A stretch of DNA of 64,000 bases from Bacteroidota bacterium (GTDB lineage: Bacteria; Bacteroidota; JABWAT01), in contig JAFLBE010000006.1 of the NCBI GenBank assembly GCA_017303995.1, forward strand, positions 32,737-96,736. The letters run 5' to 3'. Below the pieces are notes generated by a model. That model did no database searches. It was not told the DNA's origin and worked only from the letters and a program-made list of their open reading frames with translations. How positions within the stretch are numbered: position 1 is the first letter of the stretch; each line of letters begins with the position of its first letter. A program made the position numbers and the translations under genes. This document shows positions 1-64,000 of the stretch, one piece after another.

Positions 1-741
1 AACGAGGGTTTTCTTGTCGAGTTCTTCAATTTTTGAACGGATTCTGAGTTTTCCGCCTTTTCGTCCGTCATTATAATTGGAAACGTCGATCATGCCACCG
101 GTCATGAAGTCAGGGAAAATGACAGGTTCTTTTCCTTCCAGAATATGAATGCAGGCATTAATCAGTTCACAGAAATTGTGGGGCATGACTTTGGTAGAAA
201 GTCCGACTGCGATACCTTCAACACCTTGTGCAAGAACAAGAGGAAATTTTACAGGAAAAAAGATCGGTTCCTTTTTTCGGCCATCGTAAGAAAGCTGCCA
301 TTTGGTGATATCACCGTTGAACAAAACTTCAAGCGCAAACTTGGAAAGTCGTGCTTCAATATAACGGGCAGCAGCTGCTGAGTCACCGGTTCTGGGATCA
401 CCCCAGTTTCCCTGGCAATCAATCAGTAGATCTTTCTGACCCATGTTGACCAAAGCAGCCGTGATCGACTGATCGCCGTGCGGGTGATACTGCATGGTCT
501 GGCCAATGATATTCGCCACTTTATGATAACGGCCGTCATCCATTTCTTTCATGGAATGAAGAATCCGGCGCTGAACCGGTTTCAGTCCGTCATAAATTGC
601 CGGCACAGCCCGGTCAAGAATAACGTACGAGGCATAATCGAGCCACCAGGAATCAAACATGTTCCTGATGTGGGTCATTTCGTGAAGTTTTTCAGTTCCA
701 TTGTCCGGCATGACCGGCTCATTTGGGTCAGTTGAGCTCAT
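1..741 (-). CDS. parC: DNA topoisomerase IV subunit A (GyrA/ParC family), N-terminal part; the gene runs off the window start
   Basis: Absent from the ORF track because it is open at the window edge. My minus-strand translation from the ATG at 741-739 reads [67 protein letters not shown]...YHPHGD...[10 protein letters not shown] (active-site Tyr context). The start overlaps the parE stop by 14 nt. Confidence 0.85.
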
Positions 742-2587
742 GTTCAACCAAATCCTTTTCAACTCTCAGATTGTCAATAATGTAATTTCTGCGTTCCGGT
801 GTATTCGTGCCCATGTAAAATTCGAGCAGTTTCGGAATCGGCGTTTCCTTGGTTAAAATCACAGGTGCCAGCCGGATATTTTCACCGATAAACCCCGAAA
901 ACTCGTCAGGTGAAATTTCACCCAATCCTTTAAAGCGGGTAATCTCGGTTCCTTTTCCAAGTTTCACCATGGCTGCCTGTTTTTCTTCTTCGTCGTAGCA
1001 GTAAATCGTTTCTTTTTTCGTGCGGACACGGAATAAAGGCGTTTCCAGAACGAAAAGATGTCCGTTTCTCACGAGATCAGGGAAAAACTGAAGGAAGAAG
1101 GTCAGCAGAATCATCCGGATGTGTTTACCATCTTCATCGGCATCTGTAGCCAGAATCACTTTGTTGTACCGCAGATTTTCAATTCCGTCTTCGATATTCA
1201 GCGCATGCTGAAGCAGGTTAAGTTCTTCATTTTCATAGACATACTTCTTTGTCATGCCAAAGCAGTTCAGCGGTTTTCCACGAAGACTGAATACCGCCTG
1301 GGTTTCAACATTTCGTGATTTGGTGATGGATCCGGATGCAGAATCCCCTTCCGTGATGAAAATCCCCGACTGATATTTACGGTCGTCCTTTTTCTCTTCG
1401 TTCAGATGGAACCGGCAGTCCCGCAGGTTTTTATTGTGAAGATTGGCTTTTTTCGCCCGGTCATTGGCCAGCTTCTTGATCCCGGCAATTTCCTTCCGTT
1501 CCCGTTCCGACTGGGTAATCCGTTCCAGAATGGCCTGTGCCACGGTCGGATTTTTATGCAGATAATCGTCAAGTGCTTTTTTAAGGAAATCACCAATATA
1601 TCCGCGTACGGTCGGACCGTCTGCCCACATATTCTGGCTGCCCAATTTCGTCTTGGTCTGGCTTTCGAAAACCGGTTCCTGAACCCGGATACTGATGGCA
1701 GAAATGATGGAAGCCCGCACATCAGACGGATCGAAATCTTTTTTATAAAATTCCCGGATGGTTTTTACAACCGCTTCCCGGAAGGCAGTGAGGTGAGTCC
1801 CACCCTGGGTTGTAAACTGTCCGTTCACAAAAGAATAATGTTCTTCGCCATATTGATTGCCGTGGGTCATGGCAATTTCGATATCTTCACCTTTCAGGTG
1901 GATAATCGGGTACCGCTGGGTTTCGGGTTCAACTTTTCTTCCGAGCAGATCCAAAAGTCCGTTCGCAGAAAAATATTTTTGTCCGTTGAAGTTGATGGTT
2001 AAACCGGCGTTCAAAAACGCATAATTCCACAACATTTCATCCAGAAACTCGGCGATGTAATGATAATTCTTGAAAATGGTGCTGTCGGGTGAGAAAACGA
2101 CAAGGGTTCCGTTTCTGTCGTTAATGTCGGTTTCCTTTTGATCCAGAGTCAGAATTCCCTTTTCAAATTCAGCGATTTTGGTTCGTCCGTCACGAATCGA
2201 CTGAACTCTGAAATTTCCCGAAAGCGCATTCACGGCCTTGGTTCCGACGCCGTTTAATCCTACCGCCTTTTTAAAGGCATTCGAGTCATACTTTCCGCCG
2301 GTGTTGATTTTTGAAACGCAGTCAATCACCTTCCCGAGCGGAATTCCACGACCATAATCCCTGACCTTTACGGTCTGGTCAGAAACCTTGATATCAATGG
2401 TTTTGCCATGACCCATGACGTGTTCATCAATTGCATTATCCATGATTTCCTTGAACAGAACATAAATTCCGTCATCAGGTGCTGAACCATCACCCAGTTT
2501 TCCAATGTACATTCCGGGACGTAACCGAATGTGTTCACGCCAGTCAAGGGACTTGATGCTGTCGTCTTCGTATCTGACTTCACTCAT
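728..2587 (-). CDS. parE: DNA topoisomerase IV subunit B (GyrB/ParE family)
   Basis: GHKL ATPase motifs ([15 protein letters not shown]), a Toprim region ([20 protein letters not shown]) and SLRGKPLN. At about 620 aa it is followed directly by parC. I placed the start at [16 protein letters not shown] (Met40 of the ORF), because the upstream 39 codons look like a non-coding read-through. Confidence 0.85.
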
Positions 2588-2944
2588 ACTTTTCAATTTC
2601 TTTCTGAATCTGAACAGGATTTCCTTTTGGCGGATCTTCACTTTAGCGGGGTTTCCAGCAGGCCCTGAACAGAGGGGTTTAAACCAACAATCCCAAATAT
2701 ACAAAATACCGAATTAAAATACAGTAGTTTTCCTTTTTGAAAAACAAAGTGTTCAGGATCTAAAAGTGAGAAAAATGTTGTTGTTAAGTAAATCAGTGAA
2801 AAAACCGGAAAAATTAAGCAAGTCAGGATAAAAAAGTTTACTTATTTTGATAATCGAGTCAAAATCATCTGCTCAAAAATGAAAATCCGGTTTTTTTTCC
2901 GAGAAAAATTTGTACATTTAGTGATACGAAAGACTTCCTGAAAA

Positions 2945-5900
2945 ATGGATCAGAAACAAAAGCAAATTGCCCGTATTGTGTCAGGTGAGGCCTATCCTTT
3001 CAGGAATGACCTGAATATTTACCGGATTTTGTCTGTCATTGCGGCAATTGTTCTCACTGCCGGATGGTTTCTTCATCTGGAATTTGTTTCTGTTTACAAC
3101 GATCCGTTGATTTTTCGACTTATTTTTTCTTCACTTTTCCTTTCCTTTTTTATTCTTTCCTTTTTCTTCTCCCCGGTCAGAGACTATACAGTTTCCATCT
3201 TTTACACCCTGTTTTCACTATGCAGTATCTGGATTCTTTCGCTTAATTTTATCAATAATTTTTCAATTGAATACAGCATAGGCATCTTTTTCGTTTATCT
3301 CGTTTTCGCCGTTGGCATCAGGGAAGTTTGGTTTCTCGCCGTTTATACCGTTCTCATGCTGGTTATTCCGCTAACAGGTCTTTATTTCTCAACACAATCA
3401 TTGAATGTTCAGGTTGTATATACCGGTTTGATTCTGGTTGTCCTTGTTTCATCAGGAATTTTACTCGGACTCAAACTTTATTTCCAAAACGGATTTCTGG
3501 TTAAAACATCGGTTCTTTCTGCCATTTTCAAAGAATCTTCTGATATGTTATTTGTCACCGATGCAGATGGCTACCGGCTGATTGCCGGAAATGAACGGGC
3601 AATGGAAAGATTTGGGTTTGACGAGTCCAATTTGAAAAATCTGAAATTGAGTGATCTTTTTGTTTTGCCAGGCTCCTGGGATGGTGCAGATGATCTGGTT
3701 CTGTTTGAAGTACCGGTAAAGAAGACCGGATCATATTTTTGGGCAGATATTGCTGCTAAACCGCTGGCTGTGAGTGGTTTTAAATTTGTGGTTGTTAGAA
3801 TCACCGATGTAACTCAACGGAAGGGTGCTGAAGAAATTGTTGAGAAACTTTCAATGCAAAGAAAAAGATTGCTCGAAATTTCTCAGTCGATGCTAACCAG
3901 TTTGAGCCTGGATGATATTTTTTCTCAGATTTCGGGCACACTTAAAGAAATAATCGACTATAATCTATGTGCTCTATTTTGGGTTGAACCCGAAATAAAA
4001 TCTTTGAAACCCCTTGCTATTGTGAAGAATAACTGGGAAGAATTCCCGATTGATAACTGGCTGGTTCCGCTGGGTGAAGGTATTATCGGGAGATTGGTAA
4101 TTACCGGCGAAAGTGAGCTCGTCAATAACTGTCAGAATGACCCGCGTTCAATTTATCCGCCAGGTTACCAACCCCGAAAAGAACACATTATTGCAATTCC
4201 GGTCAGAATTCAAAATGAAGTTCATGGTGTTTTTTCGGTGACCCGTGTAGACGGACCTGAATTCTCCCAGGATGATTTTGAGTTGATTCAATTGTTCATT
4301 ACTCACTCCATTGCGGCAATTCAAAATGGAATTTTATATGACGAAGCAAATCGCCGGGCCTTGCACAGTTTGTCACTGATGGAAGTAACCAAGGCAATCA
4401 ATTCAACAATAGAGGTTGATCAGTTATTGGATATGATTGTTGAAAAGGTTCTTGATCTCACCCATTCACGTCACGGCGCTCTGTTCCTTCTTAACGCAGA
4501 AACCGGCAATCTTGAAATCGGGGCTTTCAGGGGAATTGCTGCAGAAACTGTTCAGTTTTTAAAATTTCCGGTCGGGGATTCTATTGCCGGTTACGTTGCT
4601 CAAACCGGGCGGGGAATGCTGATTCACGACGTTCAGCACCATCCGAATTTCCGTAATATTCCACAGCTTGAAAAATTCACCTCAATGATTTCAATTCCCC
4701 TGAAAATAAAAGGGAAAGTTGTGGGCGTAATGGGAGTTGACCGTCTGAAAGGTGAAAAGTATTTCTCTGATAAAGATTTTAAAATTGCACAGGATTTTGC
4801 TGAACAGGCCGCACTTGCTCTCGAAAATGCCCGTCTGTTTGAACAGATTAATCAATCTGAAAGAAAATACCGGACGTTATTTGAGGAAACAGAAGATGCG
4901 GTTTTTGTGTCATCTTTGGATGGTCGTTTTCTGGATATGAACCCGGCCGGTATTAAAATGTTTGGCTATGAAACCCGCGAAGAAATTTTAAATATCTCAA
5001 TTGCACGTGATTTATATTTCTCACAGGAAGAACGGGAAGCCCTTGTTGATCTTTTTAACAGGGAAGGATCGGTAAAAAACTACGAGATTACCTTAAAGAA
5101 AAAAGACGGATTGCCCATAACCGTTTTACAATCAACCCGTCTGGTGAAAGATTCTGCAGGAAACCCAGTATTCCTGCGTGGAATCATGAAAGATATGACT
5201 GAACAAAGAAAACTTCAGCTTCAATTGTTTCAGTCACAAAAAATGGATTCAATCGGTCAGCTCGCCGGTGGTATGGCACATGACTTTAATAATATTCTGG
5301 GTGGAATTTTAGGTTATTCATCTTTTCTAAAATCACAGATTTCAATAGAGGATGAAAAATTCAGATATATTGATGCAATTGAAAAAAGTGCCGGAAAAGC
5401 AGCCGAACTTATTTCAAAACTGCTGGCATTTGCCCGGGGAAGTAAATCTGAACCGGTTCCGGTGAGTTTAAACAAGCTGGTTAATGAGACGCTTGCAATT
5501 CTCGAACGGACTTTTGACAAATCAATTGAAATCAGCACAACTCTTGATACAGAATTACCCTTGATTTCCGGCGACCCGATTCAATTGCAACAAGTCATTT
5601 TAAATTTAAGTGTAAATGCACGCGATGCAATTACGGGTAAAGGGAAAATTGAAATTACAACCCGCCAGTTTAAGTGTACGTCGCCAAAAAAATTGAATTC
5701 AGGTGAAATAACTCCCGGAAAATATATCATCCTTTCTGTTTCAGATTCTGGAATGGGAATGGAACCTGAAATTATTGAAAGAATATTTGAACCCTTCTTT
5801 TCAACCAAAGAAATTGGAAAAGGAACAGGTTTAGGGCTTGCAATGGTTTATGGTGTTGTAAAAGGCCACGAAGGAGCATTGAGTGTAACCTCTGTTCCTG

Positions 5901-6388
5901 GCGAAGGATCCCGTTTTGATATTTATATTCCTGTATCTGAAAAAAGCTTGATCTTACCTATCGAAAATGAAAAAAGTGTTCATTTCGGAAACGAAACCCA
6001 GAAACAAGCTCAAACTAACCAATGTATTCTTGTTGTTGATGATGATGCTTCGATTAGGGAGCTGGCTGGCGATATTTTATCTCATTTCGGTTATGAAGTT
6101 CTTTTTGCAGTTGATGGTCTTGATGCCATTTCTGTTTTTGAAAAAAACAAAGACAAAATAAATCTGGTTCTTTTGGATATTATGATGCCAAAAATGAATG
6201 GACAGGAAGCCTATCAAGCCATTTCTGAAATAAGTCCCGAAATGAAATTTATTTTTTCAAGCGGATTCAGTCAAAATGATGCAATAGAAGATCTTGTCAA
6301 TGCCGGCAAAGCAGGATTTATTGCAAAACCCTACCATGTCTCTGCCTTTATTTTGAAAATTCAGAATACGATAAATAGTGGTACGTGA
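2945..6388 (+). CDS. Hybrid sensor histidine kinase: multi-TM N-terminus, PAS, two GAF, PAS, HisKA, HATPase_c, C-terminal receiver
   Basis: The first ~190 aa are hydrophobic. The H-box is GGMAHDFNNIL, the N and G boxes are LNLSVNARDA and GTGLGLAMV, and the receiver carries VVDDD...LLDIMMPKMNG...IAKPY. Confidence 0.85.
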   Translation: MDQKQKQIARIVSGEAYPFRNDLNIYRILSVIAAIVLTAGWFLHLEFVSVYNDPLIFRLIFSSLFLSFFILSFFFSPVRDYTVSIFYTLFSLCSIWILSLNFINNFSIEYSIGIFFVYLVFAVGIREVWFLAVYTVLMLVIPLTGLYFSTQSLNVQVVYTGLILVVLVSSGILLGLKLYFQNGFLVKTSVLSAIFKESSDMLFVTDADGYRLIAGNERAMERFGFDESNLKNLKLSDLFVLPGSWDGADDLVLFEVPVKKTGSYFWADIAAKPLAVSGFKFVVVRITDVTQRKGAEEIVEKLSMQRKRLLEISQSMLTSLSLDDIFSQISGTLKEIIDYNLCALFWVEPEIKSLKPLAIVKNNWEEFPIDNWLVPLGEGIIGRLVITGESELVNNCQNDPRSIYPPGYQPRKEHIIAIPVRIQNEVHGVFSVTRVDGPEFSQDDFELIQLFITHSIAAIQNGILYDEANRRALHSLSLMEVTKAINSTIEVDQLLDMIVEKVLDLTHSRHGALFLLNAETGNLEIGAFRGIAAETVQFLKFPVGDSIAGYVAQTGRGMLIHDVQHHPNFRNIPQLEKFTSMISIPLKIKGKVVGVMGVDRLKGEKYFSDKDFKIAQDFAEQAALALENARLFEQINQSERKYRTLFEETEDAVFVSSLDGRFLDMNPAGIKMFGYETREEILNISIARDLYFSQEEREALVDLFNREGSVKNYEITLKKKDGLPITVLQSTRLVKDSAGNPVFLRGIMKDMTEQRKLQLQLFQSQKMDSIGQLAGGMAHDFNNILGGILGYSSFLKSQISIEDEKFRYIDAIEKSAGKAAELISKLLAFARGSKSEPVPVSLNKLVNETLAILERTFDKSIEISTTLDTELPLISGDPIQLQQVILNLSVNARDAITGKGKIEITTRQFKCTSPKKLNSGEITPGKYIILSVSDSGMGMEPEIIERIFEPFFSTKEIGKGTGLGLAMVYGVVKGHEGALSVTSVPGEGSRFDIYIPVSEKSLILPIENEKSVHFGNETQKQAQTNQCILVVDDDASIRELAGDILSHFGYEVLFAVDGLDAISVFEKNKDKINLVLLDIMMPKMNGQEAYQAISEISPEMKFIFSSGFSQNDAIEDLVNAGKAGFIAKPYHVSAFILKIQNTINSGT

Positions 6389-6408
6389 TACGTGGTACGT
6401 TTTACGCT
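6381..6408. repeat. Heptad tract (gtacgtg atacgtg gtacgtt ttacgct) spanning the stop codons of two convergent genes
   Basis: The kinase TGA (6386-6388) and the PfpI TAA (6402-6404, minus strand) both lie inside the tract. Confidence 0.9.
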
Positions 6409-6935
6409 ATTTTTGGGGTCAAATAGGTCACTATTTCTGCACAGAAATCAGGTAAATCATCCGGTCTCCTGCTGGTAATAAAATTCCGGTCAGTCACGAC
6501 GGGTTCATCTATCCAGGTTGCCCCGGCGTTGATTAAATCATCCATGATTCCCGGTGTTGAGGTTAGTCTGAATCCCTTTACAATACCTGCGGAAATTGGA
6601 ATCCAGCCAGCATGACAAATGAAGGCAATTAATTTACCTGAGTGATGAAATTGACGGGTCAATTCTTTTACTTTTTCTGACCGGCGTAACTGATCAGGAG
6701 CAAATCCTCCAGGTATAATGAGCGCGTCAAAATCGGATTCAGAAATAGTTGAGATTGAAAAATCTGATTTACACGGGTACCCATGTTTCCCTTTGTAAAC
6801 CTTTTTTGCCTCGGGTCCGGCAATGGTAACGTCAGCACCTGCTTCAATCACACGGTATTTGGGATACCATAATTCAAGGTCTTCATAGATATCATCAACA
6901 AACATCAGGACTTTTTTTCCGGTAAGTGGTTTCAT
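6402..6935 (-). CDS. DJ-1/PfpI family protein (type 1 glutamine amidotransferase-like)
   Basis: Contains KKVLMFVDD, ALIIPGG and the nucleophile elbow AFICHAGW. I placed the start at MKPLTGKK (cat at 6933-6935); the longer ORF start at 7016 is also possible. Confidence 0.75.
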   Translation of the reverse strand: MKPLTGKKVLMFVDDIYEDLELWYPKYRVIEAGADVTIAGPEAKKVYKGKHGYPCKSDFSISTISESDFDALIIPGGFAPDQLRRSEKVKELTRQFHHSGKLIAFICHAGWIPISAGIVKGFRLTSTPGIMDDLINAGATWIDEPVVTDRNFITSRRPDDLPDFCAEIVTYLTPKIA

Positions 6936-7436
6936 GTGATGCAGTGTCCTTTTCTGGTTTCTAAATAGGAATAAACCTTCAATATCGTCATCCTGACTTT
7001 CAAAAAGGGATTTCAAACCAGATTATTCATTGGTAATCAAATTGGAGATGATTTTTATGCGCCTTTAAATATTGCAATTCCCTGATTTGGAGGCGAAAAC
7101 GCATAGAATTGAAGCAAATAACATGAAAAATAAAAATTATTTGCAGAGAAACTAATATTTTTAACAATTAGTGTGAAAATGTTATTAAATTTGTGAGATA
7201 AAAATTTAATAAATTCGTAATCAAAGTATCTGGTCAATTCTAAAAAGTCTCAAAGATAGCATGTTCAATTGGTCTAAAACCCAGTGTAATTTTGAATTGT
7301 GATCATGTAATTCTGCGAAATTCATCGATTAATTGGTAATTAAGATGGTTTTTAGAAATGTTCATCATCAAGAAGCCTCTGTTAGATAAATAAAGCATTG
7401 AAATAAATAGATCAAAAGAATTAGAAAAGTTGGGAA

Positions 7437-8411
7437 ATGAAATACTCGGTATTATTTGTAGATGATGAATCCCAGATTCTTGAAACAATAAGAAATATTT
7501 TTGATAAGTTTTACACCATTTACACCGCAGAAAATGGTCAGAAGGCGCTTGATATCCTTGCAAAGACAAAGGTTCAGGTTATTGTATCTGACCAGAGAAT
7601 GCCAGGAATGTCGGGCACAGAATTTCTTAAAATCTGTAAGGAAAAGTATCCTGATACGGTTAGAATCCTGGTAACTGGTTTTTCTGATCTCGATTCAGTG
7701 ATAGAAACCATTAATACCGGCGATATCTTCAGATTTATTTCAAAACCATGGAAACTTGAAAAATTAAAAGAAACCATTGATTTAGCAGGTCAGTTATTCG
7801 ACCAGGTTCAGGCAGTAAAAACCAAGTCTGATCTTCCATCCAGATCATTTTCAGGTCCGGCTGTATTACAGTCCCATGCACCTTCAGTTTCTACTGGCTT
7901 TAAAAGCAAATCTCACTTGTTATTTGTTGATGAAAGTGAATCTCAACTTTTTAGTTATCGTGAAGTATTTGGGTCAGATTATTTTGTTCATGTTGCCAAT
8001 TCTGCTGAAAAAGCATTTGCTGCTCTGGCTCAATATCCGATTGCGGTATTAGTTTGTGAAGCACAAATTGGTGAAACTGATGGAATTGATTTTATTTCAG
8101 TTATCCGTGATGACCACCCTGATGTTGTTCCCATTTTACTTACCGATATAAAAGATATCGATTTGGCCGTCAGGTTGATTAATGAAGGACGAATATTCAG
8201 ATATTTTATTAAACCCTACCGTAAAGAGCATTTTGTTTCTGAAATGGAAAAAGCAGTTCAGCAACATCAGAATTATTCAGTTAAACCTGAATTGAATATC
8301 AGAAAAATTGAGGATGAATTAATTTCTGAAAAAGGAAAAGAAAAACCGGCAACATTGAGTGAATCATTGCGGTTAACCAGAGAACGATTGAATAAGCGTG
8401 TTGGGTATTAA
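7437..8411 (+). CDS. Response regulator with two tandem receiver (REC) domains and no recognisable output domain
   Basis: REC1 carries VLFVDDE...IVSDQRMPGMSG...LVTG...ISKPW. REC2 carries LLFVDES...LVCEAQIGETDG...LLTD...IKPY. Confidence 0.8.
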   Translation: MKYSVLFVDDESQILETIRNIFDKFYTIYTAENGQKALDILAKTKVQVIVSDQRMPGMSGTEFLKICKEKYPDTVRILVTGFSDLDSVIETINTGDIFRFISKPWKLEKLKETIDLAGQLFDQVQAVKTKSDLPSRSFSGPAVLQSHAPSVSTGFKSKSHLLFVDESESQLFSYREVFGSDYFVHVANSAEKAFAALAQYPIAVLVCEAQIGETDGIDFISVIRDDHPDVVPILLTDIKDIDLAVRLINEGRIFRYFIKPYRKEHFVSEMEKAVQQHQNYSVKPELNIRKIEDELISEKGKEKPATLSESLRLTRERLNKRVGY

Positions 8412-8493
8412 AAGCCCGTGCCAAGGTAATTCTGTAAATTGCCCTGGTTTTGATTTAATTGTGTGTTTTTTGTACAGAAAGGGAAAATGATCT

Positions 8494-10119
8494 GTGAGCG
8501 GAAATAAGAAAATGATTGTTCTTTTTCGTCATGCCAAGGCAGAAATGGAAGCCGCTACTTTTTCAGACCGGGAGAGAAGTTTGACCGGTGATGGAAGAAA
8601 TGAAGCGCTTCGGGTTGCAAGACGACTAAAAGAATCCGGACTGAAGGTTGATTTGATTCTTTCAAGTCCGGCCTTACGTGCTATTGAAACTGCCGAAGTC
8701 GTGGCTGGTGAATTAACTGGTAACCCGCAGTCAATCCTGGTGAACGAAAAACTTTATGATGCACCGGTCTCATCAATTTTGGAAGTCATTCTTCAGACAG
8801 ATCCGGCATTAAATTCAATTCTGCTTGTCGGACATAATCCTGATCTTGAAAAAGTAGCAGGTTTATTCTGTGGCCGCCACGATATTTCACTTCCAACATC
8901 AGGTGCAATTTCTATTTTATTTGAGTCAGATAACTGGACAGATTTACAATCGGGAAAAGGGGTAATCGTTATGCAACAGGTTGCAAAAACCAAACAATCG
9001 CCTGAGTACCAGGCATTAAAAAAAATCATTTCAGAAGGACTTAACGCTGCCGTTAAATCCAGCTTAAGTGGTTTGAATTCGAAATCAAAAAACAAAGCCA
9101 CCAAAGTCATTGAAAATGCAGTCAATAAACTTGCAAAAAAATTGACAAAAGCAATCGGTGAATCATCCAAGCAGGATGAGCCAGCAGTCAGTCCAAAACC
9201 TGTAAAAAAACCAATTTTAAAAGCCACTCCTTCAAAGCGGGGTCGTAAACCTGCAGTAAAGGCTGTTACTTCAACAGAAAAGCCTGAAGCCAAAAAGCGT
9301 GGCAGAAAACCTGCGATCAAAGCAGAAAAGGCAACACCTGTCGTTTCAGCAGAACCAAAGAAGCGCGGACGTAAACCGGGTGCAAAACCTGAAGTTGCAA
9401 AACCAGTTTCAACTGAGCCCAAAAAGCGTGGCAGAAAACCAGCAGTTAAAGTAGAAAAAGCGGCACCTGTTGTGTCATCAGAACCGAAAAAACGTGGACG
9501 TAAACCAGGTGTAAAACCTGCAGTTTCAAAACCTGTTTCAACTGAGCCCAAAAAGCGTGGCAGAAAACCTGCCGTTAAAGCAGAAAAAGCAGCACCGGTT
9601 GTTTCATCAGAACCGAAAAAACGCGGGCGTAAACCGGGTGCAAAACCAGCAATTGCAAAACCTGCATCATCTGAGCCCAAAAAGCGTGGCAGAAAACCAG
9701 CTGTGAAAGCAGAAAAAGCAGCACCGGTTGTTTCAGCTGAACCGAAAAAACGTGGACGTAAACCAGGCGTAAAACCTGTAGTTGCGAAACCCGATTCAGC
9801 AGAACCCAAAAAACGTGGCAGAAAACCAGCGGTCAAAGTAGAAAAAGCTCTCGTTGTAAAAGCTGAAAAACCCAAAACGGTTGAACCAAAACCAGCTAAA
9901 AAAGTTGCTTTACCTAAAGTAAAAGTTGAAAAAGTACCAAAAGTAAAAGCAACCGTTGTCAAAGTTCCTAAAGTTAAAAAGCCAGCGAAAGTAAGACCTA
10001 CAAAGCGACCAAAGCCATCGTGGGTTGAAGTTTCGGATGTACCTGCAGCAGTTGTTGAAACTGTGACCCCTGCTCCGGTTGAAACTCCGAAAGCAAAGGG
10101 TCGTCCTAAAAAGGCATAG
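8494..10119 (+). CDS. SixA-like histidine phosphatase domain fused to a Lys/Ala/Pro-rich, AT-hook-like repeat tail (histone H1-like)
   Basis: The N-terminal ~160 aa carry LFRHAKAE (RHG-type motif), a conserved Arg/Thr context and LVGHNPDLE. The C-terminal ~330 aa are built from repeated EPKKRGRKPAVKAEKAAPVVS and EPKKRGRKPGAKPxVAKPVST units and end in KAKGRPKKA. The ORF starts with GTG at 8494; the ATG at 8512 (MIVLFRHAKAE) is an equally plausible start. Confidence 0.75.
   Translation: MSGNKKMIVLFRHAKAEMEAATFSDRERSLTGDGRNEALRVARRLKESGLKVDLILSSPALRAIETAEVVAGELTGNPQSILVNEKLYDAPVSSILEVILQTDPALNSILLVGHNPDLEKVAGLFCGRHDISLPTSGAISILFESDNWTDLQSGKGVIVMQQVAKTKQSPEYQALKKIISEGLNAAVKSSLSGLNSKSKNKATKVIENAVNKLAKKLTKAIGESSKQDEPAVSPKPVKKPILKATPSKRGRKPAVKAVTSTEKPEAKKRGRKPAIKAEKATPVVSAEPKKRGRKPGAKPEVAKPVSTEPKKRGRKPAVKVEKAAPVVSSEPKKRGRKPGVKPAVSKPVSTEPKKRGRKPAVKAEKAAPVVSSEPKKRGRKPGAKPAIAKPASSEPKKRGRKPAVKAEKAAPVVSAEPKKRGRKPGVKPVVAKPDSAEPKKRGRKPAVKVEKALVVKAEKPKTVEPKPAKKVALPKVKVEKVPKVKATVVKVPKVKKPAKVRPTKRPKPSWVEVSDVPAAVVETVTPAPVETPKAKGRPKKA
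9352..9850 (+). repeat. In-frame 129-bp tandem repeat, about 3.9 copies, inside the SixA-fusion gene
   Basis: Units begin with gaacc at 9352, 9481, 9610 and 9739, an exact 129-nt spacing. Each unit encodes two KKRGRKP motifs (21 + 22 aa). More diverged half-units start near 9235. Confidence 0.9.
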
Positions 10120-10160
10120 CTGAAGAAATATAAGTATAGAATTGTGTGAGAAAATTTGAA

Positions 10161-10208
10161 CTGCCGCCTTTTCTTCTGAAATTTGGAAGGATTGGCGGCG
10201 GTTTTTTT
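10161..10208 (+). terminator. Rho-independent terminator after the SixA-fusion gene
   Basis: ctgccgcc (10161-10168) pairs with ggcggcgg (10194-10201), an inner cttc/gaag stem adds to it, and ttttttt follows. Confidence 0.75.
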
Positions 10209-10260
10209 AAAGGGCAAAAGTGGGTGCCCGATGGCCGTATCGAACCGAAAGAAAGTGGTT

Positions 10261-12351
10261 ATGGAAAAGAATCTTCATTTATTTAAAGAACGTGAAATCA
10301 GTTGGTTATCATTTAATGAACGTGTACTCCAGGAAGCTGATGATGCTTCTGTTCCGGCCATTGAACGGTTGAAATTTCTGGGTATTTTCTCTTCAAATAT
10401 GGATGAATTTTTCCGCGTTCGGGTTGCAGTCTTAAAACGCATGACCCGTATGAGTAACCGGTATACCAAAATTGTTGGCAAGAAACCAGAAGAAGTGCTG
10501 GGTGAAATTCAACGCATTGTTATCGCCCAAAACAAGCGGTTCGAAAAAATATACGACGCTGTTCTCAAGCAATTGGCGAAGAACAATATTTTTATAATCA
10601 ACGAAAAACAACTCACTGAAAGCCAGGGTGAAATTGTTAAGCGTGTTTTTAAAAAGGAAGTCCAACCGTCTCTTGTTCCAATTATGGTGGATGGAATCCG
10701 GGAATTCCCCTATTTAAAAGATAAATCAATTTATCTTGCTGTCAGCCTCCGGAATAAGAAATCAAAATCAAAAAACAGTTACGCTCTGATTGAAGTACCA
10801 ACCGGACTTAGCCGTTTTGTGGTGCTTCCAGAATCGAATGGCAAACAATACATCATTTTATTGGATGATGTGATCAGGTTTTGCCTGAATGACATCTTTT
10901 TTATTTATGATTATGATGATATTTCAGCCTATACGGTGAAAATGACCCGTGACGCCGAATTGGATATGGATAACGATGCCGTCGTCAGTTACATCGAAAA
11001 ATTAAGTAAAAGTGTGAAACAACGGCAGAAGGGGAGTCCGGTCAGGTTTATTTACGACATTGAAATGCCCGATGAATTTCTGAATTATTTCTTCAAACGC
11101 CTTCACCTGAGTAAAAAAGATAATGCAATTGCAGGTGGCCGGTATCATAATTTTAAAGATTTTATCCGGTTTCCGAATGTGGGTAGTTCTGACCTCAGAT
11201 ACAGTCCCACAGAACCGCTTAATCACCCTAACCTGCCGCATGGAGTGAGTCTTTTTACTCAAATCAAGAAAAAGGATATCCTTCTTCACTATCCGTATCA
11301 GTCGTTTGATCATATTCTCGATTTGCTTCGTGAGGCTGCAATTGACCCGGATGTGAAATCCATAAAAATGACCTTGTACCGGGTTGCAGGTAAATCAAAT
11401 GTGGTAAATGCCTTGATCAATGCAGTAAAAAACGGAAAAGCTGTAACCGTTGTGATGGAATTGCAGGCCCGGTTTGATGAAGAAGCCAACATCTACTGGT
11501 CAAATAAACTGGTTGAAGAAGGTGCAAGAGTCATTCACGGGTTCAGAAGTACAGAAGCTGATCCAAGAGAAAATCAGTATAAAGTCCATTCAAAACTTTG
11601 CCTGATAACCCGTAAAGAAGGCCGTAAAACCGTCAGATATGCCAATATTTCAACCGGCAATTTCAACGAAGACACCTCAAGATTATACTGTGATGACAGT
11701 CTGTTAACTGCCAATGAAGAAATTACTGATGAAGTATCAAAGATTTTTGATTCTTTTGAAGATCACGTAAAACTCTCAAAAACCAGGTACAAACATCTTC
11801 TGGTTTCACCCTATAACATGCGCTCCCGTCTGGAAAAATTAATCTGGACAGAAATTGAAAATCATCTTGACGGCAAGCCAGCCTGGATCATTCTGAAGGT
11901 GAATAATTTGGTTGATAAAGACATGGTTGCCTTACTGAATGAAGCTGTTCGTGTTGGCGTTTCAACCCGTCTGATCATCAGGGGAACCTGTTCTCTGGTA
12001 CCATCAACTCATCATGAAAACGGACATTTCCAAGCTATTTCCATTGTTGATAAATATCTGGAACATAGCCGGGTTTATGCTTTCTGCAATAATCTGGATC
12101 CGAAATTTTATATCACATCTGCTGATATGATGACCCGGAATCTGGATCAGCGAATTGAAGTCGCCTGTCCGATTTACGACCGGGATCTGCAGAAAGAATT
12201 AAAGAAAATGCTTGATATCCAGCTTCACGACAATGTGAAAGCCCGTTTGCTCGACCGTGATCAGTCAAACCGGTACAGAAAAGCAGCACCAGGTGCAAAA
12301 CCCATCCGTTCACAGGATGCCATCCAAACGTACCTGGCAGGTCTGAAATAA
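10261..12351 (+). CDS. ppk1: Polyphosphate kinase 1
   Basis: The N-terminus MEKNLHLFKEREISWLSFNERVLQEA...IERLKFLGIFSSNMDEFF is close to the E. coli PPK N-terminus, and the protein is ~700 aa. I chose the start downstream of the terminator at 10161-10208. The track ORF start (10183) lies inside that terminator. Confidence 0.9.
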   Translation: MEKNLHLFKEREISWLSFNERVLQEADDASVPAIERLKFLGIFSSNMDEFFRVRVAVLKRMTRMSNRYTKIVGKKPEEVLGEIQRIVIAQNKRFEKIYDAVLKQLAKNNIFIINEKQLTESQGEIVKRVFKKEVQPSLVPIMVDGIREFPYLKDKSIYLAVSLRNKKSKSKNSYALIEVPTGLSRFVVLPESNGKQYIILLDDVIRFCLNDIFFIYDYDDISAYTVKMTRDAELDMDNDAVVSYIEKLSKSVKQRQKGSPVRFIYDIEMPDEFLNYFFKRLHLSKKDNAIAGGRYHNFKDFIRFPNVGSSDLRYSPTEPLNHPNLPHGVSLFTQIKKKDILLHYPYQSFDHILDLLREAAIDPDVKSIKMTLYRVAGKSNVVNALINAVKNGKAVTVVMELQARFDEEANIYWSNKLVEEGARVIHGFRSTEADPRENQYKVHSKLCLITRKEGRKTVRYANISTGNFNEDTSRLYCDDSLLTANEEITDEVSKIFDSFEDHVKLSKTRYKHLLVSPYNMRSRLEKLIWTEIENHLDGKPAWIILKVNNLVDKDMVALLNEAVRVGVSTRLIIRGTCSLVPSTHHENGHFQAISIVDKYLEHSRVYAFCNNLDPKFYITSADMMTRNLDQRIEVACPIYDRDLQKELKKMLDIQLHDNVKARLLDRDQSNRYRKAAPGAKPIRSQDAIQTYLAGLK

Positions 12352-12358
12352 AAACAAA

Positions 12359-13321
12359 ATGAGTATTCTAAATCCGTTTGAACACATTTTTTCGGAAGCT
12401 GTATCTTCAGTAAACGTAGAACCCGGACTCAGGTTTGCTTCAATTGATATCGGCTCAAATGCCGTCAGATTATTGTTCGCCCTGGTTTTTGAAAATGAAA
12501 AAGGGCAGGTTGACGTTCATAAAATCAACCTGATCAGAATGCCCATCCGGTTGGGTGATGATTCTTTCGTTGATGGAAAAATCTCTGATGAGAAAAAGGA
12601 AACGCTCATCAAGACCATGAAAGCCTATAAAGAACTGACTGAAGTTTATAATCCGCTCGGTTTTATGGCGTGCGCAACATCCGCCATGCGAGAAGCCTCG
12701 AATGCTCCCGAAATCGTTAGAGAAATCTGGGATAAAACCGGAATCAGAATTGAAGTTATTGAAGGGAAGCTGGAAGCAGAATACATTTTTTCAAATCATG
12801 TCGCAGAAAAATTACCCGAAGATCGGGCTTACCTTTATATTGATGTGGGTGGCGGGTCAACAGAACTTTCCGTTTTTGCAAATCAGGAACGCTACAAATC
12901 GGCTTCTTTTAATATTGGTCCTGTTCGGATTTTAGATGGTCGTCCGGTAGATAAAGAATGGGACAGGATGCAAAAGTGGGTTGAAGCATATACCCGGCTG
13001 TTCTCGAAACTATCGGCAATTGGTTCCGGCGGAAACATCAACAAAATTTACAAGATGGCAGAACCGAAGCCAGGCAAGCAATTGACAGCCAAGAAAATGA
13101 AAGAAGTTGTTAAAACGCTTAAGTCTCATTCAGTTCATGACCGGGTTCGTGTTCTGGGTTTGAAGCCTGATCGTGCCGATGTGATTCTACCAGCATCCGA
13201 AATTTATCTGTCAATTATGAAGTGGGCTGATATTAAAGAAATTCACGTACCGCAGATCGGACTTGCAGACGGGATCATTCACATTTTGTATGATAAGTGG
13301 AAAGCGGAAAACGGGGAATAA
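12359..13321 (+). CDS. ppx: Exopolyphosphatase (Ppx/GppA family)
   Basis: Contains the ASKHA-fold phosphate motifs ASIDIGSNAVRLL and YIDVGGGSTEL. It lies 8 nt after ppk1. Confidence 0.85.
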   Translation: MSILNPFEHIFSEAVSSVNVEPGLRFASIDIGSNAVRLLFALVFENEKGQVDVHKINLIRMPIRLGDDSFVDGKISDEKKETLIKTMKAYKELTEVYNPLGFMACATSAMREASNAPEIVREIWDKTGIRIEVIEGKLEAEYIFSNHVAEKLPEDRAYLYIDVGGGSTELSVFANQERYKSASFNIGPVRILDGRPVDKEWDRMQKWVEAYTRLFSKLSAIGSGGNINKIYKMAEPKPGKQLTAKKMKEVVKTLKSHSVHDRVRVLGLKPDRADVILPASEIYLSIMKWADIKEIHVPQIGLADGIIHILYDKWKAENGE

Positions 13322-13334
13322 ATTCAGGAAGAAA

Positions 13335-13369
13335 GCTATTGGCTTTTAGCTTTTAGGTAATTTCAATTA
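13335..13369. repeat. Heptad tract plus conserved tail (gctattg gctttta gctttta gg taatttcaatta)
   Basis: Seen directly, 14 nt after the ppx stop. It is a near-copy of 61774-61801. Confidence 0.85.
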
Positions 13370-13673
13370 AAATTATTGAATTGGGGAACGTACAATCTAA
13401 CTGTCTCAAATTTTGGTTACAGGTTTAGTACAGCAATATTTCCCAATAAAAAAACCACCAGAAAAATTACTACCGTAAATAGTTTAAAAAATCCGCTAAC
13501 CATTTTCATAATTACCTCTTGTTTCCCTTTTCTATTGAAAATCCCGTGCCGGATTTAAAATTTGCTCCCGAAAGCCCTTTTTTGTAGTTTCACCCTTTTT
13601 GTGTAATCTGGATGTTACACTTCAGATTTCAGGTGTCATTCTCTGATTACAGGTTTCGAGAAAAGGAGCAGCA

Positions 13674-14549
13674 TTGAACCGTTCCCTTCGCCCCCTCATT
13701 TTTTTGATTGTGCTTGCCGGGATCCTGTATACGGCGTGGTTCGTTTTTCGTTCCAATGAAACAAGTGCCCCTACTGTTGAAACGGTTACTTCCGGTCAAT
13801 CAGGAACTGTCAATCTGATCAGCTGGAATTTGTTCAATTTCGGAAAGTCAAAATCGCCAGAAGATATTGCCTTTATCGCTGAAACTTTACGTGATGCTGA
13901 TGTGGTGGCTGTTCAGGAAGTCTCGACTGGAGTTGCAGGGGCAAAAGCGGTGGCCGCACTTTCTGATGAACTCAACAGGAAAGGCGCCAAATGGGATTAT
14001 GTGGTTTCTGATGCCACTACCGGCGAGGGTACAGAACGATATGCCTTTTTATGGAAGACACACCGGCTAAAACTGAAAGGAAAACCGTTTCTGATTCCTG
14101 AACTGGCCTCGAAAATTGACCGTGAGCCATTTCTTGCCCGGTTTGAATCTGCCGGAAAAACCTTTTCGGTCGTTAGTTTTCATGCCATACCGACTTCAAA
14201 AAAACCGCAGACCGAAACCTCAAAACTGGATGATGTGGTTGCTTCCTACCCGAATGACAATCTGATTTTCGTAGGTGATTTTAATCTTTCAGAATCGCAT
14301 GAAGGTTTTGATGATTTGAAGGATGCCGGATTTCAACCTTCCTTTACCAAAACAAAAACCAGTCTGAAAATGAAAAAATCAGACGGTGAACATCTTGCCA
14401 ACGAATATGACAACTTGTTTTTCCATCCGAAAAAAATAAAAAAAGCCAGAGCGGCAGCCATTGATTTCAGTCAGAAATTTAACTCGCTTGACAAAGCCCG
14501 TGATATTTCCGATCATTTACCAGTCGAACTTGAATTTATGGTTTATTGA
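13674..14549 (+). CDS. Endonuclease/exonuclease/phosphatase (EEP, DNase I-like) family protein with an N-terminal signal or anchor
   Basis: TTG start preceded by aaaaggag (13661-13668). The N-terminus is hydrophobic. EEP motifs include SWNLFNFG, VVAVQEV, FVGDFN and SDHLPV. Confidence 0.75.
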   Translation: MNRSLRPLIFLIVLAGILYTAWFVFRSNETSAPTVETVTSGQSGTVNLISWNLFNFGKSKSPEDIAFIAETLRDADVVAVQEVSTGVAGAKAVAALSDELNRKGAKWDYVVSDATTGEGTERYAFLWKTHRLKLKGKPFLIPELASKIDREPFLARFESAGKTFSVVSFHAIPTSKKPQTETSKLDDVVASYPNDNLIFVGDFNLSESHEGFDDLKDAGFQPSFTKTKTSLKMKKSDGEHLANEYDNLFFHPKKIKKARAAAIDFSQKFNSLDKARDISDHLPVELEFMVY

Positions 14550-15082
14550 TGGAAAAACTTCTGAGGGTTGCTGAGTTTTTTGACCAGTTTACTGACCGGC
14601 TTGGCAGGGGAGTGAGCTGGCTGACGACTACTCTTGTTCTTGTTGTGTGCTTCGACGTTTTAACCCGATATCTTTTCAACACAACCAGTTCAGGATTGGT
14701 TGAACTCGAATGGCACATTTTCGCTGTTTTATTTCTTCTCGGTGCAGGGTACACACTTAAAAATGATCGCCACGTCAGGGTGGATGTTTTTTACAGTCTG
14801 ATGAAACCCAAAACAAAAGCATGGATTAATTTTTCCGGCATTGTTCTCGCTCTGATCCCTTTTTCCCTTCTTGTTATCTATTCTTCACTCCCGTTTATTT
14901 CTCATTCGTACTCACTTTCCGAAACTTCTTCAGATCCCGGCGGACTTCCCTTCCGCTGGCTGATCAAATCAATGATTCCGCTCGGTTTTGCTGCTCTGAT
15001 TATTCAGGCAGTTTCTGAGGCTATTCATCAGCTAGCCATTATTATGGGTATCGGCGAAAAAGAGAGTCACCATGATCATTGA
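14549..15082 (+). CDS. TRAP transporter small permease subunit (DctQ-like)
   Basis: About 177 aa with 4 TM segments, immediately upstream of and overlapping the large permease. The ATG at 14549 overlaps the preceding TGA by 1 nt. Confidence 0.75.
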   Translation: MEKLLRVAEFFDQFTDRLGRGVSWLTTTLVLVVCFDVLTRYLFNTTSSGLVELEWHIFAVLFLLGAGYTLKNDRHVRVDVFYSLMKPKTKAWINFSGIVLALIPFSLLVIYSSLPFISHSYSLSETSSDPGGLPFRWLIKSMIPLGFAALIIQAVSEAIHQLAIIMGIGEKESHHDH

Positions 15083-16391
15083 ATTGAATCCGATGATTCT
15101 ATTTGTGGTGCTTTTTCTGCTGCTGATGCTGGGTTTCCCGGTTGCCTTTACGCTGGGTGGAATTTCACTCTTTTTCGGATATCTCACTTTCGGGATGGAT
15201 TTCTTTAATCTGCTTCCGCTCAGAGTCTGGGGTGTGATGAATAATTATGTGATGCTGGCGGTTCCGCTCTTTGTCTACATGGGCGTGATGCTTGAAAAGT
15301 CGGGTCTGGCAGAAGAATTGCTCGAAACGATGGCGTTGATTTTTGGGAAAGTTAAAGGCGGACTTGCACTTTCGGTGATTATTGTGGGCATGTTACTGGC
15401 GGCTTCAACCGGGATTGTGGGGGCAACTGTGGTGACAATGGGACTTTTAAGTTTACCAACGATGCTGAAACGGGGTTACAGTCCTGAACTTTCAACAGGC
15501 GCAATTGTTGCTTCGGGGACATTGGGCCAGATCATTCCGCCAAGTATCGTTTTGGTTTTACTTGGCAGTGTAATGAACGTGCCGGTCGGTGATTTATTCG
15601 TTGGGGCTATCATTCCCGGATTTTCCCTTTTCTTTTTGTATTTGATTTTTGTGGCAGTTTTTGCCTGGGTTCGTCCGAAATCAGCTCCGCCAATGCCTGC
15701 CGAAATGATGGCCAGGTTTACCGGAAAAGCAAAATGGATTAAAATCGGAAAAGCTTTTGTCCCTCCCTTTTTTCTGATGGTTGCGGTTCTTGGGACGATT
15801 TTTACTGGAATTGCCTCACCGACTGAAGCTGCTGCAGTGGGTGCACTTGGCGCCACAATCATGACACTTGCACAAAAAAAACTCGATTTACCAACACTTC
15901 GGTCGGTGATGAGAGAAACAACCTTGCTCACCAGCATGGTTTTTATTATCCTGATCGGGGCAACGGCGTTCGGTTTGGTTTTCAGGGGAATGGGTGGCGA
16001 TCATTATTTAAGTGATTTGATTTTATCGTCGGATATGGAACCTCACCACTTTCTCTGGATCGTGATGGTCATTGTTTTCATTGCTGGATTTTTCATCGAT
16101 TTTATTGAAATTTGCTTCATCATTGTCCCTGTTGTTGCACCCATTTTTATTCACATGGGTGTAGATCTGACCTGGCTGGCTATTCTGCTCGCGGTTAATC
16201 TTCAAACTTCATTTCTGACTCCGCCATTCGGGTTCGCTCTGTTTTATCTGAAAGGAGTGGCACCGCCTTCGGTGACCACCAATCATATTTACAAAGGAAT
16301 TATTCCTTTTATTCTGATTCAGCTTTTTGTCCTTTTTCTGGTGATTGAATTTCCGTGGCTGGCAACGGGACTGATCGATTGGCTGAACTAG
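15072..16391 (+). CDS. TRAP transporter large permease subunit (DctM-like)
   Basis: 439-aa polytopic membrane protein with DctM-like segments (GIVGATVVTMG, GQIIPPSIVLV). It overlaps the small subunit by 11 nt. Confidence 0.8.
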   Translation: MIIELNPMILFVVLFLLLMLGFPVAFTLGGISLFFGYLTFGMDFFNLLPLRVWGVMNNYVMLAVPLFVYMGVMLEKSGLAEELLETMALIFGKVKGGLALSVIIVGMLLAASTGIVGATVVTMGLLSLPTMLKRGYSPELSTGAIVASGTLGQIIPPSIVLVLLGSVMNVPVGDLFVGAIIPGFSLFFLYLIFVAVFAWVRPKSAPPMPAEMMARFTGKAKWIKIGKAFVPPFFLMVAVLGTIFTGIASPTEAAAVGALGATIMTLAQKKLDLPTLRSVMRETTLLTSMVFIILIGATAFGLVFRGMGGDHYLSDLILSSDMEPHHFLWIVMVIVFIAGFFIDFIEICFIIVPVVAPIFIHMGVDLTWLAILLAVNLQTSFLTPPFGFALFYLKGVAPPSVTTNHIYKGIIPFILIQLFVLFLVIEFPWLATGLIDWLN

Positions 16392-16428
16392 GTTACTGGT
16401 CACGGGTCACAGATTACGAGTTACGGGT
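16391..16428. repeat. Heptad tract (ggttact ggtcacg ggtcaca gattacg agttacg), left arm of an inverted pair
   Basis: Begins on the last base of the dctM stop codon. Its first 20 nt are complementary (18/20) to 16526-16545. Confidence 0.85.
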
Positions 16429-16516
16429 TGAATTCAAGAAAAGCTGAAACTGAATTGTTCTTTTCATAGAATGTAACCCCCAAAAGGCGATTGGGAGTAT
16501 GCTGTGATTTCTAAAC

Positions 16517-16545
16517 CTGTGATAAGTGACCCGTAACCCGTAACC
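16517..16545. repeat. Heptad tract (ctgtgat aagtgac ccgtaac ccgtaac c), right arm of an inverted pair
   Basis: Ends 9 nt before the GNAT gene ATG. It matches 50696-50716 at 19/21 positions. Confidence 0.85.
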
Positions 16546-16554
16546 AAAAAAAAT

Positions 16555-17058
16555 ATGCTGATATTAAAAACTGAACGACTCGATCTCCGTGAATTCACAC
16601 CCGATGATGCCATTCATCTTTTTGATCTGAATTCTGATCCGGAAGTAGTGAAATATACCGGTGACGGACCCTACTCTTCAATCGAAGAAGCAAGGACTTT
16701 TCTGGAAGGTTATACCTGCTATTCTGAGTATGGAATGGGAAGATGGGCTGTTATTCACCGTGAAACCGGTGACTGGTTGGGTTGGTGCGGACTTAAGTTC
16801 CACCCGGAAACCGGCGAGGTTGATATTGGCTTCCGGTTTTTCAGGGATCACTGGGGAAAAGGGTATGCAACTGAATCGGCAAAAGCCTGTCTCGATTACG
16901 GCTTTGAAACTTTGGGTCTTTTTCAGATTTCAGGCCGGGCTTTGGTTGATAATCTGGCTTCCATCAAAGTTTTGGTAAAAGTTGGTTTGGAACGGAAAAC
17001 GCAGGTTCTAGATGATACCGGTCTTTGGGAAGTCTGGGAAAAAATAAGGGGATTGTAA
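16555..17058 (+). CDS. GNAT family N-acetyltransferase (RimJ/RimL-like)
   Basis: ERLDLREFTPDDA at the N-terminus and a WGKGYATE acetyl-CoA-binding region. Confidence 0.75.
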   Translation: MLILKTERLDLREFTPDDAIHLFDLNSDPEVVKYTGDGPYSSIEEARTFLEGYTCYSEYGMGRWAVIHRETGDWLGWCGLKFHPETGEVDIGFRFFRDHWGKGYATESAKACLDYGFETLGLFQISGRALVDNLASIKVLVKVGLERKTQVLDDTGLWEVWEKIRGL

Positions 17059-17197
17059 AAACTTTCGGCCGTTTCGTCGTTTCTTCGACCTGGCGGTCGG
17101 ATTCATTAAACAAATATGCCCAATTCAGGCTGATTTCACGTTTTTTCTCTGGCACAGCATTTGAAATACTGTTGTGCAACCAAATAACGGAGATTTT

Positions 17198-17851
17198 ATG
17201 AAAACGATCAGCCTCATTACCTCAGCCTTTCTGCTCATCACTTCACAAGCATGTGAATCATCTACTTCCCCTGAACTTTCGGGTGAACCCAGTCTCAATC
17301 TGACTTCCCTGCCGGCCATTGGTGAACTTGTCGTTTCTGACAGTTCTTCTTTAATTTTCATGCGGGAAGAGGAAAAACTTGCCAGAGACGTTTACCAGTT
17401 CTTTTTTGAAAAATATGGACTTTCAGTCTTTGACAATATTTCAAATTCTGAACAACGGCACATGGATGCAATCAAAGTTTTGCTTGACCGGTATCAGTTA
17501 ACAGATCCTGTTACAGATAATTCTCCAGGCGTTTTTAAGGATACTTTATTGGCATCTTTGTACAATTCACTAACTCAAAAAGGTTCTGAATCTGCTGTGG
17601 AAGCAGCCAAAGTTGGAATGCTCATTGAAGAAATTGACATCCGGGATCTGGAAGAACGGTTCAGCGCAACTGTTTCTGAAGATGTTCTCTGGGTTGTTGG
17701 AAATCTGACCCGCGGATCACGGAATCACCTGAGAGGATTTAACGGGTATCTGGTCAGTCAGTCTGTAGTATATACCCCGGCTATTTTAGCGCAGGAGGTT
17801 TACAACGCAATTGTTTCCTCACCCGTTGAAAGAGGCGGAAGAAACAGGTAG
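17198..17851 (+). CDS. DUF2202-type ferritin-like domain protein with a signal peptide
   Basis: MKTISLITSAFLLITSQAC signal. MREEEKLARDVY and SEQRHMDA are as I remember for DUF2202. Confidence 0.6.
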   Translation: MKTISLITSAFLLITSQACESSTSPELSGEPSLNLTSLPAIGELVVSDSSSLIFMREEEKLARDVYQFFFEKYGLSVFDNISNSEQRHMDAIKVLLDRYQLTDPVTDNSPGVFKDTLLASLYNSLTQKGSESAVEAAKVGMLIEEIDIRDLEERFSATVSEDVLWVVGNLTRGSRNHLRGFNGYLVSQSVVYTPAILAQEVYNAIVSSPVERGGRNR

Positions 17852-17874
17852 AATTTTAAAAGAAAAGCTTTAAT

Positions 17875-17904
17875 AAAAAAGGCGACTTACCGGTCGCCTT
17901 TTTT
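17875..17904. terminator. Bidirectional rho-independent terminator between convergent genes
   Basis: Sequence is aaaaaa ggcgac ttacc ggtcgcc tttttt. Confidence 0.8.
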
Positions 17905-17925
17905 ATTTCTCAAAATTCTATTTCC

Positions 17926-19044
17926 TTACCCGATACTGATTTTATTATAAAACGCTGATTCTGAGAGTGTACTGTATTCTGAAATTGCTTTTCTGAATGC
18001 AGAATAGGCAGAATAAATCTTTTTACTCTGAGGATCTTTTTCGGTTAGTTCTGTCAGCACGATTTCAGATTGTTTTCTGAGTTCAGCCATTACATCATCC
18101 GGGAACGGGAGGATTTTAACATCCGGTTCATTCTGAATCTTTTTCAGATACTCATCATTCCGGGCTTCGAACTCAGATAACATCCACAAATTCAACCGGA
18201 AAGCAGCCGTTCTGACGATTTCCTGCAGATCGGATGGTAACTGATTAAACGCATCACCGTTTATAATTAATTCGAGATTCGGGCCCGGTTCCTGCCATCC
18301 CGGATAGTAATAGAATTTTGCAATTTTATGGAATCCCATCAGATAATCATGGTAAGGTCCAATCCACTCAGTTGCATCAATGACACCCCGTTCCAGATTG
18401 GTATATAGTTCTGAGCCGGGAGATAAAACAGCCGTTGCACCGAGTTTTGAGATCACCCGTCCGCCAAGACCCGGCATTCTCATTTTCAAACCCTGAAAAT
18501 CAGCTACTGATTTGATTTCACGGTTGAACCATCCGCCCATCTGAACGCCTGTATTTCCGGCAGGGAAGGGAACCAGATTGTGGGGTTTATAAACTTCTTC
18601 CCAAAGTTGAAGTCCGCCGCCTGAGTACAGCCAGGCATTCATTTGCTGGGCGTTGAGTCCGAACGGAACGGCACAGAAAAACTGGGCGGCAGGCACTTTT
18701 CCTGACCAGTAATAAGACGCACCATGACCCATTTCTGCGGTTCCCTGACTCACGGCATCAAAAACTTCAAGAGCCGGAACCAATTCACCACTGCCATAAA
18801 CCTGAATCTTGAGTCTTCCGCCAGACATGGCATCAACCCATTTTGAAAACTGATCGAGACCGTCACCCATCACCGGGAAATGCGGAGCCCACGTCGAAAC
18901 CAGACGCCAATGGAAAGTTTGGGAGGAAGCTGAACCGGAAGTTTGTTCGGTGGATTGAAATCTGACTTTGCAGCCTGTCAGGACAGCTGCAGCACCGGCG
19001 GTTGAGATCCAGGCTGCTTTTCTTAGAAAATCACGTCTGCTCAT
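17926..19044 (-). CDS. TRAP transporter substrate-binding protein (DctP family) with a twin-arginine signal and lipobox
   Basis: MSRRDFLRKAAWISTAGAAAVLTGC, about 370 aa, with the DctP-type fold signature regions. Confidence 0.75.
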   Translation of the reverse strand: MSRRDFLRKAAWISTAGAAAVLTGCKVRFQSTEQTSGSASSQTFHWRLVSTWAPHFPVMGDGLDQFSKWVDAMSGGRLKIQVYGSGELVPALEVFDAVSQGTAEMGHGASYYWSGKVPAAQFFCAVPFGLNAQQMNAWLYSGGGLQLWEEVYKPHNLVPFPAGNTGVQMGGWFNREIKSVADFQGLKMRMPGLGGRVISKLGATAVLSPGSELYTNLERGVIDATEWIGPYHDYLMGFHKIAKFYYYPGWQEPGPNLELIINGDAFNQLPSDLQEIVRTAAFRLNLWMLSEFEARNDEYLKKIQNEPDVKILPFPDDVMAELRKQSEIVLTELTEKDPQSKKIYSAYSAFRKAISEYSTLSESAFYNKISIG

Positions 19045-19068
19045 AATCCAACTTCCTTTTCTGACTGA

Positions 19069-19707
19069 TTATTCCAGAACCACAACTAAGATCAGACCGA
19101 TACCAAAAAGACCCAGAACCAGACCGCTGATCATGTTAACCCGGTGAAGGGATTCAAGTGTAAATCTGGTGCGGACTTTATTGATGAGCTGACTGAAGAG
19201 AAACCAGAATCCGGCAGCGCCGCCAAAAACGCCGGCAACCAGAATTAAAACATGCCACAAACTGCCGCTGATGGCGTTAATTCCCAAAGCAGCAAAAATG
19301 CCCAGGAAAGATAAAATCATGATGGGATTGGTAAAGGCAATGATGAAGGAGGTGAGAAAGGTTCTTTTTAAACCCCGGCTGCCGGTTGCAGGCAGTTCAT
19401 CGCTGACTACAACCTGTTGCGGCATCTTCGAAAAGAAAATTTTGAATCCGAAAAGAAGAAGAAAAATCCCGCCGAAAACATTGAATTCAAAGTTAAATCT
19501 GATGAGCAAATCAGCGATGAAGGTTAAACCAAAAGCAGCAATAAAGCAATAAACGGCATCCGCGGTGGCTGCACCAAAACCGGTCATCATGCCATAAAAC
19601 GGACCTCTGAGCAAAATTCTGCGAACGCCCAGAACGCTGATCGGACCAACCGGCAGAGATACAAAAAGCCCGATTAAAATACCTTTGAGAAAGATGGTAA
19701 TTTCCAA
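19069..19707 (-). CDS. LysE/RhtB family amino-acid efflux protein
   Basis: 212 aa with 6 TM segments. The N-terminal GILIGLFVSLPVGPI motif is typical of LysE-type translocators. Confidence 0.7.
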   Translation of the reverse strand: MEITIFLKGILIGLFVSLPVGPISVLGVRRILLRGPFYGMMTGFGAATADAVYCFIAAFGLTFIADLLIRFNFEFNVFGGIFLLLFGFKIFFSKMPQQVVVSDELPATGSRGLKRTFLTSFIIAFTNPIMILSFLGIFAALGINAISGSLWHVLILVAGVFGGAAGFWFLFSQLINKVRTRFTLESLHRVNMISGLVLGLFGIGLILVVVLE

Positions 19708-19788
19708 AACAGAGTTATCCAGAAGTAAAAACCCCTATTTTACGATATTCCGCTCAATGAATCAATGATGGATGAAAAGTAAATGAGG

Positions 19789-20550
19789 TCAGAACTTCCT
19801 GAAGGCAAACCAATGCTGTTTGAAGTAGTTTTCAGGGAAATCAACATCGGCCAGACCGTAGGCTTTTGGTTTTTCTTCAGGAAGCCAGGCCGTACGGAAA
19901 ATCCAGTCCCACCAGGCAAATTTGGTGGCAAAGTTGGTGTTCCCGTATCTCACTTCATTGGCATGGTGCCAGCGGTGCATTTCGGGTCCGTTGATGATAT
20001 ACTGGAAAAAGCCGGACTTTACATTGATGTTGGCGTGAATCCACATCCCCCAGATTCCATCGATTGTACCTTTGAAAATGGCAACTTCGGGCGGTGCGCC
20101 CAGCAGGATAATCGGGGCAAATTCGATAGTTTGGTTGATGATAATTTCGAGAGAATGGCTGCGCATGCCGGCAATCCAGTCAACTGCTTTCGGTGAATGG
20201 TGAGCTTCATGAACCCGCCACAAAACCGAACTCGCATGCATCCACCGGTGAAACCAGTAAATATAAAAATCATGCAAAACAGTGAAAAAGACGAGTTGAA
20301 CCCAGATTGGCCAGTCGGTTACAATCTGGAGGCGGGAAAGTCCCGAAGAGGAATCAATCCAGTTGATCAGGCCAAAAATGAGAAGACCCAGCACGTATGA
20401 CTGAAGAATGGCGTAAAGGAAAAAGTCGGTAAAAATTCCTTTCCGGAAAAATTTTTGTCCGGGCGTGTAAGGGTAAATCCGTTCCAGAGCGATAAAAATA
20501 AGTCCGACAGAAACGAGAATGACGAGGGAAGTGAGTTTGAGAGAATCCAT
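19789..20550 (-). CDS. Fatty acid hydroxylase / sterol desaturase family membrane protein
   Basis: Histidine boxes HDFYIYWFHRWMH, HEAHHS and HRWHH. Confidence 0.8.
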   Translation of the reverse strand: MDSLKLTSLVILVSVGLIFIALERIYPYTPGQKFFRKGIFTDFFLYAILQSYVLGLLIFGLINWIDSSSGLSRLQIVTDWPIWVQLVFFTVLHDFYIYWFHRWMHASSVLWRVHEAHHSPKAVDWIAGMRSHSLEIIINQTIEFAPIILLGAPPEVAIFKGTIDGIWGMWIHANINVKSGFFQYIINGPEMHRWHHANEVRYGNTNFATKFAWWDWIFRTAWLPEEKPKAYGLADVDFPENYFKQHWFAFRKF

Positions 20551-20619
20551 AATGTTGAACTGGTTTTAATGGAAAAATCTCAATTTCAGAATTTTTTGTC
20601 GGAATTCAAAAAGTAGGCA

Positions 20620-20661
20620 TAAGGTTTAAGGAGTAAGGCGTAAGGGTTAATGGTTAATTGT
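20620..20661. repeat. Heptad tract of 6 units (taaggtt taaggag taaggcg taagggt taatggt taattgt)
   Basis: Seen directly, preceded by gtaggca. It shares words with 32364-32391 (reverse complement) and 61866-61900. Confidence 0.9.
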
Positions 20662-20794
20662 CAGAATCCGGATTTTCAGGATTGGTGGATTTTCAGGATT
20701 TTAAAATCCTGCACATTTAAAATCCTGATATTTTTGCTTTTGGCTTTTAATGTTTGTTTTTCATCCTGCTAATCCTATAATTCTGCAAATCCTG
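20662..20794. promoter_or_regulatory. Array of AATCCTG/CAGGATT words that includes a perfect 18-bp palindrome
   Basis: caggatt occurs at 20677 and 20694. aatcctg occurs at 20704, 20720 and 20788, with the variants catcctg at 20762 and aatccta at 20771. The palindrome caggattttaaaatcctg spans 20694-20711. The array lies upstream of the hydroxylase gene (start 20550, minus strand). Confidence 0.45.
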
Positions 20795-20803
20795 ATTCAG
20801 ACA

Positions 20804-20838
20804 ATAAAAAAATGCCGGGCTCATTACCCGGCATTTTT
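20804..20838. terminator. Bidirectional rho-independent terminator downstream of the T9SS protein gene
   Basis: Sequence is aaaaaaa atgccggg ctcatta cccggcat ttttt. Confidence 0.8.
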
Positions 20839-20870
20839 CGTAAAACGTACCACGTACAACGTACGGCGTG
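20839..20870. repeat. Heptad tract (cgtaaa acgtacc acgtaca acgtacg gcgtg)
   Basis: Ends 4 nt before the stop of the 20874-24248 gene. It shares an 18-nt exact match (cgtaaaacgtaccacgta) with the reverse complement of 6381-6408. Confidence 0.9.
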
Positions 20871-20873
20871 TTC

Positions 20874-23800
20874 TTACCTCAACAGCACCAGTTTCTTCGT
20901 TTGGGATTTTCCGGCGGCTTCAAGCCGGTAAAAATAAATCCCGCTCGACAGACCCGAGGCGTTCCAGTGTAACGATTGTTTCCCTGAAGAAAGCTGACCT
21001 GAGAAAACAGTAGAAACTTCCCGTCCAAGCACATCATAAATTTTTAATGTTACCTGAGATGAAAACGGAAGTGTAAACGAAATGGTCGTTTCCGGGTTAA
21101 ACGGATTCGGGTAATTCTGGAATAAGGCGAACTGATCTGGTTTCACCAGTTCTTCTTCTACACCAACCCGGTAACCGCCAATGGTTACAATCCATCCGCC
21201 ACCGCCAACACCATAACCGACTGTTCCGGTCGGATCAGAAACAAAACTCAGACATCCGGAATTTAATCCACCTGAAAAAGAAGATGTCCAGGTTGCACCT
21301 TTGTCTGTGCTTTTATAAACATATCCACCGGCACCAATATACAGTTGGTTCCCGATGGCGAAACAGCTTCCGCCAGCTCTTTGTTGTCCGGGTCCGAACC
21401 AATTGGGTTGAGTCCAGGTTTTTCCCCCGTCTGAAGTTATACTGCGATCTCCTGACCGATTCGTAATAATGCCATTGTTTTCATCACTGAAACTAATGCT
21501 TTCGATCCAGGTTTTAACTTTTGTTGTATCCCAGGTTAAACCACCATTTCCTGAATGATAAATGGTTTTACCATCATCCCCATTTCCATTTCCGAACCAG
21601 ATATGCTGAGTCCCTGCAACTGCCATGGCATTGTTTATTCCCGCATCTGTTCCTTCCTGAAGGGGTTCATTCGGAATCCGAGCCCAGGTTGCACCACCGT
21701 CTGACGTTTTAAGAATAGTCCATTTTCCGCCAACTGGATCACCTAATGCGAAGCCATTCATTGCGCTAACCATTTTAATTGCATCCAGCCATCCATTTGG
21801 CTGAGTAAAAACGACTGACCAGTCTGCACCCCCATTGGTAGTCCGGTACATGTAGGCATTATTTCCTTCACTTACCGCGACAAAAGCAGTTGTTGCATTT
21901 ATTGCTTCAATGGCATAAATCGGGGCTTTCCCAATTGCACCGCCACCAACTGAATTCCAGATTTCGCCTGCATTTACAGTGAGCAAAACCGTTCCGCTGT
22001 CACCGGCAGCCCAAACCACATTTCTGTTCACAGCTTTTACCGAAAATAAATTCATCTTTGTTGGGGATGTGGTTCTTCCCCAGTCAGATGGCCGGATTTT
22101 ACTTCCTCCATTTGTGGTTGCGAGAATGGTTCCATTGTCGCCAACAGCCCATCCGTAATTTGGTGAGATAAAGTGTATGGCTCTGAAGTTCGTATTGTTA
22201 TAATCGTTGGGAATCAGTTGATTGTCCCAGGTTTGACCACCATCAAGAGTACGCTGAATTTGTCCGCACGAGCCAGCGACCCAGGCGTTATCAAGATTTG
22301 CACTGGTGATGGATCCGGAATTAAATCCGCAACCATTGGTTCCGGTAAAAGTCCAACTGTTACCAGCATCAGTTGAGTGATAAACACCTGAATTCTGACC
22401 GATCGCCCAGATTGAGTTCCAGTTTGCAGCTCTTACTGAAACAATTCCCCATCCCAGGCCATTTCCGGTAACCATTGCCCAGTTTGTACCTCCGTTTGAC
22501 GTCCAGATAACGTTACCACCAGCTTGTGCCCAAAGGTAATCGTTATTCATCATGGTCAGGGAAGAAACTTTACCGTTAACCGGGCTGGTTTGTGCCGTCC
22601 AGGTTGTTCCACCATTGGTGGTTTTCAGGATAACGGAATTTCCCATATCATTTCCGCCGGCAGCCCAGCCAATCTGATCACTTCCTTCTCCAAAAAGGAC
22701 AGAATTTAAATTATGTGCGGTGGTCGAGTTTTGCGACACCCAGGTTGACCCGCCGTTTGTGGTCTTTTTTATAATTCCCCCATCTGCTACAAACCAGCCT
22801 GTTGTTGCGTTTGCAAAGAAAATTGAATTAATATTTGCGGATGTATTCGTGGCTTGCTGGTTCCAGGTTTTGCCTCCGTCGGTGGTAGCCAGCAGGGTTC
22901 CGCCATTACCAGCAACCCATGCAGTTTTCCCGTTCACCGATGTAACGGAATTGAGATTTTGACTGGTGCTACTTTCCTGAGACAGCCAGGAAACGGTTTG
23001 GATTTTCATGATCAGACCCGATGTACCAGGTTCTGCATTTATCCATTCAAATCCAAATCCATCAGGAAGATCGTTTATTCCCAGTCCGTAACTTGAATAA
23101 TTGGTCACAACATGAAGTGTAAAATCACCGGTTATTGGATCGGATAAGGTTTCGGTTTGACCTGCATCATTTTCACCAACCTGCGCATAGGTGAAAATCC
23201 GGTAAGACTTGCCTGCTGGTGGAAGTCCGTCTAGCAGAACTTTTCCCGAGATGGTTGCATTACTTTTAATTGCTGTCAGATCAACCCGGATGCTATCGCC
23301 GTCATGAAGTGAAACAAGTGTTCTTGGCGGGAAATAGGTGGGCGCAACACCTTCATGGTCGGCTTCAACCCGCCAGATAGGTTCAGAATTAATTTCATCT
23401 GCAGAAAATCCGAACTGATAAAATCCGGATTCATCGGTCATGGTTTGTTTCCCGCGCCCGCCATATTTTGGCTGAATTGACACTTCTGTTTTGGCAAAAA
23501 CATGTCCGTCACTGCCGGTTAAGAATCCAACAACCTTTGCATTTGGTTCAATCAGAGAAAAGTTAATACCGGTATAACTTTGGTTCATGAGCAAATTTGT
23601 TTCCTTCGGGGAAACACTATAAGGACTCATATCTTCCTGAATCCCAACCGAAAAGGTTTGTCCGGCAGCACTTTCATTCATCCGGATCATGTAATTACCC
23701 GATGCATCAGTTAAGCTACCCCATTGCGTGTCTTCTCCCATTGTCGCATATACAGCAATATTTTGTGGTGATATACCACCGATTACATTCAACTTTCCTG

Positions 23801-24248
23801 AAATAGTAAAGGTGGGTGAAGCAAGCGGAGTTACATTACCAGCAAGTACAGGTCCGACTCCGTTGTGTGTGAAGCGAAAGATATAAGCACCCGGGGCAAA
23901 GTGCATATCGGGAAAGACAAAAGTAAAATGGCCATTTGCAATTCCATCCATATCTGGCGGACCGTCCTCTCCTTCCGGATCTCCATCCGTTTGGTAAAAT
24001 CCGCCATTAAACATGTCTTTATCAATGCCCAGATCAATGATGCCATTTGCATTCAGATCGAGCCATAATTCAGAAAAGGCGGATTCACCAGCTGGAATGT
24101 CAAATTCCCACATGATTCCGCTTTCTTCAGGAAGAATAAAATTTGAGGTATATCCGTTTACATTCAGGTTGGTTACTTGCGCTTGAGCAGATAAACCGAT
24201 CAGAAAGAAACTGATTGAAAGAAGTAAAAAAGTAAGGAGGGTTTTCAT
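20874..24248 (-). CDS. Large secreted protein with a signal peptide, N-terminal Ig/carboxypeptidase-regulatory-like region, about 12 BNR/Asp-box-like repeats (probably two beta-propellers) and a T9SS C-terminal sorting domain
   Basis: Signal MKTLLTFLLLSISFFLIGLSAQAQ. Repeats include TTDGGKTW, TTNGGSTW, TTNGGTTW, STDAGNSW, TLDGGQTW, TTNGGADW, TSDGGATW, SGNGGLTW, TSDGGKTW and STDKGATW. The C-terminus reads NYPNPFNPETTISF...GIYFYRLEAAGKSQTKKLVLLR. Confidence 0.8.
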   Translation of the reverse strand: MKTLLTFLLLSISFFLIGLSAQAQVTNLNVNGYTSNFILPEESGIMWEFDIPAGESAFSELWLDLNANGIIDLGIDKDMFNGGFYQTDGDPEGEDGPPDMDGIANGHFTFVFPDMHFAPGAYIFRFTHNGVGPVLAGNVTPLASPTFTISGKLNVIGGISPQNIAVYATMGEDTQWGSLTDASGNYMIRMNESAAGQTFSVGIQEDMSPYSVSPKETNLLMNQSYTGINFSLIEPNAKVVGFLTGSDGHVFAKTEVSIQPKYGGRGKQTMTDESGFYQFGFSADEINSEPIWRVEADHEGVAPTYFPPRTLVSLHDGDSIRVDLTAIKSNATISGKVLLDGLPPAGKSYRIFTYAQVGENDAGQTETLSDPITGDFTLHVVTNYSSYGLGINDLPDGFGFEWINAEPGTSGLIMKIQTVSWLSQESSTSQNLNSVTSVNGKTAWVAGNGGTLLATTDGGKTWNQQATNTSANINSIFFANATTGWFVADGGIIKKTTNGGSTWVSQNSTTAHNLNSVLFGEGSDQIGWAAGGNDMGNSVILKTTNGGTTWTAQTSPVNGKVSSLTMMNNDYLWAQAGGNVIWTSNGGTNWAMVTGNGLGWGIVSVRAANWNSIWAIGQNSGVYHSTDAGNSWTFTGTNGCGFNSGSITSANLDNAWVAGSCGQIQRTLDGGQTWDNQLIPNDYNNTNFRAIHFISPNYGWAVGDNGTILATTNGGSKIRPSDWGRTTSPTKMNLFSVKAVNRNVVWAAGDSGTVLLTVNAGEIWNSVGGGAIGKAPIYAIEAINATTAFVAVSEGNNAYMYRTTNGGADWSVVFTQPNGWLDAIKMVSAMNGFALGDPVGGKWTILKTSDGGATWARIPNEPLQEGTDAGINNAMAVAGTQHIWFGNGNGDDGKTIYHSGNGGLTWDTTKVKTWIESISFSDENNGIITNRSGDRSITSDGGKTWTQPNWFGPGQQRAGGSCFAIGNQLYIGAGGYVYKSTDKGATWTSSFSGGLNSGCLSFVSDPTGTVGYGVGGGGWIVTIGGYRVGVEEELVKPDQFALFQNYPNPFNPETTISFTLPFSSQVTLKIYDVLGREVSTVFSGQLSSGKQSLHWNASGLSSGIYFYRLEAAGKSQTKKLVLLR

Positions 24249-24628
24249 GGCGTTTTCCTTTTCTCTGAAGTGAGAAATCAGGGTATCCATGACGGTTTCA
24301 AAGGTGCATCAGATACCCAAAACGTCCCCGTTTCTAAGAAACGGTGGAGGTAAAAGGGGATGCCAAAAGGTATCTCGAAGATGGTTTGTTTATCAACAAA
24401 GGTTGAATCTGAAGACAAACCGGAAGTTATGGTTTTTTAAATATGACTTCCGGTTGTAAAGTAGGAAAGAAGGAGAGGATAGTCAATGGTATTAAAATAT
24501 AAAAAGACCTAATAATCTATTTGCGAAGATTAGTCTGAAAATATTTATAACCTTAAAGAAAAGGCGTGGATCCCGGATCAAGTCCGGGATGACAGCCAAT
24601 CAGGATAACAAGAATAATACTAAAATCC

Positions 24629-27001
24629 TTACTTTTTCTCGTCCTTACCAATCCGTTCCAATAATTTGGCCGGATCCTGGACGGGTTTTTTATCCAAAGC
24701 CAAATCAAGAACTTCCCGCATCCGTTTTACATAATGGATTTTGAGTCCCGAAACAGCTTCTTTGGTCATATCCTTGATGTCTTTCTGGTTTCTTTCCGGA
24801 AGGATAATTTCTTTGATTCCGGCACGTTTTGCCGCCAGAACCTTTTCCTTGATTCCACCAACCGGAAGAACGAGTCCACGCAAGGTGATTTCGCCGGTCA
24901 TACTCAATCCTGAACGGATTTTCCTTTGTGTGAAAATCGAAGTAATCGCACTTAACATGGCCACACCTGCAGAAGGACCGTCTTTCGGAATTGCACCAGC
25001 GGGAACGTGAATGTGCAGATCAAAATGAGTGAAGAATTTCTGATCAATATTCAGGTCATGTGCATTTGCTTTTGCAAAAGTAATCGCCGCCTGAACCGAT
25101 TCTTTCATCACATCACCCAACTGTCCGGTTAGGGTGAGTTTTCCGCTGCCGGGCATAATATTCGCCTCAATGAAAAGAATATCACCGCCAACTGGAGTCC
25201 AAGCCATTCCCGTTGCAACACCCGGCATTTCAGTCTGTTCTGCAACATCGCTGAAATATTTTTCGGGGCCCAGTATTTTTTCCAATTGTTCTGGAAGAAT
25301 TTCTTTTTTTGCTTTTTTTCCGACGGCTTTGTCTTTGGCAACATTCCGGCAAACCGCACCAATGGTTCTTTCCAAACTTCTTACGCCGGCTTCACGGGTG
25401 TAAGATTCGATCACTTTTTTAAGTGTTTCTTCGGGGATGGTCACATCATCAACTTCAAGTCCGTGTTCTTTTACCTGACGGGGAATGAGATATTGACGGG
25501 CAATCTGAAGTTTATCAATTTCAGTGTAGCTCGAGAGTTCAATAATTTCCATCCGGTCACGAAGTGGACCAGGAATATTTTCAAGACTGTTTGCTGTGGC
25601 AATGAAAATGACCTTGCTCAGATCATAGGAAACTTCGAGGTAGTGGTCAGAAAAAGAGTGATTCTGTTCCGGATCCAAAACTTCAAGCAAAGCAGATGAC
25701 GGATCGCCACGGAAATCCATGCCGAGTTTATCAATTTCATCCAGCATAAAAACGGGATTGTCTGACTTTGCTTTTTTCATTCCCTGAAGAATCCGGCCCG
25801 GAAGTGCTCCCACATAAGTCCGGCGGTGACCTCTGATTTCAGCTTCATCACGAACGCCACCCAGTGAGATCCGCACAAAATTACGGCCAAGCGCACGGGC
25901 GATAGACTGTCCAAGCGAGGTTTTTCCAACGCCCGGAGGTCCGTAAAAGCACAGAATCGGACCTTTCATATCTTTTTTCAGTTTTAAAACTGCCAAATAT
26001 TCGAGAATTCTCTTCTTCACTTTTTCAAGATCGTAATGATCTTCATTGAGGATTTTCTCTGCCTTTTTCAGATCGAGGATGTCGGCTGTGAATTCGTGCC
26101 AGGGGAGATCAAGCAACCAGTCGATATAATTTCTGGTGACTGAATAATCTGCAGCTGCCGGATTTTGTCTGGCAAGTTTTTTGATTTCGTGATCAAAAAC
26201 GTCCTGAATTTCTTTCGGCCACTTTTTCTCTTTTCCGCGTTTTCTGAGTTCTTCAACGTCGGCATCGGCAGAATCAGATTCGCCCAGTTCCTGCTGAATG
26301 GCCTTAAGTTGCTGGCGAAGGTAAAATTCCTTCTGTGCTTTTTCCATATCAGCTTTTACCTTGTGCTGAATCTCAGAAGAAAGCTCAAGTGTACTGAGTT
26401 CCATTTGGATATGAGCCAGAATTTTATCCGATAAATCTTTCAGTGAACTGGTTTCAAGCAATTCCTGTTTCAGATTCTGGGAAATTGGCAGGTTGGACGC
26501 AATAAAATAAAGCAAAGCAGAAAGCGTGTCGATATTTTCGATGGCGATCTTGGTTTCATTTGGGATATTTGGATTCAGTTCGATAAGCTGATTGGATAAG
26601 TGCTTTAATGAAAGCATCAGCGCATCAGATTCCATTTTATCAATGCCATCTTCAGTCAGAATTTCAACTTCAGCTTTAAAAAACGGATCAGACTCGTGAA
26701 AAGCGTCAATGTGAAACCGGTCAGAGCCCTGAATGACGATGGATTGAGACCCATCAGGAAGTTTGAGCAGTTTTAGAATGTTGACAACAGTCCCGACACG
26801 ATACAGATCATTTGTACCCGGCTCTTCTGTTTTCGGATCTTTTTGGGTGACGACGCCAAGAATTTTATCTGATTTGAGAACATCTTCGATCAGCTTTTGA
26901 GATTTCGACCGGCCAATCGTGATCGGGATGATGACACCGGGGAAAATAACCGTATTTCTTAGTGGAAGAATTGGCAGAATTTTCGTTTTCTTCGTTTTCA
27001 T
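24629..27001 (-). CDS. lon: ATP-dependent Lon protease (LonA)
   Basis: LON N-domain (LPILPLRNTVIFPG), Walker A GPPGVGKTS, and a protease domain with the PKDGPSAG catalytic Ser context. I placed the start at MKTKKTKILP. Confidence 0.9.
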   Translation of the reverse strand: MKTKKTKILPILPLRNTVIFPGVIIPITIGRSKSQKLIEDVLKSDKILGVVTQKDPKTEEPGTNDLYRVGTVVNILKLLKLPDGSQSIVIQGSDRFHIDAFHESDPFFKAEVEILTEDGIDKMESDALMLSLKHLSNQLIELNPNIPNETKIAIENIDTLSALLYFIASNLPISQNLKQELLETSSLKDLSDKILAHIQMELSTLELSSEIQHKVKADMEKAQKEFYLRQQLKAIQQELGESDSADADVEELRKRGKEKKWPKEIQDVFDHEIKKLARQNPAAADYSVTRNYIDWLLDLPWHEFTADILDLKKAEKILNEDHYDLEKVKKRILEYLAVLKLKKDMKGPILCFYGPPGVGKTSLGQSIARALGRNFVRISLGGVRDEAEIRGHRRTYVGALPGRILQGMKKAKSDNPVFMLDEIDKLGMDFRGDPSSALLEVLDPEQNHSFSDHYLEVSYDLSKVIFIATANSLENIPGPLRDRMEIIELSSYTEIDKLQIARQYLIPRQVKEHGLEVDDVTIPEETLKKVIESYTREAGVRSLERTIGAVCRNVAKDKAVGKKAKKEILPEQLEKILGPEKYFSDVAEQTEMPGVATGMAWTPVGGDILFIEANIMPGSGKLTLTGQLGDVMKESVQAAITFAKANAHDLNIDQKFFTHFDLHIHVPAGAIPKDGPSAGVAMLSAITSIFTQRKIRSGLSMTGEITLRGLVLPVGGIKEKVLAAKRAGIKEIILPERNQKDIKDMTKEAVSGLKIHYVKRMREVLDLALDKKPVQDPAKLLERIGKDEKK

Positions 27002-27210
27002 TTTAATCTTTCTAAAAGTCATCCCTGCTGTAACCGAACACAATTCCTGTTTCAGCTTCAGTACGGATGATAATGAATTCTGATTTCGTTACCTTTACCC
27101 AGTTCCGGTTAAATTCCGGGAAACGGGTGCCGCCACTGAAATGCAAATACGGTACCAAAAAAAAACGTGCCACTTTAACCGGATACCGTGACAGAATGGC
27201 GGAAAAACAA

Positions 27211-27280
27211 GTTATAAGTGATAAGTTACAAGTCGAGCAAAGCGAAGATCCCGAACTAGCTTCGGGGTGGTAAGTGATTT
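27211..27280 (+). repeat. Composite element: GTNAYAA heptads, a conserved hairpin core, then GTGRTAA heptads (10 heptads in phase)
   Basis: Sequence is gttataa gtgataa gttacaa gtcgagc aaagcga agatccc gaactag cttcggg gtggtaa gtgattt. The hairpin is cccgaa/ttcggg (27250-27266). It lies in the lon / bshB1 divergent intergenic region. Confidence 0.85.
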
Positions 27281-27361
27281 TGGGCAAAGATCCGGTCATT
27301 GACCGACACTTCGTTGCACTTCTAACTTCTGTCTTCTATCATCTGAATTTAAGGATTTAAA

Positions 27362-28090
27362 ATGAAATGTGATGTTCTCTTTTTTGGTGCCCACCCGGAT
27401 GATGTGGAGTTGGGTTGTGGCGGAACGGTTCATAAACTGGTGAAACAAGGGTATCAGGTGGGGATTATTGACCTGACCCGTGGTGAACTTGGAACCCGTG
27501 GCGATGAAGCAACAAGAAAACAGGAAGCCGAAAATGCTGCTAAAATTCTCGGAATTGCCGTCCGGGATAATTGCGGAATTTCAGACGGACACATTGATAA
27601 CAGCCGTGAAAATAAGGCCAAAGTTATCACGATGATCAGGAAGTATCGCCCTGATTTGGTGATTCTTCCCTATTTTTCAGATCGACATCCAGATCATGTG
27701 AATGCTTCAAAACTGGTTAAGGAATGTATTTATTATGCCGGAACGGAAAAATGGCCGACCGGAACGCCAACTTCTGAGCTTCCTTCCCATCGGCCAAAAC
27801 AATATTTGTATTATATGCTTGCCGAACCGTTTATGCCCAATGTGATTGTAGATATTACGGCTGAATTTGAGGTTCGCCAAAAAGCTTTTCAGGCTTATAA
27901 ATCTCAGTTTTTTGTTCCCGGTCATAAATCAGACGATAAAGAAACGTGGATTTCAAAACCCGAATTTGCAGAAAGTCTCATTGCCCGTGTTCAGTTTTAC
28001 GGATTTCAGGGCGGATGCAGGTACGCGGAACCGTTTTTTGCAGAACAACCTTTGAAACTGGATGATTTGATGATGTTGGCGGGGAAATAA
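27362..28090 (+). CDS. bshB1: Bacillithiol biosynthesis deacetylase BshB1 (PIG-L/LmbE family)
   Basis: Contains VLFFGAHPDDVELGCGGT...IIDLTRGELGTRG and HPDH, the LmbE zinc-ligand motifs in the BshB1-type arrangement. Confidence 0.75.
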   Translation: MKCDVLFFGAHPDDVELGCGGTVHKLVKQGYQVGIIDLTRGELGTRGDEATRKQEAENAAKILGIAVRDNCGISDGHIDNSRENKAKVITMIRKYRPDLVILPYFSDRHPDHVNASKLVKECIYYAGTEKWPTGTPTSELPSHRPKQYLYYMLAEPFMPNVIVDITAEFEVRQKAFQAYKSQFFVPGHKSDDKETWISKPEFAESLIARVQFYGFQGGCRYAEPFFAEQPLKLDDLMMLAGK

Positions 28091-28093
28091 CTG

Positions 28094-28121
28094 GTAGGCA
28101 GTAGGTAGTAGGCAGTAGCGG
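28094..28121. repeat. Heptad tract (gtaggca gtaggta gtaggca gtagcgg)
   Basis: Starts 4 nt after the bshB1 stop. Confidence 0.9.
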
Positions 28122-28155
28122 GGGGATTTTATTTTTTGGCTTCCTTAAGATGGTA

Positions 28156-28192
28156 AAACCACCCCCAGCCCCTCCTTTGGAAAAGGAGGGGA
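28156..28192. repeat. Hairpin element AAACCACCCC..CCCCTCCTTT-gga-AAAGGAGGGG
   Basis: 10-bp stem (28169-28178 with 28082-28091 equivalents, i.e. 28169-28191 overall). It has the same leader and stem as 61993-62035. Confidence 0.85.
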
Positions 28193-28206
28193 GTCATAAT
28201 AAAAAA

Positions 28207-28246
28207 AATTGTATTTCTCTGCGTGTTCAGCGCCTCTGCGGTAAAG
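28207..28246 (+). repeat. Solo copy of the ATTGTATTT-CTCTGCG..CAGCGCCTCTGCGGT repeat
   Basis: Sequence is attgtatttctctgcgtgttcagcgcctctgcggtaaag. It matches the reverse complement of 58684-58712 and the 59282/59339 repeat units. Confidence 0.8.
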
Positions 28247-28288
28247 TTTTCATTCAACATTTATAATTTAAAATTCAAAATTATCTCC

Positions 28289-29059
28289 ATGACCCCTTCC
28301 ATTTCAGACTTACTCGATTTCGCTATTTCAATCACCGAAGCTGCCGGTAAGGGAACCCTTGATTATTACCAAACCGACATTGCCGTTGAAACCAAATCTG
28401 ATGCGTCCCCCGTAACGATTGCAGATAAAGAAGCTGAGCAATTTATCCGGAACGCAATTCAGTCCAGATTTCCAGATCATCAGATTATCGGCGAAGAGTA
28501 CAGTGATAAAATCACATCAAGTCCGTACAAATGGATTATCGATCCGATTGACGGAACAAAAAGCTTCATCGCCGGTGTGCCGTTTTATTCGAACCTGGTC
28601 GGACTGGAATTTGAAGGTGAAATCATTGTCGGGATTGCCAATTTTCCAGCATTGAAGGAAATGGTTTATGCAGGAAAAGGACTTGGCGCCTGGTTCAATA
28701 GTAAACCTGCGAAAGTTGGATCGGTCACTGAAATCTCAAAAGCCAGAATTATGGTTACCGATTTCAGGGATTTTGAAAAAAGAGAAGCCTGGAAAACCTT
28801 TAAACCGATTTTGGACTGTTGCCGTTTTCACCGGACGTGGGGAGATGCATACGGTCATGCCATGGTGGCAACTGGCCGAGCTGAAATTGCCCTTGATCCG
28901 TTCATGAATCCGTGGGATTGTGCACCGTTTGGAATTATTTTGAAGGAAGCAGGCGGGTTTTTCACTGACTGGAACGGAAATGACACGATTTACGGACCCA
29001 ATGCCGTTTCGTCAAACCCTGAACTAAGAGAAAAAGTGCTTACCTGCCTTAAGGATTAA
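28289..29059 (+). CDS. Inositol monophosphatase family protein (SuhB/HisN-like)
   Basis: Contains IGEE, WIIDPIDGTKSF and WDCAPFGIILKEAGG. I placed the start at MTPSISDLLDF, because the longer GTG-initiated ORF would begin inside the repeat at 28207-28246. Confidence 0.8.
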   Translation: MTPSISDLLDFAISITEAAGKGTLDYYQTDIAVETKSDASPVTIADKEAEQFIRNAIQSRFPDHQIIGEEYSDKITSSPYKWIIDPIDGTKSFIAGVPFYSNLVGLEFEGEIIVGIANFPALKEMVYAGKGLGAWFNSKPAKVGSVTEISKARIMVTDFRDFEKREAWKTFKPILDCCRFHRTWGDAYGHAMVATGRAEIALDPFMNPWDCAPFGIILKEAGGFFTDWNGNDTIYGPNAVSSNPELREKVLTCLKD

Positions 29060-30149
29060 AACTGATATTAAGCTCAAGATAAAAACCTAAAACGACTGCA
29101 TCTGAAGTTGTTTCAGCCCGTGTAAACGTCAGATTATTGACAGTCACCCATCCAGCAAGTCCCGAATAATTGACTGAAGTCTGTTTCGGAATCCAGTTTT
29201 TCAATCCCTTCAGTTTTTCAATTTCATCCTCAACTTTTCCCCGGACATACCAGTTCGTCATACTAAACTCTCCGGGAAACTCATCAAAAACCTCAACTTT
29301 TGATTTTGTGAACCGGATATCACCCTCCTTTAGTTCTGGAAAAGTATTGACGATAACGGTCCTTTCAAAAGTATCCTTGAATAACCAAAACCACCTGAAT
29401 CCATATTCTGCTCGGGTTTGCAGCGTCCATCTTTCGGGGGATAAAATGACCTGTGCTGATTTCGTTTTCAGCTTTTCATTTCTCTGAAGTGCACGTGAAA
29501 GCTGAACCGCCATCCAGTTTCGGCTAAGAAGAAGTCCGGCTTCCTGAAAAGCTGCCGGATTTAAATCTGCAGTAAATAATTGGGCGTTTAACTCAAGTTC
29601 TGCTTTCATTCCTGCTTCCTGAAAAGAAAGGGAAGTTAAATTTAGTGACCTAAGATTCATCGTCAAATCATATAGTTTAGCAGATTTTGCCAGTCCTTCC
29701 AGATTTTTTTCTATGGTGGATTTGGGAAGCGTAAAGAATTCAGGCAACTGTTTTTCTGCAACTGTACTGATCATTCCGTCAAATAAGGAAAGTCCGGAAC
29801 TGGAATTTTTAAAGGCTACATTTTCACGTTTTACAGTTAACTGGTTTCCATCGTAGGTAAAAGAAAAGGTAATGGCCAGATTTCCTGAAACCGAGATTTT
29901 CATTCCGAGAAATCCGGTATTTGCCGAATAGGAAACGGCATTATTTGTTGTCAGTTTTCCGGAAGTCCAATCTGCAGTTCCTTCCGAAATTTTCAAATCA
30001 TCTGAATTCAGTTTCTTTATTTTATCACTCAGAACCGATTGGAAAAGATTTTCTATTGCAGGTTCCGGCAAGGTAACCGACAGTTTGATGGATTGGGCAG
30101 AAGCCATAACCGGAACGAAAAGAAAAGTGAAAAGGAAAGCTTTGAACAT
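29049..30149 (-). CDS. Hypothetical secreted protein
   Basis: Signal peptide MFKAFLFTFLFVPVMASAQ. I recognise no family. Confidence 0.6.
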   Translation of the reverse strand: MFKAFLFTFLFVPVMASAQSIKLSVTLPEPAIENLFQSVLSDKIKKLNSDDLKISEGTADWTSGKLTTNNAVSYSANTGFLGMKISVSGNLAITFSFTYDGNQLTVKRENVAFKNSSSGLSLFDGMISTVAEKQLPEFFTLPKSTIEKNLEGLAKSAKLYDLTMNLRSLNLTSLSFQEAGMKAELELNAQLFTADLNPAAFQEAGLLLSRNWMAVQLSRALQRNEKLKTKSAQVILSPERWTLQTRAEYGFRWFWLFKDTFERTVIVNTFPELKEGDIRFTKSKVEVFDEFPGEFSMTNWYVRGKVEDEIEKLKGLKNWIPKQTSVNYSGLAGWVTVNNLTFTRAETTSDAVVLGFYLELNISFNP

Positions 30150-30300
30150 TTTAAAAACCTTGAATTGAATAACTTAAACACAGAGACATACAGGAGTTTA
30201 ATTTCAGTGAGTTACACTGAGAAATTAATTCTAATTTTTAAAAAAAAACTCTGTGATACCCTGATTGTAATTCTCTGTGTAACTCTGTGGTTAAACGAAT

Positions 30301-31065
30301 TTATTTGGATTTTGACAGTTTTAGGTAGGGTCCGAATACCCCATCCTGTTTGGGGATTTCTCTGAATTCATCCAGTTTTTCCGAAGAAATCAGGTGATCA
30401 TATCTGATTTCCTGTTTGGTAATCGGATTTTTCTGATTCAGATACTGAACAAACCGGTAAAACGGATCCTGATTTCCAGCACCGTAATGACAGGATATAC
30501 AATCTTTCGGATATTGATAATACATGCCATTGGTCATCAGATTAAATCCGAAATCATAAAGAAAAAAGTCCCAGCCGGATTCAGTTTTCACCATGACTTC
30601 ATAATTGATCGTGTGAGTCGTTTCCAGATCCCGGTTTTCACAGATCAGAACCGTTCCAACCGGATAAGGTTTTGGGTTTCCGGGAATTTCGGCTGGTAAA
30701 TCCGGAAAATATATCGTTCTCAAACCCGATCCGGTTGAAGAATTGACCGAAATCTGATTGAAACTCTTGAACGCAAAACTTCTGAGCAACTTAGCCGTTT
30801 GTTCTTCAGTTTTTACTGAGGATAAATATAAATCAGTTTGTTTCGCTTGCGGAACTGTCTTTAAAAGAGTAAAAACAGAATCCATCTGCAGCTTTAAATA
30901 ATTTTGACGGAACAATGCCAAAACTGCCTTCTTACTGGATTCAGTGGATAACACAGAGGTGTCTGGTGGTTGGTTTTCGTCAGGATTCGGGCCTTCCTTT
31001 TTTGAGCAGGAAGTCAGAAGTAAAACCAGAAATAAAAGAGATAAAAGTGGGGTCGTCAGTTTCAT
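30301..31065 (-). CDS. Lipoprotein with a cytochrome P460-like haem-c domain
   Basis: MKLTTPLLSLLFLVLLLTSC lipobox. YPVGTVLICE...VKTESGWDFFLYDF...KDCISCHYG (CxxCH) follows the cytochrome P460 motif order (FPDGTVLVKE...GNWAFYIF...CASCH). An upstream Met at 31170 is also possible. Confidence 0.5.
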   Translation of the reverse strand: MKLTTPLLSLLFLVLLLTSCSKKEGPNPDENQPPDTSVLSTESSKKAVLALFRQNYLKLQMDSVFTLLKTVPQAKQTDLYLSSVKTEEQTAKLLRSFAFKSFNQISVNSSTGSGLRTIYFPDLPAEIPGNPKPYPVGTVLICENRDLETTHTINYEVMVKTESGWDFFLYDFGFNLMTNGMYYQYPKDCISCHYGAGNQDPFYRFVQYLNQKNPITKQEIRYDHLISSEKLDEFREIPKQDGVFGPYLKLSKSK

Positions 31066-31168
31066 ATCTGCTAAGTTCGGAAAAAAGTTCTCCTTTAAGA
31101 AATCGCCGGTGCAGAAGAAATATTTTCCACAGCCGAACAAAATCAGGAAAAGGATTGTTAACCGCTTC

Positions 31169-32272
31169 ATGAATGGACTCAGATACCGGGAATTTATTCC
31201 CCAGATAATCACCGGCGAAGACCGGTTCGAACAAATCCTCAACATCTTCTCACAGTTGCTTCAGTACACCAATGGTGATGCAGATGAAGCGCTAGACTGG
31301 ATGAGGCAGCTTAATAAAAAGCACAAAATGTTCGATCAGGACTATACTTTTGATGATTTTAAAAAAGATCTCAAAACTCACGGTTACCTGAAAGATCAAC
31401 CCGGACAGAAATTCCAGATTTCATCCAAGATGGAACGGTATATCAGATCCCGTGCTTTTGAAGAAATCTTTTCGAGTATGAAACGGTCGGTCACCGGGAA
31501 TCACCGCACGAATTTTACCGGTTCGGGAGATGAACAAACCACCGATAACCGCCCTTTTCAGTTTGGTGACACCACCGATCTGCTTGACGTGACCCGCACG
31601 ATTTACAACGCCCATCTGAATCACGGCATTGATAACTTCCAGCTTCAGGAAAAAGATATGGAAGTTTATGATACCCAATTTTTCACGAGTCAGGCAACAG
31701 TGATCATGATTGACCTGAGCCATTCGATGATTTTATACGGCGAAGACCGGATCACCCCGGCAAAAAAAGTGGCGATGGGACTTTCAGAGCTGATCATGAC
31801 CAAATATCCGAATGACAGCCTGAATATTCTGGCTTTCGGCGATGAAGCCTGGGAAGTTTCTGTGAAGGATTTACCCTACCTGGCGGTCGGACCTTATCAC
31901 ACCAACACCAAAGAGGGACTTCAACTTGCCCGGCATATTCTTCGCAAAAAAAATACGACCAACAAACAAATTTTCATGATAACTGACGGGAAACCGTCGT
32001 GCATCAGAGAAGGCGGAAAGTTGTATAAAAACTCGTTTGGAATGGATCCGAAAATATTAAACCGGACGCTGGATGAAGCTGAAATCTGCCGGCGGGAAGG
32101 AATTTCGATCACTACGTTTATGATTGCCCGTGATGCGATTCTTCAGGATTTTGTTCGGGATTTGACTAAAATCAATCAGGGACGTGCTTACTTTTCTTCC
32201 TTGAATAAGCTGGGTGATTTTTTATTTGAAGATTACATTTCGAACCGGAAGAAAACGTACAAGGGCGGATGA
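31169..32272 (+). CDS. von Willebrand factor A (VWA) domain protein
   Basis: The MIDAS context VIMIDLSHSM...FMITDGKPS is in the C-terminal half. I placed the start at MNGLRYREF, because the longer ORF from 30944 would overlap the divergent gene. Confidence 0.65.
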   Translation: MNGLRYREFIPQIITGEDRFEQILNIFSQLLQYTNGDADEALDWMRQLNKKHKMFDQDYTFDDFKKDLKTHGYLKDQPGQKFQISSKMERYIRSRAFEEIFSSMKRSVTGNHRTNFTGSGDEQTTDNRPFQFGDTTDLLDVTRTIYNAHLNHGIDNFQLQEKDMEVYDTQFFTSQATVIMIDLSHSMILYGEDRITPAKKVAMGLSELIMTKYPNDSLNILAFGDEAWEVSVKDLPYLAVGPYHTNTKEGLQLARHILRKKNTTNKQIFMITDGKPSCIREGGKLYKNSFGMDPKILNRTLDEAEICRREGISITTFMIARDAILQDFVRDLTKINQGRAYFSSLNKLGDFLFEDYISNRKKTYKGG

Positions 32273-32279
32273 GGAATCA

Positions 32280-32321
32280 GTTACAAGTGGCAAGTTATAA
32301 GTGGTAAGTGGTCAGTGGTAT
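32280..32321. repeat. Heptad tract of 6 units (gttacaa gtggcaa gttataa gtggtaa gtggtca gtggtat)
   Basis: Starts 8 nt after the VWA gene stop. Confidence 0.9.
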
Positions 32322-32363
32322 GAGATACGCTTTGTGGGGTACGTTCTAAGTATTCCAGCTTTA

Positions 32364-32391
32364 ACCTTAATCCTTATGCCTTACGCCTGAA
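32364..32391. repeat. Heptad tract (accttaa tccttat gccttac gcctgaa)
   Basis: Ends 12 nt before the methyltransferase stop. It is the reverse-complement word family of 20620-20661. Confidence 0.85.
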
Positions 32392-32402
32392 TTCCACCTA
32401 TC

Positions 32403-33260
32403 TCAGATCAGAAAAAACGAATAGTGATTTTGCTTCCCGCCAGGTTTCCCGGTAATAACAATCCCGATTGACTTCAAATCAATTGAAACAGCCACTTGCC
32501 GGTGAGTTTTGATTTTACTCCACGCTCTTTTCATTCCATCTGACCACGAAATATCATCCGCAATAATAATTGAACCCGGTTCACAATGAGTAAGGATTTG
32601 TTCAAAATAAGTTTCTGTTGCCAACTCATCATGATGTCCGTCGATGTAGGCGAACTGAAGTGACTTGAGCTTTTGCAGTGCTCCCGGAAGTGTATCCGAG
32701 AAAAGTCCGGTAATGACTTCAACCCGGTCTAATCTGAGATCTGCGAGGTTTTTGCGGGCTATTTCAGCTAATGAAGGATCACCTTCAAGGGAAATTAAAG
32801 AACCGTTTTGATTGTACTTTAACCCTGCTGCCAGCGTTGCGGTTGAAAAGCCGGCGTTGGTTCCGAGTTCAATGATTGTTTCCGGCTTAAATTCCACAAC
32901 AAGAAGGTAAAGCAGTTTTGCCCAGAAGTCCGGTTTTGTTTCTCTGGAAACAATTTTTCCTAGTGTCGTTTCGTTTGCCTTTGAAAAATCACCATCTCTG
33001 ACCAGATTCCGGTTACCAGCCCCAAAATCAAGGCGGTTTATTTTCTGTTGGGATTTACAACTTTCCCGTCTGAGTTCCTTTATTTGCACCAGAATCGAAC
33101 TTCTTTCCGTGTAAGCTGCTCTGCTTAACCATTTGGCAAGAACCCCGCCGAGTTGCAGTTCCATTCCGCCAGATTTCTGCATGCGCCTCAGTTGTCCTTG
33201 CTGAAAACTGAAAAGTGCCGGATTGACACGGTTGCAAAGCCAGTTATAAATGTTGATCAT
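32403..33260 (-). CDS. Class I SAM-dependent methyltransferase (O-methyltransferase family 3 / Methyltransf_24-like)
   Basis: IIELGTNAGFSTATLA (motif I), ISLEGD and FAYIDGHH. Its ATG overlaps the kefB TGA (ATGA at 33260-33257). Confidence 0.65.
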   Translation of the reverse strand: MINIYNWLCNRVNPALFSFQQGQLRRMQKSGGMELQLGGVLAKWLSRAAYTERSSILVQIKELRRESCKSQQKINRLDFGAGNRNLVRDGDFSKANETTLGKIVSRETKPDFWAKLLYLLVVEFKPETIIELGTNAGFSTATLAAGLKYNQNGSLISLEGDPSLAEIARKNLADLRLDRVEVITGLFSDTLPGALQKLKSLQFAYIDGHHDELATETYFEQILTHCEPGSIIIADDISWSDGMKRAWSKIKTHRQVAVSIDLKSIGIVITGKPGGKQNHYSFFLI

Positions 33261-35173
33261 GAAGTCACCTTTGGTTCTTCAGGTTTTGGAGGGGTTTGGA
33301 ACCGTGCAAGGACTTCTTCGCGAAGCGAATCAGAATCCCAGCCGGCATCCCGTTCAAGATCGGTATCTGCCATATCCGCCTGAATTAAATCTTCAAGTTC
33401 AGCTATTGCCGATTTTGCCATCGAAAAATAGACTTTTTTATCTTTGCGGACGGCACTCAGATTTTTCAGTACCGTTTCATCATGCTTTCTGAACATGTTA
33501 GCAGCTCTTTGGGCATGAAATCCTCTGATTCCTAACATCCGCATGGCATCAACACCCATCCGGAGTGCAGTATCCAATGTTTCCCGGTAAACGTGGTCAA
33601 CTCCCTGTTCAATCAGCCGGTAAGATTCTGTTCGATCTGATGTTCTGACCAGGATTTGCAAATGCGGAAAGTGTTTTTTAACCAGGTGAACCAGATTCTC
33701 ATTTTTTTCGGATTCTTCATAGGCGATGATCATCAGTTTGGCCTTATCTGCGCCGGCAGCATGAAGCAATTCATGCCGGGTTGCATCACCGTAATACACT
33801 TTTAATCCCAGTTTTCTTAGTGTATCCACACGATCTGAATCATTATCAAGAACTGTTGTCCCGATTCCGTTTGCTTTTAATAATCGGCCAACTGTATTTC
33901 CGAACCGGTCAAAACCCGCAATGATTACCGGATTGTCTTCCTGAATCTCGTCGGCTTCACGGTCATTTGTTTTTTCTGTTCCAAATTTTGGCAAGAGTAC
34001 TTTTTCATTTAAGGTCATGATCAGCGGAGTCATGGCCATGCTCAGCGCAACAACAGCCACCATTTTCCCGGTAAGTTCGGCATCAAAAATGCCATTCTGC
34101 AGGGCAAATGAGAATAAAACAAAGGCAAACTCGCCCACCTGTGACAGTGCAAAGGAGAAAATCAGATTCTGATCAGTTCCTATTTTGTAAACTTTTCCCA
34201 GAACAAATAACACAAGACCTTTAACCAGCATCAATCCCAAAACAAGAATAAGTATCGAACCCGGGTCTGCAACGATCAGAGAAAAATTGATTGACGCGCC
34301 TACTGAAATAAAAAACAATCCTAGCAGCAGACCTTTAAACGGTTCAATGTCGCTGATGAGTTCATGACGGTATTCACTGTTTGCCAGAACAACGCCAGCG
34401 AGAAAAGTGCCGAGTGCGGGACTTAATCCGACCGTGGTCATCAAAACTGCAATTGCAATGACAAGCAGAAGTGCCGCAGCAGTAAATAATTCAAGCAGTC
34501 TGGTTTGGGCGATAAATCTGAATGCGGGCCGGATAATGAACCTTCCACCGGCAATGATAAGGCCAACTGCCCCTAAGACCACAACCGTTTGAAGCCATGC
34601 AGGAAGAGAGCCGACCCAGGTTTGTGATGAGGCAGAATCCGTCCCGGCCGTTTGAATGGCCAGAAGCGGAAAAATGGCCAGCATGGGGATGACGGCAATA
34701 TCCTGAAAAAGCAGGACTGCAAATGAACTTTGTCCCGAAGTGGTTTTTATCAATCCCTTTTCATTCAGGGTTTGAAGTACAATTGCAGTAGATGACAGCG
34801 AAAGTATCATTCCGAGTGCTGCTGAAGCCTGCCAGGAAAGTCCGGCCAGAAATGCGAGTCCGCCAATGATGATGGCGGTACCTGCAACCTGAAGTCCGCC
34901 AAGACCCAGAATGGCAGATCTCATCCGCCAGAGTAAAGAGGGTTCGAGTTCAAGACCAATCACGAAAAGCATCATGACCACGCCGAATTCAGCAAAGTGC
35001 ATAACGTCCTGACCTTCTTCACCGATCAGACCCAATAAATGCGGACCAATTAACATCCCGGCCATCAGGTAACCCAGAACCGAGCCCAGTCCAAGCCGTT
35101 TTGCAATTGGAACAGCAATAACCGCAGCAGTTAAATAAACCAGTGCCAGATAAAAGAAGGAATCATGATGCAT
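33257..35173 (-). CDS. kefB: Monovalent cation:proton antiporter-2 (CPA2) family K+ efflux protein, KefB/KefC-like, with a C-terminal RCK/TrkA-N domain
   Basis: Na_H_Exchanger membrane domain, VIIAGFDRFGNTVG Rossmann motif, 638 aa, preceded by a KefG-like gene. Confidence 0.85.
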   Translation of the reverse strand: MHHDSFFYLALVYLTAAVIAVPIAKRLGLGSVLGYLMAGMLIGPHLLGLIGEEGQDVMHFAEFGVVMMLFVIGLELEPSLLWRMRSAILGLGGLQVAGTAIIIGGLAFLAGLSWQASAALGMILSLSSTAIVLQTLNEKGLIKTTSGQSSFAVLLFQDIAVIPMLAIFPLLAIQTAGTDSASSQTWVGSLPAWLQTVVVLGAVGLIIAGGRFIIRPAFRFIAQTRLLELFTAAALLLVIAIAVLMTTVGLSPALGTFLAGVVLANSEYRHELISDIEPFKGLLLGLFFISVGASINFSLIVADPGSILILVLGLMLVKGLVLFVLGKVYKIGTDQNLIFSFALSQVGEFAFVLFSFALQNGIFDAELTGKMVAVVALSMAMTPLIMTLNEKVLLPKFGTEKTNDREADEIQEDNPVIIAGFDRFGNTVGRLLKANGIGTTVLDNDSDRVDTLRKLGLKVYYGDATRHELLHAAGADKAKLMIIAYEESEKNENLVHLVKKHFPHLQILVRTSDRTESYRLIEQGVDHVYRETLDTALRMGVDAMRMLGIRGFHAQRAANMFRKHDETVLKNLSAVRKDKKVYFSMAKSAIAELEDLIQADMADTDLERDAGWDSDSLREEVLARFQTPPKPEEPKVTS

Positions 35174-35176
35174 GGT

Positions 35177-35779
35177 CTACTTTCCTTCCACAGATTCAAA
35201 ATAGTCTTTGGTATAAGAAAACGGAGTCAACTCTTCTGATCGGATTGAACCATCTGCAAGTCCCGATATGAGTTTTTGGTATCGGCGGGAATGAATTCCA
35301 AGTTCCTCAGATGTCATTCGGTGTGTACCCTGAATAGCGAGTGGCGGTAGAAACGTCATTTTACAAAGTCTTGCTGTCTGTTCAAACGGGATTAAATATT
35401 CACGGATGGTGAATCTGGCTCCTCCGGTTGCCTGGTAGCTTGATTCCGGACCGCCACTGGTAATTATCTGCAACCAGAACTTTCCTTCAAGCATCCGGCC
35501 TGCTGAACCATAAGCCCAGCCGTGAGCGAGAACAAGGTCAATCCATTGTTTAATCAGGGGAGGGGCGCTGTACCAATAAAACGGGTGATGAAAAACGATC
35601 ACATCATGTTCGAGCAGTAATTGTTGTTCAGCTTTAATATCCACATCAAAATCCGGGTATTCTTCATATAAATCTCTGAAAGTCACACCTGGAATGGTAG
35701 TGATATCTTTGATCAGTTGAAGATTGATTCTCGATTTTTCAAGTCTTGGATGAGCAAAAAGTATTAAAATCCGGGGCAT
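35177..35779 (-). CDS. kefG: KefF/KefG-type NAD(P)H oxidoreductase, ancillary subunit of the Kef system (flavodoxin-like fold)
   Basis: ILILFAHPRLEKSRIN...FHHPFYWYSAPPLIKQWID, located 4 nt upstream of kefB. Confidence 0.8.
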   Translation of the reverse strand: MPRILILFAHPRLEKSRINLQLIKDITTIPGVTFRDLYEEYPDFDVDIKAEQQLLLEHDVIVFHHPFYWYSAPPLIKQWIDLVLAHGWAYGSAGRMLEGKFWLQIITSGGPESSYQATGGARFTIREYLIPFEQTARLCKMTFLPPLAIQGTHRMTSEELGIHSRRYQKLISGLADGSIRSEELTPFSYTKDYFESVEGK

Positions 35780-35879
35780 AATCTATTTATCTCAAAAAAG
35801 GAATTGTAAAAATAAAGCAAAAAATCCGGTGAAGCACTTGATTTAAAAAAGGTGTTATGATATACTGCATATATATACA

Positions 35880-36018
35880 GTTATAAGTGACAAATTATAA
35901 GTTATAAGTCGAGCGAAGCGAAGATCCCGAACACTTTCGGGGTTACAAATTATAAGTTATAAATCGTAAAAAGCGAAAATCCCGATTCATATCGGGGTGA
36001 TAAGTAATAAGTGATAAG
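35880..36018 (+). repeat. Two tandem composite elements (heptad arms plus a conserved hairpin core) that abut the radical-SAM gene ATG
   Basis: Unit 1 is gttataa gtgacaa attataa gttataa gtcgagcgaagcgaagatcccgaa-cact-ttcgggg. Unit 2 is gttacaa attataa gttataa atcgtaaaaagcgaaaatcccgat-tcat-atcgggg gtgataa gtaataa gtgataa g, followed directly by ATG at 36019. Confidence 0.85.
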
Positions 36019-37104
36019 ATGAAACCTAATCTGGCAATAAAAAAAATAAAGGGCAGGGGCGCACAACTCCGGATTCCAAACCGGTTTTCTGCCCGTTCAG
36101 TTGAGACTGAAGTCAATGACCTTCCCACAGAAACAGAACGGGAAGAACTTCTGTTCCCCAGGCCGGAGACGAAACTGGTTGAAGTTCAACCGAAAACAAT
36201 CCTGAATAAAATGGAAAGTCCAGATTTACCATTGGACTGGAGCATGAACCCGTATCAGGGATGTGAACATGGTTGTATCTATTGCTATGCCAGAAATTCA
36301 CATGAATACTGGGATGGTGGTGCCGGTCTTGAATTTGAAACCCAGATTCTCGTCAAACTTCAAGCTCCCCGTTTGCTCAGAGATGCACTTTCAAACCCAA
36401 AATGGAAAGTGAGTCCAGTTGTTTTGTCTGGAAATACTGATTGTTATCAGCCTGCTGAGGCAAAACTTCAGATCACACGAAAATGTCTTGAGGTCTTTGC
36501 TGAGTTTCATCACCCGGTTGGCATTATCACGAAAAACAGTCTCATTTTGAGGGATTTGGATCTGCTTCAGCAACTTGCCCAAAACGACCTGGTTCATGTA
36601 AATATTTCATTGAATACACTTGATGAAGACTTGAAAAGAGTCATGGAACCCAGAACATCCTCCGTTAAAAGAATGCTGAATACCATTCAGATTCTCACTT
36701 CAAACAGAATTCCGGTCAGGGTTTTAATTGCCCCAATAATTCCCGGGCTGAACGATACTGACATCATGGATATTGTGAAACTGGCGGCTGAGAACGGTGC
36801 TGGTGGGGTGACGTACCAGGTGGTTAGATTAAACGGACATGTTGGCGTTTTGTTTGAAGACTGGATTCAAAAAACCTTCCCCGATCGTGCAGAAAAAGTT
36901 CTGAACCGGATCAAGTCACTTCATGGCGGAAAGTTAAACGATTCCAGATTCGGGAAAAGAATGCGGGGAGAGGGTCAGTGGGCAGAAATCATCAGGCAGC
37001 AGTTTAAACTGGCAAAAGACCGATATTTACCGGAAGACACCATTCCGGCATTTAACCTGGATTTATTTGATCAGCACCGGCCGGGACAGTTGGGGTTGTT
37101 TTGA
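36019..37104 (+). CDS. PA0069-family radical SAM protein
   Basis: GRGAQLRIPNRF N-terminal signature and a CEHGCIYC CxxxCxxC cluster motif. Confidence 0.8.
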   Translation: MKPNLAIKKIKGRGAQLRIPNRFSARSVETEVNDLPTETEREELLFPRPETKLVEVQPKTILNKMESPDLPLDWSMNPYQGCEHGCIYCYARNSHEYWDGGAGLEFETQILVKLQAPRLLRDALSNPKWKVSPVVLSGNTDCYQPAEAKLQITRKCLEVFAEFHHPVGIITKNSLILRDLDLLQQLAQNDLVHVNISLNTLDEDLKRVMEPRTSSVKRMLNTIQILTSNRIPVRVLIAPIIPGLNDTDIMDIVKLAAENGAGGVTYQVVRLNGHVGVLFEDWIQKTFPDRAEKVLNRIKSLHGGKLNDSRFGKRMRGEGQWAEIIRQQFKLAKDRYLPEDTIPAFNLDLFDQHRPGQLGLF

Positions 37105-37107
37105 AAA

Positions 37108-38868
37108 TTATTTGTCAGGAGTGACCGGAAGCTGGAAGAAAAAAGTTGATCCTTTTCCATATTCACTTTCTACCCAGATTTTTCCGTTGTGTTTATCTAT
37201 GAATTCTTTGCAGAGAATCAGCCCCAGACCCGTTCCCTTTTCCTGTGAAGTACCAATCATTGACACATTCACATCGATCCGGAAAAGTTTGTCAATGATT
37301 TCGGATCCGATACCAACACCTGTATCCTGAATAAAAACTTTTACATATGTGTCGGCACTTTCGGCATTAACGGTAATTTTACCACCTTCTCTTGTAAATT
37401 TGATGGCATTCGACACCAGGTTTCGCAAAATTGAATTTAGCATATTCCTGTCTGCCAGAATGTATTGTGGTTTTGGCAGGTTATTGATAAGCTCGACATT
37501 TTTATGTGTTGCCGGTATCTGCTGATAGTCAAAAACTTCCTCAACAAGTAGATTCAATTCAATCCATTCGGGTTCAAATGGAATAATTCCCCTTTGCGAA
37601 CTCGACCATTCAAGCAGATTTTCAAGAAGTTTGTAAACAGATCCTGATGATTCTTTCATTAAAACGATCATTTCCTTTTGTTCGGAAGGAGACATCTCTG
37701 TAAATTCTTCAGACAACACCTGCGAAAGATTCATAAATCCTCCCAGCTGGTTTCTTAAATCATGAGCGAGAATTGAAAGAAACTTGTCTTTTGTTGCATT
37801 TAAGCCCTGAAGTTTTTTTTCACCTTCAATCAGGATTCGTTCTGTCTGTTTCAGCTCGGTAATATTTTTGAGAACGAGCAATTTACCCATTTTATTTTGC
37901 TGAACATCACGGATGGCTGAAACCGTTGCCTGAAAAACTGAGAGTGAATTTTGTGATTCCGAAAGTTTTATTTCCTGAATATTTTCATCATCAGAAAGGA
38001 TAAGGTTAGCAAGTCCCGGCCAGTCTGCAAGGGCAAGGTGAGCCGGTTTACCTAGATATTCTGGGAATATTCCCGGCAGTATTTTTTTGGCAGACTGATT
38101 AAAATTGATAATCCGGTTTTGTCTGTCAATGATAATGACGCCTTCCTGCATACTGGCAAAAACGTTCTCAAGAGCAAACGGTTCAATATCGAGCAGTCTG
38201 TATCTGAAAATTCCAAAAAAATAAAATGGGGAAGCCATTGTTAAGGCAAATGGTGTCGGATCCAGTCCTTTTGGAATAAAACCAGCAAGGTAAAGAATGT
38301 GAGTAAGCCAGGGAATTAGAGATCCCGCGAGCATGATTATGCCCTGAGTACGGTAAAGACGTGAAGATTTTCGGATAAACTCAATAAACAATCCGGTGCC
38401 GATGATCATGCAAATATTAACAAACGCATTTTGAACCCAATACCACGGACCCCTTACTAATTGCATAACAGGGAATGAACCAGATGTATCAAGTTCCTGG
38501 CTTATATAAAACCAGTGATGCATATCGTTAGTATTAACTAAAATCAGAGAGGTAAGTGGGATAATAAAAAGAAGTGTGTAGGTGAAACCATTTAAAACAG
38601 ACTCCTTGCCTGCATATTGAAGTGCAACAAGAAGCCAGAATACGGGAATAAATACGATTCCAACATATTCAAACCGGATCCAGAATTTCATGGCTTCCAG
38701 AGAGGTACAGGTTAGTTCTACCCCATAACCAAATGTATAAAAGGAAAGACAAAGTGTGAAAAGGGCAAAACTTAGCGAGCCTTTTGATTTTCTGAATCTG
38801 ATACCAAAGTAGGTTAGAATCAGATTGGTAAGCGCCGAAAAAAAGAGAATGAAAGAGAAAACGGTCAT
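37108..38868 (-). CDS. Sensor histidine kinase with an N-terminal 7-TM domain, PAS, HisKA and HATPase_c
   Basis: The first ~220 aa hold seven hydrophobic segments. The H-box is LSILAHDLRNQL, with N and G boxes LVSNAIKFT and GTGLGLILC. Confidence 0.85.
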   Translation of the reverse strand: MTVFSFILFFSALTNLILTYFGIRFRKSKGSLSFALFTLCLSFYTFGYGVELTCTSLEAMKFWIRFEYVGIVFIPVFWLLVALQYAGKESVLNGFTYTLLFIIPLTSLILVNTNDMHHWFYISQELDTSGSFPVMQLVRGPWYWVQNAFVNICMIIGTGLFIEFIRKSSRLYRTQGIIMLAGSLIPWLTHILYLAGFIPKGLDPTPFALTMASPFYFFGIFRYRLLDIEPFALENVFASMQEGVIIIDRQNRIINFNQSAKKILPGIFPEYLGKPAHLALADWPGLANLILSDDENIQEIKLSESQNSLSVFQATVSAIRDVQQNKMGKLLVLKNITELKQTERILIEGEKKLQGLNATKDKFLSILAHDLRNQLGGFMNLSQVLSEEFTEMSPSEQKEMIVLMKESSGSVYKLLENLLEWSSSQRGIIPFEPEWIELNLLVEEVFDYQQIPATHKNVELINNLPKPQYILADRNMLNSILRNLVSNAIKFTREGGKITVNAESADTYVKVFIQDTGVGIGSEIIDKLFRIDVNVSMIGTSQEKGTGLGLILCKEFIDKHNGKIWVESEYGKGSTFFFQLPVTPDK

Positions 38869-39151
38869 TTTAAAAACCTAAAGTCCACAATAGAATAATT
38901 CCAAAACCTGAAACCCGGAAAAGGTCTCCATTCCATAAAATCAGTTTCTGATTTTAAAAAGTTTTTTGATTGGGTAATTGAAGCATCACCCTGGTAAATG
39001 TAAAACAATAGCCTGCAGAATAGCAAGGGGAAAAAGACAAGTCTGGATTCTTTACAAGTTTAATCCTACACTTCGGGATAAAACCTTACCTAACACCCAT
39101 TGACCAGGTTTCGGTTTTTCCCTTTGATCACATTTCCATTAAAGATAGTCT

Positions 39152-39190
39152 AAAAAAAAAGGGTGAACTAATGTTCACCCTTTTAAAAAA
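39152..39190. terminator. Bidirectional rho-independent terminator downstream of the desaturase gene
   Basis: Sequence is aaaaaaaaa gggtgaac taat gttcaccc tttt. Confidence 0.8.
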
Positions 39191-39229
39191 TGGGGTTTTT
39201 AAATTGAAAAAATCTATTTCAAAATGAAA

Positions 39230-40339
39230 TTATCCCTTTGCCATATCGTATTTTCCAAGACGATATAACATGACCCCGTGATTCCACATTGCCTTGAAGA
39301 AGGAGGGTTCAACGTGATAGGGAATTCCGAATTCCTGCGTGGTTTCTTTCACAATTTTTGAAATATTTTTGTAATGAACGTGGCAGACATTCGGGAATAA
39401 ATGATGCTCGGTCTGGAAATTAAGTCCGCCGATCAGCCAGGTTACAACCGGATTATTGGTTGCAAAGTTAGATGTGTTTTTTAACTGGTGAACGGCCCAG
39501 CTGTCATCTACTTTTCCGGCAGCATTTGGGGTTCCGTAATCAGATTCAGGCACAACATGAGCTGACTGAAAAATACTTCCCAGGATAAACCCGGTAATGA
39601 AGTGCATAATCAGGAAAAAGGTGATTGTGAGATACCACGAAATAGGTAACAAAATGATCGGCAGAATAAGGAAAACCACACCGTAAATAATCTTGGATAA
39701 AATGAGTTTTCCGAAAAGTTCATAAACAGATTGTTTCCGGTCTTTAACCAGGCCCATTTCTTTGTATTTCAAAAGCTGAGGATAGTCTTTCCAGAAGAAC
39801 CAGTTCAGAGTCACAAACATATAAAGAAACCAGGCATAGATATGTTGGGCACGATGATACCATTTCCGATCCTGACCGGGTGAGCATCTGATCATGCCAC
39901 CGATATTGATATCATCGTCAAGTCCGTCAATGTTGGTATAGGCATGGTGCAGCATATTGTGCTGAATTTTCCAGGTCAGGGTGCTTCCACCTACTAAAGT
40001 TAGCAAGTAACCCAGAATGGTATTCAGCCAATGATACCGGGAATAGGATCCGTGATTGGCATCGTGCATGACATCCATACCAATTCCAGCCATTCCGAAA
40101 CTCATGAGAATAAACATGGTAAAAATCAGCCAGGTGTTTTCGACCAGACCGGTCATCATGAGCAGGTAAGGGATTGTGTAAAGGGAAACCATAAATATGG
40201 TTTTGAAAACCATGCCAAAATTGGCTTGTTTAGAAATTTTCCGGGTTTCGAAATAGTCGTTGACCCTGCTTCTCAGCGTATGGAAAAAATCGGTGTTCTG
40301 ATCGTTGGCGAATTTCACAGTGATGTGATTCATGAGCAT
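39230..40339 (-). CDS. Membrane fatty-acid desaturase (front-end-type histidine boxes)
   Basis: Histidine boxes HDANHGS, HNMLHH and QTEHHLFP. Confidence 0.8.
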   Translation of the reverse strand: MLMNHITVKFANDQNTDFFHTLRSRVNDYFETRKISKQANFGMVFKTIFMVSLYTIPYLLMMTGLVENTWLIFTMFILMSFGMAGIGMDVMHDANHGSYSRYHWLNTILGYLLTLVGGSTLTWKIQHNMLHHAYTNIDGLDDDINIGGMIRCSPGQDRKWYHRAQHIYAWFLYMFVTLNWFFWKDYPQLLKYKEMGLVKDRKQSVYELFGKLILSKIIYGVVFLILPIILLPISWYLTITFFLIMHFITGFILGSIFQSAHVVPESDYGTPNAAGKVDDSWAVHQLKNTSNFATNNPVVTWLIGGLNFQTEHHLFPNVCHVHYKNISKIVKETTQEFGIPYHVEPSFFKAMWNHGVMLYRLGKYDMAKG

Positions 40340-40446
40340 CCAAAAATGGTGAATAGTTTATCCGGACTTAAAGAAGTTACCGGTGAAGTAAGTCATTTGG
40401 TCTTCACAGTCAAGATAAGAAAAAAAAGGCAGGATTCCGTTCGCGC

Positions 40447-42564
40447 TTACTTAGACGGTTTCAAAATAATGGCTGCTCCTCCGCCTGGAGCAAGCTGAAC
40501 CGACAATGTTTTTTCAGCGGAAACTGTCTCAGTTTTGATAACATACTCCATAGGGTTTGAGTTCCAGTGCGCTTTTGTGCCATCCTGAAAAATAGTGGCC
40601 GTGTACGATTTTCCCCTTGGAAGGAAGCTTAGGTTAATTGTTGCCAATCTGCCGTTTTCATCGGTAATCGCACCTACAAACCAGTCATCAGTTCCCTTTG
40701 CCTGCCGGGCAACGGTCAGGTAATCACCGGGTTCTGCTTCAAGATAGTTGGTATCATCCCAATCAACAGCAACTTCTTCAATGAATCTGAATGCATCTGG
40801 GAAACGCTCATAATTTTCGGGCAAATCAGCAGCCATTTGCAGTGGTGAGTAAAGAGTTACGTAAAGTGCCAACTGTTTTGCAAGTGTGGTTTTTACATTT
40901 TCCTTTTTCCCGGGCTGATAATAATCCAGTTTGATCTGAAAGATTCCGGGTGTGTAGTCCATCGGCCCGCCCATTAGCCGGGTGAACGGGAGAATCGTTT
41001 CATGTTCAGGTGTGTTTCCATAACTCCACCCATTGAATTCATTTCCTCTTGCAGCCTCATTGGCCATCCAGTTCGGATAGGTTCGGTGAAGTCCGGTTGG
41101 GCGAACGGGTTCATGGGCATCGAGCATAATCTGGTTATCAGCAAATCCTTTGGCGGTCCTCACATAATGATTCACCATCCATTGGCCATCATGATGTTCG
41201 CCCCGGGGAATAATTCGTCCCACATAGCCAGTTTTTACTGCATCGTAACCATACTTTTTCATGAACGAAACAGCCTTGTCGAACCTGCGTTCAAAGTTGG
41301 TTGCTGATGCTGATGTTTCGTGATGCATGATCAGTTTTACCCCTTTTGAGGCTGCATAATCCTGCAATTCACTTACATTGAAATCGGGATATGGCGTTAC
41401 AAAATCAAAAACATCTTCTTTCCAGTTACCGGCCCAATCTTCCCAACCGATGTTCCAACCTTCCACCAAAACACCGTCAATTTTATGTTTTGCTGCAAAA
41501 TCGATATAATATTTTGTTCGTTCTGTGGTAGCACCATGACGGCCGTTTGGTTTGAGCGATTTCCAATCAGTATCAGCCAGTTTTAGATTCCATGTATCAG
41601 AATAATTCCATGACGATTTCCCGACGTGCATTTCCCACCAGATTCCCACATATTTCATGGGTTTGATCCAGCTCGTATTTTCAATGACGGATGGTTCATT
41701 CAGATTTAAAATAAGTTTTGAATCCAGGATGGCAGTGGCTGTTTCGGTGACGATTATTGTTCTCCACGGTGTTTTTGCCGGTGTTTGCAAATAGGCTTTG
41801 GCACCTGTTGCAGAGGGAACAAGGTGAGCAGAAATGGAAAATGTTTTACGATCCACATTTAGATTCATTGCCGGATAGTCAATCAAAGCTGCTTCGTGAA
41901 TATTGAGATAAAGTCCGTCACCAGACTTCATCATAAGCGGCGTTTGAACGACGGCTTCACCTGCCTGAGATTTTTCACCCTTTTCCTTTGAAGCGAAAAC
42001 CTCAAAAGCATTGATTTCTGAAAGGGGTCCAGTTGTGTACAAATATTCGTTGGTGTCATAATCACCGGGCATCCACCAGGCTTTATGATTACCGGTAAGA
42101 TTAAATTCAGTTAGCTCACCCGTGACTGTGAAATATCCAAGCTGATTTTGACGGGGAAATTCGTAGCGGAACCCGAGTCCGTCATTGTATAGCCGAAAAC
42201 GGAGGATAATAGTTCGATTTTTTTCGGATGGTTGAATAAGTGTGAATGCTTGTTCGTTGTACTGATTCCGTATAGTTTTTACTTCGCCCCAAACCGGATC
42301 CCAGGTGTTGTTGAAGAAACTGGTTTCCACTTTTGAAAGAACAAATCCGTCAGAAAAACCCCGTCCAGATGAGGAAAGGATCCCGAGTTTGCTCTTTTCC
42401 AGTACAGGTTTCAAATTTAACAAAAGTGTGTAAACCGGTTCACCCTTTTCGGTAAGAGAAAAGGTAAGTGTCAGTTTTTTATCAGGCGATTGAAGTGTTT
42501 CGGCAGAAAGGGAAGAAAGCTGGATTGCAAATACAAGCAAAAGTACATAAAGAAGTCGGGTCAT
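40447..42564 (-). CDS. Glycoside hydrolase family 97 (alpha-glucosidase, SusB-like), secreted
   Basis: Signal peptide, about 700 aa, with GH97-like segments (IHEAALIDYPAM, VKTGYVG, HEPVRPTGLHRTYPN). Confidence 0.8.
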   Translation of the reverse strand: MTRLLYVLLLVFAIQLSSLSAETLQSPDKKLTLTFSLTEKGEPVYTLLLNLKPVLEKSKLGILSSSGRGFSDGFVLSKVETSFFNNTWDPVWGEVKTIRNQYNEQAFTLIQPSEKNRTIILRFRLYNDGLGFRYEFPRQNQLGYFTVTGELTEFNLTGNHKAWWMPGDYDTNEYLYTTGPLSEINAFEVFASKEKGEKSQAGEAVVQTPLMMKSGDGLYLNIHEAALIDYPAMNLNVDRKTFSISAHLVPSATGAKAYLQTPAKTPWRTIIVTETATAILDSKLILNLNEPSVIENTSWIKPMKYVGIWWEMHVGKSSWNYSDTWNLKLADTDWKSLKPNGRHGATTERTKYYIDFAAKHKIDGVLVEGWNIGWEDWAGNWKEDVFDFVTPYPDFNVSELQDYAASKGVKLIMHHETSASATNFERRFDKAVSFMKKYGYDAVKTGYVGRIIPRGEHHDGQWMVNHYVRTAKGFADNQIMLDAHEPVRPTGLHRTYPNWMANEAARGNEFNGWSYGNTPEHETILPFTRLMGGPMDYTPGIFQIKLDYYQPGKKENVKTTLAKQLALYVTLYSPLQMAADLPENYERFPDAFRFIEEVAVDWDDTNYLEAEPGDYLTVARQAKGTDDWFVGAITDENGRLATINLSFLPRGKSYTATIFQDGTKAHWNSNPMEYVIKTETVSAEKTLSVQLAPGGGAAIILKPSK

Positions 42565-42748
42565 AACGTCTCCGGATTTAATTCAGGATAAAGCAATCGG
42601 TTGAAAGATAAAGGTAAAGAAACTTTCCGAAAAAATGGAAGCGGTTTTCTTGAACTTCCCAAATTATTTGAAAGTTTTACTGAATTACTGACAGACGGTT
42701 TAGCAGATTTTACGACGGGAAGTTAGGTCAACCTGGTGGCAAAGTAGG

Positions 42749-44206
42749 TTACTCACCGGCGAGTTGGATCATTTGCCAGTAAGGGGGCATATATCCGTTT
42801 TTCTTCCGGAAATGTTCAACTTTTTCTTCGGTAATTTTGCGGAGTTTCTGAAATCTCAGAACAAATTCTTCATTTTTCAGGGCGATGGTTGCACTCATTC
42901 CTTCCGGAATTAATTCAACGCTTCCAAATTGGTTCATTACCCAGCAATAGGCTTTAAATACCCGGATTACCGGTAGCAGAAAAGGATTATAATTTAACTC
43001 TTCACCTGAATTTGCCCGTTCAATAAGCGCATCCATAACCGCACTGTAAATATGATCCTGAAGCAAGGTTTCCTGATCACGCCATTCAGCAACCACTGCC
43101 AATTGCGGGTCATATTCCAAATCAGACGGCATTTGGGTTACAAAATTTTCAACACCGAAAGCATTCAGCCAGTTAACAATTCCCTGAGACGAAATAGTTG
43201 AGACTGATTTCCAGATTTGAATGCCGTGTTTCCGGTAAGCAAACGACCCAACCTCAGAGCAAAACAAGGAAGACGAATCTGCAAAATTCATCTTAAAATC
43301 GTAGGCAATGTGACGGTTTTTGGCCTGATCAAGTGCGAATTCAGCAGCAAGATGAGGGAGTTTGGGATTTTTTACCATATCAGGTAAATCAGGTCTTAAC
43401 CGCAAAACCATGAACCTGAGTTTTTTATCCTGCTTATATTGTTCGGCAGTGGCGATTGCAACTCCTTTTTCAATATGAGCTTCAATCAGAGATGGAATTC
43501 CGGTTTTTTCATCAACATGAACAAGAGCAACGTGACTGAAATTTCCGGGAAAATCATTTCCACGGGAAATCAGCGCCGAAACTTCAAAGCCACCTCTGGA
43601 AACGAGTAAATCGCCAGAGTGAACCTTTATTCCAAAAAGTTCTGCAAAAGGCGTCTGGCTCGGTGTTTCCTCAACGAAAAGTGCCGGATTGAATTGAAGG
43701 GAATCGGATTGCAGGAGAACTTCTTCAGTTGCTGCCCTCATTCCATATAGCAGCCGGTAAAGGGTAATTCTTGAAGCTGAATCGGTCATATCCCAATTTC
43801 TGGACTTGTGTTTAACTGCAATTCTGATTTCAGAATACAGATTCAGATATTTTTCTTTGAAATGTTGTCTGACTGCAACAGCCGGTGCCAACTGGAAAAA
43901 CGTGACTTCCAATTTTTTAAAAATGGAATCATCAGGAGTCAGAGAATCCTTTTTTACCTGATTAAGCAGAACAGCCATTTCCAGAAATCCTTTGGTAAGA
44001 ACTGAATCCAGTTTTTCAGGGTTTTCTGTCCGGTTAGTCAAATATTGAGTTTCCAGTTGTTGCCATTGTTCATTCTGGTTCCAAATGAAGGGTTTTTCTG
44101 AAGCCTTAATCGCCGGAGGATCGGGTTGATCTGGAATCAGAAGAATGACGTAGAGCAGGATCAGCGAAAATACTGACCCTAAAAGGATTTGAATTGTTTT
44201 GTTCAT
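42749..44206 (-). CDS. Membrane-anchored protein with a YiiX/YaeF-type permuted papain-like (C92) domain
   Basis: N-terminal TM segment. GDLLVSRG...FSHVALVH...IEAHIEKGV...YDFKMNF...LFCSEVGSFAY matches the permuted NlpC/P60 motif order. Confidence 0.55.
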   Translation of the reverse strand: MNKTIQILLGSVFSLILLYVILLIPDQPDPPAIKASEKPFIWNQNEQWQQLETQYLTNRTENPEKLDSVLTKGFLEMAVLLNQVKKDSLTPDDSIFKKLEVTFFQLAPAVAVRQHFKEKYLNLYSEIRIAVKHKSRNWDMTDSASRITLYRLLYGMRAATEEVLLQSDSLQFNPALFVEETPSQTPFAELFGIKVHSGDLLVSRGGFEVSALISRGNDFPGNFSHVALVHVDEKTGIPSLIEAHIEKGVAIATAEQYKQDKKLRFMVLRLRPDLPDMVKNPKLPHLAAEFALDQAKNRHIAYDFKMNFADSSSLFCSEVGSFAYRKHGIQIWKSVSTISSQGIVNWLNAFGVENFVTQMPSDLEYDPQLAVVAEWRDQETLLQDHIYSAVMDALIERANSGEELNYNPFLLPVIRVFKAYCWVMNQFGSVELIPEGMSATIALKNEEFVLRFQKLRKITEEKVEHFRKKNGYMPPYWQMIQLAGE

Positions 44207-44253
44207 GTCTGGTGATTAAAGTGGGAAAATGGTGAAGGTGATGAACGAAGAAA

Positions 44254-45123
44254 TCATTCAACAGCTTTGTGAGTTTTCTTATAAACATCAAAAGCGATGT
44301 TATTCTTTCCTGAGTTTTTAACCGTATACATGAGTTGATCGGTGAGGGTAATCATTTCGTTGACAGAACTTGGAACCGTTTCAAAGCTGAGGGCACCAAA
44401 ACTGGCAGTAACCGGCCATTTGTTTTTTTTCATGAGTTCATCAAGCTGTTGTTTTATTTTTCCGATGATTATTCTGGCTCCGTCAGCCTCTGTATTGGTG
44501 AGTAAAATGGCAAATTCATCTCCGCCAAGACGGGCAGGAATATCTACTTTCCTGAGGTTTTCTACCATAATATCGGCAACAGCACGAAGCAATTCATCCC
44601 CCTTCTGATGACCAAATGTATCATTAACTGCTTTGAAATTATCGAGATCAAAATAAACCATCGTGAACAATTCGCCTGACCGAACCATCCGTTCAATTTC
44701 AACATTGGTTCTTTCTCTGAAACCACGGCCATTGGTCAAGCCAGTTAGACCATCTACCAGGGCAAGTTCATGTTCAGTTTTAATTGCTTCATGCAATCTT
44801 GAAAAAAGAAAGGAAGCGAGAAGCAATGAAAACAGTCTGATAGCAGCGTTCCAGATCAGAATTCCATCTACTTCAAAATTGTTCCGAAGTGCAAAGTCTG
44901 TAATTAGCCAAACCACTTCAGAAATAATGGCTGTTCTGAAACCGGCCTTCCTGCCAAGAAACCAGGATGCAAACCCAACAGGAACAACATAAAAAACAGA
45001 AAGCAGAATTTCTGGTCCCGAGAGATAATCGATAACTGAAATGATCAGAATGAAAAGGACGGTATAGATCCAGTTTAGCAGGATTGAGTTTGATTTGAAA
45101 TGAAAATTAAGTAACCGGATCAT
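44254..45123 (-). CDS. Diguanylate cyclase (GGDEF) with a TM N-terminal region
   Basis: DGLTGLTNGRGF...RLGGDEFAILL. I chose the ATG at 45123 over the TTG at 45159. Confidence 0.8.
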   Translation of the reverse strand: MIRLLNFHFKSNSILLNWIYTVLFILIISVIDYLSGPEILLSVFYVVPVGFASWFLGRKAGFRTAIISEVVWLITDFALRNNFEVDGILIWNAAIRLFSLLLASFLFSRLHEAIKTEHELALVDGLTGLTNGRGFRERTNVEIERMVRSGELFTMVYFDLDNFKAVNDTFGHQKGDELLRAVADIMVENLRKVDIPARLGGDEFAILLTNTEADGARIIIGKIKQQLDELMKKNKWPVTASFGALSFETVPSSVNEMITLTDQLMYTVKNSGKNNIAFDVYKKTHKAVE

Positions 45124-45325
45124 AGACTTTTCAGGATAGTTATTGTTTAAAGATAACAATTCAAAGTATTTAAATATTTCACTAAAGCTAATTTATTTTG
45201 GTGAATGAACCAAATGATAGTTTATCAGGAGAGAAAAGGGGAAAGGTTGGGAGTGGAAATTTCTGGGTAAAACAAATACTGGATCCCGGGCATAAGCCCA
45301 CGATCCAGTATCAAAATAACAATAG

Positions 45326-46612
45326 TTACGGGTTATTACTTCTGTAATTTGCCGGTTTTCTAGATCCGGTGGTGCCTTTACCAAAAAATTGTTTGGTTTG
45401 GCTTGGCCGTGGATGACGGGTATCGGGTCTTGAAGAATGAGACGTTTTAGGTTTTGGTTCAACCGTAAAGATTTTCATTGGGAACGGATTGTCATCAGCC
45501 ATTGGGATTTCTAATCCGGTCAGGCGTTTGATGTCACGCAGGTTATCTCTTTCTTCGGCATCACAGAAAGAAAATGCAATTCCGGATGCACCGGCACGGC
45601 CAGTTCTTCCGATACGGTGAACGTAAGTTTCAGGTACATCAGGGAGTTCATAATTGATCACGTGAGACAAATTGTCCACATCAATTCCACGGGCAGCAAT
45701 ATCAGTTGCAATCAGAACCCGGGTAACACCGTCTTTGAAATTATTCAGAGCACGTTGTCTGGCAGATTGGGACTTTCCGCCGTGAATGACTTCTGCATTC
45801 ACACTCATTTTAACCAGATCTTTGCAAACTTTGTCGGCACCGTGTTTGGTTCGGGTAAAAACCAGAACGGATTCCAGATTTTCATCCCTGAGTAAATGAA
45901 GAAGCAGATTTTTCTTATTTTCTTTATCAACCATGTACAGCCACTGAACTACTTTTTCGGCTGTGGTGATGTTGGGTGTGACTTCAACTTTAATCGGATT
46001 GGTTAAGATACTTCCGGCCAGTTTCTGAATTTCCATCGGCATGGTTGCAGAGAAAAATAAAGTTTGACGTTTTGCAGGAAGCTTGTTAATAATACGCTTT
46101 ACATCGTGGATGAAACCCATGTCGAGCATGCGGTCAGCTTCATCCAGAACAAAAATTTGAATATGACTCAGGTTTACAAATCCCTGATTCATGAGATCAA
46201 GCAGACGACCTGGAGTTGCAACGAGAATATCAGTTCCGCGGTAAAGTCCGTCAGTTTGGGGTTTCTGACCTACTCCACCGAAAATAACCAAAGTTCTGAG
46301 TCCGGTATGACGCCCGTAAGCTTTAAAGCTTTCTTCAATCTGGATGGCGAGTTCACGGGTTGGTGTTAAAATGAGCGTCCGGATCATTTTTTTCCGGTGA
46401 TCGTGATCCTGATCAGCACGAAGCAGCTGAAGGATAGGAATAGCGAAGGCTGCGGTTTTGCCTGTTCCGGTTTGTGCACAACCCAAAAGATCTTTTTGTT
46501 CCAGAATGTGGGGAATTGCCTGTTCCTGGATGGGGGTTGGTGTTGTGTAACCTTCTTCTTTTAAGGCAGTTAAAATGGAGGGGATCAGAGCTAGAGAATC
46601 AAAAGTCATCAA
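45326..46612 (-). CDS. rhlE: DEAD-box ATP-dependent RNA helicase (RhlE-like)
   Basis: Q motif, AQTGTGKT, VLDEADRMLD, SAT and HRIGRTGRAG, with a basic C-terminal tail. Confidence 0.9.
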   Translation of the reverse strand: MMTFDSLALIPSILTALKEEGYTTPTPIQEQAIPHILEQKDLLGCAQTGTGKTAAFAIPILQLLRADQDHDHRKKMIRTLILTPTRELAIQIEESFKAYGRHTGLRTLVIFGGVGQKPQTDGLYRGTDILVATPGRLLDLMNQGFVNLSHIQIFVLDEADRMLDMGFIHDVKRIINKLPAKRQTLFFSATMPMEIQKLAGSILTNPIKVEVTPNITTAEKVVQWLYMVDKENKKNLLLHLLRDENLESVLVFTRTKHGADKVCKDLVKMSVNAEVIHGGKSQSARQRALNNFKDGVTRVLIATDIAARGIDVDNLSHVINYELPDVPETYVHRIGRTGRAGASGIAFSFCDAEERDNLRDIKRLTGLEIPMADDNPFPMKIFTVEPKPKTSHSSRPDTRHPRPSQTKQFFGKGTTGSRKPANYRSNNP

Positions 46613-46907
46613 GGGTAAAATTGCTTTCGGAGAGTGAAAAATAATGAAAAAAGGCCGGAGGGTTTAGGTTCTGGCTGATCCGCGATTTCGTTATTTTTAT
46701 CCGGATCCTGTACAAAGATACCGAAATGGGCTGGGAATTCCGCATTGGATGACGAAATTGGAAGATCCTGACCCAGTGTTTCGACCAAAACCCTCTGAAT
46801 TAGAAACTGATTTGAATTTGGGAAAATGTACATCCATCTCATCCCATTTTATGAAATATCCTTCAGAAACTTCTATTTTTACAGTTTATTCCCTAAAGTG
46901 AAAAATT

Positions 46908-47576
46908 ATGCCTCTTTCTGAATATTTCGTTACCGGATCGGTGACACCCATTGGCCTCGATATGCTGCTTGAAGGTGGCTGGCGGCATTTTGGTGAGTAT
47001 TTTTTCAGGTATGACAATCAGGAAAGTGATGGAAAAAATCTTCATATTGTTCCACTAAGAATCAATCTTGAGCGGTTTAAACAATCTGAAAGTCAGCGAA
47101 GGTTGATCAGAAAAAACAAAGATCTCTCAGTTAAAGTGGGACCAACTTTTGTTGACAAGGAAATCAGAGAACTTTTCGAAAAACATAGAGTACGCTTTAA
47201 AGAAAACGTACCTGATTCGCTCACTGATTTTCTTAGTTTTCAACCTGATTCTGTTCCGGTGGAAAATAAAACAGTTGTGGTTTTTGATCAGGGCAGGTTA
47301 ATTGCTGCCAGTTTTCTTGATATCGGAAACTGGTCAACATCCAGCATTTATGGGATTTTTGAACCCGATTTTGCGTCGAGAGGGTTAGGAATCTACACCA
47401 TGCTGATGGAAATTCAGTATTCGCTGAAAACGGGAAAGAAGTTTTACTATCCAGGGTATGCGCACCTTGAATCTTCTTATTACGATTATAAAAAACAGTT
47501 TTTCGGTCTTGAACGATACGACTGGGAAACCCAGCATTGGATTCCCGCAGAACGTTTTTTTACCGGGTCAATTTAA
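46908..47576 (+). CDS. Arginyl-tRNA-protein transferase (ATE/Bpt) C-terminal-domain family protein
   Basis: GWRHFGEYFFR and the YYPGY...YKKQF motifs are typical of ATE_C. The N-terminal Cys-rich part appears to be absent. Confidence 0.5.
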   Translation: MPLSEYFVTGSVTPIGLDMLLEGGWRHFGEYFFRYDNQESDGKNLHIVPLRINLERFKQSESQRRLIRKNKDLSVKVGPTFVDKEIRELFEKHRVRFKENVPDSLTDFLSFQPDSVPVENKTVVVFDQGRLIAASFLDIGNWSTSSIYGIFEPDFASRGLGIYTMLMEIQYSLKTGKKFYYPGYAHLESSYYDYKKQFFGLERYDWETQHWIPAERFFTGSI

Positions 47577-47585
47577 TCTGAAAAA

Positions 47586-48050
47586 TTATCCGTTTGCGAG
47601 TTTCAACGGAATCCATCTTAGATGTTTAATGCCATTTTCCATCAGATCAGGTAAATATTTCTGATTGATTTCAAGCAATTCGTCTTCGAGATCATCAAAA
47701 TTTTCGGCTTCATCGAAATCAAGATCAGGGTATTTCTCTTCAAGATCCCGTGTTGAAAGTTTGGTTGACAGGTCAACAACAAACTTCACTTCAGAAAAAT
47801 AATCCATGATTTCTTCTGCTTCATCAGCTACCAACCCGTTTGGGATGAGAACGGCCTTATTTTCCTGGTCGGCGATGACATCCCGGTTTCCCTTTAAGGC
47901 AAGCTGGTGATAAATCTCCTGCTGAAGCATAAAAATATCGGGAATAATCTCTTCATCGGGACGGGCAGAATTGTAAACCCAATCTGCAATATACAAAGCC
48001 TTTATCAGTTGTCTGGCTTGTTTTTTATCTAAATTGATTGAAATGGACAT
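47586..48050 (-). CDS. Hypothetical acidic protein
   Basis: 154-aa ORF with no competing frame. I recognise no family. Confidence 0.45.
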   Translation of the reverse strand: MSISINLDKKQARQLIKALYIADWVYNSARPDEEIIPDIFMLQQEIYHQLALKGNRDVIADQENKAVLIPNGLVADEAEEIMDYFSEVKFVVDLSTKLSTRDLEEKYPDLDFDEAENFDDLEDELLEINQKYLPDLMENGIKHLRWIPLKLANG

Positions 48051-48134
48051 GTTTTTCTTTCTTGAAATATTGGGTGCGAAAATACGGATATACGCAGGTA
48101 AAAGGAAGTTTCCGGCAAGTAACCCGAAATCTGA

Positions 48135-48503
48135 TTATTTTTTTAAGGTAGGAATTCTCAGAATAACCCAAACACCCGTCATGCCGAGAGTGAGAACAAC
48201 AATTCTGATCGTTACCGATTCATGAAACCAGACAGCAAGTGAAAGTGACAGAAAAATGGTAACGAGTGAAATGATTTTCAATCGTAGCGGAAGTGCACCT
48301 TTTTCCTGATAATCCCGGATGAATGTACCTAAAACCTTATGGTTTAGAAGCCAGTTGTGAAGCCGGTCAGAACTTCTGGCGAAACACCAAAGTGCTAAAA
48401 GCAGAAAGGGTGTGGTTGGTAAACCTGGAATAAAAATGCCAATGATTCCCGTTCCGGTAAAAATAAGTCCGGCAATGGCATATACAAGCTTAAGAGGGGT
48501 CAT
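48135..48503 (-). CDS. YbaN (DUF454) family inner-membrane protein
   Basis: GIIGIFIPGLPTTPFLLLALWCFARSSDRLHNWLLNH. Confidence 0.75.
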   Translation of the reverse strand: MTPLKLVYAIAGLIFTGTGIIGIFIPGLPTTPFLLLALWCFARSSDRLHNWLLNHKVLGTFIRDYQEKGALPLRLKIISLVTIFLSLSLAVWFHESVTIRIVVLTLGMTGVWVILRIPTLKK

Positions 48504-48531
48504 TGGTCAATCGAGGAAAATGATTTTCTGT

Positions 48532-49515
48532 TCAGTCCGGGTTTCTATTCTGCCGAAAAAGAGAATCTGGTTTTTCCAGAAGAGACTTGATTTCAATTTT
48601 CAAAAGTTCTGAGGATGTTGATTTCAGTAATTCCTGAAGTTTAGCCCGGGCATCGTTTTCGGGTAGTTTTAACCTTAGTAACCTGAATTCAGCATCTTCA
48701 GCCTCTGCACTTCGGTCAGCTTGCCGGTACATTTCAGTAGCCCTGTAATACCCGGCGATTGCCTCCGGAATTGCTTTTAGCCTTTCATTGGTTTGGGCGA
48801 TACCAAAAACATCATCGGCAAGACCTCGAAGATTTTCAAGTTCCCGGTCAGTTTGGTAAGCCTGATTGTAAAAAAGAAGTGCCTTTTTAAAATCTGTGTT
48901 TGCATAATAGGCCCATCCGGTCAGATAAGAACAATAACTGTATGCGTACGGATCTTCAAGTTCATTATCATCCTTCAGATCAGTCATATCGTCAACTGCA
49001 GATTCCAGTTCCTCAAGTTCATCCTCAAATTCTTGTCTTAGTCTGTCCCTTGACAAAAGTCGATATGCCCAGATTTGACCTGAAATTTCAGGCGAAGCTT
49101 CAAATTTCAAATCAGTGAGTTTGATGACAGAATCTGATTGTCCTGAAATAAAGAGTTGTTCAACCTGAAGTAAAAGAAGTGACGACTGTAATTCAGGCTG
49201 ATAAAGGGTTATCAGATTTTTCGCATTGTTAACCCAGGGTTCAGCCAGATCACCTTTTTTTACCAGCAAATATTGACGGGCCACGGCCAGGCACGAACGG
49301 ATTTTCCCTTTAATTTCATCAACCTGAGTATAATACCCATAGGCGGTCTGAAAATGCTGGATAGCCTGTTCGTGATTTTCCTGCAGAGAAGCACGAATGC
49401 CCTTTTGCATCTGATCCCGGGCCGAACGAACAGATTCTGTCGGCTTTTTCAGATTTTCGGGAACAGATGAACAAGCCGCTGCGAGGATAACTAAAAGAAT
49501 AAGCAAATATTTCAT
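48532..49515 (-). CDS. TPR-like lipoprotein, last gene of the mla-like operon
   Basis: Lipobox LAAAC and a helical-repeat composition. Its start overlaps the mlaD stop by 4 nt. Confidence 0.5.
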   Translation of the reverse strand: MKYLLILLVILAAACSSVPENLKKPTESVRSARDQMQKGIRASLQENHEQAIQHFQTAYGYYTQVDEIKGKIRSCLAVARQYLLVKKGDLAEPWVNNAKNLITLYQPELQSSLLLLQVEQLFISGQSDSVIKLTDLKFEASPEISGQIWAYRLLSRDRLRQEFEDELEELESAVDDMTDLKDDNELEDPYAYSYCSYLTGWAYYANTDFKKALLFYNQAYQTDRELENLRGLADDVFGIAQTNERLKAIPEAIAGYYRATEMYRQADRSAEAEDAEFRLLRLKLPENDARAKLQELLKSTSSELLKIEIKSLLEKPDSLFRQNRNPD

Positions 49516-50576
49516 TTTGTATGTTTCGGACGAAGTTTTGAACCCTGAATTTCCTTCTCAGCTTCACTTTGAATTCCACCCCTGATGAGCGGATTATTAT
49601 TGATGCCTTCAAGGGTTTTTTGTGCAGTTGAAAGTGTTTGTTTTCCCTCACTGATTACGCCAGACAGTTCAGGTTGCTGCTCATTCAGAAAAACAAGCAA
49701 TTTTCCCATTTCTGTAAGCGAATAATTCAGGTTTTTAAGGGTTTCATTTATGGGTTTGATGAAATTCTCACCCTTCGGATCAGCAAGTTTTACCACCAAT
49801 CCGTTTGGGTTTGCATAGGCCGACATCAATGTATCTGATTTAATCAGGCTTTTATTGATTAGGGCAGTTGTCGTCTGAAGCTGTTCAGTCAGGTCTGCCA
49901 TATTGGTTAAGGCTCTGAAGATTGCACCGTCCTGAGGGTTTTCATCTTTATTGAATTTGTCAAAGGTTACACTGATCTGATCCATTGTTTTGTCAAGTTT
50001 TTCTGATGCATCAGCCAGGTTTACCAATGCTCTGAAAAGTGCACCAGATTTTTCATTATTATCCCGGTTGAGATTTTCAAGCAAACGGTCTGTATTCACG
50101 AGCATTGAAGAAATGACATCACCGGTTTTGATGACAAGACCTTCATCGAGTAAACGTCGCCCTTCAGGGATGTCGATGGATGGAATCAGCCCGCCTTCAG
50201 GCAAAATTTTCTGCGGGTCAGGACCTTGAAGCAATTCGATTGTACTGGTTCCCGATATGGGATTTTTTGCTTTATTGAGTCCGGAGTTTTCTACAATTTT
50301 AGTTCTGTATTCTTCAACAACAGTAAAATCAGCATCAATTGTGTTTTCTTCATTCAGCCTGAATTGGGTAATCCGTCCGATTTCGTATCCTTTAAACCGG
50401 ATAGGAGTTGAAGTTGACAGGCCTTCTGCATCCAGAAACCGGGCTTTAAAAACGTACTTTTTAACAAATACTTTTTGTTGTATGGTAATCAGAATCAGAC
50501 TTCCGATCAGCAATCCCAATGCAACCAGCATGAAAACGCCGACAATTTTGTTTGTATATTTAAATTTGAATTTCAT
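49512..50576 (-). CDS. mlaD: MlaD/MCE family protein
   Basis: N-terminal TM segment followed by an MCE domain (FKGYEIGRITQF). Confidence 0.75.
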   Translation of the reverse strand: MKFKFKYTNKIVGVFMLVALGLLIGSLILITIQQKVFVKKYVFKARFLDAEGLSTSTPIRFKGYEIGRITQFRLNEENTIDADFTVVEEYRTKIVENSGLNKAKNPISGTSTIELLQGPDPQKILPEGGLIPSIDIPEGRRLLDEGLVIKTGDVISSMLVNTDRLLENLNRDNNEKSGALFRALVNLADASEKLDKTMDQISVTFDKFNKDENPQDGAIFRALTNMADLTEQLQTTTALINKSLIKSDTLMSAYANPNGLVVKLADPKGENFIKPINETLKNLNYSLTEMGKLLVFLNEQQPELSGVISEGKQTLSTAQKTLEGINNNPLIRGGIQSEAEKEIQGSKLRPKHTK

Positions 50577-50683
50577 AGTTTAGTTTTTAAAAGACGAAAT
50601 ATGCCCGAACCCGATTAAAATTTGAAAAAATTACTCAGTATGACAATTTTTGATTCACCTGATTTTTAATTACTTCCCAGTGT

Positions 50684-50718
50684 CTTAACCCGTAATCTGT
50701 GATAAGTAACCTGTAACT
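50684..50718. repeat. Heptad tract (cttaacc cgtaatc tgtgata agtaacc tgtaact) between mlaF and mlaD
   Basis: Ends 4 nt before the mlaF stop codon position (50722). It matches 16517-16537 at 19/21 positions. Confidence 0.85.
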
Positions 50719-50721
50719 AAT

Positions 50722-51462
50722 TCAGTCAATGTGTAAAAGTTCTTTCGTTAAAGGGTTTTCAGATTTTCTGACCTGTTCCGGTGAACCTTCTTCTAATACT
50801 TTTCCATTTTGAAAAATCAGGACACGGTCACACCATTTTTCAAACCGGTCAAGACTTTGTGCCCCTACAATAATAGTGGTTTTTTGTGACTTCTGCTTTA
50901 CGAGTTCCTGGATGAGAAGGCGTGAAGAAGTTGGGTCTACTGATGCAAGCGGTTCATCAATCAGCAGGATCTCCGGACGGGTGAGCAGTGCCCTGATAAA
51001 CCCAGACAATTTTTTTTGTGCCTGTGACAGTTCAGCGGGTCGTTTTTCCATAATATCAGATAGGGAATACCGGTTGAGATACCCAGAAATGGCTTCCATT
51101 TTGTCGGATTTGGGAATTCCCGGAAAGTGAAAATCCAGCGGCAGCATCAGGTTTTCCCGAACCGTTAAGTTTGAAAGTAAAGCCCCATCCTGAAATACAA
51201 ATGACGTTTTCTGCCTGAGTTGTTTTTCCTCAGCTTCGGTCAGGTTTTCGGTATCAATTTCATCCAAAACAATTCGACCATCGTCAGGGAATAAAATTCC
51301 GCCAATGATTTTAAGTAAAATGGTTTTTCCTGATCCACTTCCACCTAAAATGACTGAAAAACTGCCTTTTTCAAAGTTCAAGGTCAGGTCTTGAATCAAT
51401 GCCCTTCCGTTGTGTGAAAAAGTTATATTTTCGAGAAATAGATGTGAGTTGTCAAAGGACAT
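50722..51462 (-). CDS. mlaF: ABC transporter ATP-binding protein (MlaF-like)
   Basis: Walker A GGSGSGKT, signature LSQAQKK and Walker B LLIDEP. Confidence 0.8.
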   Translation of the reverse strand: MSFDNSHLFLENITFSHNGRALIQDLTLNFEKGSFSVILGGSGSGKTILLKIIGGILFPDDGRIVLDEIDTENLTEAEEKQLRQKTSFVFQDGALLSNLTVRENLMLPLDFHFPGIPKSDKMEAISGYLNRYSLSDIMEKRPAELSQAQKKLSGFIRALLTRPEILLIDEPLASVDPTSSRLLIQELVKQKSQKTTIIVGAQSLDRFEKWCDRVLIFQNGKVLEEGSPEQVRKSENPLTKELLHID

Positions 51463-52243
51463 AAAACACCATCGTGATTAAAATGTCGAGAATGATAACC
51501 CAAGTGAGTGATTGTACCACCGATTTTATCGTGCGCTGAGGGACTTCAGTGGTTGCAAAGGCAACTTTCATCCCCTGATAACAAGCAATTGTGCCAACTG
51601 CAAAACCAAAGACAATGCTTTTGGTAAAGCTTGAAAAAATATCAACGACAGCAAGCTCATTTAAAAGACGGAAAAAGAAATCCTCAAGCCCGATCGGAAA
51701 GAAAAAGTAAGAAACGGCCCATCCGCCAAGCAGACCGGCAACCGTAAAGTAAATAGTGAGCGTAAACATGGCGGCAACAACACCAAAAACCCGGGGAACA
51801 ACCAGGTAGGAAATGGGTGAAATTCCGATGGATTGAAGGGCTTCAATTTCATGGTTCACAACCATGTTACCAAGTTCAGTTGAAATAGCAGTTCCAGATC
51901 GTGCAATAATGATAAAAGCAACCAGTAAACTTGAAAGTTCCCTTACGATTACAGTTACCAAAATCACATAAAGTAACTGGCCTGAACCAAAATCACCCAG
52001 CATGAGGTGGCCTTCAATGATGATAATTCCACCGATTGCAGCCGCTATTAGCGAAATCAAAGTCAATGCTTCAAATCCGGTAAAAAGAATCTGGCGCATA
52101 AGCACCAGTGTCGCAACCTGACTTTGCCGGGAAAATAAAAACATCTGACGAATAGCTTCACCGAAAAACTGGAGAAATTCCCGGGTACCGGCTGCTTTTT
52201 CAAGCAGATTATCGCCAATACTTTCAGCAATTCTAGCCGGCAT
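51452..52243 (-). CDS. mlaE: ABC transporter permease (MlaE-like)
   Basis: 263-aa polytopic protein upstream of and overlapping mlaF, with MlaE-like length and topology. Confidence 0.75.
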   Translation of the reverse strand: MPARIAESIGDNLLEKAAGTREFLQFFGEAIRQMFLFSRQSQVATLVLMRQILFTGFEALTLISLIAAAIGGIIIIEGHLMLGDFGSGQLLYVILVTVIVRELSSLLVAFIIIARSGTAISTELGNMVVNHEIEALQSIGISPISYLVVPRVFGVVAAMFTLTIYFTVAGLLGGWAVSYFFFPIGLEDFFFRLLNELAVVDIFSSFTKSIVFGFAVGTIACYQGMKVAFATTEVPQRTIKSVVQSLTWVIILDILITMVFYVL

Positions 52244-52357
52244 TTTGATTTCCCTTTCTCAACTTACTATAAAAATAAGCATTCCGCTGTTATTTGAACA
52301 CGCCTCGTCTTTATTTTTGTAGGGTATTTGTAAAAATTGCTTAAATAAGGAGTGGTT

Positions 52358-53119
52358 ATGCGGTTGATTTCATGGAATGTAAACGGAATTCGGGCAGTTC
52401 AGAAAAAAGGATTCATTGATTGGGTGACGAAAACCAATCCGGATATTCTGGGACTTCAGGAAACCAAAGCACATCCCGATCAGCTCGATGAAACCTTATT
52501 GCAAATTCCCGGTTACCAGGTTTATTTTGATTCCGCTGAAAAAAAAGGCTATTCAGGAACAGCAGTTTATACCAAAATTCAACCGGAATCTGTTTCTTAT
52601 GGTCTCGGAAATCCAAAATTTGACACTGAAGGAAGAACTGTTCGCTTGGACTTCAAGGATTTCACCTTCTTCAATATTTATTTCCCGAATGGTGGTCGTG
52701 GCGATGACCGGGTTCAGCACAAACTGGAATTTTATGATGAGTTTTTGAGGATAAGTGAAGATCTGAGAAAACAGGGACGGGCTGTAATTGCCTGCGGTGA
52801 TTATAACACTGCTCATAAGGAAATTGATCTTGCCCGCCCGAAGGAAAATGTGAAAACATCTGGCTTCATGCCCATTGAAAGAGCCTGGCTCGATAAATAT
52901 GTTTCTTTGGGATATATCGACACCTTTCGCGAATTTGATCAGTCACCCGGAAAATATTCCTGGTGGGATCAGCGGTTCAACAGTCGTGAACGGAACACTG
53001 GCTGGCGGATTGATTACTTTTTTATTACCCCCGACCTCAAGTCAAGATTAAAAAATGGATTTATCTGGTCTGACGTTATGGGTTCAGATCACTGTCCGGT
53101 GGGAATTGATATAGATTAG
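52358..53119 (+). CDS. xth: Exodeoxyribonuclease III
   Basis: MRLISWNVNGIRA...LQETK...GDYN...SDHCPV. An aaggag lies 5 nt upstream of the ATG at 52358. Confidence 0.9.
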   Translation: MRLISWNVNGIRAVQKKGFIDWVTKTNPDILGLQETKAHPDQLDETLLQIPGYQVYFDSAEKKGYSGTAVYTKIQPESVSYGLGNPKFDTEGRTVRLDFKDFTFFNIYFPNGGRGDDRVQHKLEFYDEFLRISEDLRKQGRAVIACGDYNTAHKEIDLARPKENVKTSGFMPIERAWLDKYVSLGYIDTFREFDQSPGKYSWWDQRFNSRERNTGWRIDYFFITPDLKSRLKNGFIWSDVMGSDHCPVGIDID

Positions 53120-53162
53120 AAAACAGTGGTAAGTGATAGCAATATTATTTGGTAAAAACCTT

Positions 53163-54092
53163 TTACTTACCACGTGTTACTTTTTCTGCCCTTTTCCGTT
53201 CATCAAATTCTGTCCAGATGAAGAAAAGTGCAATTTCTGCATATTTTCCCCAGATTTTAAGTATTGCTGCAAATTCATCGTCAGAGAATGGCGGTACCTC
53301 ATAGACCGAAGCCAGCACTTTTCTAAAATTGTTGTCAATCGGGACTTCTGCCTCCATCCTTCCGAACCCAAACGGAACCGCAAATGCCGACGTGTATTTA
53401 CCGATACCTTTTATTGACAACAGATTCGTAATTAATTCTGTGTCTGTTAGTGATTCCCAGTCAGAGAAAATAATTTCTTTTTTTGCAAGTCGTTCTGAAA
53501 GACCGCCCAAATAGTCAATTTTCTGGCGGCTGAGTGAAAGCTCCTTCAGTTCTGGTTGCGTGGCTTTTGCAAATTCATCAGGTCTCGGAAAACAAAGAAA
53601 ATCCATATTCTGCCAATCAACCCGGGTTCCATATTTTTCCATGAGATTTTCAATGATTCGCTTGGCAAGCCGGTCGCTGACCTGACTTGAAATAATGCTG
53701 AATGCAATACATTCCCAGGGTGACGGAAATATCACAGGATGGAATCCTTTTCTTTTTTCAAGCAGCGCCTGCAACTTTGGGTCAGCGACTTCCGTAAGAA
53801 CCCTCCTGAGATCGTAATTCATTGAAAATTGTCGACTTACAGCAGTTATTACTTCCCCGGTTTGACTGTCTGAAAGTCTATCAGGAATATCAAGTTGTAA
53901 TTCCGGTTTTTCAATATCCCCATTCCATGTGAGTGCAAAAGCAGTCGAAAACGTGTCAAGTGACAACGATTGGAAGTAGGTTATTCCCGTCCAGGCATGA
54001 AAATAAGTCCTTGGCCAGGATTCAATCTGACTGATGGAATGGCGGAAATCAAAAGGTGGCGTTGGTGTGATCCGAATGGATTTCATGGTCAA
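53163..54092 (-). CDS. HhH-GPD family DNA glycosylase (AlkA-like 3-methyladenine glycosylase II)
   Basis: HhH motif LLSIKGIGKYTSAF followed by a conserved Asp (PIDNN). The length and N-terminal domain are AlkA-like. Confidence 0.65.
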   Translation of the reverse strand: MTMKSIRITPTPPFDFRHSISQIESWPRTYFHAWTGITYFQSLSLDTFSTAFALTWNGDIEKPELQLDIPDRLSDSQTGEVITAVSRQFSMNYDLRRVLTEVADPKLQALLEKRKGFHPVIFPSPWECIAFSIISSQVSDRLAKRIIENLMEKYGTRVDWQNMDFLCFPRPDEFAKATQPELKELSLSRQKIDYLGGLSERLAKKEIIFSDWESLTDTELITNLLSIKGIGKYTSAFAVPFGFGRMEAEVPIDNNFRKVLASVYEVPPFSDDEFAAILKIWGKYAEIALFFIWTEFDERKRAEKVTRGK

Positions 54093-54130
54093 TCTTCAAT
54101 TCTAAATAAAACAAAAATAAAGGTAACAAT

Positions 54131-55459
54131 ATGCAAAAAGTGATATTGTCAGTATGTTCTTTTGTCCTTTTTTCCGGATTGGCTTTTTCAGCAGGGAAAA
54201 CAGACATCAAGACTAAAAATCAGGTTCAGAAAGCCAAATCGCAATTTGGTGTGACGTTTCCCGGAATTTTTCCGTCAGACTTAAAAAAGCCAGGTTTAAA
54301 ATCACGTGCCAGTTATAGTTTCGATCTGGGTGAATGGGTTGGTATTGAAAAATGGAGTTACGAAGTTGATGATCAGGATTCTGTTTCCAGAGAAATCTTC
54401 TGGTCATGGGAAAATGGAAATTGGGAGGAAGGTTACCAGGAACGTTTTATACGTGAAGAAGGAAAACTGGTAAGAAAGGATGTTTACTGGAATTTTCTGG
54501 GTGGCAACTACACGAAAGTTGGTGAGTCGATTTATTTATATGAAAACGGATTATTAAAAGGGATAAAAAATTATCAGGGTTCATCTGAATCAAATGTTCT
54601 GAATCAGGAAACCACCTTTGAATACAATCAGTTAAACCAACTTATTGCTGAACAAAATTTACATTTTTATAATGATGGACAGTCAAGTTTAACAGTTAAG
54701 CGATTTGGTTATGATTCGAACGGATTTCAAAATGCCCGTTCATTTTCAACTTTTGAAAATAATGTTTGGTCAGGCGTCGATAGCACATTTCTGATTTTAA
54801 ATGAAAGCGGAAATCCCCTTGAAGTTATTAATTATTATGGGTTTATTGATTCACTGGCATGGCAAATCTATTACAAAACCAAATGGTATTACAGTCCGGA
54901 AGGTGTGGTTGATTCAACTCAATTGTTTTATTGGGGAACATTTGAAAACCACTGGGATTATACAAGTTCTGATTTATACAGCTATAATGACGGACTTTTA
55001 AGCACAATCAATACAAAACGAAATGATTTTGGTAAAATTGAAACGGTTGAGCAAAAATCTTACCAATACCAGAATGGAAATCTGGTATCTATGTTAACCG
55101 AGACAATTGATTTTGAGTCAAAAACACTTAAGCCCTGGTTGAAAGAGGACTATGAGTGGCATACACCAACTTCAGTTGAACAATCAAAGCAGCCTGAAGA
55201 TTTTTTACTGGGTCAAAACTACCCGAATCCGTTTAACCCGGAAACAACTTTTTCATACAGGATAGCATCACCAGCTGAAGTTGAAATTATGGTGTTTGAT
55301 TTATCGGGAAAAGAAGTACTGAGTCAGAATCGTGGATTTCAAAATTCCGGAACCTATATGTTTTCTGTAAATGGTTCATCACTTTCATCAGGAATTTACC
55401 TTTATAAGGTAAAGGCAGGAAATCAGGTTCAAACAAAGAAAATGGTTCTGATGAAATAA
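54131..55459 (+). CDS. Secreted protein with a T9SS C-terminal sorting domain
   Basis: Signal peptide. The C-terminus reads NYPNPFNPETTFSY...GIYLYKVKAGNQVQTKKMVLMK. Confidence 0.75.
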   Translation: MQKVILSVCSFVLFSGLAFSAGKTDIKTKNQVQKAKSQFGVTFPGIFPSDLKKPGLKSRASYSFDLGEWVGIEKWSYEVDDQDSVSREIFWSWENGNWEEGYQERFIREEGKLVRKDVYWNFLGGNYTKVGESIYLYENGLLKGIKNYQGSSESNVLNQETTFEYNQLNQLIAEQNLHFYNDGQSSLTVKRFGYDSNGFQNARSFSTFENNVWSGVDSTFLILNESGNPLEVINYYGFIDSLAWQIYYKTKWYYSPEGVVDSTQLFYWGTFENHWDYTSSDLYSYNDGLLSTINTKRNDFGKIETVEQKSYQYQNGNLVSMLTETIDFESKTLKPWLKEDYEWHTPTSVEQSKQPEDFLLGQNYPNPFNPETTFSYRIASPAEVEIMVFDLSGKEVLSQNRGFQNSGTYMFSVNGSSLSSGIYLYKVKAGNQVQTKKMVLMK

Positions 55460-55469
55460 ATTCAAATAC

Positions 55470-55677
55470 CTTTTTCCCGCGCCCAAGTAAGGATACTTGC
55501 CGGGTTAAAAGATTTCGCAAAAGCTCTTTTCACCACAGAAGATACAGAATGAACAGAAAGGGAAATGAATTCGGGTTTAAACGGTTGAATTTAATTTTCC
55601 GTGATTTCAGTTATTTCTGTGGTAAAATGGTTTTCTTTCCGGCTGGACTTCTGACGCGCTTGGGAGCGGGAGAAAAG
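55470..55677. repeat. Nested inverted-repeat element of about 208 bp
   Basis: The outer inverted repeat is tttttcccgcgcccaagt (55470-55487) against cttgggagcgggagaaaag (55659-55677), matching at about 17/19. The inner inverted repeat is caccacagaa (55531) against ttctgtggta (55614-55623). Confidence 0.7.
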
Positions 55678-55706
55678 TATTGTATTTGAAAACCCGGGAT
55701 AAAAAC

Positions 55707-55737
55707 AAAACTGCAGGTCAGGAAAACCTGCAGTTTT
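55707..55737. terminator. Bidirectional rho-independent terminator downstream of ychF
   Basis: Sequence is aaaa ctgcagg tcaggaaaa cctgcag tttt. Confidence 0.75.
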
Positions 55738-55749
55738 AAAATTCAATTC

Positions 55750-56844
55750 TTAAACATTAAACCTGAAGTGCATCACATCGCCATCCTGGACAACGTAATC
55801 TTTTCCTTCAACTTTAAGCAGACCAGCTTCTTTTACCGCTGCTTCAGATTTCAGGCGAACGATATCGTCATATTTCTGAACTTCAGCACGGATAAATCCT
55901 TTTTCAAAATCGGTGTGGATGACACCGGCTGCCTGTGGAGCTTTATCGCCTTTGTGAATCGTCCAGGCACGGACTTCAATTTTTCCGGCTGTGAAGTAGG
56001 TCATCAACCCGAGCATATCAAATCCGATGGTGATGATCTGGTCGAGTCCGGATTTATCAAGTCCTAATCCGGCAAGAAAATCCTTTCTTTCTTCCATAGG
56101 AAGTTCGGCAATTTCAGCTTCGATGGCAGCAGAAATGGTGACGATTCTTGCACCTTCTGCGTCAGCGATTTCCTTTACCAGTTTCACGTAATTATTTCCG
56201 GTGAGAATATCCTTTTCAGCAACGTTTGCAACATAAAGAACCGGTTTATCGGTCAGGAAAAAACAATCGGAAAACACTTCTTTTTGTTCAGGAGTTGCCG
56301 GGAAGGTTCTGACGGGCTTTCCCTGACCGAAGTGATCATTCAGAGCCATCAGCAAATCAGTGTCTTCTTTTGCTTTTTTATCGCCGGATTTCAATCCGCG
56401 TGCTGTTCGCTGAAGTTTTTTCTCAAGGGTATCGAGATCCTTGAAAATCAGTTCCGTTTCAATCACTTCAATATCTCGTTTCGGATTGACGGATCCGTCG
56501 ACGTGGATGACGTTATCATCATCAAAACAACGCACGACGTGCAGAATGGCATCACATTCCCGGATGTTGGAAAGAAATTGATTTCCCAATCCTTCACCCT
56601 TTGAAGCACCTTTGACGAGACCGGCGATGTCAACAAATTCAACTGCAGCGGGAATAACTTTATCCGTTCCGACGATTTCTTTTAAAACCCAAAGGCGTGC
56701 ATCAGGAACGTCAACAACACCAACGTTAGGTTCGATGGTACAAAACGGGAAGTTGGCAGCCTGCGCGCCGGCTGAAGTAATTGCATTAAAAAGAGTGGAC
56801 TTGCCCACATTTGGGAGCCCGACAATACCAATTCTAAGACCCAT
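55750..56844 (-). CDS. ychF: Ribosome-binding ATPase YchF
   Basis: [21 protein letters not shown]...[10 protein letters not shown], about 364 aa, with a TGS-like C-terminus. Confidence 0.9.
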
Positions 56845-56974
56845 GATTTTCCTTATATGTTATAATTTCGATTTTACCGCAGAGGCACACCCAAGCAACT
56901 TCGTTGCGCGGGTCTAATGAGAGGATGCAGAGTTTTAAATGCTTTTTTAGGGTAATGGGAGCAAGAAAAGAGTG

Positions 56975-57625
56975 TTATTTTCCAACTCTCAGTTCGTTTC
57001 CGATTTCGTTTGTGTCGTCAGATTTGATTGCAACACCGGCTGTTTCGAGTATTTCACCACATTTTTCTATGGCTAAAATAATTCCATCGGCAGCTTTCCC
57101 TGATTTGATTCCATTTACAACCAGATTTGCAACTTCCGTCCAGACTTCCGGTTTCACTTTGGCGTTGATGCCAGAGTCGCCGATAACGAGAACACGATGT
57201 TCGAGGGAAGAAATGAAAATCAGAATGCCGGTTCGGTCACGGGTTGCGAAAACTTCTTCTGAAACAAAGGCTTCTGCAGCACGGGAAGTAATGCGGTCCT
57301 GAATGGATTTTCTTCCGGCAGCGAAACGTAAAACCGGATCTATTTTAACCAGCAGGAAACAAAGCAGAATAGATCCTCCGGTGATGGCAGTCAGTATTTC
57401 GAAGATTCCAACCGGGAACCACCAACCTGAATATTCAAAAATAAATGCCGTCAGGAGCAAAGAAAAAATCAGGGTAAACCCTAAAAGTTTCCAAAAGGCA
57501 TCGACATACGAATCACTTGCCTCAACAAAATAGGGGACAATTTCTCCGGATGTTTTCTTTTCTGCGGCCGTGACGGCAGTTTCAATCCGTTTTAAATCTG
57601 ATTCTGAAAATAGTGACTTTGACAT
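56975..57625 (-). CDS. TPM (TLP18.3/Psb32/MOLO-1) domain membrane protein
   Basis: SGEIVPYFV...GILIFISSLEHRVLVIGDSGI with central TM helices. Confidence 0.65.
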   Translation of the reverse strand: MSKSLFSESDLKRIETAVTAAEKKTSGEIVPYFVEASDSYVDAFWKLLGFTLIFSLLLTAFIFEYSGWWFPVGIFEILTAITGGSILLCFLLVKIDPVLRFAAGRKSIQDRITSRAAEAFVSEEVFATRDRTGILIFISSLEHRVLVIGDSGINAKVKPEVWTEVANLVVNGIKSGKAADGIILAIEKCGEILETAGVAIKSDDTNEIGNELRVGK

Positions 57626-57634
57626 AAAGGCTCC

Positions 57635-58675
57635 TTATTCCGGTTCCTGCTGACTTAAACAGTGAAAACTTCCCAATCCCCAGATAATGTCAACGGAATC
57701 GAGTCCGATAACCTTCCGGTCTTTAAAAACTGAGGACAAAATATCCAGGGCCTGATCGTCCTGTTTACATCGGTAAGTCGGAACGATGACGGCAGAATTG
57801 GCGATGTAAAAATTGGCGTAGGATGCGGGCAATCTCTGATCTTCAAAAATAATCGAATCCGGCATGGGGAGTTCGACCACATTCATTTGTTTTCCGGATT
57901 CCAATCGCATTTTATTCAGTTCTTTCAGGTTGTCCTGAAGAATGTCATAATTCTCATCTTTTTTGTTGGATTCAATAACGGTAACGACGGTATCATGATT
58001 TACGAATCGGGTCAGGTCGTCGATGTGTCCGTCTGTATCATCGCCCACAATGCCGTCACCCAGCCAGAGAATGTGATCAACAGCGTAATAATCCCGCAGA
58101 AATCCTTCAATTTCATCCTGATTCAGATGCGGATTCCGGTTCGGATTAAGCAAACAAGCAGAAGTGGTCAGTAAAGTTCCTTTTCCGTTAAATTCGACGG
58201 AACCGCCCTCCATGACGATGCCGGGCTTGAAAACCGGGTATCCGAATTTTCGTCCGATTAAAGTAGGAATGATATCATCCAGATCGTAAGGCGGATATTT
58301 ATCACCCCAGGCGTTGTAATCCCAGTCAATGACGATTTTAGGTTCAGGTGCGGAAGGATTCACCAGAAAAGCCGGACCATGATCCCGGCACCATGCATCA
58401 TTCGTCGGGAAGGGGTAAAATTCAACTTTCGAAAGATCAGTTCCATTGGCAGAAAGGTACTTCAAAGCGTGATTTTTCATGGCGTCATCAGCCACGTTGA
58501 TGCAAACCCGTTCACCGGTTGCGAGTATTTTGATAAAGTCAGCATAAACCGGATAAATCGTATCGATCTTCCCCGGCCAGGATGCTTCTTTGTGCGGCCA
58601 GGAGAGCCAGGTTGCAGAGTGACGTTCCCATTCAGCAGGGAACCGGTAGCCAAGAGATTTCGGAGATGTATTCAT
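57635..58675 (-). CDS. aguA: Agmatine deiminase
   Basis: YRFPAEWERHSATWLSWPH...WCRDHGP...C-terminal GSFHCLSQQ (catalytic Cys context). Confidence 0.85.
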   Translation of the reverse strand: MNTSPKSLGYRFPAEWERHSATWLSWPHKEASWPGKIDTIYPVYADFIKILATGERVCINVADDAMKNHALKYLSANGTDLSKVEFYPFPTNDAWCRDHGPAFLVNPSAPEPKIVIDWDYNAWGDKYPPYDLDDIIPTLIGRKFGYPVFKPGIVMEGGSVEFNGKGTLLTTSACLLNPNRNPHLNQDEIEGFLRDYYAVDHILWLGDGIVGDDTDGHIDDLTRFVNHDTVVTVIESNKKDENYDILQDNLKELNKMRLESGKQMNVVELPMPDSIIFEDQRLPASYANFYIANSAVIVPTYRCKQDDQALDILSSVFKDRKVIGLDSVDIIWGLGSFHCLSQQEPE

Positions 58676-58683
58676 TTTTTATT

Positions 58684-58727
58684 CACCGCAGAGGCGCTGA
58701 GAGCGCAGAGAAAAACACAGAGAAATT
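58684..58727. repeat. Left inverted repeat of the GxxExxY cassette (caccgcagaggcgctgagagcgcagagaa plus acacagagaaatt)
   Basis: 24 of 29 positions match the reverse complement of 59282-59310. Confidence 0.8.
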
Positions 58728-58795
58728 CGTTTTATAGTTAAATTCAAAGACAAAAACTTGAGGCAGATTTTTAATAAAATTGTGTTTTAGTATAA

Positions 58796-59188
58796 TCAAA
58801 AATTATTGACAAGTCGTTTTATTCCGGATTTCAAAACCGGAACATTGAAATTGATTATAAGCCCAAGTTTTTTATTTGCAAGGCGTAAATAGGTAATTAA
58901 CTGAGCATCGAAAATGGGAATCAGGTTTTCAACTGATTTCAACTCAAGAATGATTTTATCTTCAACCAGAAAATCCATATAAAAATCTTTGCCCGTTGGA
59001 ATTCCTTTGTAAATCACAGGAATTGGAACCTGGGTTTTATATTGAATCTGGTTTAATTCAAATTCCTTTTCAAGACAAACCTGATAAACAGATTCCAAAA
59101 GTCCGGGTCCTACCTGTTTATGTACTTCGATGCAGGAATTAATGATTTTTCCTGAAAGTTGATTATAGTAATCCTGATCAAACTGCAT
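58796..59188 (-). CDS. GxxExxY family protein (PD-(D/E)XK nuclease-like)
   Basis: 130 aa with the GPGLLESVY signature, plus DFLVEDKIILELK (the D...E.K nuclease-like motif). Confidence 0.8.
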   Translation of the reverse strand: MQFDQDYYNQLSGKIINSCIEVHKQVGPGLLESVYQVCLEKEFELNQIQYKTQVPIPVIYKGIPTGKDFYMDFLVEDKIILELKSVENLIPIFDAQLITYLRLANKKLGLIINFNVPVLKSGIKRLVNNF

Positions 59189-59204
59189 TTACTATTCTAA
59201 ATAA

Positions 59205-59372
59205 TATATTTAATAAGTTGTATTTTCTCTACATTCACAGCGTCTCAGCGGTCGAATTTAATCAATAAATTGTATTTGAAATTCTCTGCGTTCCCAGCGT
59301 CTCAGCGGTCGAATTTAATCAATAAATTGTATTTGAAATTCTCTGCGTTCCCAGCGTCTCAGCGGTCGAATT
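59205..59372 (+). repeat. 57-bp tandem repeat, about 3 copies (ttctctgcgttcccagcgtctcagcggtcgaatttaatcaataaattgtatttgaaa)
   Basis: ctct anchors lie at 59227, 59284 and 59341, an exact 57-nt period. Copies 2 and 3 are identical over 34 nt. The array ends 3 nt before the aguB stop. Confidence 0.9.
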
Positions 59373-59375
59373 ACG

Positions 59376-60248
59376 TTAATCGATGAACCGTTTCAGGATA
59401 GGATCGTACGAATCGATCCTGCGGTCTCTTAAAAACGGCCAGTGAATCCTGTACGAATTGGTTTTGCTTAAATCCAGGGTTTCTACATGGATTTCTTCTT
59501 TATCATGACTGGCTTTGTACAACAATCTTCCGAACGGATTTGAGATAAACGATCCGCCCCAGAAGTTAAGTTCACCTTCAAGTCCGACACGGTTTACCGA
59601 AACCACATGAACGCCGTTGGCGACGGCATGTCCGCGCTGAATGGTTTGCCAGGCGTTATACTGTTCATCGTTGGTTGCTTCATCCTGTGAGGTGGCCCAG
59701 CCGATAGCAGTCGGATAAACAAGCAGATCAGCACCCATTAACGCTGTGATTCTTGCTGCTTCAGGGTACCACTGATCCCAGCAGATCAGGACGCCGATTT
59801 TGGCGAATTTCGTTTCAAAAACTTTGTAACCCAGATCGCCGGGTGTAAAATAAAATTTCTCGTAAAAGGAAGGGTCATCCGGAATGTGCATTTTCCGGTA
59901 TTTCCCGAGGTACGTTCCATCAGCATCCAGAACGGCGGTTGTGTTATGATACAATCCTTCCGTCCGTTTTTCGAAAAGGGATGCCACGATCACCACACCC
60001 AGTTCTTTTGCTACTTTTCCCAGTTCATCAGTTGATGGACCCGGAATTGGTTCAGCCAGATTGAAATTGTCATAATCTTCAACATCACAGAAATATAGTG
60101 ACTTGAATAATTCCTGAAGAACGATGATCTGAGCACCTGCTTTTGCTGTTTCCCGGATTTTCAGAATGGTTTTTCTCATGTTTTCTGCAGGATCCTTTGA
60201 ACAGGAAACCTGAATCATGCCCACATTGACGAGTTTTTCCTTCGCCAC
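59376..60248 (-). CDS. aguB: N-carbamoylputrescine amidase (carbon-nitrogen hydrolase family)
   Basis: The nitrilase-superfamily Glu/Lys/Cys triad contexts are LQELF, YRKMHIP and GVLICWDQWYPE. I chose the GTG start at 60248 (aagagg 6 nt upstream); the TTG at 60284 is the alternative. Confidence 0.85.
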   Translation of the reverse strand: MAKEKLVNVGMIQVSCSKDPAENMRKTILKIRETAKAGAQIIVLQELFKSLYFCDVEDYDNFNLAEPIPGPSTDELGKVAKELGVVIVASLFEKRTEGLYHNTTAVLDADGTYLGKYRKMHIPDDPSFYEKFYFTPGDLGYKVFETKFAKIGVLICWDQWYPEAARITALMGADLLVYPTAIGWATSQDEATNDEQYNAWQTIQRGHAVANGVHVVSVNRVGLEGELNFWGGSFISNPFGRLLYKASHDKEEIHVETLDLSKTNSYRIHWPFLRDRRIDSYDPILKRFID

Positions 60249-60494
60249 AACAGTCCTCTTTTCAAATTCAGTTAAAACCTGCAAAGGTAGGAAATTGACA
60301 GATTAAAGGGAAATGAATGGCAGATAAGGGTTAACCACGCCCAAGCTGAAGCACGGGTCTTTTTGAAAAAACACGAAGGACACGAAAGGGGAAAAAGGTG
60401 AGTCTAAATAAAATGCAAAAAGGAATTTTAAAGAAAAAGCACCTGGTTTCGTCCGGAGTATGTCTGTTGGTTTCCTTTAAATTTGTGGCCGGAC

Positions 60495-60652
60495 GAATGG
60501 AAGGTTTGGCATTTGAGAATCCGTCAGCTAAAGCAGACGGCAATAATATTTATAAAATTGAATGGTGACACAGGCATTTAATTGCCGTCTGCTTTAGCTG
60601 ACGGTTCATTTGAATGATCAAGAATTCTGGGTTTTAACCCAAACTTCCATTC
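60495..60652. repeat. Long inverted repeat with a perfect 24-bp core stem
   Basis: ccgtcagctaaagcagacggcaat (60521-60544) is exactly complementary to attgccgtctgctttagctgacgg (60581-60604), leaving a 36-nt AT-rich loop. The outer arms are gaatggaaggtttgg (60496-60510) and ccaaacttccattc (60639-60652). Confidence 0.85.
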
Positions 60653-60681
60653 CCGTAACCCGTAATTCGTGACCCGTAACC
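60652..60681. repeat. Heptad tract (cccgtaa cccgtaa ttcgtga cccgtaa cc)
   Basis: Seen directly, about 60 nt upstream of selU. Confidence 0.9.
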
Positions 60682-60739
60682 ATTCCGTCCCCGGTATTTT
60701 AAAATTTCGTATCTTTACAATTTACTTTCTGCAAAATCT

Positions 60740-61774
60740 ATGACGTTCCACTGCGACATTTCTGAATTCCTCGTCAAACGAAAACAATTTCCCGTTTTTG
60801 ATGTCCGTACCGAAGCAGAATTCCGGCAAGGGCATATTCCCGGCGCATTGAATCTCCCTCTTTTTTCTGTTGAGGAACGGCATATTATAGGATTGACCTA
60901 CAAAACAGAAGGCAAGCAAGCTGCTATTCTGAAAGGGCTGGATTTTGTCGGACCGAAAATGCGGCCAATCATCGAACAGGTTAAATCGGTTACCGATTCC
61001 CGGGTTGTTTTGGTTCATTGCTGGCGTGGCGGAATGAGAAGTGGTGCCGTTGGTTGGTTGCTAGGATTTTACGGTTTCACGGTTTATATCGTCAATGGCG
61101 GATATAAAGCTTATCGCAGGCATATTCTTGAGGAATTTAAAACATCAAAACCACTGATCATTCTGGGCGGAAGAACCGGCTCCGGGAAAACAGATGTGCT
61201 TCGACTCCTTCCGGAACGAAATCAACAGATCATTGATCTGGAACTGCTTGCCAATCATAAAGGTTCTGCTTTTGGTGACATTGATCAACCGGCACAGCCG
61301 ACTCAGGAACAGTTTGATAATGATCTTGGGATGGATTGGGTTTCGGTAAATCCTGAAAAAGTGGTCTGGCTGGAAGATGAAAGTCACAAAACCGGATCCA
61401 TTCAGATCAATGAATATTTCTGGCCGAAAATGAGAACGGCGCCGGTAATCTATCTGGATATTCCGGTTCAGGAACGGGCGAAAAAGCTGGTTGAAGAATA
61501 CGGAAAAACCGATCCGGTCAACCTGGAAAAATCAATCCTGAAAATCCGGGAAAAACTGGGCGGAACCGATACGAAACAATGTCTTCTCTGGCTTGAAACC
61601 GGTGACTGGCTGACCTTATCTGAATTTCTGTTGACCCGGTATTACGATCCGGGTTATGACTTCGGGACCTCAAAACGGGATCCGGAATCTATTATTCGTG
61701 TTCCCTGTGAAAAGATTGATCCGGCTGGAAATGCTGACCGTGTGGTGGAAGCAGTTAAAGCTGTTAGCTTTTAG
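60740..61774 (+). CDS. selU: tRNA 2-selenouridine synthase
   Basis: Rhodanese domain (FDVRTEAEFRQGHIPGALNLPL...VHCWRGGMRSG...GGYKAYRR) and P-loop GGRTGSGKT. Confidence 0.85.
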   Translation: MTFHCDISEFLVKRKQFPVFDVRTEAEFRQGHIPGALNLPLFSVEERHIIGLTYKTEGKQAAILKGLDFVGPKMRPIIEQVKSVTDSRVVLVHCWRGGMRSGAVGWLLGFYGFTVYIVNGGYKAYRRHILEEFKTSKPLIILGGRTGSGKTDVLRLLPERNQQIIDLELLANHKGSAFGDIDQPAQPTQEQFDNDLGMDWVSVNPEKVVWLEDESHKTGSIQINEYFWPKMRTAPVIYLDIPVQERAKKLVEEYGKTDPVNLEKSILKIREKLGGTDTKQCLLWLETGDWLTLSEFLLTRYYDPGYDFGTSKRDPESIIRVPCEKIDPAGNADRVVEAVKAVSF

Positions 61775-61801
61775 CTATTGGCTGTTAGGAAATTTCAATT
61801 A
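61760..61801. repeat. Heptad tract plus conserved tail (gctgtta gctttta gctattg gctgtta gg aaatttcaatta) overlapping the selU 3' end
   Basis: The last five selU codons and the TAG stop (61772-61774) lie inside the tract. Positions 61774-61801 match 13335-13369 at 26/28 once one heptad is removed. Confidence 0.85.
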
Positions 61802-61803
61802 GT

Positions 61804-62035
61804 CCCCCTTTCAAGGGGGTGTCCCGTAATCGGGACGGGGGTGTAGCTCAACAATAAAGTGAAATGCTAAGGGCTAAATGGTTAATGGTTAATGCAATAG
61901 ATTCCCCTCCTTTTTTAAAGGAGGGTATGTCACGGTCACTGAGCTGAGTCGAAGTGCCCGGGACAGTGTGGTTTTGTTTATAGAAATTCGATAAACCACC
62001 CCGGCTTCGCCACCCCTCCTTTCAAAAAGGAGGGG
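61804..62035. repeat. Cluster of four GC-stem hairpins with one heptad tract between them, in the selU-selD spacer
   Basis: The hairpins are ccccct-ttca-aggggg (61804-61819), gtcccg-taat-cgggac (61821-61836), ccctccttt-ttt-aaaggaggg (61905-61925) and cccctccttt-caa-aaaggagggg (62013-62035). The heptads gctaagg gctaaat ggttaat ggttaat gcaatag lie at 61866-61900. Confidence 0.85.
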
Positions 62036-62116
62036 AATTTAAACAAATAACAACAGGCAATTCGCAATTTGCTTCGCAGAACTTCGTTTCGTCATTCGTA
62101 ATTCGGAATTATACTC

Positions 62117-63169
62117 ATGACCTCAGACATCAAACTAACTCAATACAGCCACGGTGCGGGATGCGGATGCAAAATTTCCCCGGCCGTTCTCGATAAAATC
62201 CTCCAAACGCGGGAAGTGAAACCCGATTTTAAAAATCTGCTCGTCGGAAATCACAGCCGGGATGATGCTGCTGTTCTCGATATGGGAAACGGAATTGCAC
62301 TCATTTCTACAACTGATTTTTTTATGCCGATTGTGGATAATCCGTTTGAATTCGGGCGGATTGCTGCTGCCAATGCTATCAGTGATGTTTACGCCATGGG
62401 TGGAACACCGTCTCTGGCGATTGCAATTTTAGGTTGGCCGATTGATAAACTGGCTCCCGAAGTTGCCGGTCAGGTTGTTGATGGTGGCCGGTTTGCCTGT
62501 CAGGAAGCAGGAATTGCCCTTGCCGGCGGACATTCCATTGACTGTCCGGAACCAATTTTCGGGCTGGCTGTGAACGGATTTGTTCCGGTGAAAAACCTCA
62601 AACAAAACAATACCGCCAAAGCCGGAAATCTCTTATATTTAACAAAACCCCTTGGTGTCGGAATATTGACAACTGCTGAAAAAAAAGGGATTTTGAGAGA
62701 GCCGGAAGTCGGACTTGCAGCCCGGCAGATGATGGAACTGAATAAAATCGGTGCTGAACTCGGGAAAATGGAAAAAGTAACGGCTTTGACCGACGTTACC
62801 GGATTCGGACTTCTGGGTCACCTCGTCGAAATGGCTGCCGGAAGCGGACTTTCCGCTGAAGTGGATATGAAATCCATTCCGCTGATTATTGATGATTTAG
62901 TGTATTATATCCAGCTGAAATCCATTCCCGGTGGGACCAACAGGAATTGGGCCAGCTACGGATCGAAAATCGGACCGGTAACCGATGAGCAAAAAGCGAT
63001 CCTTGCCGATCCGCAGACCAGCGGCGGACTTATGATCGCCATTGATCCTTCAGGAAAAGATGAACTTGAAACTCTGCTGAAGGAAAACGGACTCGTGAAA
63101 TTTGCCAGACCCATCGGCAGGTTAATGCCGGAAAACCATGACCAACCCAGAATACAGATACGGAGCTGA
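62117..63169 (+). CDS. selD: Selenide, water dikinase (selenophosphate synthetase), Cys-type
   Basis: [16 protein letters not shown] (TGC Cys codons, not TGA), DDAAV and an AIR-synthase-like fold. Confidence 0.9.
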
Positions 63170-63172
63170 CCC

Positions 63173-64000
63173 ATGAAACCACTCGCCAAAGCCTACGATA
63201 AACCCGATTTTACCATTAGTGATCTTGAAGACCGGGGTCCGCAGCAGAACGTACTGCTCACCATTCCCGATTATTTTGATGTGATCGACGTGAAGAACGT
63301 GTACATGGAAGGCAGTATCATCGACCGGCGGCTGGCAAAACGGCAATGGCAGCAGCTTCGGGATACTTACGAAGCTTTATACAAACGCGGACTCATCCGC
63401 GGATTGTTTGTTGAACCGGGTGCTGAAGGTCTCGAAGATATGGTGTTCTGCTGCAACCCCATTTATTCCTGGGTGGTGGATGATACCCGCTGTGTCGTCC
63501 TTTCGCACATGCGTTACCCAAGCCGTCAGCGGGAAGTGGAACATCACCGGCTTTTCTGTGAACGTCAGGGATTTAAAATCATTGAGCTGGAAGGAAAAGG
63601 ACTTTTTGAAGGCGGCGGTGATGCCATTCCGCATCCGTACAAAAGATTGATCTGGGGTGGATATGGTCACCGGTCAGACCGGTTTATGTACGATGAAATT
63701 TCAGCAAAATTGAAAACGCCGATTATCTGTCTTGAACTCGTTTCTCCGTATTTTTATCATCTCGATACCTGTTTTTCTCCGCTGGATGATGATACCGTTC
63801 TCATTTGCCCCGAGGCCTTCAGCAAAGAAGGACTTGAAGTCATTCATCAGATGTACAAAAAAGTGTATGACATCCCGATGGCGGATGTGAAGGAAACTTT
63901 TTCCCTGAATTTCGACGCAGTGTTTGATGAATCCGGTGAGAAAAAAGTTGCCGTCATTCAAAAATCAAATTCTATCGTCATCGATATTCTTCAGAAGGAA
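63173..64000 (+). CDS. Amidinotransferase / DDAH-like (guanidino-group-modifying enzyme fold) family protein; the 3' end runs off the window
   Basis: Absent from the ORF track because it is open at the edge. My translation reads MKPLAKAYDKPDFTISDLEDRG...EDMVFCCNP...FEGGGDAI...FYHLDTCFSPLDDDT. The HLDT and acidic motifs are typical of this superfamily. It starts 4 nt after the selD stop. Confidence 0.6.
   Translation, partial: MKPLAKAYDKPDFTISDLEDRGPQQNVLLTIPDYFDVIDVKNVYMEGSIIDRRLAKRQWQQLRDTYEALYKRGLIRGLFVEPGAEGLEDMVFCCNPIYSWVVDDTRCVVLSHMRYPSRQREVEHHRLFCERQGFKIIELEGKGLFEGGGDAIPHPYKRLIWGGYGHRSDRFMYDEISAKLKTPIICLELVSPYFYHLDTCFSPLDDDTVLICPEAFSKEGLEVIHQMYKKVYDIPMADVKETFSLNFDAVFDESGEKKVAVIQKSNSIVIDILQKE

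Follow-up and report, generated by a model that had tools for sequence, protein, structure and literature searches.

Short tandem arrays of degenerate 7-nt units recur between the genes of the window (the whole 64,000-nt stretch analyzed here), and the question is what these arrays are and what, if anything, they do. The first-pass annotation suggested terminator or insulator activity, a protein- or RNA-binding array, or the product of a repeat-generating process, and knew of no equivalent in the FCB group. The host does belong to this group: T9SS sorting domains are present, and NCBI labels the MAGs of the sister species "Bacteroidetes bacterium."

Period-7 excess in the spacers

Period 7 accounts for 15 of the 46 rows reported by TRF for the window. 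Our own lag scan (≥15 matches per 21-nt scanning window, low complexity filtered out) yielded 19 lag-7 tracts in the whole window, 15 of these in intergenic DNA, which makes up 10% of it; other lags within 4–15 gave from zero to six tracts each. When 15 nt were added to both ends of every spacer, 17 lag-7 tracts covered 594 nt, or 8% of spacer DNA, compared to 0.20 ± 0.42 tracts (maximum 2) in 300 dinucleotide-preserving shuffles of the same extended spacers, and no tracts were seen at lags 5, 6, and 8–11. The enrichment of period 7 noted initially thus holds in the window.

Period-7 units can be read at all 17 loci listed initially (Table 1), the weaker ones at 50684, 53127, and 62058 being under the lag-scan threshold, and that list lacked the tracts at 27316–27346, 28250–28286, 35942–35971, and 53163–53190. 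The tract density is 3.0 per 10 kb in the window and 2.4 per 10 kb in the sister-species locus L094. An assembly artefact was rejected, as the same tracts, identical or one SNP apart, are found in independent assemblies (SRR13786856, SRR13786854, JGI 3300022231).

Table 1. Period-7 tracts and hairpin elements of the window, their gene context and their state in the sister species (F, word family).
Tract	Position	Strand	Gene context	Sister species
F1, GTGGTAC GTGATAC GTGGTAC GTTTTAC	6378–6406	+	fills 13-nt convergent spacer; supplies kinase stop	
F3, AGCTATT GGCTTTT AGCTTTT, with module AGGTAATTTCAATTA	13334–13369	+	12 nt past ppx stop codon	
F4, GGTTACT GGTCACG GGTCACA GATTACG AGTTACG	16392–16430	+	begins at dctM stop codon	
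F4, inverted orientation	16517–16545	–	9 nt ahead of GNAT start codon	
F6, TAAGGNN ×4, then TAATGGT, TAATTGT	20620–20661	+		
F1	20839–20866	–	3' UTR of T9SS BNR gene	
F5 (NRYAAGT units)	27209–27280	+	split by 35-nt hairpin element 27234–27268	kept
F9, CTTCTAA CTTCTGT CTTCTAT CATCTGA	27319–27346	–	15 nt ahead of bshB1 (PIG-L) start	units shifted
F7, GTAGGCA GTAGGTA GTAGGCA GTAGCGG	28094–28121	+	3 nt past bshB1 stop codon	interrupted by different 25-nt insert
A/T-only period-7 tract (TTCAAAA-like)	28250–28286	.	inositol-monophosphatase gene leader	unit number not equal
F5, 6–7 units	32279–32327	+	6 nt past VWA gene stop codon	5 units
F6	32359–32392	–	10 nt past stop codon of convergent methyltransferase gene	
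F5 cluster, tract-hairpin-tract-hairpin-tract	35879–36018	+	reaches radical-SAM start codon	only 2.4 units
Hairpin elements inside F5 cluster	35910–35943 and 35965–35998			
F4	50684–50719	–	2 nt past mlaF stop codon, mlaF–mlaD operon spacer	
F5, two short inverted tracts	53124–53190	.	between and into convergent gene ends	
F4	60652–60681	–	58 nt upstream of selU	DNA homologous downstream, unrelated upstream
F3, with module AGGAAATTTCAATTA	61759–61801	+	supplies selU last codons and stop codon	missing at this site
F6, ~5 units	61866–61894	+	selU–selD spacer	11 units
F8, loose TTCG-type period-7 tract	62058–62110	–	ends 6 nt short of selD start codon	

Position at gene ends and word families

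Thirteen of 20 intergenic tracts are no more than 14 nt away from a CDS boundary, while 5.0 are expected when tracts are placed at random in these spacers (P < 1e-4, obtained twice), so that the proposed positional bias is real. The claim that most tracts begin 0–14 nt from a stop codon is partly right: about 10–12 boundary tracts are at stop codons, but 4–5 adjoin start codons (16517, 27316, 35997, 62058). In 18 of 21 tracts of the window, G is abundant and C scarce on the strand that leads away from the adjoining CDS, and the same rule is repeated at 15 of 16 independent sister-species loci.

Some tracts enter the genes themselves, replacing their C-terminal tails with tract sequence. As had been noted, the stop codons of the kinase gene (TGA 6386–6388, inside GTGATAC) and selU (TAG 61772–61774, inside AGCTTTTAGC) are supplied by tracts, and a tract is present in the mlaF–mlaD operon spacer. 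The bodies of CDSs are tract-free; of two apparent CDS matches, one corresponds to the final 30 nt of ppx and the other to an N-terminus that was mis-called. As proposed, the set is STRR-like and genome-wide, with several heptamer word families found only in non-coding gene-end DNA.

The tracts, each of 2–7 units with ~70% unit-to-unit identity, are sorted into about eight word families, and multi-unit blocks recur at far-apart loci. The tract at 20839 is matched perfectly, variable positions included, by the first 18 nt of the reverse complement of the 6378 tract; the F4 copies have a common block TCACAGATTACG; a gradient from TAAGG to TAATGG is seen in family F6 at four loci (20620, 61866, L091, and L112); and the composite of F3 and AGGWAATTTCAATTA recurs at the gene 3' ends at 13334 and 61759. 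Homology between copies ends at the tract edges. The variable positions of F5 are restricted to the alphabet K-R-Y. In addition, a 34–35-nt hairpin mini-element, CGAGCGAAGCGAAGATCCCGAA-loop-TTCGGGGT, occupies one fixed unit boundary of F5 (NRYAAGT) in 14 of 15 copies; its removal restores a seamless F5 register at all three window sites, and 11 of 12 copies in the sister metagenome have the matching F5 context.

Comparison with the sister species and other relatives

The tracts occur in the species of the window and in a sister species with ~90% DNA identity, while none are found in relatives carrying the same genes: L082 (0 in 21 kb, 74% SelU identity), L085 (0 in 11 kb, 64%), L095 (0 in 21 kb, 83% BshB1 identity), and L098 (0 in 15 kb, 78%). 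In these tract-free relatives (64–83% protein identity) the orthologous spacers are short. The selU–selD spacer of 342 nt in the window corresponds to 9 nt in L082 and a 4-nt gene overlap in L085, and a conserved leader motif lies 165 nt ahead of the bshB1 ATG in the window vs. 34 nt in L095, where the bshB1 leader contains no proto-units.

Between the window and the sister species, over about 10% DNA divergence, 9 of 11 tract positions are kept. Identity is 86.2% in tract columns and 85.3% in other spacer DNA, with 29% and 25% gap columns, respectively; the tracts diverge at the rate of the rest of spacer DNA, and special sequence constraint is absent. Comparison of unit numbers, suggested earlier as a check, reveals differences between the two species at several loci. 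Within the species no unit-number polymorphism is seen at five tract loci, and active slippage is therefore putative. Among control loci, similar tracts are found in scattered unrelated phyla, each using its own words.

Known heptamer repeats and the origin of the tracts

The suggestion that no equivalent has been described does not stand. TAACTGA and other heptamer direct repeats were reported in five Bacteroidetes (MacGregor, 2015; PMC4679880), heptamers are the most abundant intergenic periodic repeat among prokaryotes (Mori, 2019; PMC6344855), and the position at ORF edges, stop-codon overlap and strand rule were earlier given for GGGAATC of Xanthomonas and GGGGAYT of Anabaena/Nostoc (Rehm, 2015; PMC4692102). 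The tracts are a fresh case of a widespread, reported yet unexplained bacterial repeat class and no new type of system; the class is known, and these words and this lineage are not known to have been reported for it.

The likeness differs in detail. Intergenic heptamers of Mrazek et al. (2007, as cited in PMC4679880 and PMC4692102) and Mori (2019) are tandem 7-nt units strongly over-represented in intergenic DNA only, sporadic over phyla like our control loci, and with no known function; the tracts here differ in being short and degenerate, in the co-existence of at least eight families, and in the documented gain within a narrow clade. The repeats of Rehm (2015) share with ours the distance of 0–50 bp from ORFs, possible stop-codon overlap, the G-rich strand being coding downstream of stops and non-coding upstream of starts, inverted pairs, and the retention of position with variable length and sequence in close relatives; unlike them, the tracts here have other words, nil G-quadruplex potential, and a nested hairpin and other small elements, mobile-element association not having been seen in that study. 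TAACTGA repeats of Beggiatoaceae, cyanobacteria and five Bacteroidetes (MacGregor, 2015) are likewise intergenic direct repeats of 2–6 units that adjoin ORF boundaries and favor one orientation, with related 7-mers interrupting some of the sets. The F5 complement (CAGTTAT/AAGTTAT) is one in-register mismatch from TAACTGA, but exact TAACTGA direct repeats are absent here, most tracts follow stops rather than precede starts, and the families are many, not one.

REP/BIME and MITE are also small non-coding gene-end repeats, forming hairpins when inverted and variable among close relatives, but the basic unit here is a direct 7-nt tandem repeat and not a palindrome. Cyanobacterial STRR heptamers, reportedly described by Mazel and colleagues in 1990, are said to carry nested small dispersed repeats, as Elhai and colleagues are reported to have found in 2008. 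Both sets thus seem to have several heptamer families dispersed through the spacers of one genome and accompanied by tiny hairpin elements, whereas the host phylum, the units (STRR1-3 units are absent here) and the hairpin element differ.

Of the suggestions made at the outset, the output of a repeat-generating process agrees best with the data. We give an even chance to a lineage-specific burst of widespread, STRR-like intergenic heptamers, most likely selfish or neutral non-coding repeat DNA and not a regulatory device; the tracts are most likely repeat DNA filtered by selection. The 7-base units may have been multiplied locally via slipped-strand mispairing or unequal exchange, and multi-unit blocks have been copied from locus to locus, as the shared blocks show, with F5 hosting the hairpin mini-element at its fixed boundary and orientation. 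Comparison with the relatives shows that this material entered once-tight gene junctions in an ancestor common to the two sister species. The tracts invade genes up to the limit tolerated by protein function, and therefore in some cases contribute novel C-terminal residues together with the stop codon; from CDS bodies they are excluded by the frameshift that a 7-nt unit causes (an argument of Mrazek et al., 2007, as relayed in PMC4679880). The fixed orientation could stem from an insertion process that is specific for orientation, or else from selection acting on the transcripts. Unstructured leader and trailer RNA, as well as REP-like long hairpins at inverted pairs, are likely by-products.

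The repeat-DNA reading is supported by the confinement of the period-7 excess to spacers, the recent gain restricted to the lineage, the blocks common to distant loci, the nested hairpin, the replaced C-terminal tails, the divergence and lack of RNA structure of the tracts, and the own-word tracts in scattered phyla, in agreement with Mori (2019). Still, the ORF-edge bias and orientation rule exceed the prediction of a purely neutral process, and the kept positions, the K-R-Y restriction, the constant unit numbers within species, and the window devoid of a transposase or other mobilising enzyme also count against it.

Alternatively, the tracts may serve in cis as arrays bound by a protein that recognizes single-stranded RNA or DNA and has a ~7-nt footprint (cold-shock-domain, S1 or RRM-type), which would read the 4–5 fixed bases in every unit regardless of the variable positions, modulating translation initiation from leaders and mRNA decay or read-through from trailers. 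The core-plus-spacer units, strict position and orientation relative to start and stop codons, and retention between sister species are consistent with this. As RNA, single tracts lack structure (MFE 0 to –9 kcal/mol, z-scores –1.6 to +1.4), and are therefore accessible to such a protein. MacGregor (2015; candidates S1, Csp, CsrA) argued likewise for TAACTGA repeats. We nevertheless consider an array unlikely, as at least eight different cores in one genome would call for numerous binders or for one of very loose specificity, the same-gene relatives lack the system, sequence change in the tracts is as rapid as in the rest of spacer DNA, the flanking genes have no common function, and the 60652 tract appears to be upstream of the likely promoter, outside the leader.

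Quite unlikely is the origin of the tracts as terminal or subterminal repeats of non-autonomous MITE- or REP-like elements moved by some enzyme, with spacers as inserted elements and solitary tracts as half-elements or footprints. In its favor, inverted pairs span whole spacers: the F4 pair 16392–16430 and 16517–16545 closes the entire spacer into a long hairpin (–55.5 kcal/mol, z = –5.28, 0 of 200 shuffles), the F5 pair at 53124–53190 also folds as a hairpin (53112–53200, z = –2.94), and inverted pairs are found in L110, L112, and several other phyla. The recurrent F3 composite, the 61759 site filled in the window and empty in the sister species, and the fixed register of the hairpin element point the same way. 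However, the majority of tracts are solitary, those at the two edges of one spacer often differ in family and do not pair (32268–32408, z = +0.9), target-site duplications are not evident, no RAYT or transposase was identified in the window, and the 7-base units seem to be packed too closely to be the sites bound by a typical transposase on double-strand DNA.

In E. coli, REP elements located up to 15 nt from a stop codon serve as terminators, insulators or mRNA stabilisers. Such a role for the tracts, paralleled by their location just past stop codons and the strong hairpins of inverted pairs, is very improbable: single tracts have no significant fold, the U-run rule is missing, the 20839 tract separates a stop codon (20874) from a canonical intrinsic terminator (20806–20838), tracts reside within the mlaF–mlaD and selU–selD operons, where termination is harmful, and a quarter of them are at start codons.

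G-quadruplex or i-motif formation, as suggested for the heptamers of Xanthomonas and Nostoc, which share the ORF-edge position and G-rich-strand rule, has virtually no chance, being refuted by units of the GGTTACG, AAGTTAT and TAAGGNN type and by the lack in every tract of four runs of at least three G or C. G-quadruplexes are therefore not the common cause of the shared rules, which themselves hint at a common function or mechanism.

Heptamer tracts and their word families

The degenerate 7-nt tandem tracts at gene ends of the window are best explained as a lineage-specific expansion of a known heptamer-repeat class, that is, as selfish or neutral repeat DNA. Period-7 arrays constitute 15 of the 46 rows produced by Tandem Repeats Finder (TRF) for the window. 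A lag scan of the complete window (21-nt frame, at least 15 matches, low complexity excluded) yields 19 lag-7 tracts, with lags 4–15 giving 0–6 each. Fifteen of these 19 tracts are located in intergenic DNA, which makes up 10% of the window, and the remaining four reach the end of a CDS or a mis-called start. When the spacers are lengthened by 15 nt at both ends, 17 lag-7 tracts covering 594 nt (8% of spacer DNA) are observed, compared to 0.20 ± 0.42 expected from 300 dinucleotide-preserving shuffles, while the same scan finds no tracts in the extended spacers at lags 5, 6, and 8–11. Perfect stretches are few, the within-tract lag-7 identity being 0.70.

The first-pass annotation had listed such tracts, and period-7 units are legible at every locus it proposed, the weakest being those at 50684, 53127, and 62058; further tracts are found at 27316, 28250, 35942, and 53163. 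The same tracts are recovered in assemblies made independently from other samples of this organism, which excludes an assembly artefact. No Rfam families or tRNAs lie beneath any tract in the window. In the region 28223–28290, the first possible start of the inositol-monophosphatase ORF (GTG, 28223) is probably wrong: as the gene call in the sister species starts after the A/T-rich period-7 tract, the latter belongs to the leader, not to the CDS.

The gene ends used here were confirmed by Pfam annotation of approximately 50 scanned window ORFs, as were the operons mlaE-mlaF-mlaD and selU-selD. Assignment of the host to Bacteroidota follows from its T9SS sorting domains and from the “Bacteroidetes bacterium” NCBI labels of the nearest MAGs. 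The lineage is sparsely represented, the top Lon match among GTDB representatives having 59% identity; the Lon-based scan of GTDB genomes provided relatives of at most 59% identity, usable solely as a control set.

Placed in register, the tracts form about eight word families (see the table), of which F1, F3, F4, F5, and F6 each recur at two to six loci. Distant tracts of the same family have multi-unit blocks in common, including the “variable” positions: 18 nt are identical between the F1 tracts at 6378(–) and 20839(+), the F4 block TCACAGATTACG is present in two copies, and the F6 gradient from TAAGG to TAATGG is alike at four loci. From lag 7 to lags 14, 21, and 28, unit similarity drops only gradually (0.70, 0.66, 0.60, and 0.49, respectively). 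Thus the tracts are connected by copying from locus to locus, and not by local slippage alone. Homology between loci stops at the tract edges, with two exceptions, F5 with its hairpin (described below) and F3 with AGGWAATTTCAATTA. Apparent position-specific conservation is to be read with caution as evidence of constraint, as harvesting of units by a core motif is circular and clustering of columns may also arise by descent.

Word families, related and control loci, and small dispersed elements
Feature	Locus or coordinates	Description
F1		GTGGTAC / GTACGTN
F3		AGCTNTT
F4		GGTYACN
F5		NRYAAGT
F6		TAAGGNN grading into TAATGGT
F7		GTAGGNA
F8		TTCG stutter
F9		CTTCTNN
Sister-species locus	L094	98% BshB1 identity, syntenic; 5 lag-7 tracts in 20.7 kb
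Sister-species locus	L091	98% SelU identity; lag-7 tracts present
More distant relative	L095	83% BshB1 identity; 0 lag-7 tracts in 21 kb
More distant relative	L098	78% BshB1 identity; 0 lag-7 tracts in 15 kb
More distant relative	L082	74% SelU identity; 0 lag-7 tracts in 21 kb
More distant relative	L085	64% SelU identity; 0 lag-7 tracts in 11 kb
Tract-rich control	L035 1335–1436, 4452–4605	Desulfobacterales
Tract-rich control	L043 4784–5684	Planctomycetota
Tract-rich control	L050 2904–3006, 5776–5866, 7418–7519, 12966–13041	Nitrospiria
Tract-rich control	L073 2146–2243, 5074–5178	Acidobacteriota
Tract-rich controls	L038, L077	Verrucomicrobia
Tract-rich control	L075 635–721	Nitrospirae
Second hairpin family	28156–28191, 61904–61925, 61993–62035 (also 61804–61836)	
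Element CACTTCGACTC(N)GCTCAGTGACCG	61933–61954 (–); L094 about 14920–14945; L110, L113	

Position and orientation at gene edges

Thirteen of the 20 intergenic tracts are located within 14 nt of a CDS boundary, compared to 5.0 expected for random placement in the same spacers (P < 1e-4). Approximately 10–12 tracts abut or overlap stop codons, and 4–5 of about 21 abut start codons. That some tracts supply gene ends, as previously suggested, is borne out by the kinase and SelU, both of which have stop codons provided by tract units. SelU has the same total length in the window, the sister species, and the 74% relative, and differs in the C-terminus (…VVEAVKAVSF, …VVEALGRLKA, and …LVSDFAKKVINL, respectively); hence about six ancestral codons have been replaced by tracts. 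Selection on the coding sequence would bound the spread of tracts.

In the 5′ to 3′ direction leading away from the closest CDS, the tract strand has more G than C in 18 of 21 tracts (p = 0.0015) and in 14 of the 15 tracts lying within 15 nt of a CDS; the total composition is 179 G vs. 85 C. As the plus strand has G over C in just 13 of 21 tracts, the orientation is defined relative to the gene and not to replication. On the mRNA, trailers are rich in G/U and poor in C, and leaders are rich in C/A and poor in G; the F5 clusters of two divergent spacers deviate from the rule. Both trends were replicated in ten loci of metagenome Ga0209460, which represents the sister species; these loci are non-orthologous to the window and contain 16 tracts. 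Eleven of the latter are no more than 14 nt away from the edge of a CDS, compared to 2.6 expected (P < 1e-4), and 15 have G over C away from the CDS (p = 5e-4); the same families are present. The position at ORF edges and the strand rule show that an orientation-specific process is at work, either insertion itself or selection acting on transcripts.

Two candidate explanations of this rule were rejected. Back-up stop codons in all three frames are not favored (20 frames of 33 closed in the sense vs. 21 in the antisense direction), nor are leaders kept free of start codons (8 vs. 9 start triplets).

As RNA, single tracts are unstructured (z-scores from –1.6 to +1.4, and MFE of 0 for several leader tracts), so the idea of terminator activity raised by the first-pass annotation fails. 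The tracts do not form the G+C-rich stem-loop with a U-run of an intrinsic terminator, and the 20839 tract is unpaired, being situated between the stop codon and a distinct canonical terminator. Folding is observed for inverted pairs: inverted tracts of one family close a long hairpin, both in the dctM-GNAT spacer (–55.5 kcal/mol, z = –5.28) and for the convergent pair at 53120 (z = –2.94), while a spacer with two different families is unfolded (z = +0.9). Formation of G-quadruplexes was rejected as well, no tract having at least four GGG or CCC runs.

Relatives and known heptamer systems

Tracts occur in the sister species, and the sampled loci of more distant relatives have none (see the table). 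The relatives with 98% protein identity represent a sister species and not a strain, as the DNA identity is just 85–93%. The selU-selD spacer has 342 nt in the window and 9 nt in L082, and the two genes overlap by 4 nt in L085; the distance from the conserved leader motif to the bshB1 ATG is 165 nt in the window vs. 34 nt in the tract-free relative L095, where no proto-units are found at the orthologous sites. This indicates that tract material was inserted at gene junctions in the ancestor of the two sister species. In the favored reading, the repeat DNA also multiplies locally, besides being copied from locus to locus.

The window and the sister species have 9 of 11 tract positions in common, all differing in detail. 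Unit numbers differ in F5 (6 vs. 5) and F6 (5 vs. 11), the unit order is shifted in F9, and different small elements are found inside or beside the F7 tract; in the radical-SAM leader, whole hairpin-tract modules are present in one of the two species only. Still, tract columns diverge in the same way as other spacer DNA (86.2% identity and 29% gap columns vs. 85.3% and 25%). Five tract loci are identical, bar one SNP, in 2–3 independent samples of the species, a small and possibly related set, and no unit-number polymorphism of the phase-variable type is seen among these. Therefore the tracts are neither sequence-constrained nor demonstrably hypermutable, and hypervariability between strains was rejected given the divergence of the “98%” relatives and the ordinary behavior of tract columns.

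Between the window and its sister species, homology ends precisely at tract edges or stop codons. Less likely alternatives to the favored reading are that the tracts represent termini of discrete mobile elements or that they form a protein-binding array. We consider it unlikely that the tracts and the nested hairpin are substrates of a dedicated putative machinery reading nucleic acid in 7-nt phase, which could be, e.g., a single-strand-specific nuclease, transposase, or polymerase; if so, comparison of tract-rich and tract-free sister genomes could reveal the responsible gene.

Expansion of a known repeat class is consistent with the data on other heptamers. The cyanobacterial STRR heptamers reportedly have the units CCCCAGT, TTGGTCA, and CAACAGT (STRR1–3), for which we observe no doublets or near-triplets. 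The earlier analogy with STRR was a correct lead. Like the tracts studied here, STRR comprise several families of heptamers scattered over the spacers of a single genome.

Heptamers are the commonest periodic repeat in prokaryotic intergenic DNA (Mori, 2019, PMC6344855), and heptanucleotides, as quoted from Mrazek (2007) in PMC4679880 and PMC4692102, outnumber the other classes of long SSRs in many genomes, with polymerase slippage proposed as the origin. The tracts resemble this intergenic SSR class, so far as it is characterized in these sources, in the over-represented head-to-tail 7-nt units and the non-coding bias (Mrazek, 2007; Mori, 2019). The GGGAATC repeats of Xanthomonas and GGGGAYT repeats of Anabaena occur 0–50 bp from ORFs, on the coding strand after stops (including stop overlaps) and on the non-coding strand before starts; they form inverted pairs and vary in length and sequence between close relatives (Rehm, 2015, PMC4692102). 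The window tracts follow the same ORF-edge and G-rich-strand rule, derived here independently, and, unlike the heptamers of Rehm (2015), have no G-quadruplex capacity; neither the window nor the sister loci contain a doublet or near-triplet of GGGAATC or GGGGA(C/T)T. Finally, TAACTGA repeats abut start codons in Beggiatoaceae, cyanobacteria, and five Bacteroidetes, with further heptamer repeats in the same Bacteroidetes spacers (MacGregor, 2015, PMC4679880), so the first-pass statement that nothing similar was described for the FCB group does not hold. TAACTGA repeats mostly lie immediately before starts in the forward orientation (MacGregor, 2015); in the window, 4–5 of about 21 tracts abut starts and the majority follow stops. 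TAACTGA itself gives 18 singletons and 0 doublets as a direct repeat in the window. Membership in the TAACTGA, STRR1–3, or GGGAATC word families was thus rejected, as these words are absent from the tracts. The class is already known, and the particular words and the lineage are a new addition to it.

The control set comprised 80 loci from many phyla, collected as Lon homologs. In most of these loci the tracts number 0–1 per 20 kb, the majority having none; a minority, scattered over unrelated lineages, matches the window in tract density. Every such lineage uses words of its own (ATCGAGN, AATGCAR, CAGCTNT, CACCTNN, and others), and the tracts often form inverted pairs with a small hairpin in between. 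A chirality common to the inverted pairs of all phyla, with the G-rich arm at the 5′ side, was rejected (8 of 12, p = 0.39).

The rule of the G-rich strand leading away from the gene is now observed for non-G4 words in a Bacteroidota lineage, besides Xanthomonas and Nostoc. This separates position and orientation from G-quadruplex chemistry. In the unlikely reading of a dedicated machinery, ORF-hugging together with the strand rule could reflect a single general mechanism underlying the period-7 excess across prokaryotes. Inserted material, a narrow clade, and close tract-free relatives give access to the timing and mode of gain. With its tract-rich and tract-free relatives, non-G4 words, and nested hairpin probe, this is a clean comparative system that could shed light on the frequency of period 7 in prokaryotic spacers. 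Tracts also matter for annotation: they give rise to new protein C-termini and stop codons, add to the length of operon spacers, and interrupt metagenome assemblies.

The nested hairpin and other small spacer elements

The F5 tracts at 27234, 35910, and 35965 are split by a 34–35-nt hairpin element (CGAGCGAAGCGAAGATCCCGAA-loop-TTCGGGGT), excision of which leaves a seamless NRYAAGT–NRYAAGT register in all three window copies. A single metagenome scan with the element pattern yielded 18 loci; in Ga0209460, 11 of 12 copies are inside an F5 tract, flanked by 1–5 units per side, and agree in register and orientation. In the favored reading, tract DNA is host to this site-specific mini element, whose strict unit-boundary context makes it a probe for the copying mechanism, traceable across genomes. 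Two copies in the radical-SAM leader are missing from the sister species. As related hairpins occur without heptamers in other lineages, the hairpin family is older and wider than the heptamer association. Very small hairpin elements are reportedly associated with heptamer repeats in Nostoc; like them, the element is shorter than 40 nt, has a fixed place in tandem heptamers, and is patchy between relatives. No RAYT (IS200/IS605-like) gene was found among the approximately 50 window genes scanned against Pfam.

In loci L100, L102, L103, and L109 (GC 0.37–0.44) of these other lineages, related hairpins (…AAGCGAAGATCCCG-loop-CGGGGT CGGAGCGTAGCGTAGATCCCG…) form tandem arrays, heptamers being absent. 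Short-read metagenome assemblies are broken up by the hairpin/F5 repeats: in one assembly made independently for the window organism, a contig ends exactly within this cluster (L119, the SRR13786854 contig end, corresponding to window position 35935).

A second hairpin family, (AAACCACCCC…)CCCCTCCTTT-loop-AAAGGAGGGG, has three spacer copies beside tracts, of which the copy at 28156 is missing from the sister species; neighboring hairpins are CCCCCTTTCAAGGGGG and GTCCCGTAATCGGGAC. The small dispersed element listed last in the table occupies non-orthologous sites in spacers of the window and sister species, and in L094 takes the place of the VWA/methyltransferase spacer interior.

At 58676–59375, a small PD-(D/E)XK_3 (PF13366) gene (58796–59188, –) lies between inverted CGCAGAG/CTCTGCG modules, one flank being a 57-nt tandem repeat (59225–59372, 2.6 copies, 96% match), and the module ACCGCAGAGGCRC recurs at 28230 (–), 56876, and 58685. 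The gene with its flanks looks like a small mobile cassette, and a PD-(D/E)XK_3-type nuclease is a candidate actor on spacer repeats.

The 30150–30300 spacer contains a long imperfect inverted repeat of CACAGAG/CTCTGTG words (…AACACAGAGA… / …CTCTGTGTAACTCTGTGG…), kept in the sister species and missing in the 83% relative, where both genes overlap. Between the two heptamer tracts of another spacer, a degenerate period 8–9 stutter of AATCCTG/CAGGATT words in both orientations is seen at 20670–20815 (TRF period 9 at 20670–20702). Just upstream of the pre-selU F4 tract, a perfect 24-nt inverted repeat with a 36-nt loop (CCGTCAGCTAAAGCAGACGGCAAT … ATTGCCGTCTGCTTTAGCTGACGG; 60521–60604) is replaced in the sister species by a different one (CCCTGAAAAATGTCAG … CTGACATTTTTTGTCAGGG). 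Finally, CDS 8494–10119 contains a 129-nt (43-codon) tandem repeat at 9286–9848 (4.3 copies, 86% identity), encoding a lysine-/proline-rich (KKRGRKPG-like) region after the histidine-phosphatase domain.

Follow-up and report, generated by a model that had tools for sequence, protein, structure and literature searches.

What is a small gene of the GxxExxY family doing between an aguB-like and an aguA-like gene, both of the polyamine pathway, with short words in inverted arrays on either side of it? We take up this question for a 64,000-nt stretch of DNA (the window) from an activated-sludge Bacteroidota MAG, whose genome measures 4.31 Mb at 41.5% GC. The genes aguB and aguA adjoin, aguB first, in 76 of 80 Bacteroidota loci, and most of these 76 relatives have an empty gap of 4-200 nt between the two genes. 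In the window the gap is 703 nt long and is filled by the GxxExxY cassette. A first-pass annotation of this DNA had placed a 130-aa GxxExxY gene on the same strand inside a gap of about 700 bp, and the profile matches and the measured gap bear this out. The three genes in the row are as follows.

59376-60284, minus strand: aguB-like gene, N-carbamoylputrescine amidase family, the upstream host gene (CN_hydrolase, PF00795; top NCBIfam match TIGR03381)
58796-59188, minus strand: GxxExxY gene, 130 aa (TIGR04256, E 4e-42; PF13366, E 2e-40)
57635-58675, minus strand: aguA-like gene, agmatine deiminase family, the downstream host gene (PAD_porph, PF04371; top matches agmatine deiminase)

The host genes are called aguA-like and aguB-like because both matches score under the NCBIfam equivalog cut-offs. 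Promoter and terminator scans gave no signal beyond the shuffle expectation.

The cassette and its arms

The GxxExxY protein scores 143.3 bits against TIGR04256 (cut-off 35) and 138.3 bits against PF13366 (cut-off 22). The latter is its sole Pfam match, with no GIY-YIG domain, and Pfam and NCBIfam profile searches find no HUH (Y1) transposase domain in the cassette. Thirteen homologues all share the PD-(D/E)XK core residues, namely E32 (the glutamate in the GxxExxY motif), D72, E82 and K84, and the AF2 model, which is confident (pLDDT 91.7), has an alpha-beta-beta-beta-alpha-beta core. The nearest solved folds in Foldseek are Cas4, lambda exonuclease and the nuclease domains of AdnAB, which are only modestly similar (TM about 0.5, E about 4e-3), and these are nucleases working on ssDNA or DNA ends. 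A sequence search of the PDB returned no relative of the protein, and neither PADLOC nor PHROGs gave a family match. The family is large and multi-copy across bacterial phyla; a survey of the PD-(D/E)XK superfamily lists the function of PF13366/TIGR04256 as unknown (PMC3424549), and a literature search found no functional paper on it.

The arms that enclose the gene are unequal in number. On the upstream side of the gene, the repeat search of the window finds three tandem 57-nt units, each beginning TTCTCTGCGTTCCCAGCGTCTCAGCGGTC on the plus strand, and a single arm adjoins aguA.

59339-59395: unit 3, its arm the same as that of unit 2
59339-59372: outermost upstream arm, in unit 3, TTCTCTGCGTTCCCAGCGTCTCAGCGGTCGAA on the plus strand and ACCGCTGAGACGCTGGGAACGCAGAGAA in the gene sense
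59282-59338: unit 2, with an arm as in unit 3 and 25 nt of AT-rich spacer, AATTTAATCAATAAATTGTATTTGAAA
59225-59281: unit 1, nearest the GxxExxY gene, with arm TTCTCTACATTCACAGCGTCTCAGCGGTC (3 mismatches)
58681-58724: arm adjoining aguA, TTCACCGCAGAGGCGCTGAGAGCGCAGAGAA with CACAGAG behind it as a fourth word
58687-58693, 58695-58701, 58704-58710 and 58716-58722: the words in the aguA-side arm

An arm consists of three CGCNGAG words at a spacing of 8-9 nt with the outer end TTCACC/ACCGC. Three tandem copies had been described on one side of the gene, and they prove to be the 57-nt units, two of whose arms are identical and one of which has 3 mismatches (shuffled sequence matches 0 times in 100). 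The two ends had also been said to pair as an inverted repeat at 24 of 29 positions, and the same relation is recovered here, the inverted arm at 58685-58714 being 80% complementary to the tandem-unit arm across 30 nt. The first arm begins 5 nt past the aguB stop, and the last ends 6 nt ahead of the aguA start codon. In the source samples the Logan unitig depth is about 2x across the identical 57-nt units. In L085, a strain sequenced in other runs and 98% identical, two units are present, a difference that could be explained by short-read collapse. Public sludge and wastewater contigs compared with the locus gave no alternative junction and merely stop within the 57-nt repeat. As for a target-site duplication, TAA stands on either side of the arms in the window copy and nothing consistent was found among relatives.

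In its general form, the cassette is a minimal PD-(D/E)XK nuclease gene lying between inverted arrays, each made of three words of 7 nt (C-R-C-N-N-A-G), with the conserved outer end (TTC)ACC(G/A)C.

Dispersed arms, paralogues and word classes

A Hamming scan with the arm ACCGCAGAGGCGCTGAGAACGCAGAGAA detects 47 copies in the genome at no more than 7 mismatches, against 0 in the reversed-genome control, and none of the 47 lies within an ORF of at least 150 aa. Eight convergent pairs, with loops of 40-513 nt, are found among them, and about 29 copies are solo, so the earlier proposal that the termini persist as solo repeats is supported. Only the GxxExxY gene at aguB-aguA uses this arm, and about 45 copies are gene-less, either solo or in hairpin pairs. 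The dispersed copies differ at 0-7 of 28 bases, which argues against a recent burst. GxxExxY remnants were sought inside seven gene-less arm pairs and none were found; other word arrays are nested there. In genome G000, the gene-less CGCAGAG arm pairs at C1:19791-20227, C42:14946-15293 and C42:28977-29277 hold CACAGAG arrays and GC-rich palindromes, one word family being nested inside arms of another. In the same genome an arm subtype ends in CGCAGAGCGG(G/A)GGGATTTTTT (for example at C78:5317, C42:59532, C83:1168 and C54:324); a GC-rich palindrome, for instance GTAGAGGCGCGATTCAATCGCGTCTCC, often comes after it, and this looks like a separate, second small repeat family.

Four gene-less elements of this kind lie in the window.

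28215-28242, minus strand: solo arm of the same family, ACCGCAGAGGCGCTGAACACGCAGAGAA, 2 mismatches to the consensus, with the inner flank AATACAATTT in common
56873-56940, plus strand: degenerate arm copy, with the outer end TTTACCGCAGAGGCAC retained, a small GC hairpin interrupting it and GCAGAG at the far end
55531-55623: hairpin of the ACAGAA word family, in which CACCACAGAAGATACAGAATGAACAGAA pairs with TTTCAGTTATTTCTGTGGT
30179-30292: hairpin of the CACAGAG word family, the family found beside the GxxExxY paralogue at C84:9066

The first-pass annotation had listed all four as related ORF-less copies, with mixed success. Its copy at 28207-28246 is a true member of the arm family; the one at 56875-56940 keeps the first word and the terminal GCAGAG but not the rest of the arm; and those at 30179-30292 and 55531-55623, which had been taken for decayed copies, are instead hairpins of the same class built from other word families.

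Word arrays as such are abundant. A strict scan of this genome yields 196 arrays of many families, against 9 in the shuffled genome. Period-7 arrays are very common across G000 (AAGTTAT/AAGTTAC, GGGTTAC, CAGAAGT, TAGAAG, AATGGT, AGCTAA), and some of them are long perfect tandems; all these word types are those beside four-helix-bundle genes.

Five GxxExxY genes are present in this genome, each inside a phased-word inverted repeat, with CGCAGAG words at one gene, CACAGAG at two and CAGGAT at two. The expectation that all paralogues would share the flanks of the aguB-aguA copy thus holds for the packaging, since all five lie in word-array inverted repeats, but not for the sequence, the other four having analogous words of their own. 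Nor is the packaging specific to GxxExxY: five of the six four-helix-bundle (PF05635) genes of this genome, which are unrelated, are boxed alike with other words, heptamers such as GGGTTAC and AAGTTAT.

In five related genomes, 17 of 17 GxxExxY paralogues have word-array inverted repeats. The tree of 20 GxxExxY proteins from these genomes splits exactly by the ending of the arm word (AG 10/10, AT 6/6, AA 4/4), and the ending requires 2 state changes on this tree, compared with 5-10 in 500 label shuffles. The protein clade co-varies with the word class of the arms, a pattern that co-inheritance alone could also produce. Because single genomes hold several word classes, the word is not set by the host background.

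The arrangement is also found far from this genome. Among unrelated metagenomic GxxExxY loci, 42 of 74 (57%) have a significant flanking inverted repeat, compared with 13 of 385 genes drawn at random from this genome (about 3%). At least two CRCNNAG words are present in 35 of those 42 loci and the outer end ACC[AG]C in 25, and the word spacing in metagenomic arms is 8 or 9 nt in 47 of 63 cases. These shared words, outer ends and spacings indicate that the sequence is constrained beyond pairing alone.

To relate arrays to genes at the level of whole genomes, we counted CRCNNAG x3 arrays, GxxExxY genes and four-helix-bundle genes in 148 Bacteroidota genomes. The arrays number 0-188 per genome, and the backward-pattern control gives about 0-2. 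GxxExxY is present in 30 of the 31 genomes with at least 10 arrays and in 53 of the 117 others (Fisher p = 3e-8, kinship ignored). With four-helix-bundle genes controlled, the partial rank correlation between arrays and GxxExxY is 0.44 (p = 2e-8, kinship again ignored), and the converse partial correlation, between arrays and four-helix-bundle genes with GxxExxY controlled, is 0.06 and not significant. Exceptions exist: G032 has 18 arrays and no GxxExxY, and 38 genomes have the gene and at most 2 arrays of the CRCNNAG pattern. G000 and G002 each carry about 14-24 arrays of a family whose gene-bearing copy is missing there, which implies that arrays outlast their own gene, at least in the short term. 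G001, of the same genus, has zero CRCNNAG x3 arrays, whether A-type or G-type, and a frameshifted GxxExxY gene at the junction; G000 and G002 have 35 arrays each.

History of the aguB-aguA junction

The first-pass annotation had suggested looking for an empty site in relatives, and at this junction empty, remnant and replaced states are all found. At 15 loci from other Bacteroidota families, the gap holds a conserved four-helix-bundle gene (MAFKFEKLIVWQKA...) between GTCCGGAAG/CTTCCGGAC word arrays that begin at the aguB stop codon. Cassettes of this class thus recur at the junction.

aguB-aguA gap of L005, L014, L015, L025, L026, L033, L036, L042, L044, L046, L050, L061, L066, L068 and L070: four-helix-bundle cassette

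Some relatives have a gene-less hairpin in the gap, and in L023 it is occupied by an unrelated ORF (about 133 aa), with no word arrays. GxxExxY is present at the junction in G003; G004 has lost the gene and has kept the aguA-side arm at the same position. Within the family of the window, the junction cassette is therefore old and vertically inherited.

Two alleles of the junction gene can be distinguished. Allele A is carried by the window, L085 (98% identical) and L087 (69%), and allele B by G002 (locus L081) and G001 (locus L082), which are 72% identical to each other with the frameshift in G001, and by G003. The two alleles are 50-57% identical, and the proteins of the window and L081 52-54%. 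The aguA DNA places the window, L085 and L081 in one clade (93-96%) and L082 and L088 in another (95%), so that both alleles occur in both clades. Between the window and L081 the flanking DNA is 93% identical and similarity stops at the edges of the spacer; between L082 and L087 the flanks and outer arms are 88-98% identical, with 95-98% over the stretch that runs to the outer arms and takes them in, and the interior is only about 55-65% identical. The change at the junction is an in-place replacement and not a visible transposition. In clade II, fine word type and gene allele do not go together. A paralogous donor within G002 was considered as the source of the swap and rejected, as no A-type gene occurs elsewhere in G002. 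We also discarded a rule by which each allele has its own fine word: alleles of clade II have arms in common, and the two array families are present together in G000 as well as in G002.

Arrays of the G type (CGCNGAG) are found only in G000 (24) and G002 (22) and are absent from G001, G003 and G004, and those of the A type (CGCNAAG) are found in G000, G002, G003 and G004. For 20 G-type loci of G002, the corresponding sites in G000 have the following states.

13 of 20 loci: orthologous G-type array
3 of 20 loci: decayed or diverged
2 of 20 loci: replaced in the exact position by an A-type array, the flanks being nearly identical
2 of 20 loci: unclear

The two A-for-G replacements (L195 compared with C43, and L189 with C45) involve a solo arm in one case and, in the other, an entire hairpin pair including the loop. 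Most arrays are thus stable, but occasionally one is exchanged as a whole unit, as at aguB-aguA. The earlier idea of a small selfish or mobile cassette can be kept in part: gene and arms form one heritable unit, and relatives have empty, remnant or replaced sites, but the unit is old and vertically transmitted, and is swapped in place with no visible transposition.

A proposed nuclease-repeat pairing

The architecture, the unit of inheritance, the co-variation of clade and word, the association across genomes and the exact in-place replacement are direct observations, and from the association and the co-variation we infer that the GxxExxY protein binds or cuts the word arrays. The explanation we favour is that the cassette is a nuclease with its cognate repeats, comparable to Ssn/NTS or REP/RAYT, which acts on DNA and whose predicted mRNA stem would make the insertion tolerable; it would be a widespread and apparently undescribed nuclease-plus-repeat element. 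The nuclease would recognise its own class of word array on DNA, most likely in single-stranded or hairpin-extruded form, and nick it. Repair would then copy from another copy of the array, by ectopic conversion or homing, and this copying would both maintain the arrays and, at fixed sites between genes, exchange an array or a cassette as a whole, a logic like that of Ssn/NTS and REP/RAYT with a different nuclease fold. In an aguB-GxxExxY-aguA transcript, the modelled pairing of the arms would bring the aguB stop near the aguA start, which may be what makes the insertion tolerable to the operon. We put this explanation at somewhat short of an even chance, because arrays persist without their own gene, orthologous arrays are mostly stable, and word and allele are uncoupled in clade II. 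A more specific version, in which GxxExxY is the PD-(D/E)XK counterpart of Ssn and RAYT, the AG, AT and AA word endings in arrays phased at 8-9 nt are each read by the matching protein clade, and this reading drives homing-like in-place replacement at fixed intergenic sites, is more doubtful. If true, it would explain why alleles only 52-54% identical alternate at one junction in two sister species clades.

The spacer can also be read at the level of RNA. RNase III might cut the stem formed by the arms and excise the cassette RNA, in the manner of an intervening sequence (IVS), and the GxxExxY protein would then have no relation to the arms. In the predicted fold of the spacer RNA, the outermost arms form the closing stem in both the MFE and the centroid structure (MFE -171 kcal/mol, z = -4.3), a stem that would span the whole cassette and directly abut the stop codon of aguB and the start codon of aguA. 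Cassette genes are mostly co-oriented with their neighbours, and the gene found at the junction of 15 other Bacteroidota loci is of the S23p/PF05635 type, the same protein family as in real IVSs (PMC4990558). Selection on a transcribed stem is not what the arm mismatches suggest, however, since they lack a sense-strand G.U excess (44 sense and 65 antisense G.U, with 87 transversions). Moreover, about 29 of the 47 copies are solo and cannot form a stem, and the ones flanked by co-directional genes show no strand bias (10 sense, 9 antisense); the words and the outer end are conserved past what pairing requires, and the word class follows the protein clade. No rRNA or other Rfam match was found at the cassette, with only sub-threshold miRNA-like noise on another hairpin. 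We regard excision of this kind as unlikely to be the main explanation; it may form a second layer of the favoured one. Because there is no G.U excess and no strand bias, and the words are conserved past pairing needs, we read the constraint as acting at the level of DNA or protein recognition, the mRNA stem being a plausible secondary benefit. The relevant substrate would accordingly be DNA rather than RNA, and a role of the mRNA stem in tolerability is suggested by the fold prediction.

It is less likely again that the arrays are generic REP-like repeats kept by the host as terminators, mRNA stabilisers or topology sites, where GxxExxY genes land or survive with no functional link. The excess of strict word arrays of many families over the shuffled genome (196 against 9), the nesting of arrays within arrays, the stable orthology of most arrays between G000 and G002, and the persistence of arrays in genomes with no gene-bearing copy are all in keeping with such repeats. 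They do not account for the different word classes that paralogues within one genome carry in accordance with their protein clade, or for a CRCNNAG abundance that follows GxxExxY and not four-helix-bundle genes, and the lack of such arrays in G001, of the same genus, indicates that they are not a fixed host feature. That the small protein or the hairpin belongs to the agmatine pathway, regulating the expression of aguB and aguA, is close to refuted. It is favoured by nothing more than the same-strand position inside the operon, whereas most of the 76 relatives have the empty gap, in others it is occupied by an unrelated four-helix-bundle gene, by a hairpin with no gene or by an unrelated ORF, the GxxExxY gene is frameshifted in G001, and paralogues are found in unrelated contexts.

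The proposed pairing of a nuclease with cognate repeats has its closest counterpart in Ssn/NTS (SRM), in which GIY-YIG site-specific ssDNA nucleases are framed by a dispersed cognate repeat; the repeat stands on both sides of 42% of Ssn homologues, and the gene is present in 81% of repeat-rich genomes (PMC11893778). Similar to Ssn, GxxExxY is a small stand-alone nuclease gene between short repeats that also occur as tens to hundreds of gene-less intergenic copies, and repeat and gene co-occur (57% of loci flanked, and 30 of 31 array-rich genomes with the gene). The two differ in superfamily, PD-(D/E)XK as against GIY-YIG, and in the repeat, which is three phased 7-nt words in inverted arms here and a single hairpin motif in Ssn. 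No link to transformation is known for GxxExxY, and its nuclease action on the arms is putative. With REP/RAYT (REPIN) systems (PMC3733652), the cassette shares a gene between inverted short repeats that also occur between genes as solo units and inverted doublets, and the coexistence of several repeat families in one genome. RAYT, however, is a HUH tyrosine transposase, a domain absent from the cassette; each REP is a palindrome tagged by GTAG or CGTC, whereas the GxxExxY arms are phased word arrays; and GxxExxY has one gene per word class and several paralogues per genome.

The ORF-bearing IVS in helix 45 of the Coxiella burnetii 23S rRNA, which holds an S23p ORF (PMC4990558), resembles the cassette in having a small ORF in the loop of a long terminal-inverted-repeat stem (predicted in our case), in a transcribed region whose host function is kept, and a four-helix-bundle gene of the S23p type has the same packaging at the aguB-aguA junction of other Bacteroidota. 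In contrast to this IVS, the GxxExxY cassette lies between protein-coding genes in an mRNA operon and not in 23S rRNA, its cargo is a nuclease, and its arms are conserved in sequence with many solo copies. Homing endonucleases and MITE or TIR elements offer parallels in the in-place replacement at a fixed site with breakpoints at the element ends, and in gene-bearing (autonomous) and gene-less (non-autonomous) copies with common termini. Unlike these, the cassette has no recognisable transposase and no clear target-site duplication, lies outside any intron or intein, and has diverged rather than near-identical copies.

The link between family and motif provides a directly testable substrate, namely three C-R-C-N-N-A-G words at a spacing of 8-9 nt with an ACC outer end. 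If the protein cuts these arrays, it would add a third nuclease fold to the design of a small nuclease with dispersed cognate repeats, would explain common intergenic repeats and insertions into operon spacers in Bacteroidota and other phyla, and may provide natural nucleases with different short-word specificities. For annotation, such cassettes and their remnants should not be read as regulators of the operons that host them.

The spacer upstream of aguB, at 60285-60739 of the window, is a pile of further small repeats.

60366-60392 (approximate): CACGAAG array
60520-60606: hairpin with perfect 24-nt arms and sub-threshold miRNA-like Rfam matches
60650-60690 (approximate): heptamer array of the GGGTTAC type
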